64,000 nucleotides of DNA from an uncultured Gemmatimonadales bacterium. GTDB lineage: Bacteria; Gemmatimonadota; Gemmatimonadetes; Gemmatimonadales; GWC2-71-9. The stretch spans positions 253,514-317,513 of the forward strand of contig OY970263.1 of assembly GCA_963715665.1 (NCBI GenBank), in the 5' to 3' direction. Position 1 is the first letter of the stretch. Every line of letters starts with the position of its first letter. The translations under genes and the position numbers were made by a program. This document shows, piece by piece, positions 1 to 64,000 of the stretch. A model generated the notes under the pieces. That model was not told the origin of the DNA, did not search any database, and saw nothing but the letters and a program-made list of their open reading frames with translations.

Positions 1-581
1 GCAATCTCCGCGATGAGGTGATCCCGTTGGGCCGGACTGAGGGAAGCCGTATCGATCCGTTCCAATGCCACATCTGCGGAGTCGATCGAACCCACCTCGA
101 TCTCCAGGCGGATCCGGGTCGTCTCTAGCGACGTCGGGAGCACGGCGCTCCTGGCGGTTAGCGCGCGCAATTGCGTCAATTCGCGAGCTGGTGCCAACCA
201 AATGTATGGATACGGTGTAATCGCTTCGAGCTGTTCCGCGCTCCAGGAATTACCACTGTCGCTGGCGAGCAGTTGTCGAAGTGCGAGCACGGCCGGTGCG
301 CGCCACAGGGCTTCGCGCCCGGTGCGGGACGCCTCGGGCGGTGAGATCGGAGCGGCCATGGCGAGTGCGACTTGTGCCGCGAGGCTATCCAGGGGCGCAT
401 CCCGGGAGTTCCGTTGAGAGTCCTCGATCAGCCGCGAGGCGATTGGCTGCAATGCGGCTCGTGCCGCGGTGTCACCGTGCAAGACCATGGTGATCAGCGC
501 GTCCAACGTGGTGTCGGCAGCCCCGTCCCGGGCTGTGCCGTGACCGACGCAGCCAGCTATCAAGCAAGCGACGACGAACAC
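1..581 (-). CDS. putative lipoprotein, N-terminal part only (runs off left edge)
   Basis: My own minus-strand translation: GTG at 581, then FVVACLIAGC (lipobox-like), with the frame open to position 1. It is absent from the ORF track because it has no stop in the window. It lies directly downstream of the Cys-rich peptide gene. Confidence 0.4.
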   Translation of the reverse strand, partial: MFVVACLIAGCVGHGTARDGAADTTLDALITMVLHGDTAARAALQPIASRLIEDSQRNSRDAPLDSLAAQVALAMAAPISPPEASRTGREALWRAPAVLALRQLLASDSGNSWSAEQLEAITPYPYIWLAPARELTQLRALTARSAVLPTSLETTRIRLEIEVGSIDSADVALERIDTASLSPAQRDHLIAEI

Positions 582-681
582 CTGACCTCCATCGAAGCTC
601 CGGCGCTGCCCACGGGCCGACGATACACGATGCGACGCTCGGCGACAAGAGTCGTTGATCGATGAGTCACCTCACGCCGCG

Positions 682-984
682 TCAGAACACCCAGCATTGA
701 ACGTCGAAGTCGCAACCTGGCCCGCCGGCGTTGCAAGACGCTTCGACGTCGTCGCGGCTGACACCACCGCAGCCATAGTCTTCGGCGAGAATGGCAACGC
801 AAGCGTCGTAAGGATCATCGGTTGCGCAGGCTTCCCACGCCACGGAGTCGTCTTCGTTCACGCATGCAGAGTAGAAGCCAAAATCGCAGGACGGCCAAGC
901 CGCGACGGCTCGAGAGGGGAGGGTCAGCCCACCGACCGCCACTACGATGGCGCTAAGCATGGTGACGACGGAGCGTTTCGACAT
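682..984 (-). CDS. secreted acidic Cys-rich small protein (precursor-like), family member 1
   Basis: 100-aa ORF with AAGGAGG 6 nt upstream of the ATG. N-terminal signal peptide (cleavage guessed after SRAVA). The 72-aa mature part has 8 Cys and many D/E. Confidence 0.6.
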   Translation of the reverse strand: MSKRSVVTMLSAIVVAVGGLTLPSRAVAAWPSCDFGFYSACVNEDDSVAWEACATDDPYDACVAILAEDYGCGGVSRDDVEASCNAGGPGCDFDVQCWVF

Positions 985-1085
985 GTTGTCCTCCTTTTGG
1001 TGGAGTAATGGGGTGCGCCGTTCCGGTATTCAGTTGCGGTCATGCCGGTGACTCGGATCAGACCGGCCCGGCGACCGATGTAGGG

Positions 1086-1769
1086 CTACGCTGATGTGGC
1101 GGACTTAATTGCGGCGATCACCAGTCGGTTCAATGACGCGGAATCGGGCGCCCCCGGAAGTCGGAGGCCGTTGATCAACAGTGTCGGTGTGCCGCGCCCA
1201 CCGAGCTTGCGCGCCGCCGCAGAGTCGATGTCGATGGCAATCACGGGCCCGGTTCGGGAGGCACATGTTGCGAAGGCTCCGGTATCAGCCACGCCCGCAT
1301 CTCGCGCGAAACTCATGAATGATTTGAGTCCCAGTGAATCCTGCTTCTGGTAGAGCGCGTCGTGATACGCTTCGAATTGCCCCTGCGCTCCAGCACATTC
1401 TGCCGCCCGGGCAGCCGGGTAGGCGAACCGATGATAGGAAAGTGGCCAGTTCCGGAAGACGACCTGAACGTCGTTTGGATACTTGTTCCGGATATACCGC
1501 AGCGGGCCGAGTTCGAACTTCCTGCACACCGGGCACTCGAAGTCCGCGAATTCGACGATTGTCACCGGGGCATTGGCCGGGCCCATCCGATGGCCGACCG
1601 CCGCATATTGGCGCCAGTCGGGGACCTGAACGGGCGTCGTTGGGCCCCGTGTAGCGTCGCCGGCCGGCGGCTTGTGAAGGGAGTCACGGACCCGCAGGGT
1701 GGTGACCACGACGGCGCAGGCAACCGCAACTACCATGAACGTCTGTTGGACGGCCTCACCAGGTTTCAT
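1086..1769 (-). CDS. membrane-anchored DsbA-family thiol:disulfide oxidoreductase
   Basis: C-terminal 227 aa of ORF 1086..2540. Internal ATG at 1769, followed by a TM helix (FMVVAVACAVVVTTL) and FADFECPVC (CxxC). Close paralogue of 40388..41065, which starts at the equivalent position. Confidence 0.75.
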   Translation of the reverse strand: MKPGEAVQQTFMVVAVACAVVVTTLRVRDSLHKPPAGDATRGPTTPVQVPDWRQYAAVGHRMGPANAPVTIVEFADFECPVCRKFELGPLRYIRNKYPNDVQVVFRNWPLSYHRFAYPAARAAECAGAQGQFEAYHDALYQKQDSLGLKSFMSFARDAGVADTGAFATCASRTGPVIAIDIDSAAARKLGGRGTPTLLINGLRLPGAPDSASLNRLVIAAIKSATSA

Positions 1770-2540
1770 CGTCTTCCCCCCGCGGCCGTTCTCCCGGATC
1801 TGGACGAGCCATCGTGCCCCCCCCCCCCGCCTCACCCGGGCCCGGATCCGCTCCTTGACCCGCCTGACAAGCCTGCGCTGTTCGGCCGGCGGACGGTCGG
1901 TGATGCCCAGCACATCGGCGTAGACCTTGGTCCTTCGCTCGCCCTCACCCATCAGCTCCCAGACCCTGTGCTCGGCGGCACTCCAGTTGGCTCGATGTTC
2001 CGCGCAGACGGTGGGAGTCCCGCCGGTGGTAATCACTTCCTGTAATACCTTCCCCGCCGGGCCGAGAAGTGCAACAACCCGGGTGTCAGCGTCCCGCCGA
2101 CGCCGGGCGTGTTCCGCGGCGTAACGCCACTCCCGGCGCTTGAGCCGGCCCTCGCGGCGCAGGCCGTTGAGCAGGTTCCGCCAGGCGGCCAGCCGCAGGT
2201 GGGCCATCACCATTCGGCCATCGGACGCGTTCGCGCCGGCCGGATGCTGGATATACGCCATCACGGCGTCAGTCGCGGCGTCCTGCGCGAGTGATGCGTC
2301 AATGCGCGGCCGATGGGCGGTCAGGTAGGTAACCAGCCACGGATGGACCATGGCCGCGAGTCGCTGGCCGACGTTGTCATCTCCGGCGAGCAGCTGCTGG
2401 TGCAGTTCGGCGATGCGGTCGAAGGCCGGCTCGGTCAACGGGCAACCGCGTCCTGTTGGTGTACGAGCAAGGTAATACGAGCGGAGCGTACGGATGTCAA
2501 GCGGAAGGTACACCAGGGGCACGATCCCCTTGGCAGCCAC
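1770..2540 (-). CDS. sigma-70/ECF-like regulator domain (in this assembly fused in frame to the DsbA-like ORF)
   Basis: N-terminal 257 aa of ORF 1086..2540. Region-2-like (DAATDAVMAYI...AAWRNLLNGLRRE) and region-4-like (VYADVLGITDRPPAEQRRLVRRVKERIRARV) patterns recognised by eye. There is no stop before the DsbA start, only a G12 tract. Confidence 0.45.
1817..1828. repeat. C12/G12 homopolymer tract at the sigma-like/DsbA junction
   Basis: Counted directly: 12 consecutive C on the + strand. Confidence 0.95.
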
Positions 2541-2627
2541 GCGGGCGGCCGGTCGGCACGGCGGTTGCCCGGGCGGTCGGGCGGCGGACCCCGGCGGGGG
2601 CTATAGTTCACGCCTCCAGGAGGTAGT

Positions 2628-4247
2628 GTGAATTCCAAACGTCGACTGCTCGGGGTCCTTGCGTGCGGCATCGCACTCGCCGCCGTTCTTCCCGCCGCGC
2701 TGCCCGGCCAGAGCACGTCCGGCCCGCGCTTCGAGATCTCCTTTCCCGCCTCGGCCCACGCCGGCCCGATCACCGGGCGCGTGTACGTGGCGATCACGAA
2801 GGTGAACGACGCGCGCCGCACGCCCATTGACCAGACCGGCGAAGACGGCGTGCCGCTCTTCGGCGTCAACGTCGACGCCCTGAAACCGGGCCAGAGCGCC
2901 ACCATCGACGCGTCGACCTTCGGCTACCCGGCCCGCTCGCTCCGCGACATTCCCGCCGGCACCTACTGGGTGGAACCGTTCGTCAACGTCTACACCCGCT
3001 TTGCGCGGGCCGACGGGCACGTGGTGTGGCTCCACATGGACCAATGGGAAGGGCAGGACTGGAAGCGCTCGCCGGGGAACATCTGGGGCAAGCCGGTGGA
3101 GATCACCTTCGATCCGAAGTCGTCGACACCGGTCCGCCTCGTCGCCGACCAGGTGATTCCGCCGATCACCGAACCGGCCGATGACCAGTACGTCAAGCAC
3201 ATCAGGATCAAGAGCGAGATCCTGTCGAAGTGGTGGGGACAGCCGATCTGGCTCGGCGCCATCGTGCTGCTCCCCAAGGGCTACGACACGCACCCCGACG
3301 TGAAGTACCCGATTGTCTACGACGAAGGCCACTTCTCGCTGCGCCCGCCGGGCGGCGGCGCCAACCCGCAATGGCTCGCCGACAGCACGCCGCGGGTGAT
3401 CATGGTGTCGCTGCAACATCCGTCGCCCTACTACGACGATTCGTACGGCGTCAACTCGGCCAACAACGGCCCGTACGGCGACGCCATCATGCAGGAGCTG
3501 ATTCCCGAAGTCGAAAAGCGCTTCCGCGTCATCGGCCAGCCGTGGGCGCGATTGCTCACCGGTGGGTCGACCGGCGGCTGGATCGCCCTCTCGCAACAGG
3601 TGTTCTACCCCGACTTCTACGGCGGCACCTGGGCGCTCTGTCCCGACGCGGTGGACTTCCGGTACCACCAGATCGTCAACATCTACAGCGACAGCAACGC
3701 GTACTGGGTGGACCACGGCTGGATGAAGGTGGAGCGCCCCGACGTGCGTCGTCCCGACGGCAACATCACCACCATGATGAAGGACGAGAACTGGTACGAG
3801 CTGGCGGTGGGCGACAGCGGGCGGAGCGGCGGGCAATGGGACATCTGGCAGGCGACCTACGGTCCGGCGGGCGCCGGCGGCTACCCGGCACCGATCTGGA
3901 ACAAGCGCACCGGAGTGATCGACCACCAGGTGGCGGACTACTGGAAGCAGCACTACGACCTGCGGAACATCCTGCAGACCAACTGGTCGACCCTGGGGCC
4001 GAAGGTGGCCGACAAGATCAACGTCTACGTCGGCGCCATGGACACCTATTACCTGAACATGGGCGTCCACATGCTCGACGATTTCCTCACCTCGGCCACC
4101 GACCCGAAATGGACCGGCGAGATTGTCTTCCAGCCGATGGCGCCGCACTGCTGGGGGCCAAGAATGCCGGAACTGCTGCAGAAGATGGCGGCGCAGATGG
4201 TGGCCCATGCGCCGGCCGGGGCGGATGTGAAGGGGTGGAGGTACTGA
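2628..4247 (+). CDS. secreted alpha/beta-hydrolase, putative esterase family
   Basis: 539-aa ORF with AGGAGG upstream of the GTG, a signal peptide, and GGSTGG (GxSxG nucleophile elbow) in an esterase-like context. Confidence 0.75.
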   Translation: MNSKRRLLGVLACGIALAAVLPAALPGQSTSGPRFEISFPASAHAGPITGRVYVAITKVNDARRTPIDQTGEDGVPLFGVNVDALKPGQSATIDASTFGYPARSLRDIPAGTYWVEPFVNVYTRFARADGHVVWLHMDQWEGQDWKRSPGNIWGKPVEITFDPKSSTPVRLVADQVIPPITEPADDQYVKHIRIKSEILSKWWGQPIWLGAIVLLPKGYDTHPDVKYPIVYDEGHFSLRPPGGGANPQWLADSTPRVIMVSLQHPSPYYDDSYGVNSANNGPYGDAIMQELIPEVEKRFRVIGQPWARLLTGGSTGGWIALSQQVFYPDFYGGTWALCPDAVDFRYHQIVNIYSDSNAYWVDHGWMKVERPDVRRPDGNITTMMKDENWYELAVGDSGRSGGQWDIWQATYGPAGAGGYPAPIWNKRTGVIDHQVADYWKQHYDLRNILQTNWSTLGPKVADKINVYVGAMDTYYLNMGVHMLDDFLTSATDPKWTGEIVFQPMAPHCWGPRMPELLQKMAAQMVAHAPAGADVKGWRY

Positions 4248-4252
4248 GCGGC

Positions 4253-4483
4253 AGCCCGGAGCCCGGAGCCCGGAGCCCGGAGCGTGGGCACTGTCATTGT
4301 GAGCGGAGCGGTGGCGAAGCCACCGCGCAGTCGAACGCCTGCACTGAGCTTGTCGAAGGGACGACTTCGCAGCCACTCCGCGGCTGCTCCGCTCGGGATG
4401 ACATCGCTGCGTGGCCGGCCGATCCCTCGCTCCGCTCGGGATGACAGTGGCCGTCCCGCCCCCCGGGCCCCGGGCTCCGGGCT
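4253..4483. repeat. inverted pair of heptamer arrays flanking a REP/MITE-like segment
   Basis: (AGCCCGG)x4 at 4253-4280 and its complement (CCGGGCY)x3 at 4463-4483. The ~180 nt between them carries three copies of a ~20-nt motif (GAGCGGAGCG / CGCTCCGCTCGGGATGACA) in both orientations. Confidence 0.7.
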
Positions 4484-4552
4484 GCCTTTCTGGCATTGCG
4501 CTCCGGCACACGGGTTGCCTTCCTTTCACCGGATGCCGAATCGAGCCCCCTC

Positions 4553-5113
4553 ATGAAGGCTGATGATCCCATGGAAGACCCTGCGGGAAACCGCGACCAC
4601 GACCTCCCGATGACCGAGCCCCAGCCTCCCGAGGAGGAGTGGCGGCCGGAAGACAGCGTTCCGGCGGCGGAGGCGGCCAAGGCAGTCGCCGACGCCGAGG
4701 ATCGCTTTCTCCGCCTCGCCGCCGAATACGACAACTACCGGAAGCGGACCCACCGGGAAAAGACCGAGGCGTTCGACCGCGGCGCCGCCGCGATTGCGCT
4801 GCGGCTGCTCGACGTGCTCGACGACATCGACCGCCTGGCGGCAAGCCACCCCGAGCCCACCGACACCTTCCAGAGCGCCTTCCTGCTGATCCAGCGGAAA
4901 CTCTGGAAGGAGTTGCAGGCGGCGGGACTGGAACCGATCGACGCGGTAGGCAAGCCGTTCGACCCGACGCAGCACGAGGCGGTGTCGGTGGTCGCGCCGG
5001 AGGCGAAGGGGCAGGACCACACCGTCAAGGCCGTCTTCCAGACCGGCTACCGGTTCAAGGGGACGGTGCTGCGGCCGGCCCGGGTCCAGGTCTACTCCGA
5101 CCAGGGCAACTGA
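4553..5113 (+). CDS. grpE: nucleotide exchange factor GrpE
   Basis: AAEYDNYRKRTHRE...VGKPFDPTQHEAV...GYRFKGTVLRPARV are GrpE hallmarks. ATG at 4553 is preferred over the track start at 4496. Confidence 0.9.
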   Translation: MKADDPMEDPAGNRDHDLPMTEPQPPEEEWRPEDSVPAAEAAKAVADAEDRFLRLAAEYDNYRKRTHREKTEAFDRGAAAIALRLLDVLDDIDRLAASHPEPTDTFQSAFLLIQRKLWKELQAAGLEPIDAVGKPFDPTQHEAVSVVAPEAKGQDHTVKAVFQTGYRFKGTVLRPARVQVYSDQGN

Positions 5114-6202
<1,089 letters not shown>

Positions 6203-6233
6203 GGGTTGGTGCTGCGAAGGCGCTGACGGCCCA

Positions 6234-6261
6234 CGGAGCCCGGGGCCCGGGGCCCGGAGCC
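6234..6261. repeat. heptamer tandem array (CGGRGCC)x4
   Basis: Read directly. Lies between the convergent dnaJ and ppk 3' ends. Confidence 0.8.
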
Positions 6262-6263
6262 TG

Positions 6264-8429
6264 CTATCTCCGCCGCTCGATCAACACCCGATGGGTCCCC
6301 CGTTCCGGCTCGCCCGCGGCCGGGGTGCGCTGTTCGAAGCTGCCGTCGGGCCGCATCTCCCAGGCCTGGCGATTGTCGCGCAGCATGAGTTCCAGAACCC
6401 GCCGCACTTCCGCCCGATGCCGCGGGTCCTCGATCGGCACCGCCGCTTCGATGCGTCGCACCAGGTTGCGGGGCATCCAGTCGGCCGACGAGATCCAGAC
6501 CTCTTCCTCGCCGCCGTTGGTGAAGACAAACGCGCGGGAATGTTCCAGAAACCGTCCCAGGATCGAGATGACGCGGATGTTGTTGCTGACACCGGGGAGT
6601 CCGGGGCGGAGGCAGCAGATGCCGCGGATGATCAGGTCGATCGGCACCCCGGCGCGCGACGCCTGGTAGAGCGCCTCGATCACCTCCTGGTCAACCAGCG
6701 CGTTCATCTTGGCGAGAATGCCCGAGGGCCGTCCGGCGCGGGCATGTTCGGCCTCGCGCCCGATCCGCTCGAGCATCCGCTCCTTCATCCAGCGCGGCGC
6801 CACCAGCAGCTTGCGGTATCCGGCCGGCGCCGCGAACCCGGTGAGGACGTTGAAGAGGTCGCTCAGGTCCATGCCGAGTTCGGGGTCGGCGGTGATCAAC
6901 CCGAAGTCGGTGTAGAATCGCGCGGTCCGCGGGTTGTAGTTGCCGGTGCCGACATGCACGTAGCGCCGGATGGCGTCGCCCTCGCGGCGCACCACCAGCA
7001 GCACCTTGGCGTGGGTCTTGAGCCCCGCCACCCCGTAGCTCACGTGCACCCCGATGTCCTCGAAGCGCTTGGCCCAGCTGATGTTGTTCTCCTCGTCGAA
7101 GCGCGCCTGCAGTTCGATCAGCACCGCCACCTGCTTGCCCCGTTCGGCCGCCAGCGCCAGGAGTCGCGCGATCTCGCCGCCGGTGCGGTAGAGCGTGATC
7201 TTGATGGCGAGGACATCGGGATCTTCGGTGGCGACAGCAATGAGCCGCTCCACCGAGGTCTGGAACGAGTCGTAGGGGTGATGCAGCAGGATGTCGCCTT
7301 CGCGGATCGTGGCGAAGAGGTCGTGGTCTTCGGCGAGGCGCCGCGGGGTGGCCGGGATGAACGGCGGGTCGTGCAACGGCGGGAAGTCGAGGGCGGCGAT
7401 GGTCGCCAGGTCGCTGGCGTCGAGCGGCCCCGACACCTCGAAGACGTCGTCGTCGGTGAGCGGCAGCCCCTGGTCGGCGTCGGCGGCGTTGAACTCCTCG
7501 ATCAACAGCGCGCGGAGCGACGGCGGCATCGACTTCTGCACCTCGAGACGCACCACTTCGCCGAAGCGGCGGTTGCGAACCTCCTCCTGGATCAGCTCCA
7601 GGAGGTCTTCGGCTTCGTCGTTGCTTCCGCTGCCGAACTCGAGGTTGAGCTCGGTGTTGCGGGTGATGCGGAAGAGGTGCCAGCCGAGAATCTGCACGCC
7701 GGGGAACAGCGCCTCGACGTGCGCCCCGATCAGGTATTCCAGCGGGAAGAACTCGTTGGGCCGGGTCAGCGGCACCCACCGTGGCAGCAGCTTGGGCACC
7801 TTGACGCGGGCAAAGTGCGCGTGGCCGTCGGCGTCGGCGAGCGAGACGGCAAGCGACAGCGACAGGTTGGAGATGTGCGGGAACGGATGCGCCGGATCGA
7901 CCGCCAGCGGCGTCAGCACCGGAAAGACATTCGACCGGAAGTACCCGGTGAGGTGTTCCCGTTCCAGGGGCGAGAGGGCGTCGAAGCGGTCGTGCAGCCG
8001 GATGCCGTTGGCCGCCAGCGCGGGGACGACGTCGTTGATCAGGCAGCGCGAGTGCTGGTCGACGAGGCTCCGCACCGTGGTGCGGATGGCGCTCAGCTGC
8101 TGTGCCGGCGGCATCCGGTCGGCGGCGCGCTCGAGCACCCGCGCCGCAACCTGCTCGCGGAGCCCCGCCACCCGCACCTGGAAGAACTCGTCGAGGTTGC
8201 TCGAGAAGATGCCGAGAAACTTGACCCGTTCCAGCAGCGGGGTGCGGGCGTCGAGCGCCTCGTGCAGCACCCGCCGGTTGAACTCCAGCCACGCCAGCTC
8301 GCGATTGAGATAGAGCGACGCATCGCGCAGGTCGGGCGCCGGTTCGCTGGCCGCCGGCGCCGCCGACGCCGTGCAGGTCGACCGCCGACGCGGTGGGATT
8401 GCACGCTGCCGCCTCGATGACCCCGCCAC
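6264..8429 (-). CDS. ppk: polyphosphate kinase 1
   Basis: 721-aa ORF with LYLNRELAWLEFNRRVLHEA...FLGIFSSNLDEFF and full-length PPK1-like organisation. The start is uncertain (GTG 8429 overlaps the mnmA C-terminus). Confidence 0.9.
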   Translation of the reverse strand: MAGSSRRQRAIPPRRRSTCTASAAPAASEPAPDLRDASLYLNRELAWLEFNRRVLHEALDARTPLLERVKFLGIFSSNLDEFFQVRVAGLREQVAARVLERAADRMPPAQQLSAIRTTVRSLVDQHSRCLINDVVPALAANGIRLHDRFDALSPLEREHLTGYFRSNVFPVLTPLAVDPAHPFPHISNLSLSLAVSLADADGHAHFARVKVPKLLPRWVPLTRPNEFFPLEYLIGAHVEALFPGVQILGWHLFRITRNTELNLEFGSGSNDEAEDLLELIQEEVRNRRFGEVVRLEVQKSMPPSLRALLIEEFNAADADQGLPLTDDDVFEVSGPLDASDLATIAALDFPPLHDPPFIPATPRRLAEDHDLFATIREGDILLHHPYDSFQTSVERLIAVATEDPDVLAIKITLYRTGGEIARLLALAAERGKQVAVLIELQARFDEENNISWAKRFEDIGVHVSYGVAGLKTHAKVLLVVRREGDAIRRYVHVGTGNYNPRTARFYTDFGLITADPELGMDLSDLFNVLTGFAAPAGYRKLLVAPRWMKERMLERIGREAEHARAGRPSGILAKMNALVDQEVIEALYQASRAGVPIDLIIRGICCLRPGLPGVSNNIRVISILGRFLEHSRAFVFTNGGEEEVWISSADWMPRNLVRRIEAAVPIEDPRHRAEVRRVLELMLRDNRQAWEMRPDGSFEQRTPAAGEPERGTHRVLIERRR

Positions 8430-9479
8430 CGAGCAGCTGGTCGGCGGCGGAATAGAGCGCGCCGGACTGCCCCGGGGTAATGGCGCGAACCGGTGTGTCG
8501 AGCGCCAGGGCGACGCGGCCCGGTGCCACCTCGCGCACCCGGGCGGGAACGGCGGCGGCGCGGTAGCGCAACTGCACGAAGCAGCGGTCGCCCGCGGCGA
8601 GCGGCGCCGACAGCCAGTTGCATTCGCCCAGTGTCACCGCATCGCCGAACAGCTCCGATTCGTCGCCGACCACCACTTCTCGGCTCTCCGGACGGATCGC
8701 CACCACGTAGAGCGGCAGCGAGCGCCCGCCGGGCAGTCCGCGCCGCTGTCCCAGGGTGTAGCGGGCAAAGCCCTGGTGTTCGCCGACAACTTCGCCAGCG
8801 GTTGTCACCACGCGCCCCGGCGCGAGGGCCGGTGCGTCGGCGGGCAGGCGGCGCTCCAGCACGCCGACATAGTCATCGTCGGGGACGAAGCAGATCTCGA
8901 CGCTCTCGGGCTTGTCGGCGGTCTCCAGCGCCAGCGCCCGGGCGCGCCGCCGGGTCTCGCTCTTGGTGAGCGCTCCCACCGGCGTCCACATCCGCCGCAC
9001 CACCGCCCGGTCGATGCCCCACAGGAAGTAGCTCTGGTCCTTGTTGCGGTCGGCGCCGCGGAACAGCGCACCGTCGCGCGCCACGGCGTAATGTCCGGTG
9101 GCAATCCCGTCGCAGCCGAGCGCGTCGGCGTGCGCCAGCAGGTCGCGGAACTTGGTGAACGAGTTGCAGCGCACACAGGGAATCGGTGTGCGGCCGCGCG
9201 AGTATTCGTCGACGAAGTTGTCGATCACCCGGTCCGAGAAGCGGTCTTCGAAGTTGAGCACGTAGTGCGGAATCCGGAGCCGGTGCGCCACCGCGCGGGC
9301 GTCGGCGATCGAGTCGAGCGAGCAACAGGGCCGGTCGGGGACGTCTCGCCGTAGCAGAACAGCTTCATCGTGGCGCCGATGACCTCGTGGCCCTGCTCGA
9401 CGAGCAGCGCGGCGGCGAGCGACGAATCGACGCCGCCGCTCATCGCGACCAGAATCCGCGCGCGACCGTTCTCAGGCAC
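8413..9479 (-). pseudogene. mnmA: tRNA 2-thiouridine(34) synthase MnmA, frameshifted and without a recognisable stop
   Basis: The N-terminus ([12 protein letters not shown]...MKLFCYGE) is in one frame from GTG 9479. The rest ([26 protein letters not shown]...GQSGALY...LGGGVIE) is in another frame, with the shift near 9335-9345. After GGGVIE the frame stays open across ppk. Confidence 0.7.
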
Positions 9480-10641
9480 GGCCGAGGCTCCGGTGCAGGT
9501 CGCGCACCTTGCCGACGATGCCCGGAAAGAGCTCGACGACCCGGTCGATCTCGGCCGGCGTGGTGGCGTGGCCCAGCGAAAAGCGGATCGTGCTGGTCGA
9601 GACCGACGGGGCGACCCCCATCGCGACCAGCACATGTGACGGTTCCACCGAACCGGTGGAACAGGCCGAACCGCCGGAACAGGCGACACCGGCAAGGTCG
9701 AGGTGCATCAGCAGCGCCTCGGCCTCCGCGTCGGGCACGCCGAGCGAGAGGACGTGCGGAGCGCGAGGGGCGGTCGCACCGTGGACCACGGCGTCGGGAA
9801 TGGCGGCGACGAGGCGGCGCGCAAGGTCGTCGCGCAGCTGCCGCAGGCGGGTCATCTCGCCGTCGAGCTCGGCGCGGGCGAGCTTTGCGGCGCGTCCCAG
9901 TGCGACGGCACCGGCGACGTTCTCGGTGCCGGGGCGGATGCCGAACTGCTGGCCGCCGCCGTGGATGATGGCCTCGATGATGTGGCGGTTGCGCACGATG
10001 AGCGCGCCGATGCCCTTGGGCGCGCCGAGCTTGTGGCCGCTGATTGACAGCAGCTGCACGCCGGCGGCGTCGAGGTCGACCGGCACCTTGCCAAACGCCT
10101 GGACCGCGTCGCTGTGGAACGGCACGCCCGTCGCGGCGCACCGCGCGCCGATGTCGGCCACCGGCTGCAGCACGCCGACCTCGTTGTTGACCCACATCAC
10201 CGAAACGAGTGAGGGATGCCGCGCGAGGGCCGCGTCGAGTGCGTCGAGGTCGAGAATGCCGTCGGGGCGGACCGGAAGAATCGTCTCGTCGCCACCGAGT
10301 TCGACGACGGCGTGGGCGGCGGCGAGCACCGCCTTGTGCTCGATGGCGGTGGTGACGACGTGCATCGGCCGGCCCCGGTGCCGGGCGGCGAGTGCCGCGC
10401 CGATCACCGCCAGGTTGTCGGCCTCGGTCCCGCCCGAGGTGAAGATCACCTGGTTCGGTTCGGCGCCGACCGCTTCGGCCACCTCCCGCTTGGCCTGCTC
10501 GAACCCGGCGCGGGCCGCCCGGCCGAAGCGGTGCGATGACGAGGGGTTCCCCCACGAGGCGTTGAAGAAGGGGAGCATGGCCTCGAGGACGTCCCCCCGG
10601 ACCGGCGTCGTGGCGGCGTTGTCGAGATAGATCGGTTCCAT
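9472..10641 (-). CDS. cysteine desulfurase (NifS/IscS family)
   Basis: [10 protein letters not shown]..., [14 protein letters not shown] (PLP lysine) and a C-terminal CSSG-like motif. ATG at 10641. Its stop overlaps the mnmA start. Confidence 0.85.
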
Positions 10642-10800
10642 GGCGCTCAATCTAGCCGTCACTGGGCGGGGGAGCGACTCGACGGCGGCGATCACCGGTC
10701 AAGAATGGCACCTCGGCGCGCCGATGGAAAGTGCTGTGCCGCAAGGAGTTACAAGGTTGATACCGTGGTCGCACCGGTGCCACCTGGGTGGCATCGGTGA

Positions 10801-13689
10801 ATGGCCCGCTCGGGAGTCGCCGAGCATGGTACTTGCGCTCAGATTAGGGCAATGCCCGCATCGCAAGGAGATGGACCCGGACGCCTGGTCCGGCCCGGTT
10901 TGATCGCCGCCGGCACGGCAGCGAGCTACCTGCTTCTCGCGTCGGTGAGCTACGCCATCCCGCTGTTGGGGACCGAGATCGTGGCGGCGTGGCTCCCCGC
11001 TGGCTTGCTGCTCGCCTTCCTGCTCCTGCTCGACGGTTCCGAATGGGGTGCCGCGATGGCCGGGGCCGTCGTGGGCAACATGCTGGCCGACGTGCATCAC
11101 GGTTCGCGGCTCCTCGTTGCCCTGGCGGCCGGATTCGCCAACGTCGCCGAGTCATTCGTCGGGGCGCTGGTGCTGCGCCAGAAGCTGGGTCGGAAGATCT
11201 CCCTCGGGCGCCTCAGGGAACTCGGCTGGCTGTTGCTCGGCGTCGTGGTGGCAACAAACGCCGTGACGTCACTGCTTGGCGCGCTGGTGATGCACCTTGC
11301 CGGTAGCGCCGCCTTCAACCGGTCGTGGATCACGTGGTGGGTGGGAGACGGAGCCGGCATGCTGCTGATCACGCCGCTTCTGTTGACCTTTGTCGATCGG
11401 ACGAGGGGCGGCGAGCCGGTCGCCTGGCGAAGCGTCGTCCACGGGGCGGTCGCCGTTGTGGCGCTGATTGTCGTGGCGGGTTTCACCCTTGCCAATCCCC
11501 GCGGAAGCGGCCGCTTCATCGGCACCTCGCCGTACCTCGTCCTGCCGTTCGTGCTGTGGATCGCACTGGCCTTCGGTCCGGTTGGCGCGTCCGTCGCTGC
11601 GTTCGGGGTCGGGATGGCGGCGCTGGGCTACGGCGCAGCCGGGCATGGGCCCTTCGTGGCGCCGGGCGAGTCGGAACTCAAGGAAGTGCTGGGCCTCTAC
11701 AGCTTTCTTGCCCTGACGACGCTGACCGGGTTGGTGCCGGCGGCAATTCTCGAGGAGCGACGCCGCGCGACCGCGGCACTCCGGAGCAGCGAGGCCCGCT
11801 TCCGGGAACTCGCCGGTGCGATCGACGATGTCTTCTGGATTGCCGACCATGAGACGCTGGCGCCGCTCTACGTCTCGCCGGCGTTCGAACGGATCTGGGG
11901 CCGGCCCGGTATGGCGGTGACCGGCGGTCGCGACGGCCTCCTCGACACCGTCCACCCCGACGACGTCGCGGCAGTGGCAGCCACCTACGCCGCGAGCCGC
12001 GGCGGGAGGCCCTTCGAGCATACCTACCGCATCGTGCGGCCCGACGGTGAGGTCCGCTGGATTCACGGGCGCGGTTTTCCGGTGCGTGACGGCGCGGGAG
12101 CGGTGGTGCGGATTGCCGGTGTGGCCCGCGACATCACCACACAGCGCGAGGCGGAGACGGCGCTGGTGCGGACCGAAGAGCAGATGCGCTTTGCCCTCGA
12201 GGCGTCGGCGGTGGGGTTCTGGGAGGCTGACCTTGTCGGCGACACGGCCACGTGGTCGGCGACGTGTGAGGCGATGCACGGACTCGAACCGGGAACGTTC
12301 GGCGGCCGCCTCGGGGCGTTCATCGATCTGATCCACCCGGAAGACCGTGAGATCATCGCGCAGCGGGTGGCCGACTCGATTGCCGCGCACGCCGACGCCC
12401 AGATCGAATACCGGACTCGCTGGCCCGACGGCACCGTCCACTGGATCGTCTCGACCATTCACCCGGTGCACGACGCCGACGGGCGCCCGCTCAAGGCCAC
12501 CGGTGTCGCGATCGACGTCACCGAGCGCCGCGAGCTGGAGAATCAGCTACGGCAGGCCGGCAAGATGGAGGCCGTGGGCCAACTGGCTGGCGGCATTGCG
12601 CACGACTTCAACAACATCCTCACCGCGATCCTCGGCAACGCCGAGCTGCTGATCGAGGATGCCTCGGCGACGGTGGACCAGCGCAATTCCGCCGCCGAGA
12701 TCCGCACCGCCGCGGTGCGCGGCGCACGCCTCACCCGCCAGCTGCTGGCCTTCGGGCGGCGCCAGGTGCTGATGCCGCGACGCACCCGCGTCAGCGAGGT
12801 GGTCCGCGACATGCTGCCGATGCTGCGCCGCGTGCTCGGTGAGCACATCATCATCAGTGCGCCGGACACGACGGCCGATCCGGAGTTGGTGGCCGACGTC
12901 ACGCAGCTCGAGCAGATCATCCTCAACCTCGCCATCAACGCCGGCGATGCGATGCCGGATGGCGGCCAGCTCGACATCACGGTCGGTGAGGCGCTACTGC
13001 CGCCCGACGCCGGGCCGCGCGAGATGCCGCTCGACGGTGGCCGGTATGTCGTGATCGACGTGACCGACAGCGGCACCGGCATTGGCCGCGAAGTGCTGGC
13101 CCACATCTTCGAACCGTTCTTCACCACCAAGCCCGCCGGTCACGGCACCGGCCTCGGCCTGGCCACCGTCCACGGGATCGTGACGCAGATGCACGGCGCC
13201 GTCGAAGTGTCGAGCCGCCGGGGCGAAGGGACGCGGTTCCGCATCTACCTCCCCGCCGCCGACGAGACGGGTGAACGGGAAACGGAGAGCGAACGCCAGC
13301 AGGTCACGGTGGGCGGCAACGAGACGATCCTGCTGGTCGAGGACGAACCGGCGGTGCGGGCCTACCTCACCAAGACCCTCGAGCGGCACGGTTATCGGGT
13401 GATCGCGGCTGCGGACGCTGCCGCGGCGCAGGACGCCTTCCGGCGCGCGGCGGTGCCGATCGACGTGCTGATCACCGACCTGCGGATGCCGGGCATCAGC
13501 GGCGTCGATCTGGCCGCCGAGCTGCGGAAGACCCAGCCGGTGCTGCGGGTGATCTTCATGTCCGGGTACAGCGAATTGGCCGCCGACATCGCAAGCAGCG
13601 AGCAGCCGTTTCTCGCCAAGCCGTTCAGTGGGGCGGATCTTGCCGCGATGGTCCGCACCGTGCTCGATGCCGGACGGATCGTGAACTGA
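10801..13689 (+). CDS. hybrid sensor histidine kinase/response regulator (MASE1-PAS-PAS-HisKA-HATPase-REC)
   Basis: Multi-TM N-terminus, two PAS-like blocks (WIHGRGFPVRD, WIVSTIHPVHD), an H-box (GGIAHDFNNIL), G-boxes, and a REC domain (LLVEDEP...DLRMPG...K). The alternative start is ATG 10852. Confidence 0.85.
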   Translation: MARSGVAEHGTCAQIRAMPASQGDGPGRLVRPGLIAAGTAASYLLLASVSYAIPLLGTEIVAAWLPAGLLLAFLLLLDGSEWGAAMAGAVVGNMLADVHHGSRLLVALAAGFANVAESFVGALVLRQKLGRKISLGRLRELGWLLLGVVVATNAVTSLLGALVMHLAGSAAFNRSWITWWVGDGAGMLLITPLLLTFVDRTRGGEPVAWRSVVHGAVAVVALIVVAGFTLANPRGSGRFIGTSPYLVLPFVLWIALAFGPVGASVAAFGVGMAALGYGAAGHGPFVAPGESELKEVLGLYSFLALTTLTGLVPAAILEERRRATAALRSSEARFRELAGAIDDVFWIADHETLAPLYVSPAFERIWGRPGMAVTGGRDGLLDTVHPDDVAAVAATYAASRGGRPFEHTYRIVRPDGEVRWIHGRGFPVRDGAGAVVRIAGVARDITTQREAETALVRTEEQMRFALEASAVGFWEADLVGDTATWSATCEAMHGLEPGTFGGRLGAFIDLIHPEDREIIAQRVADSIAAHADAQIEYRTRWPDGTVHWIVSTIHPVHDADGRPLKATGVAIDVTERRELENQLRQAGKMEAVGQLAGGIAHDFNNILTAILGNAELLIEDASATVDQRNSAAEIRTAAVRGARLTRQLLAFGRRQVLMPRRTRVSEVVRDMLPMLRRVLGEHIIISAPDTTADPELVADVTQLEQIILNLAINAGDAMPDGGQLDITVGEALLPPDAGPREMPLDGGRYVVIDVTDSGTGIGREVLAHIFEPFFTTKPAGHGTGLGLATVHGIVTQMHGAVEVSSRRGEGTRFRIYLPAADETGERETESERQQVTVGGNETILLVEDEPAVRAYLTKTLERHGYRVIAAADAAAAQDAFRRAAVPIDVLITDLRMPGISGVDLAAELRKTQPVLRVIFMSGYSELAADIASSEQPFLAKPFSGADLAAMVRTVLDAGRIVN

Positions 13690-13703
13690 ATGCCGGCGAA
13701 GCT

Positions 13704-14420
13704 CTAGAGGCTCGCCACCCCCAGCGTCACCACGTCGTCGACCGCCATGGCCTCCGGCGTCCAGTACGGTTCGCCGTACCTGGCGCGGATCAGCGAACCG
13801 TAGTGCCCGTTCTGCGTCGCGATCAGGTCGTGCAACGGCTGCCCGGTGGGGTAGAGTTCGCCCGCCTGGCGCACGCCCTCGAACTGCGACGCAAAACAGG
13901 CCACGGCGCGGAGCTTCTTGTCGAACTGCTCGCTGATGTCCACCACGAACGTCGGCTTGACGACATCTTCGCGGAAGCTGAGGGCATAGCAGAGCTTGCT
14001 GGGCCGGAAGCGTTCGCCGGCGCCGGGATAGTTCTTCAGGCCGGCGAGAAAGCTCGCGTCGCGGATCAGCTCCGAGGCGATGCGGTGGTCGGGGTGGCGG
14101 CCGGTGATGTACTGCAGGATGACGGTCCGCGGGCGGAGTTCGCGCAGCAGCTCGACCACCACCCGGCGGCTGGCGTCGTCGTTGGCGAGGTGGCCGTCCG
14201 GCAGCCCGGCGTTGCGGCGTTCGGCGACGCCGAGAATCTCGGCTGCCTCCGCCGCCTCGCGCGCTCGCAGTTCGGGCGTGCCGCGCGAACCGAGCTCGCC
14301 GCGGGTCAGATCGACAATGCCGACCCGGTGCCCCTGCTCAACGGCGCGCGCCAGGGTGCCGCCGCAGAGGAGTTCAGCGTCGTCGGGGTGGGCCATGATG
14401 GCGAGAAGGTCGACGGGCAT
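13704..14420 (-). CDS. PIG-L family deacetylase (BshB1-like)
   Basis: AIMAHPDDAELLCGGT...HPDH motifs. ATG at 14420 was chosen because the upstream 27 codons of the track ORF are just a translation of the heptamer array. Confidence 0.8.
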   Translation of the reverse strand: MPVDLLAIMAHPDDAELLCGGTLARAVEQGHRVGIVDLTRGELGSRGTPELRAREAAEAAEILGVAERRNAGLPDGHLANDDASRRVVVELLRELRPRTVILQYITGRHPDHRIASELIRDASFLAGLKNYPGAGERFRPSKLCYALSFREDVVKPTFVVDISEQFDKKLRAVACFASQFEGVRQAGELYPTGQPLHDLIATQNGHYGSLIRARYGEPYWTPEAMAVDDVVTLGVASL

Positions 14421-14431
14421 GGGGTGAAGAT

Positions 14432-14582
14432 AGCCCAGAGCCCAGAGCCCCGAGCCCAGAGCCCAGAGCCCAGAGCCCAGAGGCGGCCCACAGCCCGCCA
14501 CGTGTCGCCTCCAATATCACGTCGACGTCAGCACGGACATTCCGTGTCCGATCTGCGGCCCCTGGGCTCTGGGCTCTGGGCC
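14432..14582. repeat. inverted pair of heptamer arrays
   Basis: (AGCCCAG)x7 (one AGCCCCG variant) at 14432-14480 and the complementary (CTGGGCT)x3 at 14562-14582, with 81 nt between them. Confidence 0.85.
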
Positions 14583-14585
14583 GCT

Positions 14586-15835
14586 CTATTCGTACCGCAG
14601 TGCTTCCACCGGATCCATCCGCGCCGCCCGGTTCGCCGGCACGATGCCGAACACCAACCCGATCGCGATCGACGCCGCCGTCGCCACCAGCGCGCTCCAC
14701 AGCGGCGGCGCCGCGTCGATGTGCAGCAGTGCCTTGAGCGCTTCGCCGCCGAGGATGCCGAGCCCGATGCCGATCAGCCCGCCGGTGGCGGTGAGGGTCG
14801 CGGCTTCCACCAGGAACTGCCAGAGGATTTCGCCGCGCGTCGCGCCGAGGGCCTTCCGCACGCCGATCTCCCGGGTCCGGTCGGTGACCGACACCATCAT
14901 GATCGCCATCACGCCGATCCCGCCCACCAGCAGCGCCACGCTCGACAGCGCGATCATCACGAGGAAGAACGCCGAGGTCAGCTTGTCGACGATCGCGAGG
15001 ATCTGGTCCTGGGTCAGGACGTCGAACGAGTTCGGCGCGCCGGGGCGTGAGCCCGCGGACGCGCCGCAATGCCGCCACCGTGGCGTCCTTGGCGATGTCG
15101 ATGTCGACGCCACGCTTGGCCAGGACGACGATGAACAGCGCATTGGTGTCGTCGTAGGGGAACAGCTGCTTGATGGCGCGGAACGGTGCCACGCCGCCGT
15201 CGGTCTGCCCCGGCGCCTGGAAGATGTTGTCGGGGCGGGCATAGACGCCGATGATGGTGAACGACCTGCCACCGACCCGGACCACCTTGCCGAGCGGGTC
15301 GAGGTACCCGAAGAGGTGCTGCGCCACCTGGGTCTCGATCACCATCACCTGTTCGCCGGCGTTGAGTTCGGCGTTCGAGAACCAGCGCCCCTCGAGCAGG
15401 TTGCCGCCCTGGACGTCGAGATAGTGCTGGTCGGCGCCCCCACACCAGCACGGTCTGCGAGTGGACGCCGTAGTACTCCATGCGCTGCTGCACCTGCACC
15501 CAGAGGCCGGCGTGGGCGATTTCGGGCATGGCGGCGATGGCGGCGGCGTCGCGCTCGTTGACCACCGGGCGGGCGCGCACCTCCGGGGGGAGGTTCTGCG
15601 GATTGAGCGGTGTCGACGAGAAGAACCGGATGACGTAGAACGTCTCGGGCGAGGCGGTCTCGATCGAGGCGAAGATCTGGCTGCGGATTCCTTCGACCAG
15701 CGAGGCCATCACCATCACGGTGGTGACGCCGATGACGACACCGAGCACTGTCAGCGCCGAGCGGAGCTTGCTGGCGCGCATGGCGTCGAAGGCCAGCACC
15801 ACGCCCTCGCCGACGTTGCGGACGCGGAAGGCCAT
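14586..15835 (-). pseudogene. MacB/FtsX-type ABC permease, paralogue d, 2 frameshifts
   Basis: The protein can be reassembled from three track ORFs. The shifts are at a C5 run (15437-15441) and a G4 run (15042-15045). The C-terminus is ...ANRAARMDPVEALRYE. Confidence 0.75.
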
Positions 15836-15838
15836 CGG

Positions 15839-17083
15839 CTACTCCTGCCGCAGTGCCGTGATCGGGTCGAGCCGCGCGGCGCGTGCGGCGGGATAGACGC
15901 CGAAGATGATCCCGGTGCCGGCGCCGAGGGCCAGCGCCACCGCGACCGACCAGACCGTGACCCTTGCCGGCAGCGGCGAGAAGCGCGCCACCAGCTGCGC
16001 CAGCCCCCAGCCGCTGGCAACGCCAAGCAGACCACCGAGGGTGCTGAGGATCACGGTCTCGACCAGGAACTGCCGCTGGATGTCGCGATGGTTGGCGCCC
16101 ACCGCCTTGCGGATGCCGATCTCGTGGGTGCGCTCGCTCACCGACATCAGCATGATGTTCATGATCACGATGCCGCCCACCACGATGCCGATGCCCACCA
16201 CCGCCGGGATGACGGCAAAGAGCAGCGCGGTGAGCTGCTTCCAGAACGCCACCAGCGCGTCGGCCTTGTCGACCGTGAAGTTGTCCTCCTGCGTGGGCAG
16301 CAGGTGATGGGCAATGCGCATCGCCTCCTCGGCGCGCTCCATCGCGTCCGGAATCGCCGCGGCGCTCCGCATCTTGACCGACACCACCGTGGTCTGGCGC
16401 CGGCCCCAGATGGCCTCGAAGGTGCTGATCGGCATCAGGGCGAAGGCATCGAACGACTGCCCGAGGGTCTTGCCCTTCTGGGCAATGACGCCCGAGATGG
16501 TGAACTCCTCGCCGGCAATCCGCACCTTCTGTCCGACCGCCGCCGCCGGCGACGAGAAGAGCTTGTCGGCAATGTCGTAGCCCACCACGATCACCGGGCG
16601 CCGCTCGCGCACGTCGGGGTCGACCAGCGGCCGGCCGGCGGCGAAGCGGTAGTCCTGCACCGTCTGGTAGGGCGGGGTGACCCCGAAGATCATCACGCCG
16701 CCGAGCGACTGGTTGCCGCTCACCACCGTGGTGACCGGCGTGGGCCAGCCGCTCTGGAGCGCCACCGCTTCGGCGTCGGGGAGGGCCCGTTCCACCGCGT
16801 CGGCGTCGCTCCGCGAGATGATCGGGCGGAGCGCCAGCCGGCGCACCTCCTCGTCGCTCAGCAGTCCCACGGTGATCGGCGTCCGCCGCACCTGGAACGC
16901 GTTGGTGCCGATCATCGCGTCGGTCAGGTTGGTCTGCACGTACGAGTTCATTCCCTGGATGATCGAGACGACGGTCACCAGGAAGCCGACCGAGACGATG
17001 ATGCCGAGGAGGGTAAAGAAGGAGCGGAGCTTGGCCCCACGGATCGTGGCGAGAGCGAGGCGGAGCGCTTCGCGGTAGGGCAT
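15839..17083 (-). CDS. MacB/FtsX-type ABC permease, paralogue c (intact)
   Basis: 414-aa uninterrupted ORF with an N-terminal TM helix, a periplasmic domain and an FtsX C-terminus (...RTHEIGIRKAVGA...ARLDPITALRQE). Confidence 0.9.
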   Translation of the reverse strand: MPYREALRLALATIRGAKLRSFFTLLGIIVSVGFLVTVVSIIQGMNSYVQTNLTDAMIGTNAFQVRRTPITVGLLSDEEVRRLALRPIISRSDADAVERALPDAEAVALQSGWPTPVTTVVSGNQSLGGVMIFGVTPPYQTVQDYRFAAGRPLVDPDVRERRPVIVVGYDIADKLFSSPAAAVGQKVRIAGEEFTISGVIAQKGKTLGQSFDAFALMPISTFEAIWGRRQTTVVSVKMRSAAAIPDAMERAEEAMRIAHHLLPTQEDNFTVDKADALVAFWKQLTALLFAVIPAVVGIGIVVGGIVIMNIMLMSVSERTHEIGIRKAVGANHRDIQRQFLVETVILSTLGGLLGVASGWGLAQLVARFSPLPARVTVWSVAVALALGAGTGIIFGVYPAARAARLDPITALRQE

Positions 17084-17098
17084 GGGGAGAAGATAGCC

Positions 17099-17126
17099 GA
17101 GGGCCCGGGGCCCGGGGCCCGGGCTG
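17099..17126. repeat. heptamer tandem array (CGGGGCC-type, ~4 units)
   Basis: Read directly. It fills the 45-nt gap between permease paralogues b and c. Confidence 0.8.
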
Positions 17127-17128
17127 CG

Positions 17129-18390
17129 TTACTCGTACCTCAACGCTTCGACCGGATCCAGCCTCGCCGCCCGGTTGGCGGGATAGAGCCCGAAGAACAC
17201 CCCGGTGATCGCCGAGGCGAGGATCGCGGCAAAGACCGCCCAGAGCGGAATCGCGGCCGGGATCGGCGTCAGGTGCTCGATGGCGAAGGCGATCAGCGCG
17301 CCGGCGGCGAGGCCCACCAGGCCGCCGATGACCGTCAGCGTCGCCGCCTCGACCAGGAACTGGAAGAGGATCTCGCCCCGGGTGGCGCCGAGGGCCTTGC
17401 GTACGCCGATCTCGCGGGTGCGTTCGGTCACCGAGATCATCATGATGGCCACCACGCCCACACCGCCCACCATCAGGCCGACGCTCGAGAGCACCAGCAT
17501 GACGAGGAAGAATCCGCTGGTGATGCTGTTGAAGCTCTCGAGGAACTTCTCCCCGAGACCAGGTCGAAGGTGTTGTCCTGTTCCGGTCGGAGTCCGCGCT
17601 TGACCCGCAGCGCCGAGGTGACCTGGTCCATGGCGTCCGCCTGGGTCGCGGCGGCGGCGGGGAACACCGCGATGTCCATCCAGTTGCGCTGGTAGTTGCC
17701 GTGGTGCACCAGCGTCCCATGGGGAATGACGATGCGCACCGCGGTGTTGTTGCCGAAGACGCCCTTGGGGTCGCGATATTCGCCCACGATGGTGAACGGC
17801 AGCCCGAAGATCCGGATCTGCTTGCCGATCGGGTCGAGCCCCGGCATCAGCTGCTTGACCCCCTTGTCGTTGATGACCGCCACGAACGCGCCGCCATCGG
17901 CCTCGGTCGGCGTGAAGTTGCGGCCCTCGAGCAGCTCGCCGCCCTCGACCTGCATCCACGTGGCGCTGTTGCCGTCAATGCCGCACCGAGCTGAGCCGCT
18001 TGTCGCGATACGACACTTCGGAATTCGCCGATTCGTGCACGTTGACGGCGGCCACGTCCGGGAGCGAGGCGATCAGCTTCGCGTCGGCCTCGGCGAGCGG
18101 CGGCCGGTGCCGCCACGGGGCATTCTGGCCGTCGTTGATCACCACGCCGGCCTGGAAGTAGCGCAGCACCATGAACGTCTTCGGCCCGGCCTGTTCGACG
18201 ATGCTCGGTGACCGAATCGCGGATGCCGGTGATCATCGACGCCATGCCCACCACCACCATCACGCCGATGGCGATGCCGAGGATGGTGAGCGCCGCGCGG
18301 GTCTTGCTGACGCGGAGGGCGTCGACGGCAAGCGCAGATGCCTTCGCCCGCCCGGGCAAAGAGATTGCCGCGTCCGAGGATCGGGTTCAT
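17129..18390 (-). pseudogene. MacB/FtsX-type ABC permease, paralogue b, about 4 frameshifts
   Basis: The homologous sequence is spread over 4-5 frame segments, with shifts near 18330-18345, 18200-18210, 17981-17986 and a C4 run at 17551-17554. The ATG at 18390 overlaps the stop of paralogue a (ATGA). Confidence 0.7.
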
Positions 18391-19629
18391 TCGTGGCCCA
18401 GCGCGTCGATCGGGTCGAGCCGCGACGCCTGGCGCGCCGGATACACGCCGGCAATCATCCCGACCAGGATGCCGAGGGCGACGCCGACGCCGATCGACCA
18501 TGGGGCCACCGCCGCCGGCAGCGGCGTGGTGGCGCGCAGCAGCGAACGCCAGCAGGATGCCGGCGCCGATCCCGAACAGGGCACCGGTCGACGACAGCGC
18601 CGCCGACTCGACGACGAACTGCGACATGATGTCACGGCGGCGCGCGCCAAGGGCCTTGCGAATGCCGATCTCGCGGGTACGCTCCGCCACCGCCATGAGC
18701 ATGATGTTCATGATCACGATGCCGCCCACCACCAGCGAGATCGCCACCAGCCCCGGCAGCGCCAGGAACAGCACGTTGGCGATCTTGTCCCATTCCGACA
18801 GCGCCGCCTCGGCGGTCTCCACCGAGAAGTTGTCCTGCTGCTCGGGCTTGAGGCCGCGCCGGTCGCGCATCAGCACCGTGACGTCTTCCACGGCGTTCTG
18901 CATCATCTTCGGATCGACGGTCTGCACCTGCAGCTCGTCGATGACATGGGGGCGGTTGACCATGTTGCGCACCGGCGAGGTGATCGGCACGATGGCGAAC
19001 TTGTCGAGCGAGAAGCCGAACAGGTCGCCCTGCTTCTCGACCACGCCGATGACGGTGTGCGGGATGCCGCCGATCTGCACCGCCTGGCCCAGCGGATCGC
19101 GCCCCTGGAAGAGGCGCTGCGCGAGTTCCCAGCCGAGGACCACCACGTGCGACCCGGCCTCCTGCTCCTGCTCGGTGTAGATCCGTCCGTCGGCGATGTT
19201 GTAGCTCTTGATCGCGAAGATGCTCGGGTCGGCGCAGATCACCTGGATGCCGGTGGCGGTGCGGCCGTTGTACTCGACGCCCAACTGGTCATAGCCGACC
19301 CGGGCAAACCGCGCCGGCACGTCGAGGTGCGCCTCGATGTAGGCGGCGTCTTCCAGGGTGATGCGCGGATTGCGCTGCCAGGCCCGCCACTGGTCCTCGG
19401 TGACGTTGCCCATCACGAAGTCGGGGCGGGAACGGAGCTGGAAGGTGTTCAGCCCGATCAGCGCCCCGGCAAACTTGTCGGTCATGTACACGTTCATGCC
19501 CTGCACGATCGAGACGACCGCGATCAGGAACGTCACGCCGATCATCACGCCCACCAGCGAGAAGAAGCTCTTCAGCTTCTGGGCGCGGATCGACGACAGC
19601 GCCAGGCGGATCGCCTCGAAGAACGGCAT
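18387..19629 (-). pseudogene. MacB/FtsX-type ABC permease, paralogue a, 1 frameshift
   Basis: The frame is good to ...GILLAFA, then shifts near 18538-18545. The proper C-terminus (TTPLPAAVAPWSIG...ARQASRLDPIDALGHE) is in ORF 18387..18650. Confidence 0.75.
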
Positions 19630-20345
19630 CAGGCCGCGGCCGCCGCACCACCGCGTGGCGCGCCGGGGTGATCGCTGTCAATCCGCCCGTCGCGCAGCAC
19701 GATGATGCGGTGGGCGTGGGCGGCAATGTCGGTCTCGTGGGTCACCAGCACCACCGTCTGGCCCTGGTCGTGGAGCGTGCCGAAGACCCGCATGATCTCC
19801 TCGCTGGTGGCTGAGTCGAGGTTGCCGGTCGGTTCGTCGGCGAGGAGGATCGACGGCTCGTTGACCAACGCCCGGGCAATCGCCACCCGCTGCCGCTGGC
19901 CGCCCGAGAGCTCGTTGGGCTTGTGGTGCAGCCGCTCGCCAAGGCCGACCCGCCGCAGCGCCGCCTCGGCGCGCCGCCGCCGCTCGCGGGCCGGCAGCCC
20001 GGCATAGACCAGCGGCAGCTCGACGTTGGCCAGTGCCGACGCCCGGGGGAGCAGGTTGAAGGTCTGGAAGACGAAGCCGATCTCGCGATTGCGGACCATC
20101 GCGAGGGCGTCGTCGGCCATCCGCGACACCTCGTGCCCGTTGAGCCAGTAGCTGCCGCCGCTCGGCGTGTCGAGGCAGCCGAGGACGTTCATCATCGTCG
20201 ACTTCCCCGACCCCGACGGCCCCATGATGGCCACGTATTCGTTGCGGCCGATCTCCAGGTCGACGCCCTTGAGCGCCTGCACCCGCTCGGAGCCCATCAG
20301 GTACTCGCGGGTGATGCCCCGCAGGCGGATGATCGCGTCGGTCAT
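19629..20345 (-). CDS. ABC transporter ATP-binding protein (MacB/LolD type)
   Basis: Walker A (GPSGSGKST), signature (LSGGQRQR) and Walker B ([11 protein letters not shown]). Confidence 0.9.
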
Positions 20346-21625
20346 GGCGTCTTCACCTGCGGCGCGAGCTTCACCTTGGTCGAATCCTTCATGTCGCGGA
20401 TCGCCTGGTAGGTGCCCGAGACCACGGTGTCGCCCTGCGTGAGGCCGCCGAGGACCTCGAAGTACTCGTCGCCCGCGATGCCCACCGTGACCGGCGTGAA
20501 GTACGCCACGCCGTTGCGCACCACGAAGACGCCGTCGGTCTCCTTCACCTTGGTCACCTCGGCGGTGTCGCCCGGCTTCATGGTGGTGGTGATCGCCGCC
20601 GACTTGCTGGTGTCGCTGCCGACCTGGTTGGCCGGACGCGCGGTGAGCGCGATGATCGGGATGCTCAGCGCGTTGTGCCGCGTGTCGGTGACGATCCGTG
20701 CCGTCATGCTGAGGTCGGGCCGGATGTCCTTCGGCGGACGGCGGAGCGTCACCTCGACGTTGAAGTCGACCGCCTGGTCGCCCGACCCGGTCGAGGCGGT
20801 GGTCGACGTGGTTGCCGCGCTGTTGCCGATCTTGGTCACCGTGCCGGCAAAGCTGGTGTCGGGGAAGGCGTCGATCGCGACGCTCACCGAATCGCCGAGG
20901 GCGAGCCGGACCACGTCGGTCTCGTCGACTTTGACGTTGGCGATGATCGTCGAGAGGTCGGCGATCCGCATCAGCAGCGCCTGCTCCGACGAGAAGGTGC
21001 CGGGCACCGCGACTTCGCCTTCCTTCTTGGGCAGCTCCACCACCTTGCCGTCGATCGGCGAGATGATCATGGTGCGGTCGAGGTTGTCCTGCGCCTCCTT
21101 GAGCGTCGCCTTGGCGTTGTCGACGTTGGCGACCGCCGCCTCGAAGTTGGCCTGCGCCACCTTGTAGGCGTCCTGGGCCTGTTCCACCGCCTCGTCGGAG
21201 GTAAGGGTGGGCTGCACCTTCTTCAGTTCGAGGGTGCGGTCGAGGGATCGCTTGGCCTGGTCGCGGTTGGCGAGCGCCTGGGCCTGCAGCGCCTGCACCT
21301 GCAGCAGCCCCGCCTTGCCGCGGTCGACGGCGCCCTTGAACTGCGACTGGTCGAGTTCCACCAGCAGCTCGCCCTTGTGGACGTAGTCACCTTCCTTGAC
21401 GTGGATCTTCATGATCCGCGCCTGCACGTCCGAGGAAACGTCGACGTCGCTCTTCGCCTCGATCTGGCCGCTGGCGGTGACCACCGCGACCAGGTCGCGG
21501 CGCGCGACCGGCTCCATCCGGACCGCGACGACCTGGCCCCGGCTGGCGCGGGTCCTGACCGAGACCCCGGCCAGCACCACGCCGACGATGATGACGCCCA
21601 ATCCGACTTTCGCTCCGCGAGTCAT
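20342..21625 (-). CDS. efflux periplasmic adaptor (HlyD/MacA family)
   Basis: 427 aa with an N-terminal TM helix, a coiled-coil hairpin region and beta-barrel-like C-terminal blocks. It sits between the TolC-like and ABC genes. Confidence 0.8.
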
Positions 21626-21652
21626 GTTGGTGTGACGTTCCTTTCGGGTCGG

Positions 21653-23194
21653 TTACCGCAACGGCCGGCCCACCGCCGCCTCGAGCGCCGCGATGGCCAG
21701 GTGATAGTTGTAGACCGCGGTCACATAGGCCCCTTCGGCCTGTGCCACCGCTCCCTCGGCGGTGACGACGTCGATCGCCGTCCCGTTGCCGATACGATAC
21801 TTCTCCTGCGCCAGTTCCAGCTGCTGATGCGCCAGCACCCGGTTGGAATCCTGGATCTGCGCCGTCTGCCACGACGTCCGCACCGCCACCAGCTGCTGCT
21901 GGATCTGTGCGTCGGTGGCGAGCTGCTGCTGGCGCAGCGTCTCGTCGGCGTTGTCGGCCTGGGCCCGCGCCTGGGAAATCTGCAGCGACCGCGAGAAGCC
22001 GTCCCAGATCGGCAGCGAGACGCCGAGCGAGATGCTCCAGGGCTGCTGCGAGAAGCTGAACGGGAAGACCTCGTTGGCCGTCTTGATCGACTGCACCCGG
22101 CTGGCGTCGAGCGCCGTGCCGTTGCTGTTCAGCCCCGCAAAGCTGTTGCAGTCGGCAATGATGCCGCCGTTGGCTTCCGGCAGCGGCGAGGTGAGCCGCT
22201 GGATGATCTCGTTCTGGAAATTGCAGTTCGACGCCGAGCCCTGGGCGCTCCGCAGTGCATTGTTGAGCAGCACGTTCTCGTTGGTGAACTGCTGGGTGTA
22301 GCCCCGGAACCCGGTGCTCACGCTGAACGACGGGAAGTAGTGATATTGCGCGGCGCGGACGCCGATGTGCGCCGCGTGCGCCTGGTCGCCGGCGGCCTGG
22401 ATGTTGGGGTTGGACTGGTGCGCCATCGCCAGCAGGTTCTGCAGGTCGAAGTCCGGCGCCGTCATCGGGAACTGTTCCGTCAGCTGCAGCGAATCGACGT
22501 CGGCCATCATCGGCACGCCGATGTGCTGCAGCAGGGTGATCTTGGCCTGGGTGAGCGCCTGCTGGTCCTGCGCCACCGTCACCTGCGCGTTGGTGAGGTT
22601 GACCCGCGCCTGGGTGACATCGAGCTGCGTCCCCTGGCCGACCTGGAAGCGCGCCTGCGCGAGATCGGAGTTCGACTGATAGATCGCCACCTGGTCCTGC
22701 GCCACCTTGAGCGTCGCCGCCGCGCGCAGCGCCGTGATGTACTGGCTGGTCACGTCGTTGGTGACCGAGACCGCCGCGGCACCGACATTCGATTCGGCGG
22801 CGCGCTCGTTGGCCTTTGCCTGCGCCGGACCGAGGAAGGTCGACGGCGACAGCGACCAGCTGGCCGAGAGCTGGTACCCCGAGGTGAGCGACGGCGACGT
22901 CTGGTTGAATGTCGTGCCGCCGAACGTCGAACTGCCGGCGCCGGTATAGCCCACCGAGCCGCCGGCGTCGATCGTCGGCAGCAGGGCAAACTGGGCCTGC
23001 CGTACCGCCACGGCCGCCGGGTCGGCATTGTTCTCGGCGGTGCGGTAGACCGGGCTGTAGCTCTTCGCCAGCCGGATCGCGTCCGCCAGCGAGAGTTGCC
23101 GGGGAACCTGCGGGCCCCCCGTCTGGGCCGCCAGCGGGGCGACCAACGCCGCCAGGGTGATTGCCAGAGTGCAGCCAAACCGACGCTTCGTCAT
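21653..23194 (-). CDS. TolC-family outer membrane efflux protein
   Basis: 513 aa with a signal peptide and two repeated helical/beta halves typical of OMF proteins. First gene of the efflux operon. Confidence 0.8.
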   Translation of the reverse strand: MTKRRFGCTLAITLAALVAPLAAQTGGPQVPRQLSLADAIRLAKSYSPVYRTAENNADPAAVAVRQAQFALLPTIDAGGSVGYTGAGSSTFGGTTFNQTSPSLTSGYQLSASWSLSPSTFLGPAQAKANERAAESNVGAAAVSVTNDVTSQYITALRAAATLKVAQDQVAIYQSNSDLAQARFQVGQGTQLDVTQARVNLTNAQVTVAQDQQALTQAKITLLQHIGVPMMADVDSLQLTEQFPMTAPDFDLQNLLAMAHQSNPNIQAAGDQAHAAHIGVRAAQYHYFPSFSVSTGFRGYTQQFTNENVLLNNALRSAQGSASNCNFQNEIIQRLTSPLPEANGGIIADCNSFAGLNSNGTALDASRVQSIKTANEVFPFSFSQQPWSISLGVSLPIWDGFSRSLQISQARAQADNADETLRQQQLATDAQIQQQLVAVRTSWQTAQIQDSNRVLAHQQLELAQEKYRIGNGTAIDVVTAEGAVAQAEGAYVTAVYNYHLAIAALEAAVGRPLR

Positions 23195-23249
23195 GTTCCG
23201 TCCTTACCGGTCAATGGATGATGCCGTGGCCACTTACGGTGACCAGCCA

Positions 23250-26200
23250 ATGAAGTTTCAGAGTGCTACATCCGCTCCCGATCGGCCGGCCACCGCCTTC
23301 TGGATCGCCGTGGCCGGAAACGTAGTGCTGGCCGGCGAGGCCGCCCGTCTCGCCACCTGGCCCTGGCTTGCCGCGGCGACAGTGCTCAGCGCCGTCGTGG
23401 CGTGGTACGCATGGTACCGGGTGGCCGGTGCCCGCGGAACCGCCGTCGGGCTCGTGCTGCTCCTCCTTGGCCTCGGCGTTGCCACCGTCCGGTTGGCGCA
23501 CGTCGTGGTCCACGCCCGCATCCTCGTGGCGGAAGCGGTGCGCGATGCCACCGCGGCCCGCGACCGCGACCTCGCCACCGCCGTCGACGGCGCCATCCAT
23601 GTCGCCCGAACAGCACTACAACGTGCGGGGAAGAGCCCTCCAGAGGAAGTGCCGCCGCTCGCCGACCTGGTGCGCGGGGCGCCGCTCGAAGAGGCGCTCG
23701 CGGTCCTCGGCGGCGACACGGTGATCGCCGTTGCGGGGCCGCAGCGCACGCCGCCAAGGCCCGGCGGCGCGCCGGCCCGTCTGGTGATCACCCCGTTCAG
23801 CCACGCGTTGGCGCTCCGCGAGCAGCTCGGCAACCGGATCGCCGAAGTCACCTTGCTGCTCGACGCCTTGCCGTCGTTGCCGTCGGCGGGGCCGTCACTC
23901 GCCGGCCGAGCGGGGAAGTGGCAGGGGGTGCGCTGGAGGTGGGATGCGCCGGGTGACTCCGAGGTTGCGTTCGCCAGCGTCCCGGCCGCCATCGCGGGCG
24001 TCGAGCGCGCGATGGTGCCGATCGCTCCCGATTCGGCGGCATACGTGGCACGGGAAGCGGCGACGGCGCGCTGGGTGGTGGCGGCCGGGCTCATTGCGCT
24101 CGCGCTGCTGGTGTTGCTGTCGGCGAGCCAGGTCGGCCCGCGGGCCGGCGCACTGCTGGTGCCGCTCTGGGCGGTGTTGCGTTCCGGCGTGGCGACCGGG
24201 ATCACCGACGCCAGGCTGATCGAAGCGCTCCTCGTCACGGTGGCCGTCGCCGAACTGGCGATCATCGCGTGGCGCCGCGGGCCACGACGACGCATCGCGG
24301 GCGGCGTGGTCGCGGCGATCCTGATTGCCGGTGCCCCGGCGCTGATCGTCTTCGGTGCCCGGGCGGTGATTCCGGTCGGCGAGTTGCAGGCTTCGCGCAG
24401 CTGGTTTCTCTGGGAGGCGGTGGTCGCGGTGGCGGCGGCGGGATACCTCGCCCTTGCCAACGTGCCGCTCCGCTCCGCCGATGACGATGCCGCGCCGCGC
24501 TGGGCAGGATGGCTGGCGGCCGTCGCGGCGCTGGTGATCGGCGCGATCGGTGTGGAAGGGTGGACGCCGGCGGGGTGGAGCGCGTGGTACGTGGCGCTCT
24601 GGGTGGTGCCCCTGGGGCTGCTGCTGCCGCGAATGCCGGCGCGCCTCCGCCTCGGCGCGCTCGCCTGTTGCGCGGTGGTGCTCGCGGCGCTCGCGACCTG
24701 GGGCACGTCGCTCGACCGCACCATGTCGCTGGCGAGTGCCGACCTGGCGCGACTCGACGCCGGGAGCGATCCGCTGGCGGTCGGCGCGCTCGACGCCTTT
24801 GCCGATTCGGCGCGGGCGGTGCACGCCACCCGCCTCGACCGGCTCTACGCCGCGTGGCGCAACTCGCCGTTGTGGCGCGACGGCTTTCCGTCGTACCTCT
24901 CGCTCTGGGACAGCACCGGCCACCAGTTCGACGAGGTGCCGCTGGATTCGCTGTCGGTGAGCTGGTTCGACCTGGCGCCGCTGGTGCGCGGTGTCGACTC
25001 GGAGCCGGAGATCGTGCCGCTGGCCCGCGGCGCGGGGCACCACGACGTTCTCGTGCTGCCGCTGACGCCCGATACGATCGCGACCGTGATGGTCGGTCCC
25101 CGCTCGCGGCTCCTGGTCCCGACCGTCTTCGGCCAGCTGACCGGCTGGCGGAGCACCACCACGCCGTCGTACCGGGTCGACGTGATTCCCGCCGCTGCCG
25201 CGTCGAGTGACACCGCGTTCTACCGCACCCATCGCTTCATCCGGACCGACCGGGTGGTGACTCGCGGTGACTACCCCCGAACCGTGCGGGCCGAAATCGA
25301 GATCGACAAGCCGGCGCAATACATCGTGCGCGCGCTGCTGGTGACGATCCTCGACCTGTTGCTGGTGGGCGCCGTGTGGTTCGGGTTGCAGTGGATCTTC
25401 GGGCAGTGGCGCCCGCCGGGGAGCCGGGTGTTCCGGCGCTCGTATCGCCGGATGATCGCGACGGCGCTGATGGCGTTCTTCATCGTGCCGGCCGCGCTGT
25501 TCACCCTCTGGTCGGTGTACCGGCTGCGGTTGAGCGCCGCCGACCAGCGCGCCGACGAACTCGAGGCGACGCTGCGCGATGTGACGGTGCGCGGCGGACT
25601 GTCGATTGCCGACGCCCGGCAGCCGAGCCACGATTCGCTGGCACTGGTGGCGGACGACGCCAGCGCCGAGCTGGGGGTCTACCGCGACAGCCGGCTGATT
25701 GCGGCGAGCAACCCGATCCTCGAGCAGCTGGGATTGCTGCCGGCGGTGATCAACCCGCCGTCACGAGGCCCCGCGGTGCTGGGGCCGGTCAACCTCTCGA
25801 ACGCGCTCCCCGGCGGCCGCGCGAGGGTCGGCGTGCAGGCGACGGCGCGCCCGGCCACGCTGATTGCCGCGGTGCTGCCGGGGGGCGAAACCGACTTCGA
25901 GCGCGGCCAGGTGGACCTCGCGATGCTGCTGGTGCTGACCACGCTGGCCGGTGCTGGTGCGGCGATCTTCGTCGCGGGGCGCGTTGCCGACGGGTTGGGT
26001 CAGCCAATCGACATGCTGCGGCGGACCGCGCTCGCCATCGGCCGGCGGGAAACCGCGCCGCTCGCCGAACGGATCCCCGCCGAATTCGTCCCGGTCTTCG
26101 GTGCCATCAGCCAGATGGAGCACGACCTCCGCGACAGCGAAGCGGAACTGCGGGCCGGACGGGCGCGCACCGCGGCGATCCTGGCGACGGTGGCCACCGG

Positions 26201-27176
26201 CGTGATCGGTGTCGACGGCAGCGGAACGGTGACCCACGCCAACCCGCGCGCCGGCGAACTGCTCGGCAACGCGATCGCGGTCGGGGCGCCGATCGGCGGT
26301 CAACTGCCGGAAGCCTGGGCGCCGGTGTCCCACGGGGTGACCCGGCTGCTGGGCCGCCATACCCGCACGCCGGAGAGCTTCGAGCTTCCCGTGGAACAGC
26401 GACGCTACGAGGTCACGCTGGCACCGCTCGCCGACGGCGGACTGGTCCTCGCCATCACCGACATCACCGAAGCGGCCCGTGCGGCGCGCGTGCTGGCGTG
26501 GGGCGAGATGGCGCGGCAGGTGGCGCACGAGATCAAGAACCCCCTCACGCCGATGCGGCTTGGCCTGCAGCATCTGCGCCGGGTGACCGAGGGCGCCGGC
26601 GACGATGTCGACCCCGGAGTGCGCCGGCTGGTTGACGAGACGGTGGCGCGGCTCCTCGCCGAGATTGAACGGCTCGACCGGATCGCGCGGTCGTTTGCCC
26701 GCTACGGCGCGCCGCCCGACCAGTCGGCGGCCCCGCTGGAGGCGATCGACCTGCGGATGGTGAGCGACGAGATTGCCGGCCTCTACGGGCTCGCGTCGGA
26801 GGGGCTGCAGATCGAGGTGACCGGCACCGGCACCCACCCGGTCCGGGCCCGGCGCGAGGAGCTGGTGCAGGTGCTGCTCAACCTCCTCGACAACGCCCGG
26901 CAGGCGGGGGCCGACCGGATCCGGCTGGCGGTTGACGGCGGGACACTGCATATAGAGGACAACGGCCCGGGAATTCCCCCTGACCAGCTGGGGAGGATCT
27001 TCGAGCCGTCGTTCTCGACCCGGACCAGTGGCACCGGGCTGGGCCTGGCGATTGTCCGGCGGCTGGTGGAGGGGTGGGGCGCGACGATCGGCGCCCGGAG
27101 CGCGCCGGGGCGCGGTGCGGCGTTCGTGATCCGGTTCGTCGCCGACGGAGACGAACCGGGTGCGACGGGAGCATGA
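23250..27176 (+). CDS. large multi-TM sensor histidine kinase (HAMP/PAS-HisKA-HATPase)
   Basis: A long N-terminus rich in TM helices, an H-box (MARQVAHEIKNPLTPM), an N-box (LLNLLDNARQA) and a G-box (GTGLGLAIVRR). ATG 23250 was chosen to avoid overlap with the tolC start. Confidence 0.85.
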   Translation: MKFQSATSAPDRPATAFWIAVAGNVVLAGEAARLATWPWLAAATVLSAVVAWYAWYRVAGARGTAVGLVLLLLGLGVATVRLAHVVVHARILVAEAVRDATAARDRDLATAVDGAIHVARTALQRAGKSPPEEVPPLADLVRGAPLEEALAVLGGDTVIAVAGPQRTPPRPGGAPARLVITPFSHALALREQLGNRIAEVTLLLDALPSLPSAGPSLAGRAGKWQGVRWRWDAPGDSEVAFASVPAAIAGVERAMVPIAPDSAAYVAREAATARWVVAAGLIALALLVLLSASQVGPRAGALLVPLWAVLRSGVATGITDARLIEALLVTVAVAELAIIAWRRGPRRRIAGGVVAAILIAGAPALIVFGARAVIPVGELQASRSWFLWEAVVAVAAAGYLALANVPLRSADDDAAPRWAGWLAAVAALVIGAIGVEGWTPAGWSAWYVALWVVPLGLLLPRMPARLRLGALACCAVVLAALATWGTSLDRTMSLASADLARLDAGSDPLAVGALDAFADSARAVHATRLDRLYAAWRNSPLWRDGFPSYLSLWDSTGHQFDEVPLDSLSVSWFDLAPLVRGVDSEPEIVPLARGAGHHDVLVLPLTPDTIATVMVGPRSRLLVPTVFGQLTGWRSTTTPSYRVDVIPAAAASSDTAFYRTHRFIRTDRVVTRGDYPRTVRAEIEIDKPAQYIVRALLVTILDLLLVGAVWFGLQWIFGQWRPPGSRVFRRSYRRMIATALMAFFIVPAALFTLWSVYRLRLSAADQRADELEATLRDVTVRGGLSIADARQPSHDSLALVADDASAELGVYRDSRLIAASNPILEQLGLLPAVINPPSRGPAVLGPVNLSNALPGGRARVGVQATARPATLIAAVLPGGETDFERGQVDLAMLLVLTTLAGAGAAIFVAGRVADGLGQPIDMLRRTALAIGRRETAPLAERIPAEFVPVFGAISQMEHDLRDSEAELRAGRARTAAILATVATGVIGVDGSGTVTHANPRAGELLGNAIAVGAPIGGQLPEAWAPVSHGVTRLLGRHTRTPESFELPVEQRRYEVTLAPLADGGLVLAITDITEAARAARVLAWGEMARQVAHEIKNPLTPMRLGLQHLRRVTEGAGDDVDPGVRRLVDETVARLLAEIERLDRIARSFARYGAPPDQSAAPLEAIDLRMVSDEIAGLYGLASEGLQIEVTGTGTHPVRARREELVQVLLNLLDNARQAGADRIRLAVDGGTLHIEDNGPGIPPDQLGRIFEPSFSTRTSGTGLGLAIVRRLVEGWGATIGARSAPGRGAAFVIRFVADGDEPGATGA

Positions 27177-27299
27177 TCCGGCCTGCTACGGACCACGTTT
27201 CAACCTGCGGTCGCCCCGGGGCGTAGGAAGGCCAACCCGCGGCGCGCCGATTCCCGGACGATTCCAGCGGGCCGAACCAGTCGACCGGAGTCTCCTTCT

Positions 27300-27677
27300 A
27301 TGAAGTCCCGTTTTGCACTGCTGGCATTGCTGGTGGTGGCGGTGTCCCCCCTGGCGGCTCAACGCGGCGGTCGCGGGTTCGGACCGACCGGCGTCCTGAA
27401 CTACGATCAGATGAATTCGCTGCTCAAGCTGTCGTCGCAGCAGAAGACCCGGTATCAGGCCGCGCTCACGACATACAACAAGCTGGTGCAGCCGTTGCAG
27501 CAATACACTCGCGACCAGCGCCAGGCCGGTGCGGTCGTCTCGGCCGATTCGACCAGGAAGCAGCAGGACGTGTTCGATTCGTTCAGGAGCTCGATCGACA
27601 GCATGCTCACCGACGTGCAGCGGCCGAAGTTCGATTCCGTGGCGGCGCTGACCGGCCGCGGTGCCCGGGGCTTCTGA
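27300..27677 (+). CDS. Spy/CpxP-like periplasmic protein
   Basis: Signal peptide plus two LTxxQ-like motifs (LSSQQ, LTDVQ). Confidence 0.55.
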   Translation: MKSRFALLALLVVAVSPLAAQRGGRGFGPTGVLNYDQMNSLLKLSSQQKTRYQAALTTYNKLVQPLQQYTRDQRQAGAVVSADSTRKQQDVFDSFRSSIDSMLTDVQRPKFDSVAALTGRGARGF

Positions 27678-27716
27678 GGGAGGGGAACCATTCGCCGGCT
27701 CGCGCTCTGTATCGTA

Positions 27717-28253
27717 TTGCTTGCCGGGTGCCGGCGCGGGAGTGCTCCGCCGGCACCCGGCGCTTCGTTGGCGCCCATGAACGGTGCCGCGCCGGGCGAC
27801 ACCGCCGCACCGCTCACCTATGAGGACGTCGCCCCGGGCGACACCGGCGCGGTGCTCGACATCATGCGGCGAACCATGTCCACGGTCGACGCGGCGCTCG
27901 ACCAGATGGTGCGCCGCGACACGCTGGTCGTCCCGCCGCCGCCGGACACCGTGCCGCAACGGGTGTCGCTCTGGAGCGTCAACGGCGTGCCGCGCAAGCT
28001 GGTGGTGAGTGATTCGAATGCTTTTGCCGGAATGACTCCCGACACCTCCATCTGGTTCGTTGGCGGCGACGTGAGCGTGGTGCAGGAGCCGGCCGACCTC
28101 TTCGCCTTCGACGCCGGAAAGATGCTGCTCTGGACCGACCAGGCGTTCGACCCGCGCCAGGACGTGACCCAGGCGCAGGTGATGGCGCAGGAGACCGCGG
28201 TCATGCAGCGAGCGGAGCAACTGCTGGCGCTGTTCGGGGTGAAGCTGCCGTAG
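27717..28253 (+). CDS. hypothetical lipoprotein
   Basis: A lipobox (LLAGC) sits at the very start of the track ORF. The in-frame upstream codons (IRRLALCIV) look like the missing signal peptide, but no canonical start codon is present there (possibly ATT near 27690). Confidence 0.5.
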   Translation: MLAGCRRGSAPPAPGASLAPMNGAAPGDTAAPLTYEDVAPGDTGAVLDIMRRTMSTVDAALDQMVRRDTLVVPPPPDTVPQRVSLWSVNGVPRKLVVSDSNAFAGMTPDTSIWFVGGDVSVVQEPADLFAFDAGKMLLWTDQAFDPRQDVTQAQVMAQETAVMQRAEQLLALFGVKLP

Positions 28254-28405
28254 GTCTCGCCGCGTTTTTCTGGTACGTCCCACATCTCCAGGTATTCTCG
28301 ATGTCGTTGGTCGCCACTACGGTCAGGCGTGGCGCGAATTGGCCGCTTGCGTCGGACCACCGACATGGTCATAATATTATGACCTATTTGCCGGGAGTGA
28401 TCGTC

Positions 28406-28678
28406 ATGACGAAGACCGCAAGTCAGCCGCCGGCGGTGCCGGTGGCCACGTTCAAGGCCAAGTGCGCCGAGCGGCTCGACACGGTGCACGAGACCGGTCA
28501 GCCGCTGGTGGTGACCAAGTACGGCCGCCCCTTTGTCCAGGTGGTGCCGTGCGACGGGTTCACCGCCGACCCGATCGGTTTCATGCAGGGCACGGTGGTG
28601 ATGGCCGGCAACCTGGTGTCGGCGGATCATGCCAGCTGGCGCGCGAGCGGCAGCGATCCGCTCGCCGGCCGGCCGTGA
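28406..28678 (+). CDS. type II antitoxin, Phd/YefM family
   Basis: VATFKAKCAERLDTVHETGQPLVVTKYGRPFVQVVP is typical of Phd/YefM. Its stop overlaps the next ORF. Confidence 0.7.
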   Translation: MTKTASQPPAVPVATFKAKCAERLDTVHETGQPLVVTKYGRPFVQVVPCDGFTADPIGFMQGTVVMAGNLVSADHASWRASGSDPLAGRP

Positions 28679-28740
28679 CTCCGCGGGCGTCCCGCCGGGG
28701 CGGCGTGGCAGGATGGCGCCGCCCCGAGCTGGTCTGGCGA

Positions 28741-29181
28741 GTGGGAAGCCGTCCCGACTACATCGGGCCGTTGCTGCTCGACACGCACCTCTGGGTGTGG
28801 ATGCTGGACGGCGACACCAGCCGGCTGCCGCTGCCATTGGTGCCGCTGGTCCGGGCCGCGGCGCGGGATGGTCGGCTGTTCGTAAGCGAGATCTCGTTCT
28901 GGGAAGTGGCCCAGAAGGTCGGCAAGGGAAGACTGCGGCTGACGATGCCGGTTTCCACCTGGACCCGTCGGGCCGCGATGGCACCCGGTGTGAACTATCT
29001 CGCCGTCGACCGCGACGTGCTGGTGACCAGCACGGGGATCGACACGATGCACGGCGATCCCGCCGACCGGATGCTGGTGGCCACCGCCAAGCTCACCGGT
29101 ACGCCGCTGGCGACGGCGGACGAGGCGATTGTCGCATGGGCGCATGGTGAAGGCGCGACGCCGGTGTGCGATTGCCGGTAG
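28741..29181 (+). CDS. type II toxin, PIN domain (VapC-like)
   Basis: LLLDTHLWVW...SEISFWEV...GDPADRMLVATA carries the PIN acidic residues. The start is GTG 28741, or alternatively GTG 28675. Confidence 0.7.
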   Translation: MGSRPDYIGPLLLDTHLWVWMLDGDTSRLPLPLVPLVRAAARDGRLFVSEISFWEVAQKVGKGRLRLTMPVSTWTRRAAMAPGVNYLAVDRDVLVTSTGIDTMHGDPADRMLVATAKLTGTPLATADEAIVAWAHGEGATPVCDCR

Positions 29182-29284
29182 CGGTCTCAGCGTGCTGCAC
29201 TTTCGTGTACCCGCTGGCGTTGGTTCCTTGTCCCCGCCTCCGCTGACGCGCTGATTCTCCCGGCCTCCCCGACAGGAGGCCGCA

Positions 29285-30817
29285 TTGCTCTCCCGCATCC
29301 ACTCCGCCACGGTGCTCGGCGTCGAGGCGCTCGCCGTCGACGTCGAGATCGACATTGCCAACGGCCTGCCGTCGTTCACCACGGTCGGGTTGCCGGTGGG
29401 CGCGGTCAAGGAAGGGCGGGAGCGTGTCGCGGCGGCGCTCCAGAACGCCGGCTTCCAGCTGCCGCTGCGGCGGATCACCGTGAACCTGGCGCCGGCCGAC
29501 GTGCAGAAGCGCGGCAGCGCGTTCGACCTGGCCGTCGCCGTGGGGATCCTCGCCGCGAGCGGCCAGATCTCCGACGACCGGCTGCATCGTTCGTTGCTGC
29601 TGGGCGAGCTGGGACTGGAAGGCGACCTGCGGCCGGTCCGCGGCGCGCTGCCGATTGCGCTGGCGGCGCGGGGGTTCGGGTGCGACGAGCTGATCCTGCC
29701 GCAGGCCAACGTGGCCGAAGCGGCGGTGGTGGGCGGGGTGTCGGTGCGCGGGGCGGCGAGCCTCACGGCGGTATGCCGGCACCTCACCGGTGAGGCGCCG
29801 CTGGCGGCGGTGCGCACCGACGCGGCGGCACTGATGGCGGAATTGCCGCAGAGCGATGTGGATTTTGCCGAGGTGAAGGCGCAGGGGGCGGCAAAACGGG
29901 CGATGGAGGTGGCGGCGGCGGGGGCGCACAACCTGTTGCTGATCGGTCCGCCCGGGGCGGGCAAGACGATGCTGGCGCGGCGGCTGCCGACGATCCTGCC
30001 GTCGATGTCGCTGGCCGAAGCGCTCGACGTGACGCGGATTCACAGTGTGGCGGGGTTGTTGCCGGCGGGGCAGGCGCTGGTGACGCGGCGTCCGTTCCGG
30101 GCGCCGCACCACACCGTCTCGTACGCCGGGCTGATCGGTGGTGGGGCGATTCCGCGGCCCGGTGAGGTGTCGCTGGCGCATCACGGGGTGCTCTTTCTCG
30201 ACGAAGTGGCCGAGCTGTCGAGCAACGTGCTGGAAGTACTGCGGCAACCGCTGGAGGACGGGCAGGTCACCATCTCGCGGGCGGCGATGACGCTGGCGTA
30301 TCCGGCGCGGTTCCTGCTGGTGGCGGCGATGAATCCCTGTCCCTGCGGCTACCTGGGTGACGCGACGCGGCAGTGCAGCTGTTCGCCGATGGCGGTGCAG
30401 CGGTACCGCGCGAAGATCTCCGGGCCGTTGCTCGACCGGGTGGACATCCACCTGAGTGTCCCGCCGGTGGCCTACGACGATCTCACCGCGCGCAAGGCAG
30501 CGGAATCGAGTACCGTGGTGCGCCAGCGGGTGGAAGCGGCGCGGGCGCGGCAGCTGGAGCGGTTCCGGGAGGTGCGCGGGGTGTATGCCAATGCCCACAT
30601 GGGACCGCGGGAGCTGGCGAAGTTCGTGCGGACCGACGCGGCGACGGATGCGGTACTGAAGCAGGCAATCGTCAAGCTGGGGCTTTCGGCGCGGGCGTAT
30701 CACCGCGTGCTCAAACTGGCGCGGACACTGGCGGATCTGGAGGGGGTGGAGGACGTGGGGCCGCAGCATGTGGGGGAGGCGATCCAGTATCGGGTGCTGG
30801 ACCGGGGGGAGGGGTGA
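29285..30817 (+). CDS. comM: YifB/ComM family Mg-chelatase-like ATPase (intact)
   Basis: 510 aa with GGAGG before the TTG start. Lon-like N-terminus, AAA+ core (LLIGPPGAGKTM, VLFLDE), the NPCPCGY motif and a C-terminal helical domain. Confidence 0.9.
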   Translation: MLSRIHSATVLGVEALAVDVEIDIANGLPSFTTVGLPVGAVKEGRERVAAALQNAGFQLPLRRITVNLAPADVQKRGSAFDLAVAVGILAASGQISDDRLHRSLLLGELGLEGDLRPVRGALPIALAARGFGCDELILPQANVAEAAVVGGVSVRGAASLTAVCRHLTGEAPLAAVRTDAAALMAELPQSDVDFAEVKAQGAAKRAMEVAAAGAHNLLLIGPPGAGKTMLARRLPTILPSMSLAEALDVTRIHSVAGLLPAGQALVTRRPFRAPHHTVSYAGLIGGGAIPRPGEVSLAHHGVLFLDEVAELSSNVLEVLRQPLEDGQVTISRAAMTLAYPARFLLVAAMNPCPCGYLGDATRQCSCSPMAVQRYRAKISGPLLDRVDIHLSVPPVAYDDLTARKAAESSTVVRQRVEAARARQLERFREVRGVYANAHMGPRELAKFVRTDAATDAVLKQAIVKLGLSARAYHRVLKLARTLADLEGVEDVGPQHVGEAIQYRVLDRGEG

Positions 30818-30916
30818 GGGCGGGGGCGGCACAGGGGCCACCGATCAACGCTTGACTGTCGGGCAACCTGGCTGCGAGGCCGGGTTGACACGGGTTGCAC
30901 CAGCCGGTACCGTTGA

Positions 30917-30946
30917 ACGCCACGCCACGCCACGCCACGCCACGCC
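30917..30946. repeat. pentanucleotide tandem repeat (ACGCC)x6
   Basis: Counted directly. The paralogous site at 47229-47273 has 9 units. Confidence 0.9.
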
Positions 30947-30957
30947 ATGGTGGTGTG

Positions 30958-31674
30958 ATGCGCTCGCCGGAGGTTGGTGGCCCTAAGTCGAGGCGTCGAC
31001 CGATGACTGTGTGCTGCCTGCTAACCGGCGAACCGACGGCGATTGACGCGGGGCCGCCTGCACCGCGCCCCCTGGGCACAGTGTTCGTGGTTCCGGGCGG
31101 CGATGATGATCTGGCGCGAGTCGCCGAGTCCGTCGACCAGTGGCGCGCCAGTCCGTGGTGCCCGACGGTGCTGGTCGGCGCCGATAACGTTACGCCTCGG
31201 ACGCTGGACCTGCTGGTTCCCTCTGCAATGCATGTAACCCCGCTTTGCGGTGAGGCCTTGCACCCGGTCGCCGAAATCAGGAACGGGATCGGTCAGCGCC
31301 GGATTCCCGACGCCACCGATGTTGCCGCCTACATCGCGTTCAGGACATCGCTCGGCCTCGCCAACCTGTACTGCGACATACGCGATTCGGCGGGCGACGC
31401 CGACTTTCTGCGCCGATCGCTCCGGAGGTACGGAGCATGGCTGCCCCACGATTGGCGGGCACTCGGGAGTTGCCTGGAGCTGGTCGCACGCGCGGTCGCG
31501 GCCGGGCATTCGGAGGCCATGGCGGCGGAGCTGGCGGGCGTGGACGTCAAGACGGTCTCGCGGTGGTGCCGTCGGTGCTTCGGGCTGACCTGGCGGGAGC
31601 TCGTGGGAATGGACGCCTGGGAGGCGGCGCTGGAGGCCGCTCTGCGGACGGGTGGATATGTAACAGACCGCTGA
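30958..31674 (+). CDS. island-borne HTH regulator (AraC-like C-terminal HTH), copy 1
   Basis: Near-identical paralogue of 47291..48007. The C-terminus (AAELAGVDVKTVSRWCRRCFGLTWRELV) is HTH-like. The start is uncertain: track TTG 30895 runs through the repeat, and ATG 30958 or 31003 are alternatives. Confidence 0.6.
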   Translation: MRSPEVGGPKSRRRPMTVCCLLTGEPTAIDAGPPAPRPLGTVFVVPGGDDDLARVAESVDQWRASPWCPTVLVGADNVTPRTLDLLVPSAMHVTPLCGEALHPVAEIRNGIGQRRIPDATDVAAYIAFRTSLGLANLYCDIRDSAGDADFLRRSLRRYGAWLPHDWRALGSCLELVARAVAAGHSEAMAAELAGVDVKTVSRWCRRCFGLTWRELVGMDAWEAALEAALRTGGYVTDR

Positions 31675-31872
31675 TCGGGGCGAAATTGGGCGAAAAACAG
31701 CGAAAGGCACTGCTTTCTGGTATGGCGGTTTCCGGGACGAAGGTGAGCATTGATGGGCGCGAGAACCGCCGAATCCCATCGCGTCGTCGAGACGTGGGAC
31801 TCAACGGTTCGGGTCTCTGAAACGGTTTGGAGCGGTTCACCGCCTCACGTTATAGGAACTGAGGGTAACACG

Positions 31873-32847
31873 ATGCCTATGCTCTTTCGGATGCCCCGAT
31901 GGATGCTTCTTGTATGCGTTCTCTCAGCAGTGGGCTGTCGGTCGGATACGATGGCTACAACGAGCGGCTATCAGGGCCAAACGGTAAGTGGAGCTAGTGG
32001 ACTATCGAAGAAGCAAATGATGACCGCGATCTTGACGCGGAGTCGTATCGCACGCGGAACGTTGCGACCGACTCAATCTGTGATTCGCACCTATGACAGG
32101 AACGGTGAGCCTCTGAGCGAGATAGTGGATTCGTCGGGCACATGGATTCGTCGAACACCATCGATCCCTGACTCGTTGATGCGCAAACCACTGTCCTCAT
32201 TTCTAAATGGGGAAACGCCCGCACCCGGTCCGAAGATGGCGTCGCTCATCGTGGGCGCCCCCGTTGGCACCTACTCGTTCAGTACGACACTCGGCGGTGA
32301 GCCGCTCAGCGTCACTGATTCGACGTGGACCGACACGCCGAGTGCGTGGGTGAATCCGACCCGAGACGCCTCGAATCCGTATGCGCCATTTGAGGGCGAT
32401 TTCTTCGCGGTCGACTCAAGCAATATCTACAACGTCCTTGCGGTTGGCAGCAATAGCGTCGACCTAGTCATGGTGTCGCCTGACAGTTCCGACGATGCTG
32501 GCGACTTCGTGGAGATTGATCCAGATGACAGCGCGATCGTGCAAGCTCAATCCGAGTTCACAACTGACACCGCCGAATCGGGCTATCTGCGCACCGGTGG
32601 AAGTTCTGCGGGGGCCTCTGGCACGGAGTTGGCGTCGCCAGGCGTGGTTGGTTTCCTGACACTCTGCCAGGGTGCCAGGATTACACTAGGGTTCGCAGCG
32701 GCGAAGACCGTGTTCTTTGGTGTGTTGGCGATCGCGTCGCTTGGAGATCAACCGGAATTCGCGGTTTGGGCTGGAAAGCAGGCGGTGCAGTCGCTGGCGC
32801 TAGCTGGAGCATCCTACTACACTGCGCACAAGAACGGGTGCTTATAG
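31873..32847 (+). CDS. hypothetical lipoprotein with hydrophobic C-terminal region
   Basis: GAGGG before ATG 31873 and a lipobox (LSAVGC). The last ~70 aa form two hydrophobic/Gly-Ala-rich segments. Lower-GC region. Confidence 0.6.
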   Translation: MPMLFRMPRWMLLVCVLSAVGCRSDTMATTSGYQGQTVSGASGLSKKQMMTAILTRSRIARGTLRPTQSVIRTYDRNGEPLSEIVDSSGTWIRRTPSIPDSLMRKPLSSFLNGETPAPGPKMASLIVGAPVGTYSFSTTLGGEPLSVTDSTWTDTPSAWVNPTRDASNPYAPFEGDFFAVDSSNIYNVLAVGSNSVDLVMVSPDSSDDAGDFVEIDPDDSAIVQAQSEFTTDTAESGYLRTGGSSAGASGTELASPGVVGFLTLCQGARITLGFAAAKTVFFGVLAIASLGDQPEFAVWAGKQAVQSLALAGASYYTAHKNGCL

Positions 32848-32937
32848 TTGCGCTGACAGCATGGGCCGAGCTCGGATTGGCGCACGTAGGCTGTCGGGCA
32901 CTTGAGAATTGCGACTCGTTGGCCGTTGAGGTGTTCG

Positions 32938-33252
32938 ATGAAGCAGAGTCCGCCGGATCTTATCATGGCCGCTGTCTTTCTCGGTTTGGCTGTCGTGTTC
33001 TGGCTCACCCGACCAGGAGCATTCCTCCGGAGGCAGTTGCCGAGCAGCCGATTGGGCACTTGGGCTACGATCGAGTCGTTGCTAAGCATCGGGCTATGTG
33101 TCGTTGCCTTCGTTGCATGGCTAGTTCCAGGGGGGTCGATAACGTGGACTCTTCGGGCTGCACCATTCGCGTGGTTCATCTTTGGCGGCGGGGGAGTTGC
33201 AAATGTCTGGGGAGGATGGTCAGTCTGGAACTCGCACAGACACCGTCGGTAG
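32938..33252 (+). CDS. small multi-TM membrane protein
   Basis: 104 aa with three to four hydrophobic helices and a basic tail. Its stop lay 4 nt before the next gene prior to IS insertion. Confidence 0.5.
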   Translation: MKQSPPDLIMAAVFLGLAVVFWLTRPGAFLRRQLPSSRLGTWATIESLLSIGLCVVAFVAWLVPGGSITWTLRAAPFAWFIFGGGGVANVWGGWSVWNSHRHRR

Positions 33253-33310
33253 CTGCATGATGAATCGCCCCGGGTTTGCCGGAGGCTCCAATCTGTGAGA
33301 GGTTGGAGGC

Positions 33311-33631
33311 ATGGACAAACGAACCCGATATTCGCCTGAAGTCCGGGAGCGCGCCACCCGCCTGGTCCTGGAGCAGCAAGCGGCCCACGGCTCGCAGTGG
33401 CAGGCCATTCGCTCCGTGGCCGACCAGATTGGCTGCACGCCGGAGTCGCTACGCCGCTGGGTGCGGCAAGCGGAAACCGACACCGGCCGCCGGGCCGGCC
33501 TGACGACGAGTGAGCAGCAGCGCGTGAAGGAACTGGTGCGGGAGAATCGCGGGCTGCGGCGCGCGAATGCAATCCTGCGCAAGGCGTCGGCGTATTTTGC
33601 GCAGGCGGAGCTCGACCGCCGCGGGACGTGA
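33311..33631 (+). CDS. IS3-family transposase OrfA (HTH)
   Basis: RYSPEVRERATRLVLE...LRRWVRQAE...leucine-zipper-like...KASAYFAQAE is typical of IS3 OrfA. Confidence 0.8.
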   Translation: MDKRTRYSPEVRERATRLVLEQQAAHGSQWQAIRSVADQIGCTPESLRRWVRQAETDTGRRAGLTTSEQQRVKELVRENRGLRRANAILRKASAYFAQAELDRRGT

Positions 33632-34536
33632 TGGTGGCGTTCCTCGACGCGCACCGTGCGACGTACGGAGTCGAGCCGATCTGAGCCCAGCTGCCGATCG
33701 CTCCGTCGACCTACTTCGAGCAGAAGGCGCGCGAGCGCGATCCGGCCCGGCTCCCCGCACGCACGCAGCACGATGCCGTGCTGATCCCAGCCATCACCCG
33801 GGTCTGGCAGCGCACGCGGCGACGCTACAGCGCGGACAAGGTGTGGAAGCCATTGAATCGGGAACAGATCCGGGTGGCGCACTGCATGGTCGAGCGCCTG
33901 ATGCAGGCGCACGGACTGCGGGGCGTGGTGCGCCGCAAACGCCGCTTCACCACGGTCCCCGATCTCCTAGCCGACCGGCCGGAGAACCTGGGGCAACGCA
34001 ACTTCACCGCCACGCGGCCCAACCAGCTGTGGGTCTCGGATCTGACCTACGTCGTGACGTGGCGGGACATGGTGTACGTGGCGCTTGTTACCGACGCCTT
34101 CTCGCGCCGCATCGTGGGCTGGCGGGCGAGCACGTCGCTGCGGACCGACCTGGCGCTCGACGCGCTGGAGCAGGCGCTGTACGATCGGGACACCGACGCC
34201 CCGCTCGTCCACCATAGCGACCGTGGATCGCAATAACTTGCCATCCGCTACACCGAACGCCTGCTTGCCGCGGGGATCGAGTCCTCGGTCGGCAGTCGCG
34301 GCGATGCGTACGACAATGCGTTGGCCGAAACGGTCAATGGGCTCTACAAGGCGGCAGTGATTCATCAACTCGGCCCGCGGAAGGGCTTGGAGGAGGTCGA
34401 GTACGCCACCCTCGAATGGGTGGCGTGGTACAATAGTGAGCGGCTGATGGAACCGCTGGGCTATCTCCCGCCGGCGGAATATGAGGAGCAGTTTCATCGG
34501 GCCCGGACCGACATCGCGGTCCCGGCACTCAACTAA
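33628..34536 (+). pseudogene. IS3-family transposase OrfB with two in-frame stops
   Basis: DDE-type OrfB (LWVSDLTYV...HHSDRGSQ*LAIRY...GDAYDNALAE), interrupted by TGA at 33682-33684 and TAA at 34234-34236 in the same frame. Confidence 0.8.
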
Positions 34537-34568
34537 CCGAGTCTCCGAGAAAGCCGGGGCGATTCATC

Positions 34569-35699
34569 ATGACTCTTCGGCGCCTGTTGGGAGTCGTGCT
34601 TTTCACCTGTGTGCGGGTATGGTCGCATCCTGGTCCTGTGTTTGGTCAGCAGGTATGGCGGCTGACGGAGGACCTGCGGATTGGTGGCGCTGATGCAGGC
34701 CCTGCCTCGTTCGCCGAGGTGGGCGATGTCGCGGTTGACGGGGCATCGGATATCTTTGTTCTGGACTATAAGGCTAGCGAGATTCGCGAATTCGATTCGG
34801 TCGGCCGCTTTGTACGCACGATTGGTCGCGTTGGTGCTGGCCCCGGCGAATACGGTCAGCGAGTCCATGGCATTCGTACCGCTCCCGACGGGCGGCTGTG
34901 GGTCAACGATGCGGAACACGGCCGTTTGGTGGTATTCGACTCGAACGGTTCGTTTTATCGACAGGTGTTGAGGCGCTACAACGGATTCAGTGCTGTATGG
35001 CATGCTCGATTTGACACGCTCGGTCGCCTCATGGAGGTTATCCCGTCGGTTGATTCCGCGGGATCTGCGGTACTGGCTGCCCTTCGATTGGACCCGAAGA
35101 CGTTAGCGTGGAGTGTACATGCGCTGCCGTGGTTCTCTGACTTCCAAGTGAGCTCGGATCGAAATCGCTGGCATTATCGCAATACTTCTGGGGGCGGTAC
35201 GATTGCAATACCGTTTGCACCTCAATCGTTGAGCGTCTTTGACCCGGCGGGGACTTGGTGGTGCAGCGCCGCGACATCATATCAGGTTCGGCTCGTTGAC
35301 ATAGACAATGGTGATGTCATCGCGAGCATTCGAAAGAAAGCTGCACGGTATGACATTGGACGGTCCGTGCGCGATTCCGCAATGACGGCGGTTGCGGCTA
35401 TCATGTCGTCGGTTCCCCGTGGTACGGTTGACTTGGATGCGATCCCGAAGACGTACCCGCCGGTCGGTGGGCTCGCCGTCGATGATAAACACGAGTTGTG
35501 GGTCACGTACGAAACGGAACGTGGTCCGAAGATCGATGTGTGGTCCCCGGACGGCACACGCATCGCGATGCTCAATGCACCGCCGGGGACTCTCGCCAAA
35601 TGGATCTTGGTGATTTCCCAAGGACGATACTACACGGTAGCGCTCGACCATGACGATGTGCCCTTCGTCGTTCGGTACCGGATTGACAGAGAGCACTGA
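34569..35699 (+). CDS. six-bladed beta-propeller family protein (GxGPGEF type), paralogue 1
   Basis: Signal peptide, repeated ...V.D..G.... strands and GRVGAGPGEY. Paralogous to 41161, 48946, 50883 and 52363. Its ATG is formed at the IS junction. Confidence 0.7.
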   Translation: MTLRRLLGVVLFTCVRVWSHPGPVFGQQVWRLTEDLRIGGADAGPASFAEVGDVAVDGASDIFVLDYKASEIREFDSVGRFVRTIGRVGAGPGEYGQRVHGIRTAPDGRLWVNDAEHGRLVVFDSNGSFYRQVLRRYNGFSAVWHARFDTLGRLMEVIPSVDSAGSAVLAALRLDPKTLAWSVHALPWFSDFQVSSDRNRWHYRNTSGGGTIAIPFAPQSLSVFDPAGTWWCSAATSYQVRLVDIDNGDVIASIRKKAARYDIGRSVRDSAMTAVAAIMSSVPRGTVDLDAIPKTYPPVGGLAVDDKHELWVTYETERGPKIDVWSPDGTRIAMLNAPPGTLAKWILVISQGRYYTVALDHDDVPFVVRYRIDREH

Positions 35700-35916
35700 T
35701 CATCGGGCGCTCTGCTGACACTGACGTCTCCCGTCAAGACCTGGCCGTCCAATGTGGAGGGGGTTCGTCCGGACGATTGAACAGATGCTGACGTTCCCCG
35801 CGACAGGTAGGGCAGTTCAGGAGGACAGCGGTTTGACGTGGGAAAGCGCATTGTGGCGCGGAACGATGCCAAGCTCGTCGATCGGAGCGCCGCTTTCGAT
35901 TGTCGGGTCGACCCTT

Positions 35917-36153
35917 CGCTCACCGGCCGCGCACAGGGTGCTAGTTCAGACGCCGATGACCGCAAAGTGACTGCCACGTCGGCGGTCTGACCGAGACTAG
36001 CCGCAGCGTCCGCCGGACCGCTTGCCCGACTCGCGCCGTGTCCCTTTATGTGTCTGCCTCGGCTCGCGCGCCGCTTGCACGGTCCAGTTCCGCCGAGGCA
36101 AGCCAGATCATCCAGGGACCAACCTTGGGCTTATCCGTGTCCGGGATAGGGCG
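35917..36153. repeat. conserved non-coding module downstream of the XRE gene (copy 1)
   Basis: Near-identical to 44247-44481. Contains a hairpin, GCCTCGGC...GCCGAGGC (36056-36099), and a longer imperfect palindrome, GCTAGTTCAGAC...GTCTGACCGAGACTAGC. Confidence 0.7.
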
Positions 36154-36402
36154 TCACCGGGCCACCGAGGGGACAGGCGGCGGTTCGCACCCCAGGAAGG
36201 CGGCGATTGCCGGGCGGGTCGCTGGCACCGGGTCCGTCTTGCCCAACTCCCAGTTCGTCACCGTGGCCGTGTCCACGCCGATCTGGGCCGCCACCTCTCG
36301 TTGCAATAGCTCAAGATCAATCCGCCGAGCCCTGATCTCGTCCCCTAAGTGTTTGATCTGCTTGGGGTAACCCGGCTTCGGGGTGGGTGCCGTCAGCCGC
36401 AA
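36154..36402 (-). CDS. XRE-family HTH protein, island-end copy 1
   Basis: 82 aa (LGDEIRARRIDLELLQREVAAQIGVDTATVTNWELG). The TTG start lies ~16 nt from the comM-fragment junction. Three paralogous copies are present. Confidence 0.7.
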   Translation of the reverse strand: MRLTAPTPKPGYPKQIKHLGDEIRARRIDLELLQREVAAQIGVDTATVTNWELGKTDPVPATRPAIAAFLGCEPPPVPSVAR

Positions 36403-36418
36403 CGGCAGTTTGGCAACA

Positions 36419-36904
36419 AATCCCTGTCCCTGCGGCTACCTGGGTGACGCGACGCGGCAGTGCAGCTGTTCGCCGATGGCGGTGCAGCGGTACCGCGCGA
36501 AGATCTCCGGGCCGCTGCTCGACCGGGTGGATATCCACCTGAGTGTCCCGCCGGTGGCCTACGACGATCTCACCGCGCGCAAGGCAGCGGAATCGAGTAC
36601 CGTGGTGCGGCAGCGGGTGGAAGCGGCGCGGGCGCGGCAGCTGGAGCGGTTCCGGGAAGTGCGCGGGGTGTATGCCAATGCGCACATGGGTCCCAGGGAG
36701 CTGGCCAGGTTCGTGCGGACCGATGCCGCGACCGATGCGGTGCTCAAGCAGGCGATCGTCAAGCTGGGGCTGTCGGCGCGGGCGTATCACCGCGTGCTCA
36801 AACTGGCGCGGACACTGGCGGATCTGGAGGGGGTGGCCGAGGTGGGGCCGCAGCATGTGGGGGAGGCGATCCAGTACCGGGTGCTGGATCGGGGGGAGGG
36901 GTGA
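36419..36904 (+). pseudogene. comM: comM 3' fragment (copy 1)
   Basis: Matches comM 30332-30817 from NPCPCGYLGDATRQCSC to the stop, with only a few amino-acid substitutions. It lacks the 5' two thirds. Confidence 0.9.
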
Positions 36905-36952
36905 GGGCCGGGGGCGACATAGAGGCCACCGATCAACGCTTGACTGTCGGGC

Positions 36953-37657
36953 GTGGGACGGTATCCGGCCCGATGCCCTTGGCTCCTGACAGTCGCTGTC
37001 GTGGCGGACCACGATTCATCGGGGAGCGCACGATTGTTTGGCCTCGGGGGCTGCGGTGTGCGCTATCTGGTAGACGTTGGGCAGGAGGGCGGGTGGGCTA
37101 GGTTGCGGCGGTTGGTCGCAGAATCCGGAGGTCGCACGACCACGGCCATCCTGGCCAAGGTCCTGCCGGCGTTGGGAGACACCACTGACGGTACGCGCCA
37201 TTTCTTCGACACGATGGTACGTTCTGCGCCCCGCATTTGGACCGCAACGTTGTTAGCCGGCGTCCTCAGGGTCCGAAGCAGCACCCTCAACTCGCGGTTT
37301 GCCCGTGCCGGACTGCCGACGCCGAAGACGTACCTGGCAATGATCCGGCTTGCGTACGCAGCAGCCCTCTTTGATGAGACCGAAGCGACAATCGCGGAGG
37401 TGGCCTATCGTCTCGGCTTCGCCTCGCCACAGTCCTTCGGGCGCCATCTCCGAATCGGTCTTGGAGTGACTGGGAGTGAGTTTCGGTGCCGGTTCCCATT
37501 CAACGTCATGCTTGATCGGTTCCTTGCGGCGTTGGTGCTGCCGAATGGGCCGGTCTGGACGGGCTTCGATCCATTGGCCGCGAGACGATTGGGGCGTGGC
37601 GCATCATCTGCGGCAGAAGTTCGAGGGAGTCGAGCCGGATTCGCTATCGATCGATGA
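36953..37657 (+). CDS. AraC-type HTH regulator
   Basis: The C-terminus (TIAEVAYRLGFASPQSFGRHLRIGLGVTGSEFR) is an AraC-family HTH. The N-terminal extent is uncertain. Confidence 0.6.
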   Translation: MGRYPARCPWLLTVAVVADHDSSGSARLFGLGGCGVRYLVDVGQEGGWARLRRLVAESGGRTTTAILAKVLPALGDTTDGTRHFFDTMVRSAPRIWTATLLAGVLRVRSSTLNSRFARAGLPTPKTYLAMIRLAYAAALFDETEATIAEVAYRLGFASPQSFGRHLRIGLGVTGSEFRCRFPFNVMLDRFLAALVLPNGPVWTGFDPLAARRLGRGASSAAEVRGSRAGFAIDR

Positions 37658-37668
37658 GTGAGGTCGTG

Positions 37669-37696
37669 AAAGCCAGCGACATTGGTCGCTGGCTTT
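37669..37696 (+). terminator. stem-loop downstream of the AraC-like gene
   Basis: AAAGCCAGCGAC-ATTG-GTCGCTGGCTTT is a perfect 12-bp stem followed by GTGG (weak U tract). Confidence 0.5.
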
Positions 37697-37752
37697 GTGG
37701 TGCAGTGCTCTCTCCGGGGGCGCTAGGCGGTCAAGGATATTGTGGAACGTTC

Positions 37753-37780
37753 TTGACTAGAACGATTACCGCATTATAAC
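37753..37780 (+). promoter_or_regulatory. sigma-70-like promoter candidate
   Basis: TTGACT, a 16-nt spacer, then TATAAC, in an AT-richer gap ~90 nt upstream of the XRE gene at 37872. Confidence 0.4.
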
Positions 37781-37871
37781 TTCACCTTGGAATCTGTGGT
37801 CGTGTATGCGAACGTTGACCGGCCGGGATCATGACCGGTGTCGAGAGTCCTTTGATCGTTGACGGGACCTT

Positions 37872-38330
37872 ATGCCAAGCACGAATAGGAGCGAGATAGG
37901 GTCGAGGCTGCAGCGCATTCTCCGAGATCAGGCCATGGGCCAGATCGATTTGGCCCGGCTGGTCGGCACGACGCAATCGACCATCAGCCGTGTCGTCTCG
38001 GGGAAGATGGGTCTGTCTGTTGACTTGGCAATACGAATTGCCGATGTCGCCGGAGTTCGAGTTGGCTGGTTGCTTAGTGGCGAACCGCCCGTTAGACCGG
38101 ACGAAGCGTTGGAAGTCGCGCTCACGAATTCATATGAAACGGGCTGGCTCGATGCCACAAGTGTTTTGGAAGGCGCCTTCAAAGCTTTGAGAGGATTGAA
38201 GGGTCGATCCGGTTCGCCTGAAATCACTGACTTCGTGGCGCAACTCGAGGTGCAACGACCTGAATTCATCAATCTGATCCGACGTCGTCTCACGAAAAGC
38301 TCCTCCCAGCGGCGCCGGAATTCAGCCTGA
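37872..38330 (+). CDS. XRE-family transcriptional regulator with C-terminal extension
   Basis: HTH (IDLARLVGTTQSTISRVVSGK), then RVGWLLSGEPP and a helical tail. Same architecture as 60426..60914. Confidence 0.7.
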   Translation: MPSTNRSEIGSRLQRILRDQAMGQIDLARLVGTTQSTISRVVSGKMGLSVDLAIRIADVAGVRVGWLLSGEPPVRPDEALEVALTNSYETGWLDATSVLEGAFKALRGLKGRSGSPEITDFVAQLEVQRPEFINLIRRRLTKSSSQRRRNSA

Positions 38331-38363
38331 GAAGAATTGGTGGATGCCCCTAGTGGGCCAGCA

Positions 38364-38693
38364 TCAGGCCCTCACGGGTCGCTGGCCCGGGTCGTTTGGG
38401 ATTGGCCGCTGAATTGAATCGCACGTGGAGTCCGGAGCGACGGCTCGTACATGCTTCTGGCGACGGTCTAGGCGTAAGCGCCTCGCTTCCATAGGGCGAA
38501 ACCCCGTTGGCGATTCATAACTGATCGGAACTGCAGCCCCTTTCGACACCGCAAGCCATAGTTGTCGGGAACTGTCCACTTGCCGTGCGATCACGATAGG
38601 AAACCGGTGACTTAGGTCACGCAGGATGATATCGCCGCAGCGAATACCGAGTGGCGGATAATCGGCGACTGCCAAATAGTACGTAGGTGGCAT
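38364..38693 (-). CDS. hypothetical protein (weak call)
   Basis: Only an ORF with no recognisable motif. Its start overlaps the reconstructed 5' end of the IS-split peptide gene on the other strand. Confidence 0.2.
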   Translation of the reverse strand: MPPTYYLAVADYPPLGIRCGDIILRDLSHRFPIVIARQVDSSRQLWLAVSKGAAVPISYESPTGFRPMEARRLRLDRRQKHVRAVAPDSTCDSIQRPIPNDPGQRPVRA

Positions 38694-38778
38694 TGAACCA
38701 TCCTAGAGGATCGGTGTGAGCTGACCCCGGTTTGGAGGACACACCATTTAGGTGTTTTCCTTCATCTGGGAGGTCAGG

Positions 38779-39072
38779 ATGCGGACCAGGCGGCAGTTCA
38801 GTCGGGAGTATAAGCTCGAGGCAGTACGGTTGGTGCTGGAGCGCGGGGTGAGTATCGCCCAGGCGGCTCGCGATCTGGATATCCACGTGAATTCCCTGCG
38901 CAAATGGATTGACGACTTCAAGCAGGATCCGGCGCACGCGTTCCCCGGCGAGGGGCGCCAGAAGCCCGACGATGCGGAAGTGACCCGGCTGCGGCGCGAG
39001 GTGGCGCAGTTGCGGATGGAGCGTGACATCCTAAAAAAAGCCGCGGCGTACTTCGCCAAGGAAGCGACGTGA
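38779..39072 (+). CDS. IS3-family transposase OrfA
   Basis: RRQFSREYKLEAVRLVLERGVSIAQAARDLDIHVNSLRKW...ILKKAAAYFAKE. Confidence 0.85.
   Translation: MRTRRQFSREYKLEAVRLVLERGVSIAQAARDLDIHVNSLRKWIDDFKQDPAHAFPGEGRQKPDDAEVTRLRREVAQLRMERDILKKAAAYFAKEAT
39033..39040 (+). promoter_or_regulatory. programmed -1 ribosomal frameshift site (A AAA AAA G)
   Basis: A7G lies in the orfA zero frame (CTA AAA AAA GCC). The -1 frame reads straight into orfB (…VKFRFVAKYR). Confidence 0.75.
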
Positions 39073-39935
39073 AGTTCCGCTTCGTGGCGAAGTACCGGAC
39101 CACGTGGCCAGTGCGAGCGATCTGCCAGGCCTTGGCGGTCTCGCCAAGCGGCTTTTACGCCTGGCTTCGGCGCGGGCCAAGTGCGCGCGCCCGCCGGCAT
39201 GCCGCGCTGATGCCAGCGATCCGCACCGCGTTTCTGCAGAGCGATCGCACCTACGGCGCCCACAAGATCCTCCGCGATGTGCGCGAGCTGGGGCACGCGT
39301 GCGGTCGGCATCAGGTCGCCCGGCTGATGCGGGCCCAGGCGCTGCGGGCCCGTCCGCGGCGCCGCGCGGTGCCGGTGGATCGCGGGGTGCGGCCGAGCAC
39401 GGCGCCGGCGGCGAATCTGCTCGCTCGGCAATTCGTCGCCACGGCGCCGAATCAGAAATGGGTCGCCGACTTCACGTACATCTGGGCGGGCGAGGGCTGG
39501 CTCTACGTCGCGGTCGTGCTGGATCTCTTCTCGCGCCGTGTGGTGGGTTGGGCGATGCAGCCGGCCATGACGACGCAGCTCGTCACCGACGCCCTGATGA
39601 TGGCGGTATGGCGGCGCGGACACCCGCAGGCGGTGCTGCATCACTCGGACCGGGGGAGTCAGTATACGAGCGACGACTTCCAGCGCCTGCTCCGCGATCT
39701 GGGGGTGACGTGCAGTCTGAGTCGGGCGGGCAATGTGTGGGACAATTCGGTGATGGAGAGTTTCTTCTCGATCCTGAAGACCGAGCGCACCGCGCGTCGC
39801 CAGTATCGCACGCGGGCCGACGCCCGGGCCGACATCTTCGACTACATCGAGCGCTTCTACAATCCGGTCCGTCGGCATTCGACGCTCGGCTATCTCAGTC
39901 CGGTGATGTATGAACGACAGGCAGAAGTAGCTTAG
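39069..39935 (+). CDS. IS3-family transposase OrfB (DDE)
   Basis: WVADFTYIW...LHHSDRGSQYTS...GNVWDNSVMESFF is a DDE integrase-like catalytic core with no internal stops. Confidence 0.9.
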   Translation: MKFRFVAKYRTTWPVRAICQALAVSPSGFYAWLRRGPSARARRHAALMPAIRTAFLQSDRTYGAHKILRDVRELGHACGRHQVARLMRAQALRARPRRRAVPVDRGVRPSTAPAANLLARQFVATAPNQKWVADFTYIWAGEGWLYVAVVLDLFSRRVVGWAMQPAMTTQLVTDALMMAVWRRGHPQAVLHHSDRGSQYTSDDFQRLLRDLGVTCSLSRAGNVWDNSVMESFFSILKTERTARRQYRTRADARADIFDYIERFYNPVRRHSTLGYLSPVMYERQAEVA

Positions 39936-40022
39936 GCAGGTGTCCACGAACTCGGGGTCAGCTCAGTTGCCCTATCGGCTGGCGTAGCACTGCTTGGTGC
40001 ACGCAACAAGCCAGCCTGGGCG

Positions 40023-40247
40023 TTGCCTGGCTGCGACCCCGGACCCAACGCCTACTGTGTCTATGGCGATTACACCTCGTGTGAAGATTCGGGCGGTGAT
40101 GCATCAGTGTACTGTACACAGCTACAGCAGTACACGGAGTGCGCCGGGCAAGGTTCCTTCGACTACGGTGAAGAGTGCGACGATAACAGTGCGGCGTGCA
40201 ATGGCAACGGTACCCTTGCCATTTGCGACTGGGATCCTTGGTCCTGA
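40023..40247 (+). CDS. acidic Cys-rich small protein, family member 2 (5' end split by the IS)
   Basis: 8 Cys in 74 aa. The frame is open upstream to the IS end (39966) and encodes VALSAGVALLGARNKPAWA, a signal-peptide remnant. No good start codon remains on this side of the IS. Confidence 0.55.
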   Translation: MPGCDPGPNAYCVYGDYTSCEDSGGDASVYCTQLQQYTECAGQGSFDYGEECDDNSAACNGNGTLAICDWDPWS

Positions 40248-40260
40248 ACTTCGATAGGGT

Positions 40261-40306
40261 CAGGAGTCGCGTCATGTCACGGTCAGTGTCGATGACGCGG
40301 CTCCTG
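40261..40306 (+). terminator. strong stem-loop after peptide gene 2
   Basis: CAGGAGTCGCGTCAT, a 16-nt loop, then ATGACGCGGCTCCTG (14 of 15 bp paired), 14 nt after the stop. Confidence 0.45.
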
Positions 40307-40387
40307 GCAGCTGCCCGAATGCACCCCTGAGCGCTCTGTCCCAGCGGATCTGGTAGCCGCCCCAGTTGATCTGGAGGTCCACGCCAC

Positions 40388-41065
40388 ATGAGAATTCAGA
40401 CGGCCATCGGTGAATGGGTGTCGAGGGGGTTCGTCCTGATTGCGGTCACATGCGCCGTCGTCTCGACGGTTGTGAGCCTCCGAGGGAGTGGATCGCACAG
40501 CATCAATCTTCGGGCTCCCAAGCCGAAGGTCGTCGCAGATTGGACCCAATATGAAACCGGGGGACACCGAATAGGCCCGCAAGCAGCCAAGCTGACGATT
40601 GTCGAGTTTGCTGATTTTGAGTGCCCTGTGTGCGGTCAATTTGAAAACCGAGTACTGCCGGGGTTGAGGCGAGAATTTCCGAACACAATATCGGTCGTAT
40701 TTCGCGAATGGCCGCTCGCCCAACACCACCTCGCGTATCCGGCCGCGCGCGCGGCTGAATGCGCGGGAGAGCAGGGTCGCTTCCAAGAGTATCACGATCT
40801 CCTGTACGCTAAGCAAGACTCCTTGGGCCTACTAAGCTTCGTGGACTTTGCCATCGAAGCCGGTATCCCCGATACGGCGCGATTTGCGGCTTGCAATGCA
40901 CGCCCCGGTGCTGTTAGTGCAATCGATGCCGATGTCGCCGCAGCAAGGCGTCTTGGCGGCCGCGGCACGCCGACGCTGATCGTAAACGGGCTGTTGCTTC
41001 TTGGACTGCCCGACAGCGCGGATCTTCATGATATAGTCGCGGCTCAACTGAAGAAGGCCGGCTGA
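40388..41065 (+). CDS. membrane-anchored DsbA-family thiol:disulfide oxidoreductase, paralogue 2
   Basis: GGAGG upstream, a TM helix and FADFECPVC. Collinear with 1086..1769. Confidence 0.8.
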   Translation: MRIQTAIGEWVSRGFVLIAVTCAVVSTVVSLRGSGSHSINLRAPKPKVVADWTQYETGGHRIGPQAAKLTIVEFADFECPVCGQFENRVLPGLRREFPNTISVVFREWPLAQHHLAYPAARAAECAGEQGRFQEYHDLLYAKQDSLGLLSFVDFAIEAGIPDTARFAACNARPGAVSAIDADVAAARRLGGRGTPTLIVNGLLLLGLPDSADLHDIVAAQLKKAG

Positions 41066-41160
41066 GCGAACACCTTTCAGAGGTCTTGCGTGTTGCGATT
41101 CGACGAAACCTCAGTATTCTTTGTCGCTGGAATTAGACGAAGTCTACCACTGAGGGACCG

Positions 41161-42336
41161 ATGATCGGTGTGCGGGCCACAGTTGCACTTATTGGACTGC
41201 CCTCTGTGGTGCCCATGCATGGTATTGCGCAGGTCGAGCGGCACTTTGCGCTTGTCCCCGTTCTCACCATCGATAGCCCCGTGGTTGACTCTGCCATCGC
41301 GGGAGGCGTCTTCCAATCCAATGGGCAAGTTGTCCTCTTTCAGCCGCAACGTGACCGCATCATCGTTTTTGACGCCTCAGGTCATCAACTGGCGGAAACG
41401 CCGGGTCGAGGCGAAGGGAAGGGTGAGTTCATACGACTCAGCGCGGGTGGTCCCGCACCCGACGGCTTCTGGGCTTATGATGCGCTTCGAACCAGAGTCA
41501 CGCTCTTTAGGCTCAATGGATCGGTGGTTCGAAGCGTTTCGGTGCCGACCTTTAAGGCCGCGCCTTCGGGGTCGGACGCATCATTCGACATCCCAAACGG
41601 ACCATTCACATACGTCTCGGCGATTCCGTGGACGGGCGAATACCTTGTGAGCAGCGTGGTTGGGCCCGAGGCCTCGGTCCCGCGGACGTGGCGGCGCCCA
41701 GCAGGTGCCGTTCAAATCCTGGTAAATGCGTCTTCCGGTGGGATGATTCGGAACGTGGTCGCCTGGACACCGTTCGTCCGGTGCGACACGACGGTGAACG
41801 TCGCAAATGATGAGCCGATCCACACACGGATGCCATTTTGTGTACAACCCATCAGGGCCGTTGGCCCCGAAGGTCACGTTACCGCAATAGTTCAGGCAAT
41901 AATGACCGGAAGGGATAGCGTGGATTTCGTCACTACCTCGCTTGCGCCTCGCGGTGATACGGTTTTTGTGAGTCACGTTAGGGCTCGTGCCGTGCCGGTC
42001 ACGCCCCAGGCAAGAGATAGTGAAGTGACGCTGATGGGTCGAGGCAAGACTGCGGCGGAGATCGCAGCGCTTCGCCAATTGTGTCCCGCGTCGTATTCTG
42101 GACTGAAGTCGGTGGTGGTCGGCGCAGATGGTTCCGTGTGGATCGAGCAAGTAGCGGCGCGAGGCCGGCGAACATGGATTGTGCTCGACTCGAGCGGCGT
42201 CGAATGGGGACGGTCGACGCTCGCGAGAGAAATTCGGCCCAAATTTGTGGGGCTTGCGACGATGTGGGGTATTGAGGAGCACCTCAATGGCGGGAGTGTG
42301 CCAGTGCACTGGGTGATTCACCGTTCCGGGCAGTAG
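41161..42336 (+). CDS. six-bladed beta-propeller family protein, paralogue 2
   Basis: Signal-like N-terminus, IIVFDASGHQLAETPGRGEGKGEF and repeated blade-like segments. Confidence 0.65.
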   Translation: MIGVRATVALIGLPSVVPMHGIAQVERHFALVPVLTIDSPVVDSAIAGGVFQSNGQVVLFQPQRDRIIVFDASGHQLAETPGRGEGKGEFIRLSAGGPAPDGFWAYDALRTRVTLFRLNGSVVRSVSVPTFKAAPSGSDASFDIPNGPFTYVSAIPWTGEYLVSSVVGPEASVPRTWRRPAGAVQILVNASSGGMIRNVVAWTPFVRCDTTVNVANDEPIHTRMPFCVQPIRAVGPEGHVTAIVQAIMTGRDSVDFVTTSLAPRGDTVFVSHVRARAVPVTPQARDSEVTLMGRGKTAAEIAALRQLCPASYSGLKSVVVGADGSVWIEQVAARGRRTWIVLDSSGVEWGRSTLAREIRPKFVGLATMWGIEEHLNGGSVPVHWVIHRSGQ

Positions 42337-42340
42337 TCGT

Positions 42341-44185
42341 ATGCCTATCGGAGCGGCGCTGCTGTATATGGCACTGGCGCTACAGGCTGCGCCGGCCCGC
42401 GGTGGGCAACCCAATAATCCGGTGATTGACCCCCGCGGCGGTTGGTTCCGGCAGGTCAGTTGGTCGGGGCCGAGTCGCCGCGCTGCACCATCGTGTGTCG
42501 GCGGCGGAATCAATCAGCCGGACATCGATGGGATGGGTACCGACTCGCTCCTGACGCTCCAGAACGACGGTGCGACCAGCGCGGAACGCAGCGGAGCGTG
42601 GCGGGAATGGTTGCTGGTCGGTTGCGTTCGCCTCCGACTGGCGTTTCCGCTGGGTGGCGCGGTCAGGAACGCGGAGATCCTCATGCCCCGCGGAACGTCG
42701 TGGCAGACCGGCGCACGGCGGGCCTTTCTCAAGGCTGCCTTCGCTGCCCCGAGGGAGGTCGAGGCGTGGCGATCCCTCGCGTTCGCAACACTGCTCAGCG
42801 TACCAGGGGACGTACCTGTCGTCCCGCGGATGCTGCCAGATTGGAGTTCTCAGATTGTTGATTATCCGCAGACCGGCGGCCGTGTGAATCTTGAGCCGGA
42901 GACGACCGCGATCTATGGTGCGGTACGGGCGGGTGTTGTCGATCCGCTCGTATTCCGGGCGTGTCTCGTGGGGATGATCTTCGAGGGGAATCTCGGCGGC
43001 GCTCGCGATTGCGGGACGCGCGCGTTGCTCGCGGGCCAGGATTCCACCTGGCAGCTCCTGCGCCTGGCGTGGCTGTCGTACCACGAGTCGGATTCCGTTG
43101 GCGGCGATGCGGAACTTGCCGCCGCGGTGGCGGCGGCGCACGATTCCGCGAGCCGGACGCAGATCGGATGGCTCTGGGAACGAGAGCATGATCCACATGC
43201 GGCGTATTCGCCGTTTGATATTGCATTGAGCGTGCGGCCGAATCTGGGAGCGGCAGGAACGGAACTCCTGCAGAAGCGCGAGTGGCTTGCCCTTCCGGAT
43301 TCCGAGCTGACCAGATGGGTAATTGGCCAACTTGGCACCAGTGAGGGAAAGGCAACATGGAGCGATCCGCGCGCCGTCGGTCTGCATTTCTTCATGTCGT
43401 TGACACTCGGAGATGGCGGCGACTTCCGGCCATGTATCCCTGACCGTGACACGGTGGCGGTCTGTGTGAGACGCGGCAAAGCCCTTCCCCGTGACCTTGT
43501 TGCCGCCCGTTGGCGGGGCTGGGATCCGACCACCGAGGCCCCGATTTCGCTGGTTCGCTTTGTCAGGCCGTCGCAAGGCCGCGGTGAATCTGATAGCATC
43601 GAGGTTCGCCAGTGGAATGGTCCTGGCGATTCCTTGCTGGATACGATTGTGGTCTCGTCATTCGCCGCCGGGCATGACGCGGCGAGCGGGAATGATCTGA
43701 TCGTGCGCCGTCTGCCGAACGAACGCCATTGGAGTGTCGTGTTGGCGCCAACGGCGTCAACTGACGCACCGATGACATTCCAGGAGAGCCAGGACGCGCT
43801 CGGTACGTCCGGCGCCATCGCGTTGTCGGATGTTGCGATCGGCCCGGCATCTGCTGTGGCACCGTCCAGCGCGGTTTGCGGTGAGACGTTCGTTGTAAGG
43901 CCGCGGATTGACCGGAACGCTGGCGCGACGGTGTGCTATCAGGTCCGCAGCAGACAAGTGCCGATCGCGATCGCAATTACTGAGACGGTGATGGCGACGA
44001 CGGGTGGGTCGCATCCGTCGGTCGCGATCAGGACGTCACGCACGCTTGGTGCGACGACAACGACCGTTGCAACAGCTGTCGATTTGCGACACTTGCGTCC
44101 GGGCTCATATCGGCTCGTCATCGAGATCGGCGAGGACCCGAAGTCTCCGGGAGCGCGGGCGATTACCAAGTTCGAATTGTACTGA
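42341..44185 (+). CDS. hypothetical secreted protein (614 aa), no recognised domain
   Basis: Starts 5 nt after the propeller stop and has a signal-like N-terminus. I recognised no family motif. Confidence 0.5.
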   Translation: MPIGAALLYMALALQAAPARGGQPNNPVIDPRGGWFRQVSWSGPSRRAAPSCVGGGINQPDIDGMGTDSLLTLQNDGATSAERSGAWREWLLVGCVRLRLAFPLGGAVRNAEILMPRGTSWQTGARRAFLKAAFAAPREVEAWRSLAFATLLSVPGDVPVVPRMLPDWSSQIVDYPQTGGRVNLEPETTAIYGAVRAGVVDPLVFRACLVGMIFEGNLGGARDCGTRALLAGQDSTWQLLRLAWLSYHESDSVGGDAELAAAVAAAHDSASRTQIGWLWEREHDPHAAYSPFDIALSVRPNLGAAGTELLQKREWLALPDSELTRWVIGQLGTSEGKATWSDPRAVGLHFFMSLTLGDGGDFRPCIPDRDTVAVCVRRGKALPRDLVAARWRGWDPTTEAPISLVRFVRPSQGRGESDSIEVRQWNGPGDSLLDTIVVSSFAAGHDAASGNDLIVRRLPNERHWSVVLAPTASTDAPMTFQESQDALGTSGAIALSDVAIGPASAVAPSSAVCGETFVVRPRIDRNAGATVCYQVRSRQVPIAIAITETVMATTGGSHPSVAIRTSRTLGATTTTVATAVDLRHLRPGSYRLVIEIGEDPKSPGARAITKFELY

Positions 44186-44246
44186 GCGATCGCCGCGGTG
44201 CGTGATCGCGTGGATCAAGCGTCGTGGGCAGTTCTGGTCAATGCCC

Positions 44247-44481
44247 CGCTCACTGGCCGCGCACAGGGTGCTAGTTCAGACGCCGATGACCGCAAAGTGA
44301 CTGCCACGTCGGCGGTCTGACCGAGACTAGCCGCAGCGTCCGCCGGACTGCTTGCCCGACTCGCGCCGTGTCCCTTTATCTGTCTGCCTCGGCTCGCGCG
44401 CCGCTTGCACGGTCCAGGTCCGCCGAGGCAAGCCAGATCATCCAGGGACCATCTCGGGCTCATCGAGCTCAGGATAGGGCG
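44247..44481. repeat. conserved non-coding module downstream of the XRE gene (copy 2)
   Basis: Near-identical to 35917-36153. Confidence 0.7.
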
Positions 44482-44730
44482 TCACCTGGCCACCTGGGGG
44501 GCAGGTGGCGGGTCGCAGCGCAGGAAGGCGAAGATCGCCTGGCGGGTTGCTGTCGCCGGGACCGTATTGCCCAACTCCCAGTTCCTTATGGTCGCCTTGT
44601 CCACGCCCATCTGGACCGCCACCTCTCGTTGCAGCAGCCCAAGGTCGATCCGCCGCGCTCTGATCTGGTCCCCTAAGTGCTTGATCTGCTTGGGGTAACC
44701 CGGCTTCGGGGTCGGTGCCGTCAGCCGCAA
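44482..44730 (-). CDS. XRE-family HTH protein, island-end copy 2
   Basis: 82 aa, a paralogue of 36154..36402 with scattered substitutions. Confidence 0.7.
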   Translation of the reverse strand: MRLTAPTPKPGYPKQIKHLGDQIRARRIDLGLLQREVAVQMGVDKATIRNWELGNTVPATATRQAIFAFLRCDPPPAPQVAR

Positions 44731-44746
44731 CGGTAGTTTGGCAACA

Positions 44747-44796
44747 AATCCCTGTCCCTGCGGCTACCTCGGCGACGCGACGCGGCAGTGCAGCTG
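44747..44796 (+). repeat. 50-nt comM core fragment (att-like)
   Basis: AATCCCTGTCCCTGCGGCTACCTCGGCGACGCGACGCGGCAGTGCAGCTG matches comM 30332-30381 with 2 mismatches, after which homology stops. Confidence 0.8.
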
Positions 44797-44947
44797 CGAT
44801 TGGCTGTCCCTGGTCGGCGAGACTATTCTTACCCAGGCGTACTAGCTCGCCAATGGCGTGGAACTGCAATTCCGGTAAGGATGGTCGTCCTGGGAGAGGC
44901 TGTTGAGTAGGCCACAGCGTGCTGGGCATACCAATAGAGTAGTTGGG

Positions 44948-46060
44948 ATGGTGACAGCTGCGTTTTCAACGGCAGCAGTTGGGCTTCTCGTTTGGGTGTC
45001 CGGTTGTAGCCATTCGGCGCCATTTGTCACCGGCAACTATTTGACCGACAGCGTTCGCGTCTCCGGCCCCTTCGCCCTCTTGACCGACGACAAGGGAACA
45101 TCGGACCCGGCATGGAACGCGGACGGTCAGGGGTTCCTGTATCATTTCCTGATCCGGCCGCCGCTCATCAACGATGTCAAGATCGCAATCCAATTCGGCA
45201 CCAGAGTCCAGCTCGTGCTGAAGGACAGCATGGATGTCTGTGTCGGGATGTTTCCCGCCACTGGCGGCAATCGGCACTGGACGCTGTGCGACACCCGCGA
45301 TCTGCAGTGGGATTCTGTCAACGTGTTCGGCACCACAGCGATCGCACCCAATGGCAGGTTGCTCTACCAAGAAGCGGTCGGGCGTACCGATTATCCGCTG
45401 CCGGTCGACTACCACGTCGACTTTTGGCTGGCGGACACGTCGCGTCCGTTCACGCGTCGGCGCTTGTTGGCGCTGTATACCGACTCGTCCGGCATTCCGA
45501 GGTCGCCCCCGACCACCGTCAACTGGGTAGAGCAGGCGCAGTGGCTCGGAGCAGACTCGTTTCTGGTGATCGGACGGCACATCCTTCCCGACAGTGCCTT
45601 GACGACTCTTGGACTGGGAGTCGGCAGGATCACGGACGCCGGCGCCGACCTGCAGCTGATTCCCGGAACTGCGGCGATACAGCGTTACGCCATCGCGCCG
45701 GGCGGGAGGGCGGCAATCTTCACCGACGGCACGTTGCAGGTCTGGCGAGCGGCATTCGATGGCGGGATGCCGGTCCCCTTCGTCACCATCCCCGCCATGG
45801 CCCACCGATCGATTCTCGATATCGCATGCACGGGCAATGGATGCCGGCTGCTCGTGCAGGAGACGGTGGATACCGTGGAGGGGCGCAATGCGCTGCAGGT
45901 CGCACGCTCCTGGATCTGGTCGGTGTCGGCGGACGGGAGTGCGTTGCAGCAGCTGATGGAGTTGCCCGGCGGGCCACGCCTGGATCAGGCGGCGCTCGCC
46001 CCGGTGGCGAACAGCGTGGTTGGTCGTGCCAACGGCGAGCTGTATCTCATCCGGCCGTAA
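44948..46060 (+). CDS. lipoprotein with TolB/PD40-like beta-propeller repeats
   Basis: Lipobox (LVWVSGC) and PD40-like repeats (APNGRLLYQE, IAPGGRAAIF, SADGSALQQL). A different family from the GxGPGEF propellers. Confidence 0.55.
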   Translation: MVTAAFSTAAVGLLVWVSGCSHSAPFVTGNYLTDSVRVSGPFALLTDDKGTSDPAWNADGQGFLYHFLIRPPLINDVKIAIQFGTRVQLVLKDSMDVCVGMFPATGGNRHWTLCDTRDLQWDSVNVFGTTAIAPNGRLLYQEAVGRTDYPLPVDYHVDFWLADTSRPFTRRRLLALYTDSSGIPRSPPTTVNWVEQAQWLGADSFLVIGRHILPDSALTTLGLGVGRITDAGADLQLIPGTAAIQRYAIAPGGRAAIFTDGTLQVWRAAFDGGMPVPFVTIPAMAHRSILDIACTGNGCRLLVQETVDTVEGRNALQVARSWIWSVSADGSALQQLMELPGGPRLDQAALAPVANSVVGRANGELYLIRP

Positions 46061-46069
46061 ACGCACAGG

Positions 46070-46627
46070 TCAGGTGCCGGACTCGGCCTCGGTTACCGGG
46101 CGTGTCCCGGAATGGGGCTTTCGCCAGTCTTGACGATCTGACGGGGCACGGAATGTCGACTGGATGTGTCGGCGCGTCCCGATCGTCCATCCGCCTGCAC
46201 CGAAGGCACCGGGACGCGAAGAGACCTTGGGCGGAAGGATCGATGAGCGGGCTGATCTTTGGCGCGACCACAGCTGTCTCGGGACGGTCCCTCGCGTCCG
46301 GTGCCTCTCCCACGGGTTGAGCGGTTGACCCTTCAGGGTCAAGGACCACCCTTGGATAGCCGGAGCCCGGCGTACGGCCTCACTGGGCGTCGCGGGGGCG
46401 GGGAACGGGTCGTACCCCAGGAACGCGACGATCGCGGGATAGGCGGCCGTCATCGGGGTCGTGTGGCCCAACTCCCAGTTCGTCACCGTGGCCGTGTCCA
46501 CGCCGATCTGGGCCGCCACCTCTCGTTGCAGTAGCTCAAGATCAATCCGCCGAGCCCTGATCTCGTCCCCTAAGTGTTTGATCTGCTTGGGGTAACCCGG
46601 CTTCGGGGTGGGTGCCGTCAGCCGCAA
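46070..46627 (-). CDS. XRE-family HTH protein, island-end copy 3 (C-terminally extended ORF)
   Basis: The first ~75 aa are near-identical to copy 1. The remaining ~100 aa are not conserved and may be read-through of a lost stop. Confidence 0.55.
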   Translation of the reverse strand: MRLTAPTPKPGYPKQIKHLGDEIRARRIDLELLQREVAAQIGVDTATVTNWELGHTTPMTAAYPAIVAFLGYDPFPAPATPSEAVRRAPAIQGWSLTLKGQPLNPWERHRTRGTVPRQLWSRQRSARSSILPPKVSSRPGAFGAGGWTIGTRRHIQSTFRAPSDRQDWRKPHSGTRPVTEAESGT

Positions 46628-46643
46628 CGGCAGTTTGGCAACA

Positions 46644-47129
46644 AATCCCTGTCCCTGCGGCTACCTGGGTGACGCGACGCGGCAGTGCAGCTGTTCGCCG
46701 ATGGCGGTGCAGCGGTACCGCGCGAAGATCTCCGGGCCGTTGCTCGACCGGGTGGACATCCACCTGAGTGTCCCGCCGGTGGCCTACGACGATCTCACCG
46801 CGCGCAAGGCAGCGGAATCGAGTACCGTGGTGCGGCAGCGGGTGGAGGCGGCGCGGGCGCGGCAGCTGGAGCGGTTCCGGGAGGTGCGCGGGGTGTATGC
46901 CAATGCACACATGGGACCCAGGGAGTTGGCCAGGTTCGTGCGGACCGATGCCGCGACCGATGCGGTGCTGAAGCAGGCGATCGTCAAGCTGGGGCTGTCG
47001 GCGCGCGCGTATCACCGCGTGCTCAAACTGGCGCGGACGCTGGCGGATCTGGAGGGGGCGGCCGAGGTGGGGCCGCAGCATGTGGGGGAGGCGATCCAGT
47101 ACCGGGTGCTGGATCGGGGGGAGGGGTGA
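46644..47129 (+). pseudogene. comM: comM 3' fragment (copy 2)
   Basis: Matches comM 30332-30817. Homology continues downstream through the VNTR and the regulator to about 48060. Confidence 0.9.
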
Positions 47130-47228
47130 GGGCGGGGGCGGCACAGGGGCCACCGATCAACGCTTGACTGTCGGGCAACCTGGCTGTGAGGCCGGGTTGA
47201 CACGCGTTGCACCAGCCGGTACCGTTGA

Positions 47229-47273
47229 ACGCCACGCCACGCCACGCCACGCCACGCCACGCCACGCCACGCC
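47229..47273. repeat. pentanucleotide tandem repeat (ACGCC)x9
   Basis: Counted directly. The paralogous site at 30917-30946 has 6 units. Confidence 0.9.
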
Positions 47274-47290
47274 CCGCCGGCAGCGGTGTG

Positions 47291-48007
47291 ATGCGCTCGC
47301 GGGAGGTTGGTGGCGCTAAGCCGAGGCGTCGACCGATGACTGTGTGCTGCCTGCTACCCGGCGAACCGACGGCGATTGACGCGGGGCCGCCTGCACCGCG
47401 CCCGCTGGGCACAGTGTTCGTGGTTCCGGGCGGCGATGATGATCTGGCGCGAGTCGCCGAGTCCGTCGACCAGTGGCGCGCCAGTCCGTGGTGCCCGACG
47501 GTGCTGGTCGGCGCCGATAACGTTGCGCCTCGGACGCTCGACCTGCTGGTTCCCTCTGCAATGCATGTAACCCCGCTTCGCGGTGAGGTCTTGCAACCAG
47601 CCGCCGAAATCAGGAACGGGATCCGTCAGCGCCGGATTCCCGACGCCACCGATGTTGCCGCCTACATCGCGTTCAGGACGTCGCTCGGTCTGGCCAACCT
47701 GTTCTGCGACATACGCGATTCGGCGGGCGACGCCGACTTGCTGCGCCGATCGCTCCGGAGGTACGGAGCATGGCTGCCGCACGATTGGCGGGCACTCGGG
47801 AGTTGCCTCAAGCTGATCACACGGGCGGTCGCGGCCGGGCATGCGGAGGCCAGGGCGGCGGAGCTGGCGGGCGTGGACGTCAAGACGGTCTCGCGGTGGT
47901 GCCGTCGGTACTTCGGGCTGACCTGGCGGGAGCTCGTGGGAATGGACGCCTGGGAGGCGGCGCTGGAGGCCGCTCTGCGGGCGGGTGGATATGTAACAGA
48001 TCGCTGA
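47291..48007 (+). CDS. island-borne HTH regulator, copy 2
   Basis: Near-identical paralogue of 30958..31674, with the same start-codon uncertainty. Confidence 0.6.
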   Translation: MRSREVGGAKPRRRPMTVCCLLPGEPTAIDAGPPAPRPLGTVFVVPGGDDDLARVAESVDQWRASPWCPTVLVGADNVAPRTLDLLVPSAMHVTPLRGEVLQPAAEIRNGIRQRRIPDATDVAAYIAFRTSLGLANLFCDIRDSAGDADLLRRSLRRYGAWLPHDWRALGSCLKLITRAVAAGHAEARAAELAGVDVKTVSRWCRRYFGLTWRELVGMDAWEAALEAALRAGGYVTDR

Positions 48008-48060
48008 TCGGGGCGAAACTGGGCGAAAAGCAGCGAAAGGCACTGTTTTCTGGTATGGCG

Positions 48061-48122
48061 GAATACGGGGGATGGGTGAGTGTTGAGGGTGCGAGGCCGC
48101 GACAGTTTGAAGAATACGGGGG
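48061..48122 (+). promoter_or_regulatory. direct repeats GAATACGGGGG x2 upstream of peptide gene 3
   Basis: Identical 11-mers at 48061-48071 and 48112-48122, 51 nt start to start, just where homology with island copy 1 ends. Confidence 0.35.
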
Positions 48123-48279
48123 CTCGAGGTAGAACACGGGACATCTCGTGGCCCCGTGGGGCCATGATCTGCCGGTCGACCACAGGCCGGCGCAATAGGT
48201 CAAGGTTCCGGAGGAGCGGGCGTCGTCGGGTCAGAATGCCGTCGTCGGCTTCGTGGCGGAAACCCTATCAAGGAGGCAG

Positions 48280-48561
48280 ATGATGATTATCGTAAAGAGT
48301 GCTATCCGGTGTTTGGGAATGGCCGCGACGGTCGTTGCGCTCGCCGCCATTTCCGGTCAGTCGAGCCGACTGCGCGCCGAAACGGGCGCAACTTGCGATG
48401 CGTCGGACCCTTCGCATGCCTGCGTCAAGACGACCTTTGATCAAGGCGACCAGTGCTCTTCGCACTCGGGCTGCACAACATGTGAACCGCTCACCGGGTA
48501 CAATTGTGACCCCTATGGTAGCGGCGTATTCAAGGAAGATTGGAAGATGGACTGGGATTGA
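48280..48561 (+). CDS. secreted acidic Cys-rich small protein, family member 3
   Basis: AGGAGG at 48271-48276 before ATG 48280. 33-aa signal peptide (cleavage guessed after SRLRA) and a 60-aa mature part with 6 Cys. Confidence 0.65.
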   Translation: MMIIVKSAIRCLGMAATVVALAAISGQSSRLRAETGATCDASDPSHACVKTTFDQGDQCSSHSGCTTCEPLTGYNCDPYGSGVFKEDWKMDWD

Positions 48562-48587
48562 CCGATCAGGCGTTGAGTCACGCTACG

Positions 48588-48624
48588 GATACGCGGCCGA
48601 GCGATTGTGTACCGGCCGCGTATC
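48588..48624 (+). terminator. strong stem-loop after peptide gene 3
   Basis: GATACGCGGCCG, a 13-nt loop, then CGGCCGCGTATC (perfect 12 bp), 27 nt after the stop, with no U tract. Confidence 0.45.
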
Positions 48625-48945
48625 GGTGCGCCCGTCGCCGCAGCCGGGCCAATCGGCCTGCATTCGGATCACCACCGGCCGGAGTCCGCCGCATTGCGCG
48701 GCAATGGCGAAGCCCGCCAACGAGTTGCTGCGACCGAGTGCTGTACGACACCACCGGATCACTTTGGGTTCTGGAGTGCGTCACACAGCTGGCTCCTGCT
48801 CCGAGCAACATTCATTCGACAGTGCGGAGTCCGGCACTTTGTTCGCGCTGGGCGCAAGGTCCCTCGCCGGTAGCGGCAGCATGATGTGTGTTCTGGCGAC
48901 CGGATCCGACTTCGAGGGGTTCGGTAGCGATCTTCTCCTGGGCGA

Positions 48946-50124
48946 GTGGAAGAGGGATTGACCACGGTGGCGGATCAACGGGCGAGCACGTGCAGCGCGT
49001 GGGCAGAGGCAAGGGCTTGTTGTGACCCGTCGCCCGCATTGGCGTCGGCGAGCCGAAAGGCAACAGCCATTTCGGGTGTCATTCTTGTGCTTGGCCTGAT
49101 TGGTTGTGGGATGAGAGCCTCGGCCAGACTCCGGGACAGCTTGGATCCCACCGGTACTCGGCTGATACGGGATTCTGGTGAGGTCGATCTGGTCGGGGCG
49201 TTGGAGGTCACGGCGCCCATCATCGGAATGCCGCGTCACATGGCCACCAACGGCGCTTTCATGTGGCTGTACGATAGGGTCGGCGAACCCTATTTCCACC
49301 TTATCGATCTGTCTCACCATCGAATCGCGGTGTCATATGGCAGGTCTGGTGAGGGGCCAGGCGACTTCGCCTCAGTTGCCAGTCTGCAGGTCCGCCCCGG
49401 CGACACCTCGGGCGTGTGGGCGTACGATCCTCAGCTCCGGCGGCTGACACAACTTACGCCAAATCGAAACCGGGTTCGTGGCCGTACGATCACGGTCAGT
49501 GGCGGCCGGCGGCCGTACGATCTTCTGTGGCTCGATCGGGACCGGCTGTTGGGAATCAACGATTTGGACACGAACCGATTCCAGGTGTTCGACACATCCG
49601 GCAATCTGCTGAGGACGATGTCCGGGCCGCTGCTGGGATCTGATTCAATGCCATGGCAAGTACGTCGGGGTCTCTCAAGTGCGTTTGTTGCGTGTGTGGA
49701 TCCGGCAGGTGGGCGATTCGCCGTTCTATTTGTGGGGGCGGGGCGCATCGACATTCACGACACGTCGGGCGCGCTTGTCCGACACGCCGACGTGCCGTTT
49801 GTATCTGACGGTGAGTTCCATCGGGACCGGGACGGCCGCTACAGTTTCGGCACGCGATGGCGCTATTACGCCGATTGTGCTGCCACGACGCGATACCTAT
49901 ATGCCCTCTTTGCGGGCTATCGGACCGATGTTCCTGGTGCCTCTCGCGACGTCGCGGCGACACATGTCCAGGTGTTCGACTGGAACGGCGCCCTACGCGG
50001 GGAGTACCATCTTGACAGGCCAATGGGAAACATCGCAGTGGTGGGCGACACGCTGCTATACGCCGCCAGCATGATCACTCCGGGTGTCTATCGGTATCGG
50101 CTTCCAGTGCGCGATGGCCGTTGA
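48946..50124 (+). CDS. six-bladed beta-propeller family lipoprotein, paralogue 3
   Basis: Lipobox (LGLIGCG), GRSGEGPGDF and blade-like repeats (RFQVFDTSGNLL, RIDIHDTSGALV, HVQVFDWNGALR). Confidence 0.7.
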   Translation: MEEGLTTVADQRASTCSAWAEARACCDPSPALASASRKATAISGVILVLGLIGCGMRASARLRDSLDPTGTRLIRDSGEVDLVGALEVTAPIIGMPRHMATNGAFMWLYDRVGEPYFHLIDLSHHRIAVSYGRSGEGPGDFASVASLQVRPGDTSGVWAYDPQLRRLTQLTPNRNRVRGRTITVSGGRRPYDLLWLDRDRLLGINDLDTNRFQVFDTSGNLLRTMSGPLLGSDSMPWQVRRGLSSAFVACVDPAGGRFAVLFVGAGRIDIHDTSGALVRHADVPFVSDGEFHRDRDGRYSFGTRWRYYADCAATTRYLYALFAGYRTDVPGASRDVAATHVQVFDWNGALRGEYHLDRPMGNIAVVGDTLLYAASMITPGVYRYRLPVRDGR

Positions 50125-50184
50125 GCCCACAGGAGCGTATGGTTGCGGGGCTGTCGCATTACCCTCGTACGGAGTGAAAGAGCG

Positions 50185-50886
50185 ATGACGAACCTCAGGC
50201 GAGTTCTCGATTGGACGACGGTGATTCTATGCGTCGCCGCAGGCGCAATCGCGATACGGATCGTCAGCAATGGCATGCCTACGGTGCAGGCCGGCCCAGC
50301 CCAGGCGCTCCCCTCGGCGTACGCGTCTGAGAGCCAGGTTCCGATTGGTGATGACACGATGCTGGCTGGGCGGCTACGGTTGGGTGCCGATGGTGTGCCC
50401 GTCACAATCACCGTGTTCGCAAACTTCTACTGCAGCCATTGCGCGGATCTCGATCCGGTCTTGCGGGATCTCGTGACGCGGTATCCGGATCAGGTGGCGA
50501 TAGTCATAAAGCACTTCGTGCCGATCGCGATTCGTGCGCAATTGACAGCAGACCTCGCGGCCGAGTGTGCCGCCGATCAAGGCAAGTTCCCAGAATTCGA
50601 CCGTGCGTTCTTCGCGTACGGCGCCAAATCGGGCTTGCCAGACGAGTGGCGTCGGATCGGCGTGGACATCGGCATCCACGATCTTGCTCAATACGACCGA
50701 TGCGTGCGGTCGCAACGACATCTCGCGGCGGTGGTGCGAGACACGCGCGAGGCGGCCCGGCTTGGCGTCGATCGGACGCCAATCGAGTTCGTCAACGGGC
50801 GACGCATCGTCGGAGTTCAAGCGGAAGCCGTCTACGACACGGTCATCGCCGCGGCCCTGGATCGGGTCGGGCGGAACGCCACATGA
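50185..50886 (+). CDS. membrane-anchored DsbA-family oxidoreductase, paralogue 3
   Basis: TM helix (VILCVAAGAIAIRIV), FANFYCSHC (CxxC) and a DsbA-like helical insert. ATG 50185 has GGAG upstream. Confidence 0.75.
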   Translation: MTNLRRVLDWTTVILCVAAGAIAIRIVSNGMPTVQAGPAQALPSAYASESQVPIGDDTMLAGRLRLGADGVPVTITVFANFYCSHCADLDPVLRDLVTRYPDQVAIVIKHFVPIAIRAQLTADLAAECAADQGKFPEFDRAFFAYGAKSGLPDEWRRIGVDIGIHDLAQYDRCVRSQRHLAAVVRDTREAARLGVDRTPIEFVNGRRIVGVQAEAVYDTVIAAALDRVGRNAT

Positions 50887-52172
50887 ATCGCAGGCTCTCG
50901 ACGATGGTGGGACGTAGACGTGCCCGGGTGGCCGGGATCCGGACATCGCCGACCCTGGCGATGCGCACCACCTGCATGTCGATGTTTTGTATCGTGATTC
51001 CTACGGCGCTGGTGGCGCAAGACCTAGTCCGGCAAGACAGCGCTGGGGTGGAGATCGTGGTGAACCATGTTGCTGCCGACGGCATGGCGCCGGCGTTTGA
51101 GGTCGCCAAGGCGCCCGCTGCGGTATTCCGTTTGTCAACCGACGTTTCTGACATCCGTGGAGCGTTCCAATTTGCGGGCGGCGGAGTCTTGGTGGCTGAC
51201 GGTGCGTCGGAACGTGTAATCTATTTCGATTCAGCGGGCAAACGGCAATTTGTGGTAGGCAATGGACGATCAGCGGATGGTGCCGGGTCGTTCGATGCCA
51301 TAATGGGAGTGGTTGCGGCTGGCCCCGGAGCGGCTGCGGTATGGGACGCAGCGCGAAACCGTCTGACCGTACTGAATGCGAGAGGAACGGTGCTGGATCG
51401 CGAATATCTTGGTGCGCCGCCGATGGGGGCGACACCGATTGGCCCGATGCGCAGCCGATACCTGATAGTGGGGCAGCTTACGGCCGACCGGTACGTGGCT
51501 GCGGTAGAAGTGCCGTATCGCGACAAGACGACGACGCGAGTCGGATTCGACAGTGTCGCAATCGTGCTGTTGACCAAGCAAGGGCATCGGATCCGAACCG
51601 ATCAACACCTACGGTTCGGAGAATACTTCGAATTCAGGGATTCGGGTAATGTCGCAGCGATCAGCGGACCGGTACCTCTCGCCCATCTCGGCCATGTTGC
51701 AGTCAGTCAGAAGTCATGGTATCTGACACGCGGCACAACATGGGAAATCGAAAAGTGGTCGGCGAACGGAAGGCTTGTCTCGCTGTTCCGAATTACTCGA
51801 CCGATCGAGAGACTGCGGACGGACTTGTGGAGGCAGGTGAGTGCGGACCTACTCGATTCGGTGGCGCCGCCCCGGAGATCGCTGTATGAGCGAGCGCTGG
51901 CATGGATACCCCGGGAACAGACCGTGCCCGCATATGTGGGCTTGCTTGGCGACACCCATGGTCGTATTTGGGCGGAGTTGTGGACGAGGCCGAATCGTCC
52001 GTCGGAGTGGGACGTATTTCAGAGTGATGGCACGTATTTGGGATCTGTGGAAATGCCACCGTCTTGTCAAGTGGTGCAGGTCGGTGATAGCGCAATGTTA
52101 TGCGTCCGCGAGGGTGGCAACGACACGGCCGAACAGGTCAGGTCGTACGCTGTCCATCATGTCAGGAACTAG
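50883..52172 (+). CDS. six-bladed beta-propeller family protein, paralogue 4
   Basis: ATG 50883 overlaps the DsbA stop (ATGA). Signal-like segment (MFCIVIPTALVAQ) and VIYFDSAGKRQFVVGNGRSADGAGSF. Confidence 0.65.
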   Translation: MNRRLSTMVGRRRARVAGIRTSPTLAMRTTCMSMFCIVIPTALVAQDLVRQDSAGVEIVVNHVAADGMAPAFEVAKAPAAVFRLSTDVSDIRGAFQFAGGGVLVADGASERVIYFDSAGKRQFVVGNGRSADGAGSFDAIMGVVAAGPGAAAVWDAARNRLTVLNARGTVLDREYLGAPPMGATPIGPMRSRYLIVGQLTADRYVAAVEVPYRDKTTTRVGFDSVAIVLLTKQGHRIRTDQHLRFGEYFEFRDSGNVAAISGPVPLAHLGHVAVSQKSWYLTRGTTWEIEKWSANGRLVSLFRITRPIERLRTDLWRQVSADLLDSVAPPRRSLYERALAWIPREQTVPAYVGLLGDTHGRIWAELWTRPNRPSEWDVFQSDGTYLGSVEMPPSCQVVQVGDSAMLCVREGGNDTAEQVRSYAVHHVRN

Positions 52173-52362
52173 CGCGTTGGTGTCGGATCACGCTGCCCCT
52201 TCCGGAGCCTCGGTTGGTCAAGTCCTCAAGACTGGAAGTCGATCCTGGCGAGTAGCGCCACCCCTCCAACGCCGCCGGTGCCGCACCAGCCAGCGGTCGC
52301 TACGGCCCCTCGCTTCTCCTCCCGCCAATTGACCCGTACGGTACCGCGGCGTACCGTACCCG

Positions 52363-53430
52363 ATGCGAAAGCAGCTCTTCCGGGGCCTCGTCAGCACCGT
52401 TGCGCCGCTAGTCGTCGGCTGCCACCGCGCCACTCCGACCGACGCTCAGGCGTTTCAGCCATTCGACGCAGCCCGCTGTGATACCGCCGTGGCTTCCGGA
52501 CGGTCCGAAGACGGAATGATCGGGATGGCCGCCCCGGGGCCCCACGGCGTCCTGGCATGGAGCGCCGGCAGGCGCCCCGCGACGATCCACCTCGACGCCG
52601 GCGGACATGACGCCACGGCGGGCCGTAACGGTGAGGGGCCGGGCGAATTCCGTTCGATCGGTGTCGCGTGGTGGGTCGGTGATACGCTCTGGGTGAGCGA
52701 CTATCGGCTGGGCCGGTCCGTTGCCTTTACCGCCGACGGACGGTACGCCGGCACGCTGACGCCACCGATGCCGGGAAGCTGGGTCCGCACCGCGTCCGGA
52801 CGATCGGTGGGCGTCGCGCAGACATCCGTGTCCATCCCCGACGTCCGGATCCTGGCGTTCGGTCCGGATCAACGACTCGATACGCTCGCCGACGTCGCAG
52901 CACCCGACACATTTCGCGCCGGCGATCCGCACAACGCCGGGCCGTTCACGATGCGGCTCGCCCTGGCGGCATGGACGCCGGACGGAGCGCGTTGGTGCGT
53001 CATCGTCCCGGGGCAGGCATCCGACCTGCACCTCCAGTGCCTGGATCCGGCCGGTAATGCGGTACTCGACACCACCGTAACGCTTCCGCCGAGGGCGGTC
53101 ACACAGGAGGAGTACGACACAGTCATGGCCTCGATGGTCAAGGGGCTCGATCCCATCGCCGCGGCGAGGCTGCGGGCCGATACCCCGAGGCCGCCCTTCT
53201 TTGCCGCGGCGTTCGAGGCCCTGATGGACAACCACGATCGCTTCTGGGTTCTCCGGTCCACCCTCGGCGAACGTCCCGAGGTCTGGACCGAGTTGTCACC
53301 GACCGGCGCGGTGGTCCGTACAATGACCCTGCCGGCAGCGATGCACCTGCTCGCCGCGCGCGACGATCTCCTCTATCTCCGGGCGGCGCAGGATGACGGG
53401 TTCCAGACGTTGCTGCGGTGCCAGCTGTGA
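52363..53430 (+). CDS. six-bladed beta-propeller family lipoprotein, paralogue 5
   Basis: Lipobox (PLVVGC) and GRNGEGPGEFRSI. It has the same tail pattern as the other paralogues. Confidence 0.65.
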   Translation: MRKQLFRGLVSTVAPLVVGCHRATPTDAQAFQPFDAARCDTAVASGRSEDGMIGMAAPGPHGVLAWSAGRRPATIHLDAGGHDATAGRNGEGPGEFRSIGVAWWVGDTLWVSDYRLGRSVAFTADGRYAGTLTPPMPGSWVRTASGRSVGVAQTSVSIPDVRILAFGPDQRLDTLADVAAPDTFRAGDPHNAGPFTMRLALAAWTPDGARWCVIVPGQASDLHLQCLDPAGNAVLDTTVTLPPRAVTQEEYDTVMASMVKGLDPIAAARLRADTPRPPFFAAAFEALMDNHDRFWVLRSTLGERPEVWTELSPTGAVVRTMTLPAAMHLLAARDDLLYLRAAQDDGFQTLLRCQL

Positions 53431-53543
53431 ACTCGCCCCTGCCGCCTTGCGCGCGGTGCCGCTCCCGCCGTATCGTCGTGCCGACCGTCGCCTGACCGCC
53501 TGAGAACGCGCCGCAACCCGCGGCACTCCCCCCGGAGCCCGCC

Positions 53544-54887
53544 ATGTCCGAATCGGCTGCCACTCCCTCGACCCCGGGTGCCGCCTCCGCCGCACCCGCC
53601 GGCCCGTTCTTCCTGGTCTGCATCGGCGGCGCCGACCTCGGCAAGCGGCTGGCGCTCACCCCGGGCGCGCTGCTGGTCGGCACCTCCCACGAGTCCAACC
53701 TGCTGAGCGCCGACCCCGGCGTCACTGAGCGCTTCGCCACGCTCCACTGGGATGGCGCCGTGCTGCACGTCAAGGCGCTGGGCAAGTCGCTGCCATTCGT
53801 CGACGGCCATTCCGGTGCCGAGCTGACCGTCACCGGCTCGCAACAGCTGCGTCTCGGCACGTCGGTCTGGCGCGTCGAGGCGCCGCACGCCGCCAACGCC
53901 GGCGGCGTGATGGACTTTGTCAGCCGGATCGGCGATCAGCTGTCGAGCGCCGCGGGCATCGAAACGCCCGGCGAATGGAACGCCCGCGAGATGTTCGCCG
54001 ACGCCACCAAGAAGCACAGCGACGAGGACGTCGAGCGCTACTTCACGGTCGGCACGCCGGAAACCACGCCGAGCCTCCAGCAGATCGACGCGTCGTGGCC
54101 CAGGCCATGGATGTTCCTGCGCGTCTTTGCCCTGTCGCTGGTGCTCTATCTCGGCTTTGTGTACACCTGGGAGAAGTTCGACAACGAGAACCTGATTCCC
54201 GGGCTGATCATGATCGGCGCGGTGGCGGTGCCGCTGTCGCTGCTGGTGTTCTTCTTCGAAGTGAACGTGCCTCGCAACGTCTCGCTCTACCAGGTCATCA
54301 AGCTGCTGCTGGTGGGCGGGCTGCTGTCGATCGCGGTGGCACTGGTGTTCTTCGACGTGACCCACCTCGACAACTGGCTCGGCGCGGCGAGCGCCGGCAT
54401 CATCGAGGAGACCGCCAAGGCGCTGACGCTGCTGCTGGTGGTGCGGAAGCCGCGCTATCGCTGGACGCTCAATGGCCTGCTGCTCGGTGCCACGGTGGGC
54501 ACCGGGTTTGCCGTCTTCGAGTCGGCGGGATATGCGCTGCGGATCGGTCTCGAGAACGGCGGCCCCGCGATGCTGGCCAACATCCAGCAGCGCGGTTTCC
54601 TCAGCATCCTGGGCGGCCACGTGCTGTGGACCGGGCTGGTCGGCGCGGCGCTCTGGCGGGTGCGCGGCGACCGGCCGTTCCGGAAGGAGATGTGGTTCGA
54701 CCCCCGGTTCCTCAGGGTGCTGGTGATCTGCATGCTGATGCACATGCTGTGGAACTTCGACGGGCTCTCGCTCCCGTTCGACGGCAAGTACATCCTGCTC
54801 GGCGCGGCGGCGTGGTTGCTGGTGCTGGGGATGATCCAGGCGGGGCTCAAGGAGGTGCGGGCGGCGCAGGCCGCGGCAACTGCGTGA
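53544..54887 (+). CDS. FHA domain fused to PrsW-family intramembrane protease
   Basis: N-terminal FHA-like region (GKRLALTPGALLVGTSHESNLLSADPGVTERFATL). The C-terminal multi-TM part has EETAK, FAVFESAGY and GGHVLWTG motifs typical of PrsW. Confidence 0.7.
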   Translation: MSESAATPSTPGAASAAPAGPFFLVCIGGADLGKRLALTPGALLVGTSHESNLLSADPGVTERFATLHWDGAVLHVKALGKSLPFVDGHSGAELTVTGSQQLRLGTSVWRVEAPHAANAGGVMDFVSRIGDQLSSAAGIETPGEWNAREMFADATKKHSDEDVERYFTVGTPETTPSLQQIDASWPRPWMFLRVFALSLVLYLGFVYTWEKFDNENLIPGLIMIGAVAVPLSLLVFFFEVNVPRNVSLYQVIKLLLVGGLLSIAVALVFFDVTHLDNWLGAASAGIIEETAKALTLLLVVRKPRYRWTLNGLLLGATVGTGFAVFESAGYALRIGLENGGPAMLANIQQRGFLSILGGHVLWTGLVGAALWRVRGDRPFRKEMWFDPRFLRVLVICMLMHMLWNFDGLSLPFDGKYILLGAAAWLLVLGMIQAGLKEVRAAQAAATA

Positions 54888-54965
54888 GGGCGTGTGGGGG
54901 ATTTCCCGCTGGCGTCGTCGCCCGGATCGGTTCATGATGCATGGAATCCGATCCCGGGAGGAATC

Positions 54966-55226
54966 ATGGCTGAAGTCCGAGACCCCGTCTGCGACATGAT
55001 GGTCGAGCCGGCCGAGGCGGCCGGATCGTCGCAATGGCGGGGAAAGACCTGGTACTTCTGCTCGACGATGTGCAAGGAGTCGTTCGACGCCGATCCGGCC
55101 AAGTTTGCGCCGCGCGACGATCCGCCGTTCACCACGACGGGTCCGCTGACGGCACCGAAGTTCGGTGCGGCGGGGAGTGGCGGCGCGGAAGACGAACCTG
55201 GGCCGTCACCCGGCAAGCACCGGTAG
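54966..55226 (+). CDS. YHS/TRASH-domain protein
   Basis: DPVCDMMVEP...YFCSTMCKESFDADPAKF. Confidence 0.7.
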   Translation: MAEVRDPVCDMMVEPAEAAGSSQWRGKTWYFCSTMCKESFDADPAKFAPRDDPPFTTTGPLTAPKFGAAGSGGAEDEPGPSPGKHR

Positions 55227-55314
55227 CGCTGAGGCAATCCCGCCGCCCCGGCACGCCACGACCGCCGCCGATCCTGCCCGGATCGACGGCGGTCTGCATG
55301 GTGACCGGTGGGGC

Positions 55315-55947
55315 CTACCAGCCGAGCTGCACCCCTCCGAGAATGAGCAGTGCGTGATTGCGGTAGCTGACGTTGTCCGACGTGTTGTTGTAGACGTCGG
55401 TCAGGCCGAGGTCGTACCGGGCGCTGAGCGACAGGGCGTTCACGCTGACCCCGGCGCCGAACATCACGCTGAAGTCGGCGCTCTTGATGTTGTTGTTTGT
55501 CGAGCTGCTGCAATCGCCGCCGATCGACCCCGAACCGGTGCTGAGGTCACTGGAGCACGACAGCTTGAAGGCGATGCTGGGGCCGCCCAGGACGAACAGG
55601 CGTGTGGTGCCCGCCCCGGCTCCCAGCCGCAGCAGCACCGGGACCTCGATGTAGTTCAGCTTGAAGGTGCCGGTGACGCCGCCCACGGTGGACCGGTAGC
55701 CCTTCTCGATGAACACCGCCTCGGGCCCGAGCGACAGGTTGGGCGACAGCTGCCCCTGGACCGAGACGCCAGCGGCAAAGCCGCTGCGCGCGCTGGGGGA
55801 GAAGGTGCCGTTGGTCCCGCTGGTGGTGATGTTGGAGCTGACAAATCCGCCGATGACACCGACCCGCGCCTGCGCGGCAAGCGGTGCGGTGAGGAATGCG
55901 ACGGCGGTGACGGCGGTGGCGGTGCCGGAGATGAGGATGTTTCGCAT
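55315..55947 (-). CDS. outer-membrane beta-barrel protein (porin-family, OMP_b-brl type)
   Basis: ATG 55947, a signal peptide ending AQA, alternating beta-strand pattern and a C-terminal ...GGVQLGW. Confidence 0.65.
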   Translation of the reverse strand: MRNILISGTATAVTAVAFLTAPLAAQARVGVIGGFVSSNITTSGTNGTFSPSARSGFAAGVSVQGQLSPNLSLGPEAVFIEKGYRSTVGGVTGTFKLNYIEVPVLLRLGAGAGTTRLFVLGGPSIAFKLSCSSDLSTGSGSIGGDCSSSTNNNIKSADFSVMFGAGVSVNALSLSARYDLGLTDVYNNTSDNVSYRNHALLILGGVQLGW

Positions 55948-56242
55948 CGATGGGTCCTTGGGGCGAAGGGTGAATCGAGCCGTGCCGGCCGTCGCCTGGC
56001 GGCCGTCTGAGGGGTAGGACGCCCGGCGGGCGATGGGGCCCACGCCGCGGCACCGGGATTGGCGATGATGACAACGCATCCGCAATGCGTCTCGCTCGTG
56101 GCGAAGCGCAGCCTTCGCGGGGCGGGCCCCCGGGGTCGTGCGTCCGGGGACCGTGACTTGACCGTGACGTGGGGCGGGTAGGATGACGCGCGACGGGGCG
56201 GTGCCGGGGCGCCGCCACGGAACGACTCACACGGAGCGTCGC

Positions 56243-56458
56243 ATGGAACAGCAGGGACCGGTGCGGATCGTGCTCACGCCCGAGCAGCGTGAGCTGGTGC
56301 GGCGGATGTCGGGGCAGTCGATCGATGCCATCGACCTCGAGCCGGAGGATCCGAAGAAGGGCGGCGGGCAGATGAAGTTCGTCTGGCGCCTGTCGGAAGC
56401 GTCGGGGATTCCCAGGCAGCGGTGGGTGGAGGACGAGGCGGAGGAGAAGGCGCCGTGA
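56243..56458 (+). CDS. small hypothetical protein
   Basis: GGAG before ATG 56243. 71 aa, acidic, with no recognised motif. Confidence 0.35.
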   Translation: MEQQGPVRIVLTPEQRELVRRMSGQSIDAIDLEPEDPKKGGGQMKFVWRLSEASGIPRQRWVEDEAEEKAP

Positions 56459-56528
56459 CCGGCCGCCGTCGCGCCCGGAATTCGTTATAGTGTCGCTTTA
56501 ATGAATTGACGGGGCCGGGACTGCCGCC

Positions 56529-57362
56529 TCAGAGGTCGCGCTGGTGGAGGTGGCGGAGGGCGATGCCGAGCACCACGGCGAGATAGACGCCGGCATACGC
56601 CACCGCCACGCCGCTCGGAATGGACACGTTCGCGAACGGCGAGAACGACAGCGATCCGGCGAGCGGTGTCTGCATTTCGTACGCCGCCCGGCGCCAGAGC
56701 GACTCGCCCGGCATGATCAGGCTCGAGGCAACGCCAAGGGTCACGATGTGGACGCTCTGCGAGAAGCCGCTGACCTGCTCCAGCCAGCCGCCAAGGAATG
56801 CCACGGCCTGCAGTCCCAGCGCGATGACGCCGGTGGTCAGGGTCGTGAACCAGGTGCCGAGGGCGAACGTCACCGCGAGCGCCACGAGGCATTCGAAGTA
56901 GATCAGCAGGGCGCCGACGACGGCGCGCTGGGGCACCACCCCGGTGATCGCGTGCGAGACGGCAACGGTGCAGAGAAACGTGACCGCAACGTAGGCCGCC
57001 ACCATGGCGGCAAAGCCGAGGTATTTCCCGAGCAGGATCTGCCAGCGGGCGACCGGCTTGGTGGCGATGGCGTGGATGGTGCCCGAGCTGATTTCGCCGG
57101 CGAGGGTGTCGATCGACGTGAGGATGGTCATCACCACCGCCAGCAGGTCGCAGACGTAGAGCCCCACCATCAGCATGCCGCTTTCCACCTGATAGCGCAC
57201 GAACGGCGACATGGCCCGCGACCGGAACTCCGCGACCTGCAGGTGCAGCGCGATGGCGAAGATTGCCAGCAGGATGGCGGCGGCGAGGAGCGCGGTCCAG
57301 AGGACCCGCCGACGCGCCGCTTCGCGCCAGGTCATGCGGGCCATGATCCAGATCGGGGTCAC
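56529..57362 (-). CDS. ABC-2 type transporter permease
   Basis: 277 aa with six hydrophobic segments. Translationally coupled to the upstream ATPase. Confidence 0.7.
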   Translation of the reverse strand: MTPIWIMARMTWREAARRRVLWTALLAAAILLAIFAIALHLQVAEFRSRAMSPFVRYQVESGMLMVGLYVCDLLAVVMTILTSIDTLAGEISSGTIHAIATKPVARWQILLGKYLGFAAMVAAYVAVTFLCTVAVSHAITGVVPQRAVVGALLIYFECLVALAVTFALGTWFTTLTTGVIALGLQAVAFLGGWLEQVSGFSQSVHIVTLGVASSLIMPGESLWRRAAYEMQTPLAGSLSFSPFANVSIPSGVAVAYAGVYLAVVLGIALRHLHQRDL

Positions 57363-58276
57363 TGTCCGCTGTCCTTGCCCATGATCTGCACGAACAACTC
57401 CTCAAGGGATTGCCGCTCGGGAGTGACCCCGAAGACGTCGGCGCCGGCAGTGACCAGGTGCCGGACGATCTCGGGCAGCAGGTCTTCGGTCGGCAATGTG
57501 AAGCGCAGGAGGCCGGCATCGAGGGTGGCGTCGCCGGCCCAGCGGTCCATCGCGGCGAGCGCCGCGGGGGAGATGTTGACGGCGCGGATCACGACCCGGA
57601 CATCCCGGGTCCGTTCGGCCCGCAGGTCGAGGGACGTCACCAGCTGCCCGGTGCGGATGAACGCGACCCGGTCGCAGGTGACCTCGATTTCGCTGAGGAT
57701 GTGGGAATTGAGGAACACCGTGGCGCCGCGCGCCCGCTCGGCACGGAGAATGTCGCGGACCAGCCGGCGTCCCATCGGGTCGAGTCCCGAGGTCGGTTCG
57801 TCGAGGAAGATCAGGTCGGGTTCATGGACAATGGCCTGCGCCAGGCCAATCCGCTGCAGCATCCCCTTCGAGTAGCCCCGGATGCGACGGCGTTCCACAC
57901 CCTCGAGCCCCACCTGCGACATGACCTCGGGGATCCGGCGCTGCAGCGCGGCCCGCGGCATGCCGGCCAGCTGCCCGTGCAGTTCCAGCAATTCGCGGCC
58001 GGTCAGCCAGTCGTAGAAGCGGAAGTCCTCGGGAAGAAAACCGATCCGGCGCCGCATCGCCGCGTGGTCCGGTGCGCTGCCGAGGACTTCGGCGCGCCCC
58101 GACGTGGGATGGACGAGGCCGAGGAGCATCTTGATCGAGGTGCTCTTGCCGGCGCCGTTGGGACCGAGAAAGCCGAAGATCTCGCCCCGCCGGACTTCGA
58201 GCGAGAGCCCGCCGACGGCGGTGTGCGCGCCGTAGACCTTGCGGAGGTTCTCGGTCCGGATCGCGAGGTCAGCCAT
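57359..58276 (-). CDS. ABC transporter ATP-binding protein
   Basis: Walker A (GPNGAGKST), signature (YSKGMLQR) and Walker B (IFLDEPTSGLD). Confidence 0.9.
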   Translation of the reverse strand: MADLAIRTENLRKVYGAHTAVGGLSLEVRRGEIFGFLGPNGAGKSTSIKMLLGLVHPTSGRAEVLGSAPDHAAMRRRIGFLPEDFRFYDWLTGRELLELHGQLAGMPRAALQRRIPEVMSQVGLEGVERRRIRGYSKGMLQRIGLAQAIVHEPDLIFLDEPTSGLDPMGRRLVRDILRAERARGATVFLNSHILSEIEVTCDRVAFIRTGQLVTSLDLRAERTRDVRVVIRAVNISPAALAAMDRWAGDATLDAGLLRFTLPTEDLLPEIVRHLVTAGADVFGVTPERQSLEELFVQIMGKDSGQ

Positions 58277-58294
58277 GGATGGGGACGTCCCGGT

Positions 58295-59218
58295 TCACTG
58301 GCCGTCGATCCGGTTGGCGATGGACTCGCCGTCGGCGGGATTGCCGTAGCCGGTCAGCGAGTAGACGATGCCGTTGCGGGCCCAGACCAGCAGATACGCC
58401 GGACCGCGCCGGCCGCCGGCACCGAAGAGCAGTCCCGGCGCGCCGGCGACCGTCACCGTGTCGAAGCTGCGGATGAAGCGCGGCGGCGAGAGCGCAAGCG
58501 TGGAGCGCCAATCGAGCCGGCGCTGGAATGTGGCGGCGCGGTCGGGGCTGAGGCCGGAGAGTTCGAGGGCGATCTCGACCAGTTGTTCGAACGCGACGCC
58601 GGGTGGTGCGGTGGCGACGACCTGCGGTGTTTCGGTCAGTTCGATGCAGTCGGCGACATTGGCCGGCAGCGGCGGTGGACCCTGCACCTGGGTTGCCAGC
58701 GTGGCCGGCGCCGGGCCGGGACAGTGACCATAACGCAGTTCGACGGCGGGCGGTGTGTGCATCGTCACGGCGGCGCCCTGGACCGACGCGGGCACCGTGA
58801 CACCGCTCTGGCCGGCTTCGGCGAGAATGGTCCGGAAACGCTGCCGGTCAATGGCAACGGTGACGTCGTGGGCGCCGGTAATGCTGATCGATGGGGTATC
58901 CGGGCGGCCCCGTGGCAGCTGCGGGACGAATCCCGCGATGGCACCGGCGTCTGCCGTGGTGGCGGCGGTCCGGTTGGGACCGTTGTGCTCGCTGGACGCG
59001 CTGTCGGCGAGCATCCCCGCGACGAGCTCCTGGATGTGGTACGTGGCGCCCGGGGCCGCGGGAAGGTTCACGGCGACCGATTGTGGGCGCGCGATGCGCA
59101 GCGAGGCGAGGAAGCGTTCGAAGAGCTGTCGCCCCGGTGCCGACAGGAGCACCGCGACCGCGACGAGTGTTCCTGTAATCCACCACCAGCCGCGGTGCAA
59201 TCCAGAGCGCGTGGTCAT
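58295..59218 (-). CDS. membrane-anchored hypothetical protein
   Basis: ATG 59218 and a TM helix (WWWITGTLVAVAVLL). First gene of the ABC-2 operon. CTATCTT lies 10 nt upstream of the ATG. Confidence 0.5.
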   Translation of the reverse strand: MTTRSGLHRGWWWITGTLVAVAVLLSAPGRQLFERFLASLRIARPQSVAVNLPAAPGATYHIQELVAGMLADSASSEHNGPNRTAATTADAGAIAGFVPQLPRGRPDTPSISITGAHDVTVAIDRQRFRTILAEAGQSGVTVPASVQGAAVTMHTPPAVELRYGHCPGPAPATLATQVQGPPPLPANVADCIELTETPQVVATAPPGVAFEQLVEIALELSGLSPDRAATFQRRLDWRSTLALSPPRFIRSFDTVTVAGAPGLLFGAGGRRGPAYLLVWARNGIVYSLTGYGNPADGESIANRIDGQ

Positions 59219-59288
59219 CGTCCGGCCAAGATAGGACCGGCGACCTTTCACTACGATGACAACGCGGCGTGGTGCGCGCGAGCGCCGA

Positions 59289-59807
59289 TCAGACGCCGTA
59301 CCGTTCGCGAAGCTGCCCGGTGTGGTGCCGTTCATGCCCGGCAATGACGTACGCCGCCGCACGGGCCGACATCGGGTTGCCGCTGGCGGTGCCCCGCCGG
59401 GCAAGCTGCGCGTCGGTCATTCCGCCAAAGAGCGCCACCGTTGCCGCACGCACCGCGGCGAATTCGGCCACCAGGCTGTCGAGGGTCCGCTGGTCGGCGC
59501 CCGACTCGGGGGTGTAGGCGTTCTCGTCGAACGACGGCAGCGGGGTCGTGTCGCCGCGCGAGAAGCACATCGCGCGATACCCGAAGACCCGCTCGGTGTC
59601 GATGATGTGTCCGAGCACTTCCTGCACGCTCCATTTGCCCGGGGCGTAGCGGAAGTGGGCCTTCTCCGGCGGGATGGCGCGGAACATCGCCGCCGTCGCG
59701 GCACCGGCCCGCGACAGCTCCGCGAGGAGGTCGCCGTCGGGGACCAGCGCGATGTAGCGGCTGTAGTACGGAGCATGTTCGTCGGCGGCGGGGCGGGGAA
59801 TCGGCAT
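59289..59807 (-). CDS. DinB-family protein
   Basis: WSVQEVLGHIID...AGHERHHTGQL carries the His triad of the DinB/YfiT fold. Confidence 0.75.
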   Translation of the reverse strand: MPIPRPAADEHAPYYSRYIALVPDGDLLAELSRAGAATAAMFRAIPPEKAHFRYAPGKWSVQEVLGHIIDTERVFGYRAMCFSRGDTTPLPSFDENAYTPESGADQRTLDSLVAEFAAVRAATVALFGGMTDAQLARRGTASGNPMSARAAAYVIAGHERHHTGQLRERYGV

Positions 59808-60425
59808 CTGCGGCTCGGTGGGTATGGGACTTGAGTGGGGTCGCTGGCGGATAACGATAGCGGGACGCAGGGGCCGGCCGCGGGGGCGCGGCGCGATTCA
59901 GTGGGCGGCGGCCTACGAGGGGTTGCCATTCCGATTCGGCAGGTTGGGAATCGGCCGGTGCGGTGACGGCAACCACCGGGACGATGAGGCGGACCTCGGC
60001 GGTGTGCCGCGGGCCGACGATCACCGCGGTGGCGGTGTCCGCTGATGGAATCTGCTGGGCCGGGGCGGCGCTCGCCGCGAGGGCGACGAGCGCGTTGATC
60101 AGGGATGCTGCTGCCATGCCTGTGGGCCTTGCCGGAGACGGGAGAAGCGGAAACCTTTCCCCGGTCACGCCGTACCACTCCTGTCCCGTTGCCACCATCC
60201 CGATGCAATTGACAGCCCCACCGGGGTGGCGTACCCTAGACGACCTCTTGTGGAGACCGCCGATGGCCACGTGGTATCACGTGACGGCCCCGTATCCTCC
60301 CCTGCATGTCCAGCCGGGTGACGTGATCCGGTACGAACCCGGCAGCGAAGACCCGGTGGAGATCTACCGGCCGCTGGGGGAGGACAGCGTCGGGGCGTTC
60401 TGGCGCGCCGTGCAGGCCGGCGCGG

Positions 60426-60914
60426 TTACGCCCGTTTCCGACGACGCGACGCCCGAGCTCGACCTCCACCGAGCAGTCCCCGCTGCGCCAGTTCCGCCCG
60501 ATGACGCCGAGCCGCGGCCACCGTTGCGGATGGTGAGGTAGGGGCAGCCTTCCGCCCCCGGCCTGCGGGCTTGGCGGGCTTGACGCTGTCACGGAGTGCG
60601 GTGACATCGGAGAGCACCGCCTGCATGGCGGCGCGCCAGCCGGCCTGATAGGCGGCCTTGTTCATGTCGTCGCGGGCCTGGTTCGGGAAGACCGGCAGTT
60701 CGCCGGTCATCAGCCAGCCGACCCGTGCGCCGGTCCGTGACGCAATCAATTCCGCCATGCCGAGCGTCAGCGCCTGCTTGCCGGAAACGATGCGGGAAAC
60801 CGACGCGGCCGTGGTGCCGATCTCGTCGGCGAGCTGCGATTGGCTGATGTCGAGCATCCGCAGGAGTTCGGCGAGCTGGTCGCCCGGGTGAGACTGTGGT
60901 GTCGGTCGCGGCAT
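60426..60914 (-). CDS. XRE-family transcriptional regulator with C-terminal extension
   Basis: HTH (ISQSQLADEIGTTAASVSRIVSGK), then RVGWLMTGELP. Paralogous architecture to 37872..38330. Confidence 0.65.
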   Translation of the reverse strand: MPRPTPQSHPGDQLAELLRMLDISQSQLADEIGTTAASVSRIVSGKQALTLGMAELIASRTGARVGWLMTGELPVFPNQARDDMNKAAYQAGWRAAMQAVLSDVTALRDSVKPAKPAGRGRKAAPTSPSATVAAARRHRAELAQRGLLGGGRARASRRRKRA

Positions 60915-61187
60915 TCGAGGTTATGCTCCGAGAGTAAGGCGTTCAAGGTTGTCATCGACGAACCAGCCACACCGGGTCGCGGCGCCGCTGTGCAGGTGTA
61001 AAAGATCGACTGCCAGCCGCGTCAGCGCCAGTCCCCCCCTTGACATCGGGGGCCCGCGGGGCTGGGTGGGAGGGGCTCCGGCGACCCCGGCGCGGGGCGG
61101 CGCATCCAGTGATGTGACCCGCACCACCGGTCGTATCCGTGCGGCGCGCCGCGAACCCGACCGACCCTGACCGCCAGCGGAATTCCG

Positions 61188-63629
61188 ATGCCCCGACTCT
61201 GGACTGACCTGCGCTACGCCGCCCGGAAACTCGCTGCCGCCCCCGGTTTCACGCTGGTGGCGGTGCTCACGCTGGCGCTGGGGATCGGTGCGACGACCGC
61301 CGTCTTCAGCATCGTCGACACGGTCTTGCTCAAGCCGTTGCCGTATCCCGACGGTGACCGCCTGGTGCGGATCTTCACGGTCGGCCGGGACGGCAATCCG
61401 CGTCCGATGTCGTACCTCGACTTCATCGACTATCGCGCCGGAAGCCACGCGGTGGCCGAAATGGCCTCGATCGACCCGGAGACCGAGAACCTCACCGGCG
61501 ACGGCGGCGCGCCGCTGAAGCTGAGTGCCGCCCGGGTGAGCGCCGACTTCTTTTCGGTGTTGCGCGTGCCGATGGTGCTGGGCAACGGCCTGGCGACGGA
61601 CGCCGACCGCCCCGGTACCGCTGAGACGGCGGTGCTCTCCGAAGGGTTGTGGCGGAGCCGATTCGGTGCGGACCGGGGAATCATCGGCCGGGCGATCGTG
61701 CTGAACGGCCGCCCGGTGACGGTGGTCGGCGTGGCACCGCGCTCGGTGATCACGCCGGCCGGCACCGAACTCTGGCTGGCCGCCGTGCCGTCGCCCGACG
61801 ACCTCGATCCCGGTGCGCGCGGCGCGCATTACCTCGCCGGCATCGGGCGGCTCGCGCCGGGGGCGACGGCGGCCGGGGCCGACGCCGAATTGCGGGCCAT
61901 CGCCGCCCGGCTGGCCGCGGCGTATCCGCAGACCGACGCAGAATTCTCCGCCGGAGCCGGCGACCTGCGCGCGCTGATGGTGCAGCAGGTGAAGCCGGCC
62001 CTCGAGATGTTGCTGGCGTGTGTCGGCTGCCTGCTGCTGTTGGCGTGCGCCAACGTGGCCAACCTGTTGCTGATCCGGGCGGCGGCCCGCGACGCGGAGA
62101 TGGCGGTGCGCAGCGCGCTGGGCGCCGGGGCGTGGCGCCTGGTGCGTCAGCTGCTGGCCGAGAGCGCGCTGCTGGTGCTGGGCGGCGTGGTACTGGGGAC
62201 AGCACTCGCGGGCTGGGCGATTGCGATCGTCAAGGCCGCCGGGCCGCCGGGGCTGCCGCGATTGAATCAGGTGCACATCGACGGGCGCCTGCTGCTGTTC
62301 ACCGCGGCGGTTGCGGTGACGACGGCGGTCCTCTTCGGCCTCGTGCCGGCGTGGCACGCGCTGCGCACCGACGTCGCCGACACCCTCCGGAGCGGCGGCC
62401 GCGGCGGGACGGTGCAGCGGCGCAGCCACCGGGTGCGGTCGGTGCTGGCGGTCATCGAGCTGTCGATGGCGCTGGCCCTGCTGGTCGGCGCCGGGTTGCT
62501 GACCCGGAGCCTGATCCGGCTGGTGAACGTCGACCCCGGGTTCCGGCCCGATCGGGTCGTGACGATGTCGGTCTCGCTGCCGGGGCAGCGCTACCCGTGG
62601 GACAAGCAGGCGCGCGCGTTCGGCGACCAGCTGGTGGCGGCGATGCGGGCGGTGCCCGGCGTCGAAGCCGCCGCGGTCGCCTTCGGGCGTCCGCTCGATC
62701 CGAACGCGATGCGGCTCACCTTCAATCGGGACGATCAACCGCCGACGCCGCCGGGGCACCCCGACGTCTCCGACATCCGGATGGTCTCGCCGGATTTCTT
62801 CCGGGTCCTCGGTGTCCATTTCCTGGCGGGTCATGCCTTCACCGACCAGCAGCGCGGCGGCGATCCGCTGCGCGTCGTGGTGAGCGAGGCGTTCGTCAAG
62901 CAGTACTTCCCCAACGAATCGCCGCTCGGCAAGCACATCACCTTCGGCTGGACCCGCGACACGTCGGCGGCGGGGCAGCAGGTGGCCACGTCGGGCGAGA
63001 TCATCGGCGTGGTCCCCGATATCGAGCAGCGCGGCCCGGCGGCGCCGCCGGTGCCGGCGGTGTACGTCGATTTTGAACAGGTGCCGGTGACGTATGTCTC
63101 GCTCCTGGTCCGGTCGCGGGGTGATCCACGCCAGGTAATGAACGCGGGAAGAGCCGCGATCCGGACACTCGACCCGGACCTGCCGGTGTTCGGCGTGGAA
63201 ACGATGGACGCGGCGCTGTCGCAGGCGGTGGCCGAGCCGCGGTTCTACGCCCTGCTGCTCGGGTCGTTTGCGGTCATCGCCCTGTTGCTGGCCGGGCTGG
63301 GGCTCTACGGCGTGATCGCCTACAGCGTCTCCCAGCGCACCCGCGAGCTGGGTATCCGCATCGCCCTCGGCGCGGGGCGGGGCCGCGTGGTCGGGATGGT
63401 GCTCCGCCAGGGGGTGGCGCTGGTGGCGGTCGGGGTAGTGGTCGGCCTGGTTCTCGCGGCAATGCTCGGTCGGCTGCTGAGTGCCGAACTCTTTGGCGTG
63501 ACACCCCACGACACGGTGACCTTCTGCGCGGTCCCGGCGGTGCTCGCGGTGGTGGCGATCGTCGCGACGTGGGTTCCGGCGCGTCGGGCGGCGCGAGTCG
63601 ATCCGCTGATCGCGATGCGGGAGGAGTAG
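61188..63629 (+). CDS. duplicated FtsX/MacB-type permease (ADOP family)
   Basis: 813 aa. The start (LRYAARKLAAAPGFTLVAVLTLALGIGATTAVFS) and the two FtsX halves, each ending in a ...R.DP..A.R.E-like motif, fit the ADOP family. Confidence 0.85.
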   Translation: MPRLWTDLRYAARKLAAAPGFTLVAVLTLALGIGATTAVFSIVDTVLLKPLPYPDGDRLVRIFTVGRDGNPRPMSYLDFIDYRAGSHAVAEMASIDPETENLTGDGGAPLKLSAARVSADFFSVLRVPMVLGNGLATDADRPGTAETAVLSEGLWRSRFGADRGIIGRAIVLNGRPVTVVGVAPRSVITPAGTELWLAAVPSPDDLDPGARGAHYLAGIGRLAPGATAAGADAELRAIAARLAAAYPQTDAEFSAGAGDLRALMVQQVKPALEMLLACVGCLLLLACANVANLLLIRAAARDAEMAVRSALGAGAWRLVRQLLAESALLVLGGVVLGTALAGWAIAIVKAAGPPGLPRLNQVHIDGRLLLFTAAVAVTTAVLFGLVPAWHALRTDVADTLRSGGRGGTVQRRSHRVRSVLAVIELSMALALLVGAGLLTRSLIRLVNVDPGFRPDRVVTMSVSLPGQRYPWDKQARAFGDQLVAAMRAVPGVEAAAVAFGRPLDPNAMRLTFNRDDQPPTPPGHPDVSDIRMVSPDFFRVLGVHFLAGHAFTDQQRGGDPLRVVVSEAFVKQYFPNESPLGKHITFGWTRDTSAAGQQVATSGEIIGVVPDIEQRGPAAPPVPAVYVDFEQVPVTYVSLLVRSRGDPRQVMNAGRAAIRTLDPDLPVFGVETMDAALSQAVAEPRFYALLLGSFAVIALLLAGLGLYGVIAYSVSQRTRELGIRIALGAGRGRVVGMVLRQGVALVAVGVVVGLVLAAMLGRLLSAELFGVTPHDTVTFCAVPAVLAVVAIVATWVPARRAARVDPLIAMREE

Positions 63630-63673
63630 CGGGGCACCCTGTCGTGACGCGACGACGACGGGTATCGTTGCAC

Positions 63674-64000
63674 ATGCCGCTCGATGGCCGGTTCAGGGCG
63701 CTTGCGCCGATGCGTCACGCCGCGCGTTGCGTTGTCGTTACCACGCTCGCCGCGTTGTCGCTGGCCGTCGTGACACCCCTCCCGGCGTGTGCGCAACAGC
63801 CGGTACCTCCCGAGATGCAGCAGCTCGAAACCCGGTTCATGCAGTCGGTCGCCCGCGGTGGGCTCGACGCGTGGGTCGCAGCGTTCTCCGACAGTGCGGT
63901 GATCTTCCGGGCCGACCACCAGATCCTCCGCGGTCACGCGGTGATCCGCGAGGGCATGGCGACGGTCTTCTCCGACAGCAGCGTGCACGTGGTCTGGCGT
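63674..64000 (+). CDS. secreted SnoaL/DUF4440-like protein, N-terminal part (runs off right edge)
   Basis: My own translation from ATG 63674: a signal peptide (...PLPACAQQ), then LETRFMQSVARGGLDAWVAAFSDSAVIF. Absent from the ORF track because it has no stop in the window. Confidence 0.45.
   Translation, partial: MPLDGRFRALAPMRHAARCVVVTTLAALSLAVVTPLPACAQQPVPPEMQQLETRFMQSVARGGLDAWVAAFSDSAVIFRADHQILRGHAVIREGMATVFSDSSVHVVWR

What the first reader, a model, noticed from the sequence alone, without database searches (positions are those of the whole stretch)
1..2540. Cassette 1 outside the comM array: sigma-like regulator, DsbA-like, Cys-rich peptide, lipoprotein
The minus-strand operon reads: a sigma-70/ECF-like domain (2540-1770), a TM-anchored DsbA with CPVC (1769-1086), a 100-aa ORF with a strong SD, a signal peptide and 8 Cys (984-682), then a lipoprotein gene running off the window (581-1). 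The DsbA here is collinear with the copy at 40388, and the peptide shares the family features. So the peptide/DsbA pair also exists away from the comM array, here with a sigma-type regulator instead of an AraC-type one.
Basis: partly seen in the sequence, partly recalled or inferred. Interest (0 to 1): 0.65.

Follow-up and report, generated by a model that had tools for sequence, protein, structure and literature searches.

The report
Sigma-like regulator, DsbA, cysteine-rich peptide cassette
A real, fast-evolving four-gene envelope cassette in a Gemmatimonadales genome (a divergent ECF-type sigma-like regulator, a membrane-anchored disulfide-forming enzyme, an exported 8-cysteine peptide of an undescribed family and a large secreted protein). 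It most likely makes and folds a secreted disulfide-rich peptide, but its function is untested.

Summary
The four minus-strand ORFs are real. 1769-1086 is a membrane-anchored DsbA-family protein (Thioredoxin_4, E 5e-23, CPVC), 57% identical and collinear with the copy at 40388. 984-682 is a 100-aa precursor with a strong SD and a signal peptide. Its 71-aa acidic mature part has 8 Cys. Three other Gemmatimonadales peptides next to this DsbA type show the same 8-Cys pattern, and none matches a known family. The upstream 207 aa give no direct sigma HMM hit. They do belong, full length, to a family of over 2000 clusters in which 30 of 40 sampled members hit TIGR02937 (ECF sigma), and the AF2 model retrieves sigma factors. 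The last gene is not a demonstrable lipoprotein. It is a 708-aa secreted protein with helical repeats, a GWxTD-like region and beta-sandwiches, and no propeller follows it directly. As sequenced, sigma and DsbA form one frame because of a G12 tract. G11 restores two genes with an ATGA overlap, as in the orthologous locus, which has G11 at the same codon. The flanking genes are 88-91% identical to that orthologue, but the cassette is only 37-66% identical, with the peptide lowest. Best reading: a hypervariable, possibly phase-variable, module for oxidative folding of a secreted peptide.

The parts
2471..2500 (-). Conserved promoter-like element TTGACA-N17-TATTACC upstream of the sigma-like gene. 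The conserved leader continues to about 2451 (CTTGCTCGTACACCAACAGGA).
   Evidence: It is nearly invariant upstream of all three sigma-like genes (window, L002-A, L002-B), although the reading frames differ, so it is non-coding. It is unique in the window (0 expected by chance) and occurs in the fetched loci only at those sites. The generic promoter scan did not call it, because the -10 hexamer ends in C.
1770..2438 (-). Sigma-like (divergent ECF-type) regulator. The probable start is TTG 2438. About 207 aa lie before the G tract, forming a sigma2-like and a sigma4-like helical domain joined by a disordered linker.
   Evidence: There is no direct Pfam or NCBIfam sigma hit. It is 56% identical to the stand-alone 220-aa P0002. 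It is 31% identical, over its full length, to P0003, which hits TIGR02937 across residues 30-203 at E 9e-11. A profile search finds 2130 cluster representatives, all about 200-220 aa, and 30 of 40 sampled members hit TIGR02937. The AF2 model has pLDDT 77. The best-ranked Foldseek PDB matches, and most of the first 50, are sigma factors; the SigC sigma2 domain gives TMt 0.73 and rmsd 2.3.
1817..1828 (-). G12 homopolymer (C12 on the + strand) at codon 204 of the sigma-like ORF. It sets the frame relationship between the sigma-like gene and DsbA.
   Evidence: It is the only homopolymer of 8 nt or more in the 64-kb window. G11 tracts sit at the identical nucleotide position (nt 610) in both sigma-like genes of L002. 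In a frame simulation, 11 or 14 G give a 223-224-aa sigma whose TGA overlaps the DsbA ATG, 10 or 13 G give 226-227 aa, and 12 G gives the 450-aa fusion.
1086..1769 (-). Membrane-anchored DsbA-family thiol:disulfide oxidoreductase (227 aa from ATG 1769). The TM or signal anchor is at about 1742-1689, the CPVC active site at 1535-1524, and a GTPT cis-Pro loop lies near the C-terminus.
   Evidence: Pfam Thioredoxin_4 E 4.6e-23 and DSBA E 9.5e-10. The closest solved relatives are 3gyk (E 2.7e-16), the 4pwo/4pwp chains deposited as 'DsbA', chains deposited as copper- or metal-resistance proteins (6nen, 6mhh) and 'Suppression of copper sensitivity protein' (4gxz), and BdbD. It is 57% identical to 40388-41065, 59% to the L002 orthologue, 61% to L012 and 81% to the partial copy in L010. 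All homologues begin about 10 aa before the TM segment.
990..996 (-). Shine-Dalgarno sequence AAGGAGG, 5 nt upstream of the peptide ATG.
   Evidence: Read directly from the sequence. GGAG(G) is the only conserved block in the region upstream of the peptide gene in the window, L002 and L012.
682..984 (-). Precursor of a secreted, acidic 8-Cys peptide (100 aa: signal peptide of about 29 aa, mature part of about 71 aa, 15 D+E against 1 K+R).
   Evidence: ORF, SD and signal peptide are shown. Four family members (window 682, L002 11514, L012 5575, window 39948) each have exactly 8 Cys in the mature part. They share a constant first C-x7-C spacing and the motif P-x-C-x-x-G; the three intact peptides that sit upstream of a GWxTD-like gene also end in C-[WY]-V. 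There is no match in Pfam, NCBIfam, PADLOC or PDB. The word-indexed search found no homologue. This gene is the divergence minimum of the locus: 35-42% DNA identity to L002.
1..581 (-). 5' 193 codons of a 708-aa secreted GWxTD-like protein (GTG 581, SD GGAGG at 590-586). The gene continues about 1.55 kb beyond the window start.
   Evidence: L001 is 100% identical to the window over 1305 bp and completes the gene. There are 32 homologues, the named ones from Gemmatimonadales, all 'hypothetical' and none with a Pfam domain. P0024 and P0035 hit TIGR04514 GWxTD_dom below threshold (E 4.6e-5 and 2e-3). The AF2 model (pLDDT 82.6, pTM 0.81) shows N-terminal helical repeats (18-285), a mixed alpha/beta middle region and two C-terminal beta-sandwiches. 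Foldseek matches only the beta-sandwich part (RbmA, transglutaminase C-terminal domains). The lipobox is not conserved.
40388..41065 (+). Paralogous type-1 DsbA inside the comM array (context for the family claim).
   Evidence: 57% identity, collinear over the full length; Thioredoxin_4 E 1.7e-22.
39948..40247 (+). Paralogous type-1 8-Cys peptide gene inside the comM array. An IS3-family insertion (38752-39935) has removed its 5' end.
   Evidence: The in-frame upstream residues VALSAGVALLGARNKPAWA form the remnant of a signal peptide directly after the IS end. The mature part has 8 Cys with family spacing.

Best explanation
This is a chromosomal, hypervariable envelope cassette of a Gemmatimonadales bacterium. 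I propose the following mechanism. (1) A divergent ECF-type sigma-like protein is made from a conserved promoter of its own and switches on, or is co-transcribed with, the downstream genes. (2) The next gene, normally translationally coupled through an ATGA overlap, encodes a DsbA-family oxidase anchored in the inner membrane with its CPVC domain in the periplasm. (3) The strongly translated third gene encodes a Sec-exported precursor. Its 71-aa acidic mature peptide is oxidised by the co-encoded DsbA to a compact fold with four disulfides. (4) The peptide acts outside the cytoplasm as a rapidly diversifying interaction molecule, most likely an antagonistic or recognition effector (bacteriocin-like toxin, signal or decoy). 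The N-terminal helical-repeat domain of the adjacent GWxTD-like secreted protein is its probable binding partner (carrier, receptor or immunity protein). (5) The G11/G12 tract at the 3' end of the regulator gene makes the junction between regulator and DsbA hypermutable.

Shown here: gene identities, family membership of the DsbA, conservation of the peptide and of the gene order, the divergence profile and the conserved tract. Inferred: co-transcription, the DsbA-peptide substrate relationship, four disulfides, peptide function, the partner role of the fourth protein, and sigma activity.
For: DsbA identity, CPVC site and anchor.

Peptide. It has an SD and a signal peptide. Exactly 8 Cys are retained in four members at 26-35% identity. 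Cys spacings of 3-11 residues without CxxC or CC motifs fit disulfide knots rather than metal clusters.

Linkage. The order DsbA, 8-Cys peptide, 700-aa protein recurs in three lineages: the window, L002 and L011/L012. Other cassettes pair a DsbA with a Cys-rich peptide and a GxGPGEF propeller: window 48253-50886, L002 15220-17421 and L005 13355-15480. In every cassette the Cys-rich exported peptide travels with its own DsbA.

Regulator. Its sigma family membership is supported by transitive homology and by fold. Sigma-like genes lie next to DsbA and peptide or propeller genes in four cassettes: the window, L002-A, L002-B and L014. A conserved, unique promoter-like element precedes them.

Operon-like layout. 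All genes are on the same strand, with gaps of 101 and 100 nt, and no terminator-like site was found. L002 has an ATGA overlap between sigma and DsbA.

Hypervariability. DnaJ, GrpE and the esterase are 88-91% identical to L002. In contrast, sigma is 56%, DsbA 59%, the peptide 37% and the GWxTD-like protein 66%. DNA identity reaches its minimum (35-42%) over the peptide gene and returns to a closely matching stretch just past the GWxTD stop, about 95% by eye from the alignment. In the GWxTD-like protein, the first 100 residues are 44% identical and the last 100 are 86%, so divergence is greatest next to the peptide gene.

G tract. It is conserved at the same nucleotide position in genes that are 56% identical, although GGG makes up only 23% of Gly codons.
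Against: The regulator itself gives no direct sigma HMM hit. Foldseek E-values are only 0.1-3 for the whole model.

The cassette contains no anti-sigma factor, transporter, protease or recognisable immunity gene. There are no expression data. The terminator and promoter scans are crude.

The redox direction of the DsbA is unknown. It is about as similar to chains deposited as copper- or metal-resistance proteins (6nen, 6mhh, 4gxz) as to BdbD.

The fourth gene's close homologues P0007 and P0008 (60-63% identity) and its distant ones lack the DsbA and peptide genes upstream. The distant ones sit between ychF and ribosomal protein genes, so its linkage may be incidental.

A strongly acidic peptide is unusual for a membrane-active bacteriocin.

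This exact cassette is known from only three lineages. The peptide family could not be searched sensitively in the large databases.

The divergence gradient could reflect a recombination breakpoint rather than co-evolution.
Confidence: 0.5

Rival explanations
1. Phase-variable tethering. The G tract is a genuine slipped-strand switch. In the G12 state the sigma-like domain is fused through the TM segment to the periplasmic DsbA and held at the membrane, acting as an anti-sigma in cis. In the G10, G11, G13 or G14 states a free sigma and a separate, translationally coupled DsbA are made. The cassette is then an ON/OFF or graded contingency locus.
For: The sequence as given encodes the 450-aa fusion. 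The tract is conserved at the same nucleotide in diverged orthologues and paralogues and is the only long homopolymer in the window. Runs of 11-12 G are intrinsically hypermutable (established knowledge). In L002-B the G11 state likewise reads through into the signal peptide of the downstream peptide. Another cassette regulator (L005 12274-12567) carries a C12 tract at codons 6-9. Hypervariable secreted or surface loci are the usual setting for contingency repeats.
Against: The difference between 12 and 11 G could be a homopolymer error. L002/L003 comes from a MAG named MFD00008.bin.1.51, and I infer, without having checked, that it and the 3.3-Mb source contig are long-read assemblies. No independent assembly covers the tract (L001 stops at window position 1305). 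An open frame of 16-25 codons is unremarkable at 68% G+C. The tract lies after the sigma4-like domain, so the regulator is intact in every frame. DsbA can still be made from its own ATG.
Confidence: 0.15
2. The unit is only three genes. The sigma-like, DsbA and peptide cassette is inserted beside an unrelated paralogue of a core Gemmatimonadales GWxTD-type periplasmic protein, and the fourth gene plays no part in the peptide's biology.
For: Homologues at 41-45% identity lie between ychF and rpsF-rpsR-rplI. Homologues at 60-63% identity (L005, L010) have no DsbA or peptide gene upstream. Other cassettes use a propeller in place of this protein.
Against: The order DsbA, peptide, 700-aa gene is kept in three lineages that are 53-66% identical. 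The divergent block includes the 5' part of this gene. The gap is short (100 nt), has its own SD, and no terminator-like site was found.
Confidence: 0.2
3. Metal or redox stress module. The DsbA is a ScsC-like copper-tolerance protein, and the acidic Cys-rich peptide buffers periplasmic metal or oxidant. Both are under an ECF-type stress sigma.
For: PDB relatives include 4gxz ('Suppression of copper sensitivity protein'), 6nen ('Copper resistance protein') and 6mhh ('Metal resistance protein') at E 1e-9 to 2e-8. ECF sigmas commonly control envelope and metal stress (established knowledge). The peptide is rich in Cys, Asp and Glu.
Against: The better PDB matches are 3gyk and chains deposited simply as 'DsbA' (4pwo, 4pwp). 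The peptide has no CxxC, CxC, CC or His motifs, and its spacing fits structural disulfides. A metal buffer would not be expected to be the fastest-evolving gene at a conserved site. Nor would it be expected to occur in several diverged copies per genome paired with propellers. No metal transporter or ScsB/DsbD partner is present in the cassette.
Confidence: 0.08
4. Decaying remnant. The cassette is a horizontally acquired island in decay, and the sigma-DsbA fusion is a frameshift lesion.
For: GC3 is 0.76 here against 0.86-0.94 for core genes, and G+C is 64% against about 69%. The frame is fused. The related cassette at 40023 is disrupted by an IS.
Against: All four ORFs are intact and full length relative to their orthologues. 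The same cassette occupies the same chromosomal site, intact, in a second genome. The SDs and the promoter-like element are conserved. The Cys pattern is strictly retained.
Confidence: 0.07

Closest known systems
ECF (group IV) sigma-70 factors, e.g. E. coli sigmaE, B. subtilis SigW, M. tuberculosis SigK/SigC (NCBIfam TIGR02937)
   Same: It is about 205 aa long, with two helical domains joined by a linker. It is homologous over its full length to proteins that hit TIGR02937. Its fold retrieves sigmaE, SigW, SigK, SigH and SigC. The gene immediately downstream encodes a single-pass membrane protein and is (in L002) coupled by an ATGA overlap, the position an anti-sigma gene normally occupies.
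   Different: The protein itself falls below every curated sigma model (E > 1). The downstream membrane protein has only about 10 cytoplasmic residues and no anti-sigma domain. Its upstream promoter looks like TTGACA/TATTAC rather than the AAC/CGT type typical of autoregulated ECF promoters (from memory). RNA polymerase binding is untested.
Sublancin 168 locus of B. subtilis SPbeta (sunA-sunT-bdbA-sunS-bdbB), and BdbD-type oxidases (from memory; BdbD structure 3eu3 is a hit)
   Same: A secreted Cys-containing peptide is encoded together with its own thiol:disulfide oxidoreductase, in an accessory, variable part of the genome.
   Different: Sublancin uses a leader peptide with an ABC transporter and is glycosylated, and the essential partner is a DsbB-like protein. 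Here export is by a Sec signal peptide, and the enzyme is a membrane-anchored DsbA-type protein. No transporter or modification enzyme is present, and the regulator is sigma-like.
AssT-DsbL-DsbI of uropathogenic E. coli (from memory)
   Same: It is a dedicated DsbA paralogue encoded next to its specific periplasmic substrate, and that substrate is a beta-propeller. This parallels the sister cassettes in this window and in L002, L005 and L014, which pair a DsbA with a GxGPGEF propeller.
   Different: In this cassette the neighbour is a small peptide plus a GWxTD-like protein, not a propeller. No DsbB/DsbI paralogue is present.
Actinobacterial MdbA and DsbA-like oxidoreductases of the Thioredoxin_4 group (4pwo/4pwp are deposited simply as 'DsbA', and the MdbA assignment is from memory)
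   Same: It has the Thioredoxin_4 fold, a CPxC active site, a T-P cis-Pro loop and an N-terminal membrane anchor. These enzymes oxidise secreted proteins.
   Different: Those are general housekeeping oxidases, one per genome. Here at least three diverged copies in 64 kb each sit beside their own Cys-rich peptide.
Homopolymer-controlled contingency loci, and mucA (G5 tract) of P. aeruginosa (from memory)
   Same: A G-run inside a regulatory gene of a sigma pathway can change regulator output at high frequency through length changes.
   Different: The tract here is much longer (11-12 G). It lies at the 3' end of the sigma-like gene itself and changes the C-terminal tail and the coupling or fusion to the next gene, rather than truncating an anti-sigma. 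Switching has not been observed.
GWxTD domain proteins (NCBIfam TIGR04514)
   Same: Distant homologues of the 708-aa protein hit the model below threshold. The region FWxRRD...F..R...A...RW.......DDRG..V..HGDP resembles the family signature (from memory).
   Different: The window protein itself does not hit the model. The family has no known function or literature, so the comparison says nothing about mechanism.

Membership tests
ECF sigma-70 family (TIGR02937 / Pfam Sigma70_r2, Sigma70_r4) | The protein itself matches a curated sigma-70 region 2/4 or ECF model | tested here: not met
   No sigma model at E <= 1 (E <= 10 in one Pfam scan) in Pfam or NCBIfam for residues 1-257 or for the 207-aa core.
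ECF sigma-70 family (TIGR02937 / Pfam Sigma70_r2, Sigma70_r4) | Full-length homology to proteins that do match the model | tested here: met
   P0003 (31% identity, 79% coverage, E 7e-12) hits TIGR02937 over residues 30-203 at E 9e-11 (41.6 bits, cutoff 42.9) and Sigma70_r2 at E 4.5e-6. The profile finds 2130 representatives of about 200-220 aa, and 30 of 40 sampled members hit TIGR02937 at E <= 1e-3.
ECF sigma-70 family (TIGR02937 / Pfam Sigma70_r2, Sigma70_r4) | Two-domain sigma2-linker-sigma4 fold without sigma1.1 or sigma3 | tested here: inconclusive
   The AF2 model (3-sequence alignment, pLDDT 77) has two helical bundles and a disordered linker at 117-148. The best-ranked Foldseek matches, and most of the first 50, are sigma factors, and the domain-level fit is good (2o7g TMt 0.73, rmsd 2.3; 9isn_F prob 0.97). 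Whole-chain E-values are 0.1-3.
ECF sigma-70 family (TIGR02937 / Pfam Sigma70_r2, Sigma70_r4) | Co-encoded cognate anti-sigma factor | tested here: not met
   The downstream membrane protein is a DsbA with about 10 cytoplasmic residues and no anti-sigma domain, and no other candidate lies in the cassette.
ECF sigma-70 family (TIGR02937 / Pfam Sigma70_r2, Sigma70_r4) | Binds RNA polymerase core and directs promoter-specific initiation | not testable with these tools
   Needs biochemistry or ChIP.
DsbA family (Pfam Thioredoxin_4 / DSBA) | Match above the curated cutoff | tested here: met
   Thioredoxin_4 scores 82.7 bits (cutoff 23.2) and DSBA 39 bits (cutoff 25.6).
DsbA family (Pfam Thioredoxin_4 / DSBA) | CxxC active site and cis-Pro loop | tested here: met
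   CPVC lies at 1535-1524. GTPT aligns with GTPS of 3gyk.
DsbA family (Pfam Thioredoxin_4 / DSBA) | Extracytoplasmic location | tested here: inconclusive
   One N-terminal hydrophobic segment is conserved in all homologues. Topology was not predicted with a dedicated tool.
DsbA family (Pfam Thioredoxin_4 / DSBA) | Oxidase activity with a DsbB/VKOR partner | not tested
   No DsbB or VKOR was looked for. The redox direction cannot be read from the sequence.
   The window copy has MFVVACLIAG|C with no K or R. The Cys is not aligned in L002. Most of the 32 homologues have AxA-type signal peptides, and only 2 show a lipobox-like string.
GWxTD domain proteins (TIGR04514) | Match to the domain model | tested here: inconclusive
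   The window protein gives no hit. Homologues P0024 (23.9 bits) and P0035 (18.5 bits) fall below the 28-bit cutoff.
Sec-dependent disulfide-bonded bacteriocins | Sec signal peptide and conserved Cys pairs | tested here: met
   Signal peptide and 8 conserved Cys.
Sec-dependent disulfide-bonded bacteriocins | Adjacent immunity gene and antimicrobial activity | not testable with these tools
   There is no recognisable immunity gene, and activity needs an assay.
Phase-variable contingency locus | Long simple repeat within or next to a gene, conserved in position among relatives | tested here: met
   G12 in the window and G11 twice in L002, all at nt 610 of the gene. There are no other homopolymers of 8 nt or more in the window.
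Phase-variable contingency locus | Tract-length variation within a population, with a change in expression | tested here: inconclusive
   The 12 versus 11 G difference between genomes cannot be separated from assembly error. No second assembly of the tract was found.

The most novel reading that the evidence does not exclude
The conserved G11/G12 tract is a programmed slipped-strand switch. It converts a free ECF-like sigma factor into a membrane-tethered sigma-TM-DsbA fusion and back. This would give stochastic, heritable ON/OFF control of a hypervariable locus for a secreted 8-Cys peptide. The same logic (homopolymers in the regulator gene) would operate in sister cassettes, such as the C12 tract in the L005 regulator. 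It would be a new way of regulating a sigma factor (anti-sigma in cis by frameshift fusion) and the first contingency-locus system described in Gemmatimonadota.
Probability: 0.15. Interest if true: 0.8.

Novelty: new variant of a known kind. Interest (0 to 1): 0.5.

Why it matters
Gemmatimonadota are abundant soil bacteria with almost no characterised secreted effectors. This locus defines an undescribed family of exported 8-cysteine peptides. Each travels with its own DsbA, in multi-copy, rapidly diversifying cassettes that use interchangeable regulators (sigma-like, AraC, LuxR-like) and interchangeable partner proteins (GWxTD-like or beta-propeller). If the peptides are antagonistic or recognition molecules, they are a new source of disulfide-rich natural products and a handle on competition in soil communities. 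The conserved long G tract at the junction between regulator and DsbA also offers a concrete, easily tested case of possible phase variation in a phylum where none is known.

Tried and rejected
(1) Direct HMM tests of the sigma claim with Pfam and NCBIfam found no hit. The claim was kept only through family-level and fold evidence.

(2) PDB sequence searches with sigma-like profiles gave only a marginal SigK hit, E 0.17.

(3) A word-indexed homologue search with the peptide returned only the query itself. Profile searches of PDB and Pfam with four peptides found nothing meaningful.

(4) Scans of genome and metagenome collections with sigma-like alignments added only the already known L002 contig, a Planktothrix locus in an unrelated defence-island-like context, and one short JGI contig.

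(5) Extending the window's own contig leftwards retrieved only the 3.1-kb Logan contig L001. Exact look-ups of the esterase and of the stand-alone 227-aa DsbA, meant to find an independent assembly of the G tract, found nothing. A last look-up (P0011) placed the gene at a contig edge.

(6) The idea that the 708-aa protein is a relative of the 614-aa or 391-aa ORFs of the comM array was rejected. Only a short C-terminal LxPGxYRLVI motif is shared.

(7) An Rfam scan of 1-2800 found nothing.

(8) The intergenic regions upstream of the peptide and the 708-aa gene were aligned in search of an ECF-type promoter. Only the SDs are conserved.

(9) The G8 run that distinguishes L011 from L012 just upstream of DsbA is a substitution (GGGGGGGG against GGCCCGGG), not a length change.

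(10) Literature searches for GWxTD, for Gemmatimonadota Cys-rich peptides with DsbA, and for homopolymer-controlled ECF sigmas found nothing relevant.

(11) Foldseek of the 708-aa model matched only generic tandem beta-sandwich domains and gave no functional lead.

Full report
OBSERVATION. On the minus strand the window starts with a run of same-strand ORFs.

The longest is a single 484-codon frame, 2540-1086. Its C-terminal 227 residues, from ATG 1769, are a DsbA-family domain. Pfam gives Thioredoxin_4 at E 4.6e-23 and DSBA at 9.5e-10. The active site is CPVC (1535-1524), there is a GTPT cis-Pro loop, and one hydrophobic segment sits about 10 residues from that ATG. The closest solved relatives are 3gyk, the 4pwo/4pwp chains deposited as 'DsbA' (I recall these as Corynebacterium MdbA-type oxidases), copper-resistance or ScsC-like proteins, and BdbD. 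The domain is 57% identical and collinear with the copy at 40388-41065, and 31% identical to the one at 50143.

After a 101-nt gap comes a 100-codon ORF, 984-682. AAGGAGG lies 5 nt upstream of its ATG. It has a signal peptide (MSKRS, hydrophobic core, AVAA) and a 71-aa mature part with 8 Cys, 15 acidic residues and one basic residue.

After a further 100 nt, a GTG at 581 with its own GGAGG opens an ORF that runs off the window.

In a six-frame screen of the whole window for SD-led, signal-bearing, Cys-rich small ORFs, only this peptide, the one at 48280 and one antisense artefact passed.

THE REGULATOR. None of the curated sigma models hits residues 1-257 or the 207-aa core, even at E = 1. Homology rescues it.

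The word-indexed search found two relatives. P0002 is 220 aa, 56% identical and stand-alone. P0003 is 213 aa and 31% identical over 79% of the query. P0003 hits TIGR02937 (sigma70-ECF) along its whole length at E 9e-11, just under the cutoff, and Sigma70_r2 at 4.5e-6.

An exhaustive profile search found 2130 cluster representatives, all about 200-220 aa and matched end to end. Of 40 sampled members, 30 hit TIGR02937 at E <= 1e-3.

An AF2 model (pLDDT 77) shows two helical bundles separated by a disordered linker. The best-ranked Foldseek matches in the PDB, and most of the first 50, are sigma factors (sigmaE, SigW, SigK, SigH, SigL). Domain-level fits are good (SigC sigma2: TMt 0.73, rmsd 2.3 A), but whole-chain E-values are weak.

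I conclude that it is a very divergent member of the ECF-type sigma superfamily. Whether it still works as a sigma factor cannot be tested here.

A start at 2540 is unlikely. A block CCGCTTGACA-N17-TATTACCTTG.T.GTACACCA.CAGGA (2500-2451) is almost invariant upstream of all three known genes of this clade, although the reading frames differ. It is unique in the window and in the fetched loci. It looks like a promoter plus leader. The public gene call starts at TTG 2438.

THE G TRACT AND THE 'FUSION'. No stop separates the sigma-like part from DsbA, and a run of 12 G (1828-1817) is the reason. It is the only homopolymer of 8 nt or more in 64 kb.

With 11 or 14 G, the sigma-like ORF ends 223-224 aa long at a TGA that overlaps the DsbA ATG (ATGA). 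With 10 or 13 G it ends 11 nt later. Only 12 G fuses the two.

In the orthologous locus the tract is G11 at exactly the same nucleotide (nt 610), and the two genes overlap by ATGA. A second paralogue there also has G11 at that position. GGG makes up only 23% of Gly codons in this genome, so a GGG-GGG-GGG run retained in genes that are 56% identical is unlikely to be neutral.

The L002/L003 contig comes from a MAG named MFD00008.bin.1.51. From that name and the 3.3-Mb source contig I infer that both are long-read assemblies, but I have not verified this. If so, the exact tract lengths cannot be trusted. I found no independent assembly across the tract.

All DsbA homologues begin about 10 residues before the TM segment. 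The two-gene arrangement is therefore the ancestral one.

THE FOURTH GENE. A Logan contig (L001) is 100% identical to the window over 1305 bp and extends it leftwards. The gene encodes 708 aa. No propeller follows it within the roughly 250 bp available.

The protein has 32 homologues at 41-69% identity. The named ones come from Gemmatimonadales, all are 'hypothetical', and none has a Pfam domain. Two homologues hit the GWxTD domain model below threshold.

AF2 (pLDDT 82.6, pTM 0.81) gives an N-terminal helical-repeat domain (18-285), a mixed middle region with two invariant Cys, and two C-terminal beta-sandwiches. Foldseek recognises only the beta-sandwiches.

Most homologues have ordinary AxA signal peptides. 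The LIAG|C of the window copy lacks a charged n-region and is not conserved. 'Lipoprotein' is therefore not supported; 'secreted or periplasmic protein' is.

CONSERVATION AND CONTEXT. L002/L003 (uncultured Gemmatimonadales) is syntenic. DnaJ, GrpE and the esterase lie on one side. Running divergently from them are the sigma-like gene, DsbA, a 97-aa 8-Cys peptide and the 703-aa homologue.

About 0.5 kb downstream of that, L002 has a second cassette: a sigma-like paralogue, a different Cys-rich peptide, a GxGPGDF propeller and a type-2 DsbA. The first 250 bp beyond the 708-aa gene in L001 match the corresponding L002 segment closely. The window's genome probably continues in the same way.

A third lineage (L011/L012) keeps the order DsbA, 90-aa 8-Cys peptide, 707-aa protein, without a sigma-like gene.

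The four type-1 peptides share exactly 8 Cys, a constant first C-x7-C and the motif P-x-C-x-x-G. The three intact peptides next to a GWxTD-like gene also end in C-[WY]-V. Identity among them is only 26-37%. The fourth is the IS-truncated copy at 39948-40247. They match nothing in Pfam, NCBIfam, PADLOC or the PDB.

Sigma-like genes also accompany a propeller and a DsbA in the short contig L014. In L005 a small LuxR/sigma4-like regulator precedes a DsbA, a 76-aa Cys-rich peptide and a propeller.

The general pattern is a variable regulator, a DsbA of its own, an exported Cys-rich peptide and a variable secreted partner protein.

The 700-aa family is not confined to such cassettes. Homologues at 60-63% identity lack the DsbA and peptide genes upstream, and the 41-45% homologues sit between ychF and rpsF-rpsR-rplI.

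HYPERVARIABILITY. Between the window and L002, DnaJ, GrpE and the esterase are 88-91% identical. The sigma-like protein is 56%, DsbA 59%, the peptide 37% and the 708-aa protein 66% identical.

A sliding DNA comparison shows identity falling at about 2700, reaching its minimum (35-42%) over the peptide gene, and recovering to about 80% in the 3' third of the 708-aa gene. Just past the stop, a stretch of L001 again matches L002 closely, about 95% by eye from the alignment. Within the 708-aa protein, the first 100 residues are 44% identical and the last 100 are 86%.

This is a divergent block centred on the peptide, between conserved flanks. It is the signature of diversifying selection or allele exchange at a fixed site. 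Composition points the same way: G+C is 64% against about 69%, and GC3 is 0.76 against 0.86-0.94.

MECHANISM. The best-supported reading is a module that produces and oxidatively folds a secreted disulfide-rich peptide (confidence about 0.5).

The sigma-like protein, expressed from its own conserved promoter, controls or is co-transcribed with the module. The membrane-anchored DsbA introduces, probably, four disulfides into the Sec-exported peptide. The peptide is a rapidly diversifying extracytoplasmic interaction molecule. The helical-repeat N-terminus of the neighbouring secreted protein, which diverges together with the peptide, is its likely binding partner.

Gene identities, linkage, the Cys pattern, the divergence profile and the tract are shown. 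Co-transcription, the enzyme-substrate relationship, peptide function and sigma activity are inferred.

Four rivals remain. The first is a phase-variable sigma-DsbA tether (0.15). The second is a three-gene unit lying next to an unrelated GWxTD paralogue (0.2), which is compatible with most of the main model. The third is a ScsC-like metal or redox module (0.08). It is disfavoured by the Cys spacing, the hypervariability and the lack of metal genes. The fourth is a decaying island (0.07). It is disfavoured by intact ORFs and an intact orthologous cassette.

COMPARISON WITH KNOWN SYSTEMS. In logic it is closest to accessory loci that encode a secreted Cys-containing product together with a private Dsb enzyme. 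Examples are sublancin with BdbA/BdbB and AssT with DsbL/DsbI (both from memory). In layout it resembles an ECF sigma operon, but a DsbA stands where the anti-sigma gene would be. It fails or cannot complete the membership tests for a canonical ECF system, since there is no direct model hit and no anti-sigma. The same is true for a lipoprotein. It passes those for the DsbA family.

The peptide family and the cassette architecture are not in the curated libraries or the searchable literature. I rate it a new variant of a known kind. Interest is moderate (0.5). It would be higher if read-level data show that the G tract really switches.

Noticed in passing
L005:12289-12300 and L005:1634-1643: A C12 tract occupies codons 6-9 (PPPP) of the 97-aa LuxR/sigma4-like regulator that precedes another cassette of DsbA, Cys-rich peptide and propeller. 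An in-frame ATG follows the tract directly. A G10 tract lies in the spacer of a TTGACG...TAGGAT promoter-like site upstream of a 90-aa ORF. In about 215 kb examined, every homopolymer of 10 nt or more lies in or next to a regulator of such a cassette or in that promoter-like spacer.
   Followed up: partly
window 38752-40247: An IS3-family element (orfA 38752-39072, orfB 39069-39935) is inserted into the 5' end of the type-1 8-Cys peptide gene of the comM-array cassette. Only the end of the signal peptide and the mature part (39948-40247) remain, upstream of DsbA 40388.
   Followed up: partly
window 29285-30817, 36383-36904, 46608-47129: A full-length comM (Mg_chelatase, 510 aa) is followed by two nearly identical 173-aa comM 3' fragments. 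Each fragment adjoins an 82-aa Xre-like HTH ORF on the opposite strand (36154-36402, 46070-46627; a further copy at 44482-44730). This looks like a tandem array of elements integrated into the 3' end of comM.
   Followed up: partly
L002:14187-15504: The second cassette of the orthologous locus seems to have arisen by duplication. The duplicated block includes the sigma promoter element and a short divergent ORF that shares the esterase's leader and signal peptide. The two sigma-like paralogues are nearly identical in their last 90 or so residues, but have different downstream genes. With G11, the second sigma-like ORF reads in frame into the signal peptide of the type-2 peptide, giving 326-335 aa.
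   Followed up: partly
L004:6665-12924: The Planktothrix member of the sigma-like family (P0003-like) sits between a DNA methyltransferase and an ImmA/IrrE-like HExxH protein, a 419-aa ORF and a HerA-type ATPase (PADLOC HerA, E 9e-30). This is a defence-island or mobile-element context, so the family is used as a regulator of quite different accessory modules.
   Followed up: partly
L010:3806-6471: The closest relative of the window's DsbA (81% identity over 124 aa, cut by the contig end) lies downstream of homologues of window ORFs 41161-42336 and 42341-44185, and of a FitA/PIN toxin-antitoxin pair. It is not next to a sigma-like gene. The type-1 DsbA is thus shuffled among several cassette architectures.
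   Followed up: no
window 30895-31674 and 47207-48007: Two 259/266-aa ORFs, 90% identical to each other, have only a weak C-terminal HTH match (HTH_28). They stand directly after comM or after a comM fragment and upstream of cassette genes. They are candidates for a third regulator type in these islands.
   Followed up: no
L011:4823-4830 vs L012: Two JGI assemblies of the same locus differ just upstream of the DsbA start: GGGGGGGG against GGCCCGGG. This is a 3-nt substitution, not a length change, and its significance is unknown.
   Followed up: yes

Follow-up and report, generated by a model that had tools for sequence, protein, structure and literature searches.

Here, we identify a previously undescribed gene cassette, apparently confined to Gemmatimonadales, in which genes for small cysteine-rich secreted proteins are linked to genes for DsbA-type oxidoreductases. 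The window, by which we mean the whole 64-kb stretch of DNA analyzed, from an uncultured Gemmatimonadales bacterium, carries three peptide genes of this kind (pep1, pep2 and pep3), and our analysis supports all three as genuine genes for Sec-type secreted small proteins that are predicted to be fully disulfide-bonded. We propose that their products are Sec-exported, strongly acidic miniproteins of 60-74 aa that would be locked into a compact fold in the periplasm by three to four disulfides, the catalyst being the membrane-anchored DsbA-type oxidase of the same cassette. On balance, we consider this reading likely, with a bacteriocin-like or recognition effector as the favored role. In general, a cassette comprises an HTH regulator, a membrane-anchored DsbA, one or two Cys-rich peptides, one to three 6-bladed NHL/TolB-like beta-propellers and, in some cases, a large secreted protein that combines an alpha-repeat region with beta-sandwich domains; the numbers of peptides and propellers vary from cassette to cassette. 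Literature searches on this cassette, on Gemmatimonadota Cys-rich peptides and on NVEALA returned nothing relevant.

The pep1 precursor gene lies on the minus strand at 682-984 (an ORF of 100 aa with its stop codon at 682-684) and encodes a predicted 28-aa signal peptide (901-984), with cleavage between SRAVA and AWPSC, followed by a mature part of 72 aa with 8 Cys (685-900). On the plus strand, the mature part of pep2 (40023-40247, coding to 40244) has 74 aa with 8 Cys, and pep3 (48280-48561) is an ORF of 93 aa, or 92 aa from its second ATG, with a signal of ~33 aa and a mature part of ~60 aa with 6 Cys. A first-pass annotation had given these coordinates, mature lengths and Cys counts correctly for the cleavage sites it chose. 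The sequences it quoted around the first Cys (SCDF, GCDP and TCDA), the spacing from first to second Cys (7 intervening residues in pep1 and pep2, 8 in pep3) and the C-terminal tails are all present as described, and its characterization of the peptides as acidic and poor in Lys and Arg agrees with our D+E against K+R counts for the mature parts: 15/1 for pep1, 13/0 for pep2 and 11/3 for pep3. It had further read the even Cys numbers as a sign of fully disulfide-bonded folds; in line with this, the Cys number is even in 18 of the 19 peptides collected.

DsbA-type genes are statistically linked to the Cys-rich peptide genes. The window contains three DsbA-like genes, each beside one of the three peptide genes, and no further Cys-rich ORF with a signal peptide. 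DsbA1 (1086-1769, minus strand) is a membrane-anchored protein of the Thioredoxin_4 family (Pfam PF13462, E = 4.6e-23) whose active site is CPVC and whose cis-Pro loop reads GTPT; DsbA2 (40388-41065, plus strand), also membrane-anchored, shares the CPVC site and is 56% identical to DsbA1; and DsbA3 (50143-50886, plus strand; PF13462, E = 5.4e-16) has a CSHC site and is only 27% identical to DsbA1. All three match PF13462 above the gathering score and possess the conserved T-P and an N-terminal hydrophobic anchor. Elsewhere in Gemmatimonadota genomes, an ORF with a signal peptide and 6-10 Cys adjoins 9 of the 10 closest DsbA homologues at a distance of 0-675 nt. Over 193 kb of sequence in all, 17 of the 19 such Cys-rich ORFs are no more than 1.7 kb away from a DsbA gene (binomial P = 1.6e-6). 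DsbA divergence also runs parallel to peptide divergence: the peptides beside DsbA1 and DsbA2 are related, and the peptide beside the distant DsbA3 is not. These associations make it plausible that the neighboring DsbA is dedicated to the peptides, as the first-pass annotation had suggested. The propellers are not the reason for the cassette DsbA, since an alignment of 12 propellers reveals no conserved Cys; the peptides may nonetheless not be its sole client, because the large secreted protein u708, encoded next to pep1, carries two invariant Cys (C403 and C410). A scan of viral contigs with DsbA found nothing, and scanning metagenomes with either DsbA3 or the alignment of pep1 orthologues confirmed no relative. 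The presence of an oxidase-type neighbor implies disulfides rather than free thiols, which bears on the idea that the peptides act in the periplasm through free thiols and acidic side chains, either binding metal in the manner of metallothioneins or serving as redox buffers. Their richness in Cys and Asp/Glu, with very few Lys or Arg, would suit such a function, but the CPVC or CSHC sites and cis-Pro loop of the DsbAs predict oxidation, Cys counts are nearly always even, His/Met-rich and CxxC-rich metal motifs are lacking, and the cassettes hold no metal-transport genes; we regard this idea as very improbable.

The same associations argue that the peptide ORFs are functional genes. Both pep1 and pep3 have NCBI/ENA gene calls (P0001 and P0002, respectively) and strong Shine-Dalgarno sites ahead of their signal peptides, with AAGGAGG 6 nt 5' of the pep1 ATG and 3 and 6 nt 5' of the tandem ATGs of pep3. 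Two lines of evidence would fit chance ORFs in G+C-rich DNA. Third-codon-position G+C of the peptide ORFs is ordinary (0.61-0.69) and does not tell them apart from overlapping frames, and direct protein searches are empty: when pep1 and pep3 were compared with 5.8 billion clustered proteins in a word-indexed search, each retrieved only itself, and a HMMER search of 1.84 billion representative proteins with a pep1+pep2 profile gave the query and two repeat-junk proteins, with nothing significant. The first-pass annotation had held that a lack of homologues would count against these ORFs. Although the direct searches are indeed empty, synteny reveals three positional orthologues of pep1, and these overturn the absence of homologues because all three retain 8 of 8 Cys, together with the cleavage site and motifs, despite identities of only 36-44%. 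With the recurrent DsbA neighbor and the even Cys counts added, a chance origin is effectively refuted for pep1 and pep2, and we give it almost no credence overall. For pep3, neither direct searching nor a hidden Markov model (HMM) of the pep1 orthologues detects a homologue. Sequence searches of Pfam, NCBIfam, PADLOC and PDB yielded nothing meaningful for the peptides or for the large secreted proteins u614 and u708, in keeping with the earlier statement that the peptides fit no known bacteriocin or toxin family. Since an AF2 model of pep1, built on a two-sequence alignment, is unreliable (pLDDT 50), no fold supports any particular pep1 activity.

The first-pass annotation treated pep2 as intact, overlooking an IS3-family insertion sequence that splits its signal peptide. 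This element (38717-39965, plus strand; orfA 38752-39072, orfB 39069-39935) is bounded by 26-nt inverted repeats at 38717-38742 and 39940-39965 and occurs once in the window. Immediately upstream lies the probable 5' end of pep2 (38687-38716, plus strand), which on sequence grounds would comprise 10 codons starting from GTG 38687 and encoding MALNHPRGSV. Immediately downstream, the pep2 remnant (39966-40247, plus strand) begins with the rest of the signal peptide (39966-40022, VALSAGVALLGARNKPAWA) and continues into the mature part. The upstream segment is in frame with 39966 onward whether or not a 3-bp target duplication is counted; the element has no perfect target duplication, because its flanking triplets are GTG and GTT. 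On its own contiguous DNA pep2 has no start codon, and because the element cuts its signal peptide, pep2 is probably a pseudogene inactivated by the insertion.

Sequence comparisons show that pep1 and pep2 are homologous. Their mature parts align with z = 4.0 (14 of 5000 composition-preserving shuffles reach the observed score) and a BLASTP E of 1e-5, and an HMM built from four pep1 orthologues finds pep2 (E = 1.5e-3). A further gene, L003:1475-1831, is related to pep2 (z = 4.5; HMM E = 8e-6). Together with the orthologues L082:5410-5703, L086:3575-3847 and L088:3623-3901, these define an 8-Cys family that shares Cys order, an AxA cleavage site and the framework [WL]P-x-C-x2-G-x-Y-x2-C-[VIL] ... 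D-P-x3-C ... C-[YW]-[VIW]. A membrane-anchored DsbA-like gene directly adjoins the family member in five cases (pep1, pep2, L082, L086 and the L003 gene L003a); in L088, the 4 kb examined upstream contain no DsbA gene. In our reading, pep1 and pep2 are members of one 8-Cys family, and pep3 is a 6-Cys peptide in an analogous, more divergent cassette.

The first-pass annotation had described sequence features shared by all three peptides and held that a similarity no greater than that of shuffled sequences would count against this. By that measure the similarity stands for pep1 and pep2 but fails for pep3, which gives z = 0.7 against pep1 (1142 of 5000 shuffles reach the score) and z = 1.0 against pep2 (839 of 5000). 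Two of the features it listed as common are not stable even within the 8-Cys family: the Asp after the first Cys is replaced by G, T and T in the three pep1 orthologues, and the Arg by the cleavage site is kept in one of the three. These observations suggest that the features common to all three may be coincidental, with pep3 an unrelated protein that resembles the other two only in the make-up typical of small disulfide-bonded secreted proteins, and we put the chances of this at slightly better than even. The pep1-family HMM misses pep3, pep3 has 6 rather than 8 Cys and other loop lengths, and its DsbA is distant and has another active site. Against coincidence, the context of pep3 is analogous (HTH gene, peptide, propeller and DsbA), pep2 and pep3 both lie in islands at comM, and the N-terminal C-x8-C-V of pep3 and the aromatic residue after its last Cys fit the family. 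The four features picked by the first-pass annotation co-occur in shuffled pep3 sequences at p = 2e-4, a value that is only suggestive because the features were chosen after the sequences had been seen. At best, pep3 is a very distant relative of pep1 and pep2, encoded in a cassette of analogous layout whose DsbA is divergent. A CT[TG]C motif like that of pep3 occurs in 6-Cys peptides from L005 and L013, with weak scores (p ~0.04 for one, not significant for the other).

In the pep1 cassette, DsbA1 has a start signal of its own (GGGAGGA-N6-ATG) and is in frame with an upstream regulator-like ORF, the two together forming ORF 1086-2540. The regulator-like part (1770-2540, minus strand) has no Pfam match and shares 57% identity with a stand-alone 220-aa gene of the syntenic locus L082, where regulator and DsbA are two separate genes; in other cassettes the regulator position is held by GerE/LuxR-type HTH genes. 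Directly downstream of pep1 is u708, a secreted protein of 708 aa whose 5' part lies at 1-581 (minus strand) and the rest past the start of the window, at L001:724-2850. It has 31 homologues, none with a name beyond "hypothetical protein"; only three are labeled with an organism, in each case a Gemmatimonadales MAG. Homologues of u708 also occur that have no DsbA or peptide neighbor. The AF2 model of u708 (pLDDT 84) comprises an N-terminal alpha-repeat and C-terminal beta-sandwich domains, and Foldseek against the PDB matches the model only to folds of a generic Ig/FnIII type, such as RbmA and the C-terminal barrels of transglutaminase (TM ~0.15). Cassette 2 includes a secreted 391-aa propeller of the 6-bladed type (41161-42336, plus strand), related to the cassette 3 propeller (prop3; E = 4e-5) and to those of L002 and L003, and the large secreted protein u614 (42341-44185, plus strand), which is 28% identical to L003:3142-4965 and whose C-terminal beta-sandwich region is also present in u708 (probability 79%, E = 1.5e-5 when compared with the u708 family by hhalign). 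An HTH protein heads island C (47207-48007, plus strand); its gene lies in a DNA repeat that is 94% identical to a region with a near-copy at 30895-31674. The propeller of cassette 3 is a 6-bladed TolB_like lipoprotein (48946-50124, plus strand; Pfam PF15869, E = 4.2e-9; lipobox LIGC), whose true start is probably internal to the ORF. Overall, the propellers match 6-bladed TolB_like, DUF5128 and NHL families, and scans of the cassette proteins yield only DsbA, propellers, HTH proteins and proteins with no assignment.

The cassettes are accessory, lie partly on mobile islands and are highly diverged. Repeats of the comM 3' end flank the tandem islands that carry the pep2 and pep3 cassettes, and the L010 cassette has the same comM setting; the pep1 cassette occupies a slot between an esterase gene and cinA. 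Between the window and L082, identity is 93% for the flanking esterase but 57% for the regulator, 58% for DsbA, 65-70% for u708 and 33-38% for the peptide, and across orthologues the peptide (36-44%) is more diverged than u708 (46-70%), though only moderately. Proteins built on small disulfide scaffolds change quickly even when no positive selection acts on them. These patterns show cassettes that are exchanged or are diversifying at fixed chromosomal sites, the comM islands and the esterase-cinA slot.

For the role that we favor, the miniproteins would be released as protease-resistant effectors acting between bacteria, either as bacteriocin-like toxins or as recognition or signaling ligands, and the co-encoded propeller would be the effector's binding partner or immunity protein. 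When the cassette proteins were scanned against Pfam, NCBIfam and PADLOC, neither an exporter for the outer membrane nor a C39 peptidase/ABC transporter came to light, nor did any obvious immunity gene, although the propeller may have an immunity function that such scans do not recognize. The peptides may therefore stay in the periplasm. There they could partner the propeller, the large secreted protein or both, as a small subunit, inhibitor, chaperone-like cap or ligand. Consistent with such partnering, all proteins of the cassettes carry either a signal peptide or a lipobox, and peptide genes usually adjoin a 6-bladed propeller gene (in window cassettes 2 and 3, twice in L003, and in L002, L004, L006 and L010). 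Yet in the pep1 type of cassette (window, L082 and L088) the genes for DsbA, peptide and u708 have no propeller gene among them, the numbers of peptides and propellers vary among cassettes, the peptides outpace the other components in divergence, which is unusual for an obligate subunit, and MauG-like, heme and cofactor-maturation genes are lacking. We therefore consider periplasmic partnering possible but rather unlikely. Returning to released effectors, a more specific version can be put forward only tentatively: a mobile, fast-diversifying Gemmatimonadales system in which disulfide-knotted anionic miniproteins made by the cassette DsbA serve as diffusible weapons or kin-recognition ligands, with the 6-bladed propellers as cognate receptor or immunity proteins. 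If true, diderm soil bacteria would possess a new class of bacteriocin-like system dependent on Sec and DsbA, in which numerous peptide families unrelated in sequence follow one genomic logic.

Gemmatimonadota are abundant in soils, but hardly any have been cultured and next to nothing is known of their extracellular biology. The cassettes provide a usable rule, namely that where a paralogous DsbA with a membrane anchor is encoded, a neighboring gene can be expected to specify a hypervariable, Cys-rich secreted miniprotein. This rule recovers small proteins that sequence searches miss, as illustrated by positional orthologues that exist even though the 1.84 billion representatives gave no significant hit. 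Should the peptides prove to be antimicrobial or to act in signaling, they would offer a new source of stable disulfide-rich scaffolds and an example of Sec/DsbA-dependent peptide effectors outside Proteobacteria.

Several known systems share parts of this architecture. The E. coli heat-stable enterotoxins STa and STb are exported by Sec, oxidized by DsbA and released through the outer membrane by TolC (PMC6356903). Like the peptides described here, they are made as small precursors with a Sec signal and a Cys-rich mature part, their genes lie on mobile DNA, and their 2-3 disulfides are introduced by the periplasmic DsbA of a diderm, the same route as we propose. In contrast to our peptides, those of the ST type are smaller, at 18-48 aa, and rely on the cell's housekeeping DsbA rather than a cassette-encoded paralogue, and neither propellers nor large partner proteins are encoded in the ST loci. 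Outer-membrane export is established there but putative here, where the visible features are the Sec-type signal peptide and the adjacent DsbA gene. Searches of Pfam, NCBIfam and PDB reveal no sequence similarity, and with no Pfam or NCBIfam match for any of the three peptides we reject membership of the ST family. A second parallel is the DsbL/DsbI system of uropathogenic E. coli, in which, according to Grimshaw et al. 2008 as cited in PMC6067686, a DsbA paralogue system is dedicated to arylsulfate sulfotransferase. As that account presents it, a DsbA paralogue adjoins and serves one periplasmic client, resembling the arrangement proposed here; in our cassettes, however, the obvious client is the miniprotein and not the propeller, as the 12 aligned propellers have no conserved Cys and Pfam scans find no DsbB/DsbI/VKOR-like partner gene, and a DsbA dedicated to the propeller is rejected on both counts. 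The DsbL/DsbI client locus does include a beta-propeller protein.

In methylamine dehydrogenase, the disulfide-rich small subunit MauA sits on the propeller heavy subunit MauB, and MauD/MauE are needed. The likeness lies in a very Cys-rich small secreted protein co-encoded with a beta-propeller and a thioredoxin-fold protein on which its disulfides depend. Our cassettes differ in having propellers with six NHL/TolB-like blades rather than seven, poorly conserved peptides, and, in the pep1 type, no propeller in the core of the cassette; with no Pfam match to the amine-dehydrogenase light chain and no MauG or other heme protein, a MauA-like subunit is rejected. RiPP precursors are likewise rejected, as the cassettes have no radical SAM, LanM/LanB/LanC or YcaO domains and the peptides carry Sec signal peptides instead of leaders.

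Sublancin, with BdbB, is a disulfide bacteriocin with a locus-encoded oxidoreductase; in thermophilin loci the oxidoreductase is named BlpG. Thiol-disulfide oxidoreductases are encoded in the pediocin locus, as PedC (PMC4919988), and in thermophilin loci (PMC10059821). These Gram-positive bacteriocins differ from the peptides described here in having double-glycine leaders, ABC/C39 exporters and immunity genes, none of which we found; in having 1-2 disulfides and being usually cationic, as opposed to 3-5 disulfides and a strongly anionic character; and in their producers, which here are diderm Gemmatimonadales. They resemble them in that the gene for a small secreted Cys peptide adjoins a dedicated oxidoreductase gene, in accessory, variable and often mobile loci, and in a stem-loop 3' of the structural gene. 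Scans for promoter and terminator consensus sequences around all three peptide genes gave nothing useful. A nearly perfect RNA hairpin with a stem of ~20 bp (40259-40308, plus strand) lies 12 nt past the pep2 stop codon and ahead of DsbA2, and similar hairpins, in a setting where whole-region z-scores around the peptide genes are not significant, lie 3' of pep1 (~640-675, minus strand) and of pep3 (~48583-48630).

The three small Cys-rich secreted-peptide ORFs in the window are paired one-to-one with genes for DsbA-like oxidoreductases, a pairing that is conserved in other genomes and statistically supported. The window contains exactly three of each, separated by about 100 nt, 140 nt and 1.6 kb: pep1 (682-984, minus strand) with DsbA1 (1086-1769, minus strand; active site CPVC), pep2 (40023-40247) with DsbA2 (40388-41065; CPVC), and pep3 (48280-48561, plus strand) with DsbA3 (50143-50886; CSHC). 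When a DsbA1/2 profile was scanned against one genome per prokaryotic species, the closest relatives were found in Gemmatimonadota MAGs (41-53% identity). In nine of the ten closest loci, an ORF encoding a signal peptide and 6-10 Cys stands 0-675 nt from the DsbA gene; the tenth locus ends at that gene. Across 193 kb of such loci, 19 ORFs pass the filter, and for 17 of them a DsbA gene is no more than 1.7 kb away (binomial P = 1.6e-6). The collected peptides are mostly unrelated in sequence (median pairwise z 0.1); every one is net acidic and poor in Lys and Arg, and the Cys count is even in 18 of the 19. One DsbA-adjacent peptide from a Gemmatimonadaceae MAG (L009 1-480; L-numbers denote loci from other genomes) has a short mature part, about 36 aa, whose Cys follow the pattern C-x6-C-x5-CC-x3-C-x8-C, a spacing that we take to be typical of inhibitor-cystine-knot peptides. 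A Cys-rich protein of another kind (CLVHGDCHxSERCLV...CVDPCEGDLQCP...), well conserved and with a hydrophobic N-terminal segment, is encoded in Myxococcota loci about 1 kb upstream of the DsbA homologue (L026 4070-4429, L029 4355-4723, L034 5080-5445, L040 5065-5427, L055 5079-5444); the two may form an independent pair of DsbA and client.

All three peptide ORFs are present where the first-pass annotation had placed them, and they are real genes. The 100-aa pep1 precursor has a canonical AAGGAGG 6 nt upstream of its ATG and a 28-aa Sec-type signal peptide ending in SRAVA; pep3, annotated by NCBI/ENA as a 92-aa protein, has tandem ATG codons with AAGGAGG 3 and 6 nt ahead of them. The cleavage sites assumed earlier reproduce the mature lengths (72, 74 and 60 aa) and Cys counts (8, 8 and 6) given for pep1, pep2 and pep3. 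The motifs and C-terminal tails quoted for the three are correct, as is their acidic composition (D+E versus K+R of 15/1, 13/0 and 11/3).

The similarity among all three peptides that the first-pass annotation had described exceeds chance for one pair. Mature pep1 and pep2 are similar beyond shuffled sequences (z = 4.0, score reached in 14 of 5000 shuffles; BLASTP E = 1e-5), whereas pep3 is not, either against pep1 (z = 0.7, 1142 of 5000) or against pep2 (z = 1.0, 839 of 5000). Four pep3 features (Asp after the first Cys, a second Cys 7-8 residues on that is followed by a hydrophobic residue, and a last Cys followed by an aromatic one) occur jointly in 2e-4 of shuffled pep3 sequences, a figure to be read knowing that the features were picked post hoc. 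Neither the Asp following the first Cys nor an Arg close to the cleavage site, both put forward as shared features, is kept in pep1 orthologues. Hence pep1 and pep2 are homologous members of one 8-Cys family, and the kinship of pep3 is unproven. The earlier observation is partly confirmed as a whole, and its interpretation partly supported.

Direct searches recover no relatives of the peptides: a word-indexed protein search returned no match beyond the query itself, HMMER, run in full over 1.84 billion representative proteins, gave no real match, and Pfam, NCBIfam, PADLOC and PDB are all without a match, in line with the earlier failure to assign them to a family. Relatives of pep1 are instead found by synteny with u708, the 708-aa secreted protein encoded downstream of it, which extends outside the window (L001:724-2850). 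We found 31 u708 homologues, unannotated or labeled only 'hypothetical protein'; an organism is given for three, all Gemmatimonadales MAGs. Three of the homologues' contigs have an ORF of 90-97 aa immediately upstream of the u708 homologue, and in two of these (L082:5410-5703 and L086:3575-3847) it falls between the DsbA gene and that homologue; in the third (L088:3623-3901), no DsbA gene was called within 4 kb upstream. Each ORF has an AxA cleavage site followed by x-[WL]-P-x-C, and all eight Cys align with those of pep1, to which the ORFs are 36-38% identical; the Cys framework is thus conserved. An HMM built from these three ORFs and pep1 recovers L003:1475-1831 (E = 8e-6) as well as pep2 (E = 1.5e-3), and misses pep3.

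As it stands, pep2 is not intact. Its frame has a stop codon at 39933-39935, and no start codon was found in frame ahead of the Leu (TTG 40023) of LPGCD. An IS3-family element (38717-39965) with 26-nt inverted repeats, present once in the window, sits inside the signal-peptide coding region; its orfA (38752-39072) and orfB (39069-39935) have a layout of the programmed-frameshift type, and its flanking triplets, GTG and GTT, do not form a perfect target duplication. Joining the ten codons in the pep2 frame upstream of the element (38687-38716, MALNHPRGSV) to pep2 would give a 29-aa signal peptide.

Both pep2 and pep3 lie in tandem islands delimited by repeats of comM (Mg-chelatase-like; full length at 29285-30817), a signature of integration at the comM 3' end. 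The 3' 530 bp (30332-30864) recur at 36419-36952 (95% identity) and 46644-47176 (94%), and a 50-nt piece recurs at 44747-44796; no integrase was identified for these islands. G+C is about 0.59-0.65 in the island region versus about 0.68-0.72 in the rest of the window. In L010, a comM 3' fragment likewise precedes a DsbA gene, two peptides and a propeller. Near-identical HTH proteins (30895-31674, 259 aa, island A; 47207-48007, 266 aa, island C) come first in their islands, each immediately after a comM 3' repeat and within a DNA repeat of 94% identity; next comes a 365-aa acidic lipoprotein gene (31750-32847) in island A and pep3 in island C. The pep1 cassette is flanked by an esterase gene and by cinA. 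Comparison with the syntenic L082 gives 93% protein identity for the esterase and 92% DNA identity on the cinA side, versus 57% for the regulator-like protein, 58% for DsbA, 65-70% for u708 and 33-38% for the peptide, the least conserved part. This cassette has therefore either been swapped for divergent alleles or evolves much faster than its surroundings, and the cassettes are accessory and diverged. In this variable slot L082 carries a second cassette, absent from the window genome (8420-11317; regulator-like gene, 326 aa; propeller, 382 aa; DsbA, 229 aa), in which no Cys-rich peptide gene was called; the 5' DNA of its regulator-like gene is 67% identical to window 1818-2504. In the window, ORF 1086-2540 (minus strand) joins a regulator-like N-terminal 250 aa to DsbA1 without interruption, with DsbA1 keeping a Shine-Dalgarno site of its own and an ATG at 1769; the L082 counterparts (3897-4559 and 4556-5407) are separate, overlapping genes. 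The joined ORF could reflect a fusion, a frameshift or simply the lack of a stop codon.

Two complete cassettes stand in tandem in L003, in the order DsbA, peptide, six-bladed propeller and large protein; one large protein resembles u614, the large secreted protein of the pep2 cassette (42341-44185), and the other u708. Other cassettes begin with an HTH gene, GerE/LuxR-type or other. The propellers match TolB_like, DUF5128 and NHL models and have no conserved Cys, so DsbA is not in the cassette for their sake. Five six-bladed NHL/TolB-like paralogues within 19 kb (34569-35699, 41161-42336, 48946-50124, about 50955-52172 and 52363-53430), each with a signal peptide or lipobox and all with GRxGxGPGEF, suggest that the family has expanded in connection with the islands. 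The u708 family has two invariant Cys (C403 and C410) and shares only a C-terminal beta-sandwich region with u614; its AF2 model is good (pLDDT 84), with generic fold matches only. A conserved block (FW-x-RRD...G-x-R-L-x-E-x-F-x-RW...DDRG...RHGDP) presumably resembles the GWxTD domain, although Pfam and NCBIfam report neither that nor any other family. One u708 homologue with neither a DsbA nor a peptide gene beside it is followed, two genes downstream, by a T6SS Tle1-like lipase domain gene (L087 6879-7934), a proximity that is possibly incidental.

The peptide family and its cassette are new and unannotated, and work like a known kind of system. The biogenesis logic that we propose from the genes matches that of the E. 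coli ST enterotoxins, which runs through Sec, DsbA and TolC (PMC6356903), and the genomic logic matches bacteriocin loci with a thiol-disulfide oxidoreductase gene of their own, among them those with PedC (PMC4919988) and those for thermophilin (PMC10059821). The grouping of a small Cys-rich protein with a propeller and a thioredoxin-fold gene is reminiscent of methylamine dehydrogenase, and the dedicated DsbA paralogue of DsbL/DsbI-ASST. Membership fails in each case on defining features that were tested: sequence family for the enterotoxins, exporter and immunity genes, none of which was found, for the bacteriocin loci, MauG, likewise not found, for methylamine dehydrogenase, and conserved propeller Cys, which are lacking, for DsbL/DsbI-ASST.

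From established DsbA biology, we propose that Sec would export the precursors over the inner membrane, signal peptidase I would cut after AxA, and the membrane-anchored DsbA paralogue would form 3-4 disulfides in the peptide. More speculatively, in the role that we prefer, the folded anionic miniprotein, whose fold, charge and scarcity of Lys and Arg would make it protease-resistant, would be released and affect other cells, either in the manner of a bacteriocin or in recognition, and the propeller might bind it or confer immunity. The chief alternative, that the peptides are wholly periplasmic and partnered with the propeller or large protein, is kept alive by the lack of any recognized exporter or immunity gene in the cassettes. 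Finally, each peptide stop codon is followed within 7-25 nt by a strong hairpin that is rich in G+C and has no U-tract (about 640-675, minus strand, for pep1; 40259-40308 for pep2, with a stem of about 20 bp; about 48583-48630 for pep3). Whole-region folding z-scores are not significant; the hairpins could be attenuators or mRNA stabilizers that set the expression ratio of peptide to downstream gene.

What the first reader, a model, noticed from the sequence alone, without database searches (positions are those of the whole stretch)
30332..47129. comM 3' end present 3 times plus a 50-nt core: tandem island accretion at a site inside comM with no recognisable recombinase
The last 486 nt of comM, starting at AATCCCTGTCCCTGCGG (codons NPCPCGYLGDATRQCSC), occur within the intact gene (30332-30817) and again at 36419-36904 and 46644-47129. 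These copies differ by only a few amino-acid changes over ~160 codons. A 50-nt core with the same start occurs at 44747-44796. Every extra copy is immediately preceded by a paralogous XRE gene on the minus strand, whose TTG start lies ~16 nt from the junction. After copies 0 and 2, homology continues for ~0.9 kb through a VNTR and an HTH regulator (30818-31733 vs 47130-48060). The intervening segments have lower GC and carry cargo plus two IS elements. This is the classic footprint of elements that integrate into the 3' part of a gene and bring a replacement 3' end. comM is an established hot spot for Tn7-like AbaR islands in Acinetobacter. Here I could not recognise any TnsABC-like, tyrosine or serine recombinase among the ORFs, so the mobilising function is either outside the window, lost, or of an unfamiliar type.
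Basis: partly seen in the sequence, partly recalled or inferred. Interest (0 to 1): 0.8.

Follow-up and report, generated by a model that had tools for sequence, protein, structure and literature searches.

The report
Decayed serine-recombinase island stack in comM
Three cargo segments have piled up inside the competence gene comM of a soil Gemmatimonadales bacterium, each leaving a spare copy of the gene's last 486 bases. Related sequences indicate the joints are scars of a familiar mobile-element enzyme, a large serine recombinase, which is absent from this window, so this is an unusual variant of a known kind of island stack.

Summary
comM (29285-30817) is intact, and its last 486 nt recur at 36419 and 46644 (95-96% identical). 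A 50-nt stub lies at 44747. Each extra copy is preceded by an XRE gene on the minus strand. The copies differ almost only synonymously (dN/dS 0.04-0.09). The cargo between them is unrelated, and the same XRE|comM' joint occurs in many diverged metagenome contigs. So this is accretion, not in-situ duplication.

No recombinase lies in the window apart from two IS3 copies. Related loci point to one. In L098 and L101, comM is cut at the same TG (first Cys codon of NPCPCG) and joined to the 3' end of a large serine recombinase (LSR) gene. The LSR-side arm in L098 is a 15/17 inverted copy of the XRE-side arm. In L092 the LSR gene and XRE are adjacent. The window's joints therefore read as LSR attR sites.

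comM is already known as a major LSR target. The three XRE copies here are pseudogenes, so the stack is a decaying, recombinase-less remnant. It resembles ccr-less SCC cassettes or the module-less Dehalococcoides ssrA islands.

How an LSR with a 2-bp crossover yields gene-restoring 486-nt repeats is unresolved.

The parts
29285..30817 (+). Intact comM (510 aa: ChlI, Mg_chelatase, Mg_chelatase_C). The 5' 1047 nt are native; the 3' 486 nt are repeat copy R0.
   Evidence: Pfam. Upstream synteny with L001 and L093.
30338..30339 (+). Inferred crossover dinucleotide TG, in the first Cys codon of NPCPCG. Here it sits in an attB-type (uninterrupted) joint. The equivalent TGs are at 36425-36426, 44753-44754 and 46650-46651.
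   Evidence: Comparison of attB, attL (L098, L101), attR and the L092 joint.
30332..30864 (+). Repeat copy R0: comM 3' end plus 47 nt of G-rich tail. It is a mosaic. Nt 1-191 are identical to R2; nt 192-486 differ from R2 by 7.5%.
30865..31763 (+). Downstream flank shared with the region after R2. It holds the (ACGCC)6 VNTR at 30917-30947 and the HTH regulator regA ORF at 30895-31674. Homology to 47177-48095 ends at 31763.
31750..35699 (+). Cargo of segment E1: a 365-aa unknown secreted or lipoprotein-like ORF (31750-32847), a fragmented IS3 (33256-34571) and a 6-bladed NHL/propeller protein (34569-35699).
35962..36420 (-). XRE1 pseudogene. The 82-aa ORF is 36154-36402. The ancestral two-HTH gene continues in frame past an internal stop down to about 35989.
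36403..36426 (+). attR-type joint 1: P arm GGCAGTTTGGCAAC (36404-36417), a 7-nt spacer, then TG.
36419..36952 (+). Repeat copy R1: 5'-truncated comM 3' end plus 47-nt tail.
36953..44185 (+). Cargo of segment E2: AraC-type regulator (36953-37657), XRE-type 152 aa (37872-38330), intact IS3 (38717-39965), DsbA-like thioredoxin (40388-41065), propeller-like 391 aa (41161-42336) and an unknown 614 aa (42341-44185).
44313..44748 (-). XRE2 pseudogene. The 82-aa ORF is 44482-44730. The second HTH half is present but frame-shifted.
44732..44796 (+). attR-type joint 2: P arm GGTAGTTTGGCAAC plus a 50-nt stub of the comM 3' end (44747-44796, 48/50). The rest is deleted.
44797..46393 (+). Cargo of segment E3: one secreted propeller-like ORF (44903-46060).
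46340..46645 (-). XRE3 pseudogene. Homology to two-HTH XREs stops at about residue 102, and the ORF runs on into unrelated sequence.
46629..46651 (+). attR-type joint 3: P arm GGCAGTTTGGCAAC, a 7-nt spacer, then TG.
46644..48095 (+). Repeat copy R2, the last copy: either the native comM 3' end or the start of an oldest, open-ended unit. It is followed by the (ACGCC)10 VNTR (47229-47278) and regA' (47207-48007).

Best explanation
What it is. The window holds an intact comM followed by three stacked island segments that carry no recombinase: E1 (30332-36418), E2 (36419-44746) and E3 (44747-46643). Each segment ends in an XRE gene. The start of that gene lies in a conserved arm (GGCAGnnnGGCAAC). 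Seven nt beyond the arm, at the TG of the first Cys codon of ComM's NPCPCG motif, it is joined to a 5'-truncated comM copy.

How the family works. These joints are attR sites (P arm-TG-B') of a widespread family of elements mobilised by a large serine recombinase (LSR).
- attB is the comM sequence coding AAMNPCPCG.
- attP is a pair of 17-nt inverted arms, each 7 nt from the central TG.
- The XRE start lies in one arm and the LSR gene's 3' end in the other.

State of this window. There is no LSR, no attL scar and no P' arm, and all three XRE genes are pseudogenes. The segments are therefore decaying passengers. They are comparable to CIMEs, ccr-less SCC cassettes or module-less ssrA islands. 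The recombinase acted in trans or was lost.

What is shown and what is inferred. Shown: the joints, their conservation across lineages, the LSR at the complementary joint in relatives, and the symmetry of the arms. Inferred: that the same LSR family made these particular joints, and how the units were stacked while keeping comM whole. Candidate routes are a relaxed, Ccr-like use of attR- and attB-type sites in trans, or replacement of the LSR end by an intact comM allele through homologous or illegitimate recombination. After stacking, the array was reshaped by homologous exchange inside the repeats, IS3 insertion and deletion.
For: 1. The joint is a family trait.
- XRE homologs abut a comM fragment that starts at the same residue in L083-L086, L088, L091 (twice), L094-L096, L097 and the P0060 contig.
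- Identities are only 40-60% (ComM) and 52-66% (XRE).
- Several of these loci are arrays.

2. The complementary joint exists.
- In L098 native comM (residues 1-346) ends ...AAC CCA TG and continues into ACATTGT-GTTGCCTATCTGCCATC, the 3' end of a 454-aa LSR gene.
- In L101 another comM ends ...AAC CCC TGT, joined to the 3' end of a 59%-identical LSR gene.

3. The arms are symmetric.
- The reverse complement of the L098 P' arm is GATGGCAGATAGGCAAC.
- The P arms at attR joints read GATGGCAGAATGGCAAC.
- That is 15/17 identical, with both arms 7 nt from TG. A relaxed arm pattern was found only twice in the 21-kb L098 locus, once exactly at the joint.

4. In L092 an LSR homolog and an XRE homolog are adjacent on one strand, with the P arm between them. 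The context includes a type IV coupling protein, as in conjugative elements.

5. In L081, L093, L097b and L092, similarity to comM stops right after the first Cys codon. This matches a crossover core of a few nt at most, as in the serine type.

6. The LSR is a bona fide large serine recombinase.
- It has Resolvase and Recombinase domains and aligns over its full length to phage integrases.
- Its best curated matches are CcrB, CcrC and XisF.

7. Literature.
- The Mg-chelatase/ATP-dependent protease gene is targeted by 12.4% of predicted site-specific LSRs (PMC10083194).
- yifB is reported as an integration site for serine recombinases (PMC11551731).

8. Accretion rather than duplication.
- comM' dN/dS is 0.04-0.09 in the window.
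- In L091 adjacent comM' copies differ at dS 0.67 and XRE copies at pS 0.69, too far apart for homologous stacking.

9. Decay in the window.
- XRE1 has an in-frame stop, XRE2 a frameshift and XRE3 a truncation.
- XRE dN/dS is 0.4-0.7.
Against: 1. An LSR crossover at 2 bp neither duplicates 486 nt nor restores the gene. The two LSR-bearing relatives seen (L098, L101) break comM, and their P' arm is unlike comM. No unit was found that carries both an LSR and a comM' copy.

2. The link between the XRE end and the LSR end rests on arm symmetry across different contigs plus one adjacency (L092). In L092 the LSR is frame-shifted and the outer P' arm is missing. I could not read the far ends of the L098 and L101 elements.

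3. Canonical LSRs do not recombine attR with attB. Stacking of attR-type units therefore needs either relaxed site choice or another process.

4. In the window there are signs of homologous exchange.
- R0 is identical to R2 for 191 nt, then 7.5% different (P about 2e-5 if differences were uniform).
- E1's left end shares 1.43 kb with the region after R2.

5. Only the window is available, so an LSR elsewhere in this genome can be neither shown nor excluded.
Confidence: 0.65

Rival explanations
1. Stacking by homologous recombination. One or a few old LSR events created XRE|comM' joints. The recombinase-less units then spread and piled up by RecA-type exchange. Routes include Campbell insertion of circles carrying a comM 3' fragment, unequal crossing-over between repeat copies, or allelic transfer by natural transformation. 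No site-specific enzyme would be needed for the accretion seen in this window.
For: - R0 is a mosaic: 0 differences from R2 in nt 1-191 and 22 in nt 192-486.
- All three copies are identical over the first 96 nt.
- E1's left end carries not only comM' but 0.9 kb of the same downstream DNA (VNTR plus regA) as follows R2, at 94% identity. This looks like captured chromosomal flank.
- The copies are 95-96% identical, close enough for RecA.
- Campbell insertion through a 3'-terminal gene fragment would leave one intact gene plus one 5'-truncated copy, as observed.
Against: - In other arrays of the family, adjacent units are far too diverged for homologous exchange. L091 comM' copies are 78.6% identical (dS 0.67) and XRE pS is 0.69-0.76.
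- The left boundary of every copy is exact to the base in lineages only 40-60% identical.
- Gene conversion after site-specific stacking would give the same mosaic.
Confidence: 0.3
2. Classic tyrosine-integrase islands. Each carries a replacement comM 3' end in its attP. The integrase gene lies outside the window or has been deleted.
For: Long direct repeats that restore the target gene's 3' end are typical of tyrosine-integrase elements such as icd, tRNA and tmRNA islands (established knowledge). The window shows exactly that footprint.
Against: - No tyrosine recombinase was seen in the window.
- None was seen in the gene tables of the roughly 15 related contexts.
- Joints that lack comM' share only the TGY codon with comM.
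- The complementary joint in relatives carries an LSR.
- The arms form a 17-nt inverted pair around a 16-nt spacer, which is LSR-like anatomy.
Confidence: 0.07
3. In-situ tandem segmental duplication of a comM-3'...XRE block, followed by divergence and cargo replacement. No mobile element would be involved.
For: A tandem duplication starting inside comM and ending after XRE would create the same XRE|comM' joints (inference).
Against: - Unit interiors share no detectable similarity, while the ends are 91-96% identical.
- comM' copies show dN/dS of 0.04-0.09. They diverged as working gene ends, not as redundant fragments.
- The same joint occurs in other phylum-level lineages.
- Relatives L001 and L093 lack this arrangement.
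Confidence: 0.03
4. An unfamiliar mobilising function is carried by the units themselves. Examples would be the two-HTH XRE protein recruiting a host recombinase (as the TLC phage XafT factor recruits Xer) or acting with an unknown partner.
For: - XRE is the only gene shared by all units.
- In other arrays it is intact and under purifying selection.
- Its start codon lies in or across the crossover arm.
- It gives a weak, sub-threshold hit to the VC1465 Xer-activation-factor family.
Against: - The XRE has only HTH domains and no catalytic motif.
- The core does not look like a dif site (comparison by eye, from memory).
- The LSR explanation accounts for the arms and for the complementary joint.
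Confidence: 0.05

Closest known systems
Large-serine-recombinase elements that integrate into comM/yifB (the Mg-chelatase-like competence helicase gene)
   Same: - The target gene is the same. Durrant et al. 2022 (PMC10083194) report it as the target of 12.4% of predicted site-specific LSRs. PMC11551731 cites it as a site for serine recombinases.
- Relatives L098 and L101 show an LSR gene whose 3' end abuts comM cut at the first Cys codon of NPCPCG.
   Different: - Those elements interrupt comM and share only a short core with it.
- Here comM is intact and each unit starts with a 486-nt comM 3' copy.
- The units in the window have no LSR.
Dehalococcoides ssrA genomic islands (CcrB-like integrase DsiB)
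   Same: All points from PMC3146451:
- Serine-recombinase islands stacked in tandem downstream of a single-copy conserved gene.
- Each island is bounded by a repeat of the gene's 3' end.
- The integrase gene's 3' end overlaps attL.
- Only 16 of the 31 islands carry the integration module; the authors suggest the others may be cis-mobilizable or fixed.
   Different: - The repeat there is 20 bp, because the site is at the very end of ssrA. Here the site is 480 nt from the stop, so the repeat is 486 nt of coding sequence.
- The integration modules differ. There is no XRE boundary gene in that system.
SCCmec and ccr-less (pseudo-)SCC cassettes at rlmH in staphylococci
   Same: - LSR-driven (CcrAB/C) cassettes that keep the target gene intact and accrete in tandem.
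- They include units without recombinase that are mobilised in trans (established knowledge; PMC11470126 title and abstract).
- The LSR here scores best against CcrB and CcrC among curated families, below their cut-offs.
   Different: - Different phylum, target gene and att sequence.
- SCC repeats are about 15-20 bp.
- Relaxed site choice is documented for Ccr but untested here.
ICE/CIME accretion (Streptococcus thermophilus ICESt1/ICESt3 at the fda 3' end)
   Same: Concept of recombinase-less, att-flanked passengers stacked beside an integrative conjugative element (established knowledge). LSR homologs L092 and L099 lie in contexts with type IV coupling proteins.
   Different: That system uses a tyrosine integrase, and no conjugation genes lie in this window.
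Tn7-like AbaR/Tn6022 islands in Acinetobacter comM
   Same: Only the target gene.
   Different: - Those islands move by TnsABC(D)-type transposition with 5-bp target duplications, and comM is inactivated (established knowledge).
- No Tns genes were found here.
- The joints here are recombinase att sites, and comM stays intact.

Membership tests
LSR-mobilised integrative element | The element encodes a large serine recombinase (Resolvase + Recombinase + zinc-ribbon/coiled-coil domains) | tested here: not met
   No such gene or remnant lies in the 64-kb window (Pfam; tblastn). It is present in related elements L098, L101, L092 and L099.
LSR-mobilised integrative element | attP and attB share only a short central core, and attP has about 50 bp of imperfect dyad symmetry | tested here: met
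   attP was reconstructed from attR joints plus the L098 attL. It has 17-nt inverted arms (15/17 identical), each 7 nt from a central TG. Joints without comM' share only TGY with comM.
LSR-mobilised integrative element | Integration gives one attL (target 5' part | element) and one attR (element | target 3' part) | tested here: inconclusive
   The window has three attR-type joints and no attL. attL-type joints were seen only in L098 and L101. Both ends of one element were never seen together.
LSR-mobilised integrative element | Recombinase-dependent integration and excision | not testable with these tools
   This needs read-level junction evidence or an assay.
Recombinase-less passenger islands (CIME / pseudo-SCC type) | Flanked by att sites of a recombinase-encoding relative but lacking the recombinase | tested here: met
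   Each unit is bounded by P-arm/TG joints of the family and carries no recombinase. The cargo is unrelated between units.
Recombinase-less passenger islands (CIME / pseudo-SCC type) | Mobilisable in trans by the relative's recombinase | not testable with these tools
   The XRE genes in the window are pseudogenes, which argues the units here are now fixed. In other arrays XRE is intact and constrained.
Tyrosine-integrase island with replacement 3' end | Tyrosine integrase gene next to an att site | tested here: not met
   None in the window, and none in any related context listed.
Tyrosine-integrase island with replacement 3' end | Direct repeat of the target gene's 3' part at the far end of the element | tested here: met
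   486-nt repeats.
Tn7-like AbaR islands at comM | TnsA/B/C(/D) genes, Tn7-type ends and a 5-bp target duplication | tested here: not met
   No Tns or other DDE genes were found apart from the two IS3 copies. The boundaries are 486-nt repeats and att arms.

The most novel reading that the evidence does not exclude
The XRE-comM' units could be a dedicated class of LSR satellites rather than debris. Their attR-type site (P arm-TG-comM 3' end) would recombine with a resident master element's attL, or directly with attB through a Ccr-like relaxed LSR. The effect would be that the passenger repairs the comM gene that the master broke. The two-HTH XRE would act as the state-sensing directionality factor, because its start codon or promoter lies across the crossover. 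That would be a gene-restoring hitch-hiker strategy not described for serine recombinases. It would explain why complete units in soil metagenome contigs attributed to several phyla lack a recombinase yet keep XRE under selection.
Probability: 0.15. Interest if true: 0.75.

Novelty: new variant of a known kind. Interest (0 to 1): 0.42.

Why it matters
comM is the commonest landing site of large serine recombinases, and such insertions normally switch off a competence helicase. This window and its relatives show a lineage of islands at that site that leave comM whole. Each unit carries a full 486-nt replacement end, and many units lack a recombinase. Their cargo includes secreted propeller and DsbA-like proteins here, and TIR, PLD and GmrSD-type genes elsewhere.

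If the units are still mobile in trans, they extend the SCC and ssrA-island style of accretion to uncultured soil phyla. They would also pose a concrete mechanistic question: how does a 2-bp-crossover enzyme produce gene-restoring repeats?

The reconstructed attP/attB pair and the very conserved LSR family (65-78% identical among proteins that sources label as from several phyla) could also serve as an integration tool.

If the units are only fossils, the locus is an ordinary island graveyard.

Tried and rejected
- **Recombinase in the window.** Pfam on about 60 called ORFs across the window, including alternative frames of the IS segments, found only two IS3 transposases. tblastn with four LSRs found nothing.
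- **tRNA or structured RNA at the site.** There are no tRNAs. The only Rfam hit is the IS3 ALIL pseudoknot.
- **A hidden recombinase among large unannotated proteins next to XRE.** Candidates were window u614, L091 674 aa, L093 638 aa and L094 564 aa. They are not homologous to each other, and NCBIfam and PADLOC give nothing.
- **Exact-protein look-ups of the window's ComM and XRE.** Not on record.
- **XRE family in viral contigs and plasmids.** No match.
- **LSR family in plasmids and phages.** Only 25-37% identical integrases.
- **A fourth unit ending downstream of R2.** There is no XRE, comM' or arm remnant in 48-58 kb.
- **Tn7/AbaR reading.** Rejected: no Tns genes and different joints.
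- **In-situ duplication.** Rejected on dN/dS, unrelated cargo and cross-lineage recurrence.
- **regA as a small serine recombinase.** Its C-terminal HTH suggested this, but it has no Resolvase domain.
- **Mageeney et al. 2020.** Could not be read; the paper is not held.

Full report
**1. Observation**

A self-BLASTN of the window and the repeat finder confirm the finding almost to the base.
- comM (29285-30817, 510 aa, ChlI/Mg_chelatase/Mg_chelatase_C domains) is intact.
- Its last 486 nt plus 47 nt of G-rich tail (30332-30864) recur at 36419-36952 (95.1%) and 46644-47176.
- A 50-nt stub (48/50) lies at 44747-44796.
- After copies R0 and R2, homology runs on to 31763 and 48095 (93.8% over 1454 columns). 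It passes through an (ACGCC)n VNTR (6 vs 10 copies) and an HTH regulator gene.
- All four copies start at the same base.
- Each extra copy is preceded by an XRE (HTH_3) ORF on the minus strand, 16 nt from the joint.
- The stretches between copies have GC of 0.57-0.65, against about 0.70 for the flanks.
- The cargo consists of 6-bladed propeller proteins, DsbA-like thioredoxins, regulators and proteins of unknown function.
- There are two IS3 elements. One is fragmented (33256-34571, with an ALIL pseudoknot) and one is intact (38717-39965).
- The segment 44797-46393 is not an IS.
- No recombinase other than IS3 is encoded among the called ORFs across the 64 kb.

**2. Duplication or accretion?**

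The organism is a Gemmatimonadales bacterium.
- The nearest species representative (L001, ComM 80% identical) shares the upstream genes. It has no XRE, no second comM 3' copy and none of the cargo within 10 kb.
- The nearest metagenome relative (L093, ComM N-part 83% identical, same upstream synteny) has a different single unit after comM: IS3, a thioredoxin-domain protein and XRE.

Inside the window:
- The three comM' copies differ almost only at synonymous sites (dN/dS 0.04-0.09). They diverged as working gene ends in separate lineages.
- The unit interiors share no similarity.

In-situ duplication is therefore rejected.

**3. The joint is a family trait**

A scan of metagenome contigs with the XRE protein found homologs that abut a comM fragment beginning at the same residue. 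ComM identity is only 42-60% (L083-L086).

A profile search found at least 1847 two-HTH XRE relatives. Context look-ups showed more cases, several of them arrays:
- L091: comM'-XRE, 8.7 kb of peptidase cargo, comM'-XRE, then GmrSD and a methylase.
- L097: cargo of TIR and PLD genes.
- L094-L096: three assemblies.
- The P0060 contig.

Complete units there also lack any recombinase domain. Nothing but XRE and comM' is shared between units.

In those arrays XRE is full length and constrained (pS 0.69-0.76, pN 0.26-0.31). Adjacent comM' copies differ at dS 0.67. That is far too diverged for stacking by homologous recombination.

**4. Finding the recombinase**

On the XRE strand every joint carries GTTGCC-N3/4-(C/T)TG(C/T)C. 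This motif overlaps the conserved XRE N-terminus (P-A-L-P-F-C-H, TTG start), about 8 nt from the comM codons.

In four joints that lack comM' (L081, L093, L097b, L092), similarity to comM stops right after the first Cys codon.

In L092 the other side of that point is the 3' end of a large serine recombinase gene. That gene is frame-shifted in the assembly.

Homologs of this LSR form a very conserved family, with 1370 proteins at E of 1e-20 or better. The best 120 listed hits are 65-78% identical and are labelled by their sources as coming from several phyla. Contexts of two full-length members give the complementary joint:
- **L098.** Native comM (residues 1-346, next to secA and release-factor (RF-1 domain) genes) ends ...GCC GCA ATG AAC CCA TG. 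It continues as ACATTGT GTTGCCTATCTGCCATC ATTTCGG, which is the LSR's 3' end.
- **L101.** Another comM ends ...ATG AAC CCC TGT, joined to the 3' end of a 59%-identical LSR gene.

The L098 LSR-side arm is a 15/17 inverted copy of the XRE-side arm GATGGCAGAATGGCAAC. Both arms lie 7 nt from TG. A relaxed arm pattern was found only twice in the 21-kb L098 locus, once exactly at that joint.

This reconstructs a typical LSR attP: about 50 bp, dyad-symmetric, with a non-palindromic central dinucleotide. It identifies the window's XRE|comM' joints as attR.

The window's own arms read GGCAGTTTGGCAAC (36404, 46629) and GGTAGTTTGGCAAC (44732).

Three further points fit:
- The LSR aligns over its full length to phage integrases. 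It scores best against CcrB, CcrC and XisF, below the curated cut-offs.
- L092 and L099 lie in contexts with type IV coupling proteins.
- In the literature, the Mg-chelatase/ATP-dependent protease gene is the target of 12.4% of predicted site-specific LSRs (PMC10083194), and yifB is cited as a serine-recombinase site (PMC11551731).

**5. State of the window's stack**

- There is no LSR remnant (best tblastn E = 0.35).
- There is no comM 5' fragment other than the real gene.
- There is no further XRE or comM' remnant downstream of R2.

So there are three attR-type joints and three units. R2 is either the native 3' end or the head of an older, open-ended unit.

All three XRE genes are pseudogenes of a two-HTH ancestor: an in-frame stop, a frameshift and a truncation. 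Their dN/dS is relaxed, at 0.4-0.7. E3 has lost all but 50 nt of its comM' copy.

The stack is therefore decaying, whatever built it.

**6. What remains unexplained**

An LSR exchanges strands at 2 bp. The LSR-bearing relatives break comM. Nothing in canonical LSR biology produces a 486-nt gene-restoring repeat or stacks attR-type units.

Two routes are compatible with the data.
- **(a) Relaxed, Ccr-like site choice.** The enzyme would act in trans on attR- and attB-type joints, or on the attL of a resident master. This is supported by the deep divergence of neighbouring units elsewhere and by the precedent of ccr-less SCC cassettes and module-less ssrA islands (PMC3146451).
- **(b) Homologous or homology-facilitated exchange with an intact comM allele.** This would remove the LSR end. 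It would be followed by Campbell-type or unequal exchange within the repeats.
  - In this window R0 is identical to R2 for 191 nt and then 7.5% different (P about 2e-5).
  - E1's left end carries 0.9 kb of the same downstream DNA as follows R2.

L098 adds a further hint. Its element carries a complete second comM directly upstream of the LSR. At least some family members therefore compensate for the gene they break.

I could not see both ends of any LSR-bearing element. The look-ups were exhausted.

**7. Verdict**

- The accretion reading is right.
- The Tn7 analogy and the 'unfamiliar recombinase' option are not supported.

The locus is best filed as a recombinase-less, decaying stack of islands of an LSR family that targets the NPC|PCG codon of comM. 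That is a known kind: LSR islands at comM, and SCC- or ssrA-GI-style accretion. The unusual variant features are full-length replacement 3' ends that keep comM intact, and an XRE boundary gene built into the att arm.

Interest is moderate. It would rise if the units prove to be active satellites that repair comM.

Noticed in passing
window 30917-30947 and 47229-47278: A pentanucleotide repeat (ACGCC)n sits at the 5' end of, or upstream of, the regA HTH regulator ORF. It has 6 copies in one paralog and 10 in the other. The unit is not a multiple of three, so it could work as a phase-variable switch for regA.
   Followed up: partly
window 28462-29181: A PIN-domain (VapC-like toxin) ORF with lower GC3 lies just upstream of comM. 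It fills a gap that is much shorter in the relative L001, so it looks like a small separate insertion.
   Followed up: partly
window 33256-34571 and 38717-39965: There are two IS3-family copies with clear terminal inverted repeats. The first is fragmented but keeps an ALIL frameshift pseudoknot (33589-33705, 94 bits). The second has intact orfA and orfB.
   Followed up: yes
window 14500-19700: Diverged direct repeats (families D3, D5 and D8, 60-80% identical) correspond to paralogous MacB/FtsX-type ABC permease genes in tandem. One of them (17473-17955) is truncated.
   Followed up: partly
L098 8277-11490: An LSR element inserted in comM carries a complete second comM gene (73% nt identity to the host's 5' part) directly upstream of its recombinase gene. 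This may be compensation for the gene it breaks. A 42-aa LSR N-terminal remnant also lies at 3939-4064.
   Followed up: partly
L091 10663-19096; L097 4430-7411: Cargo of sister arrays includes defence-type genes: GmrSD_N plus an N6/N4 methyltransferase, and SEFIR/TIR plus a PLD nuclease. The window's cargo has no defence hits.
   Followed up: no
L081, L082, L093 and window 36403-36420: In one XRE subfamily the start codon (TTG or GTG) lies across the crossover point. An in-frame start is therefore present only when the P arm is joined to certain partners, and not when it is joined to comM'. This could be a recombination-state switch.
   Followed up: partly
window 30332-30427, 36419-36514, 46644-46739: The first 96 nt of all three full repeat copies are identical. 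None of the 27 variable sites falls there. This suggests homogenisation near the crossover.
   Followed up: partly
window 1086-2540, 40388-41065, 50143-50886; 34569-35699, 41161-42336, 44903-46060, 48946-50124, 52363-53430: The locus and its surroundings are rich in DsbA-like thioredoxin proteins and secreted 6-bladed propeller-like proteins, both inside and outside the stacked units. The family looks polymorphic and its role is unknown.
   Followed up: no
L094, L095, L096: Three assemblies from different samples share the comM-distal unit. They differ on the comM-proximal side of the second XRE, with different IS and cargo content. This fits array turnover at the comM-proximal end.
   Followed up: no
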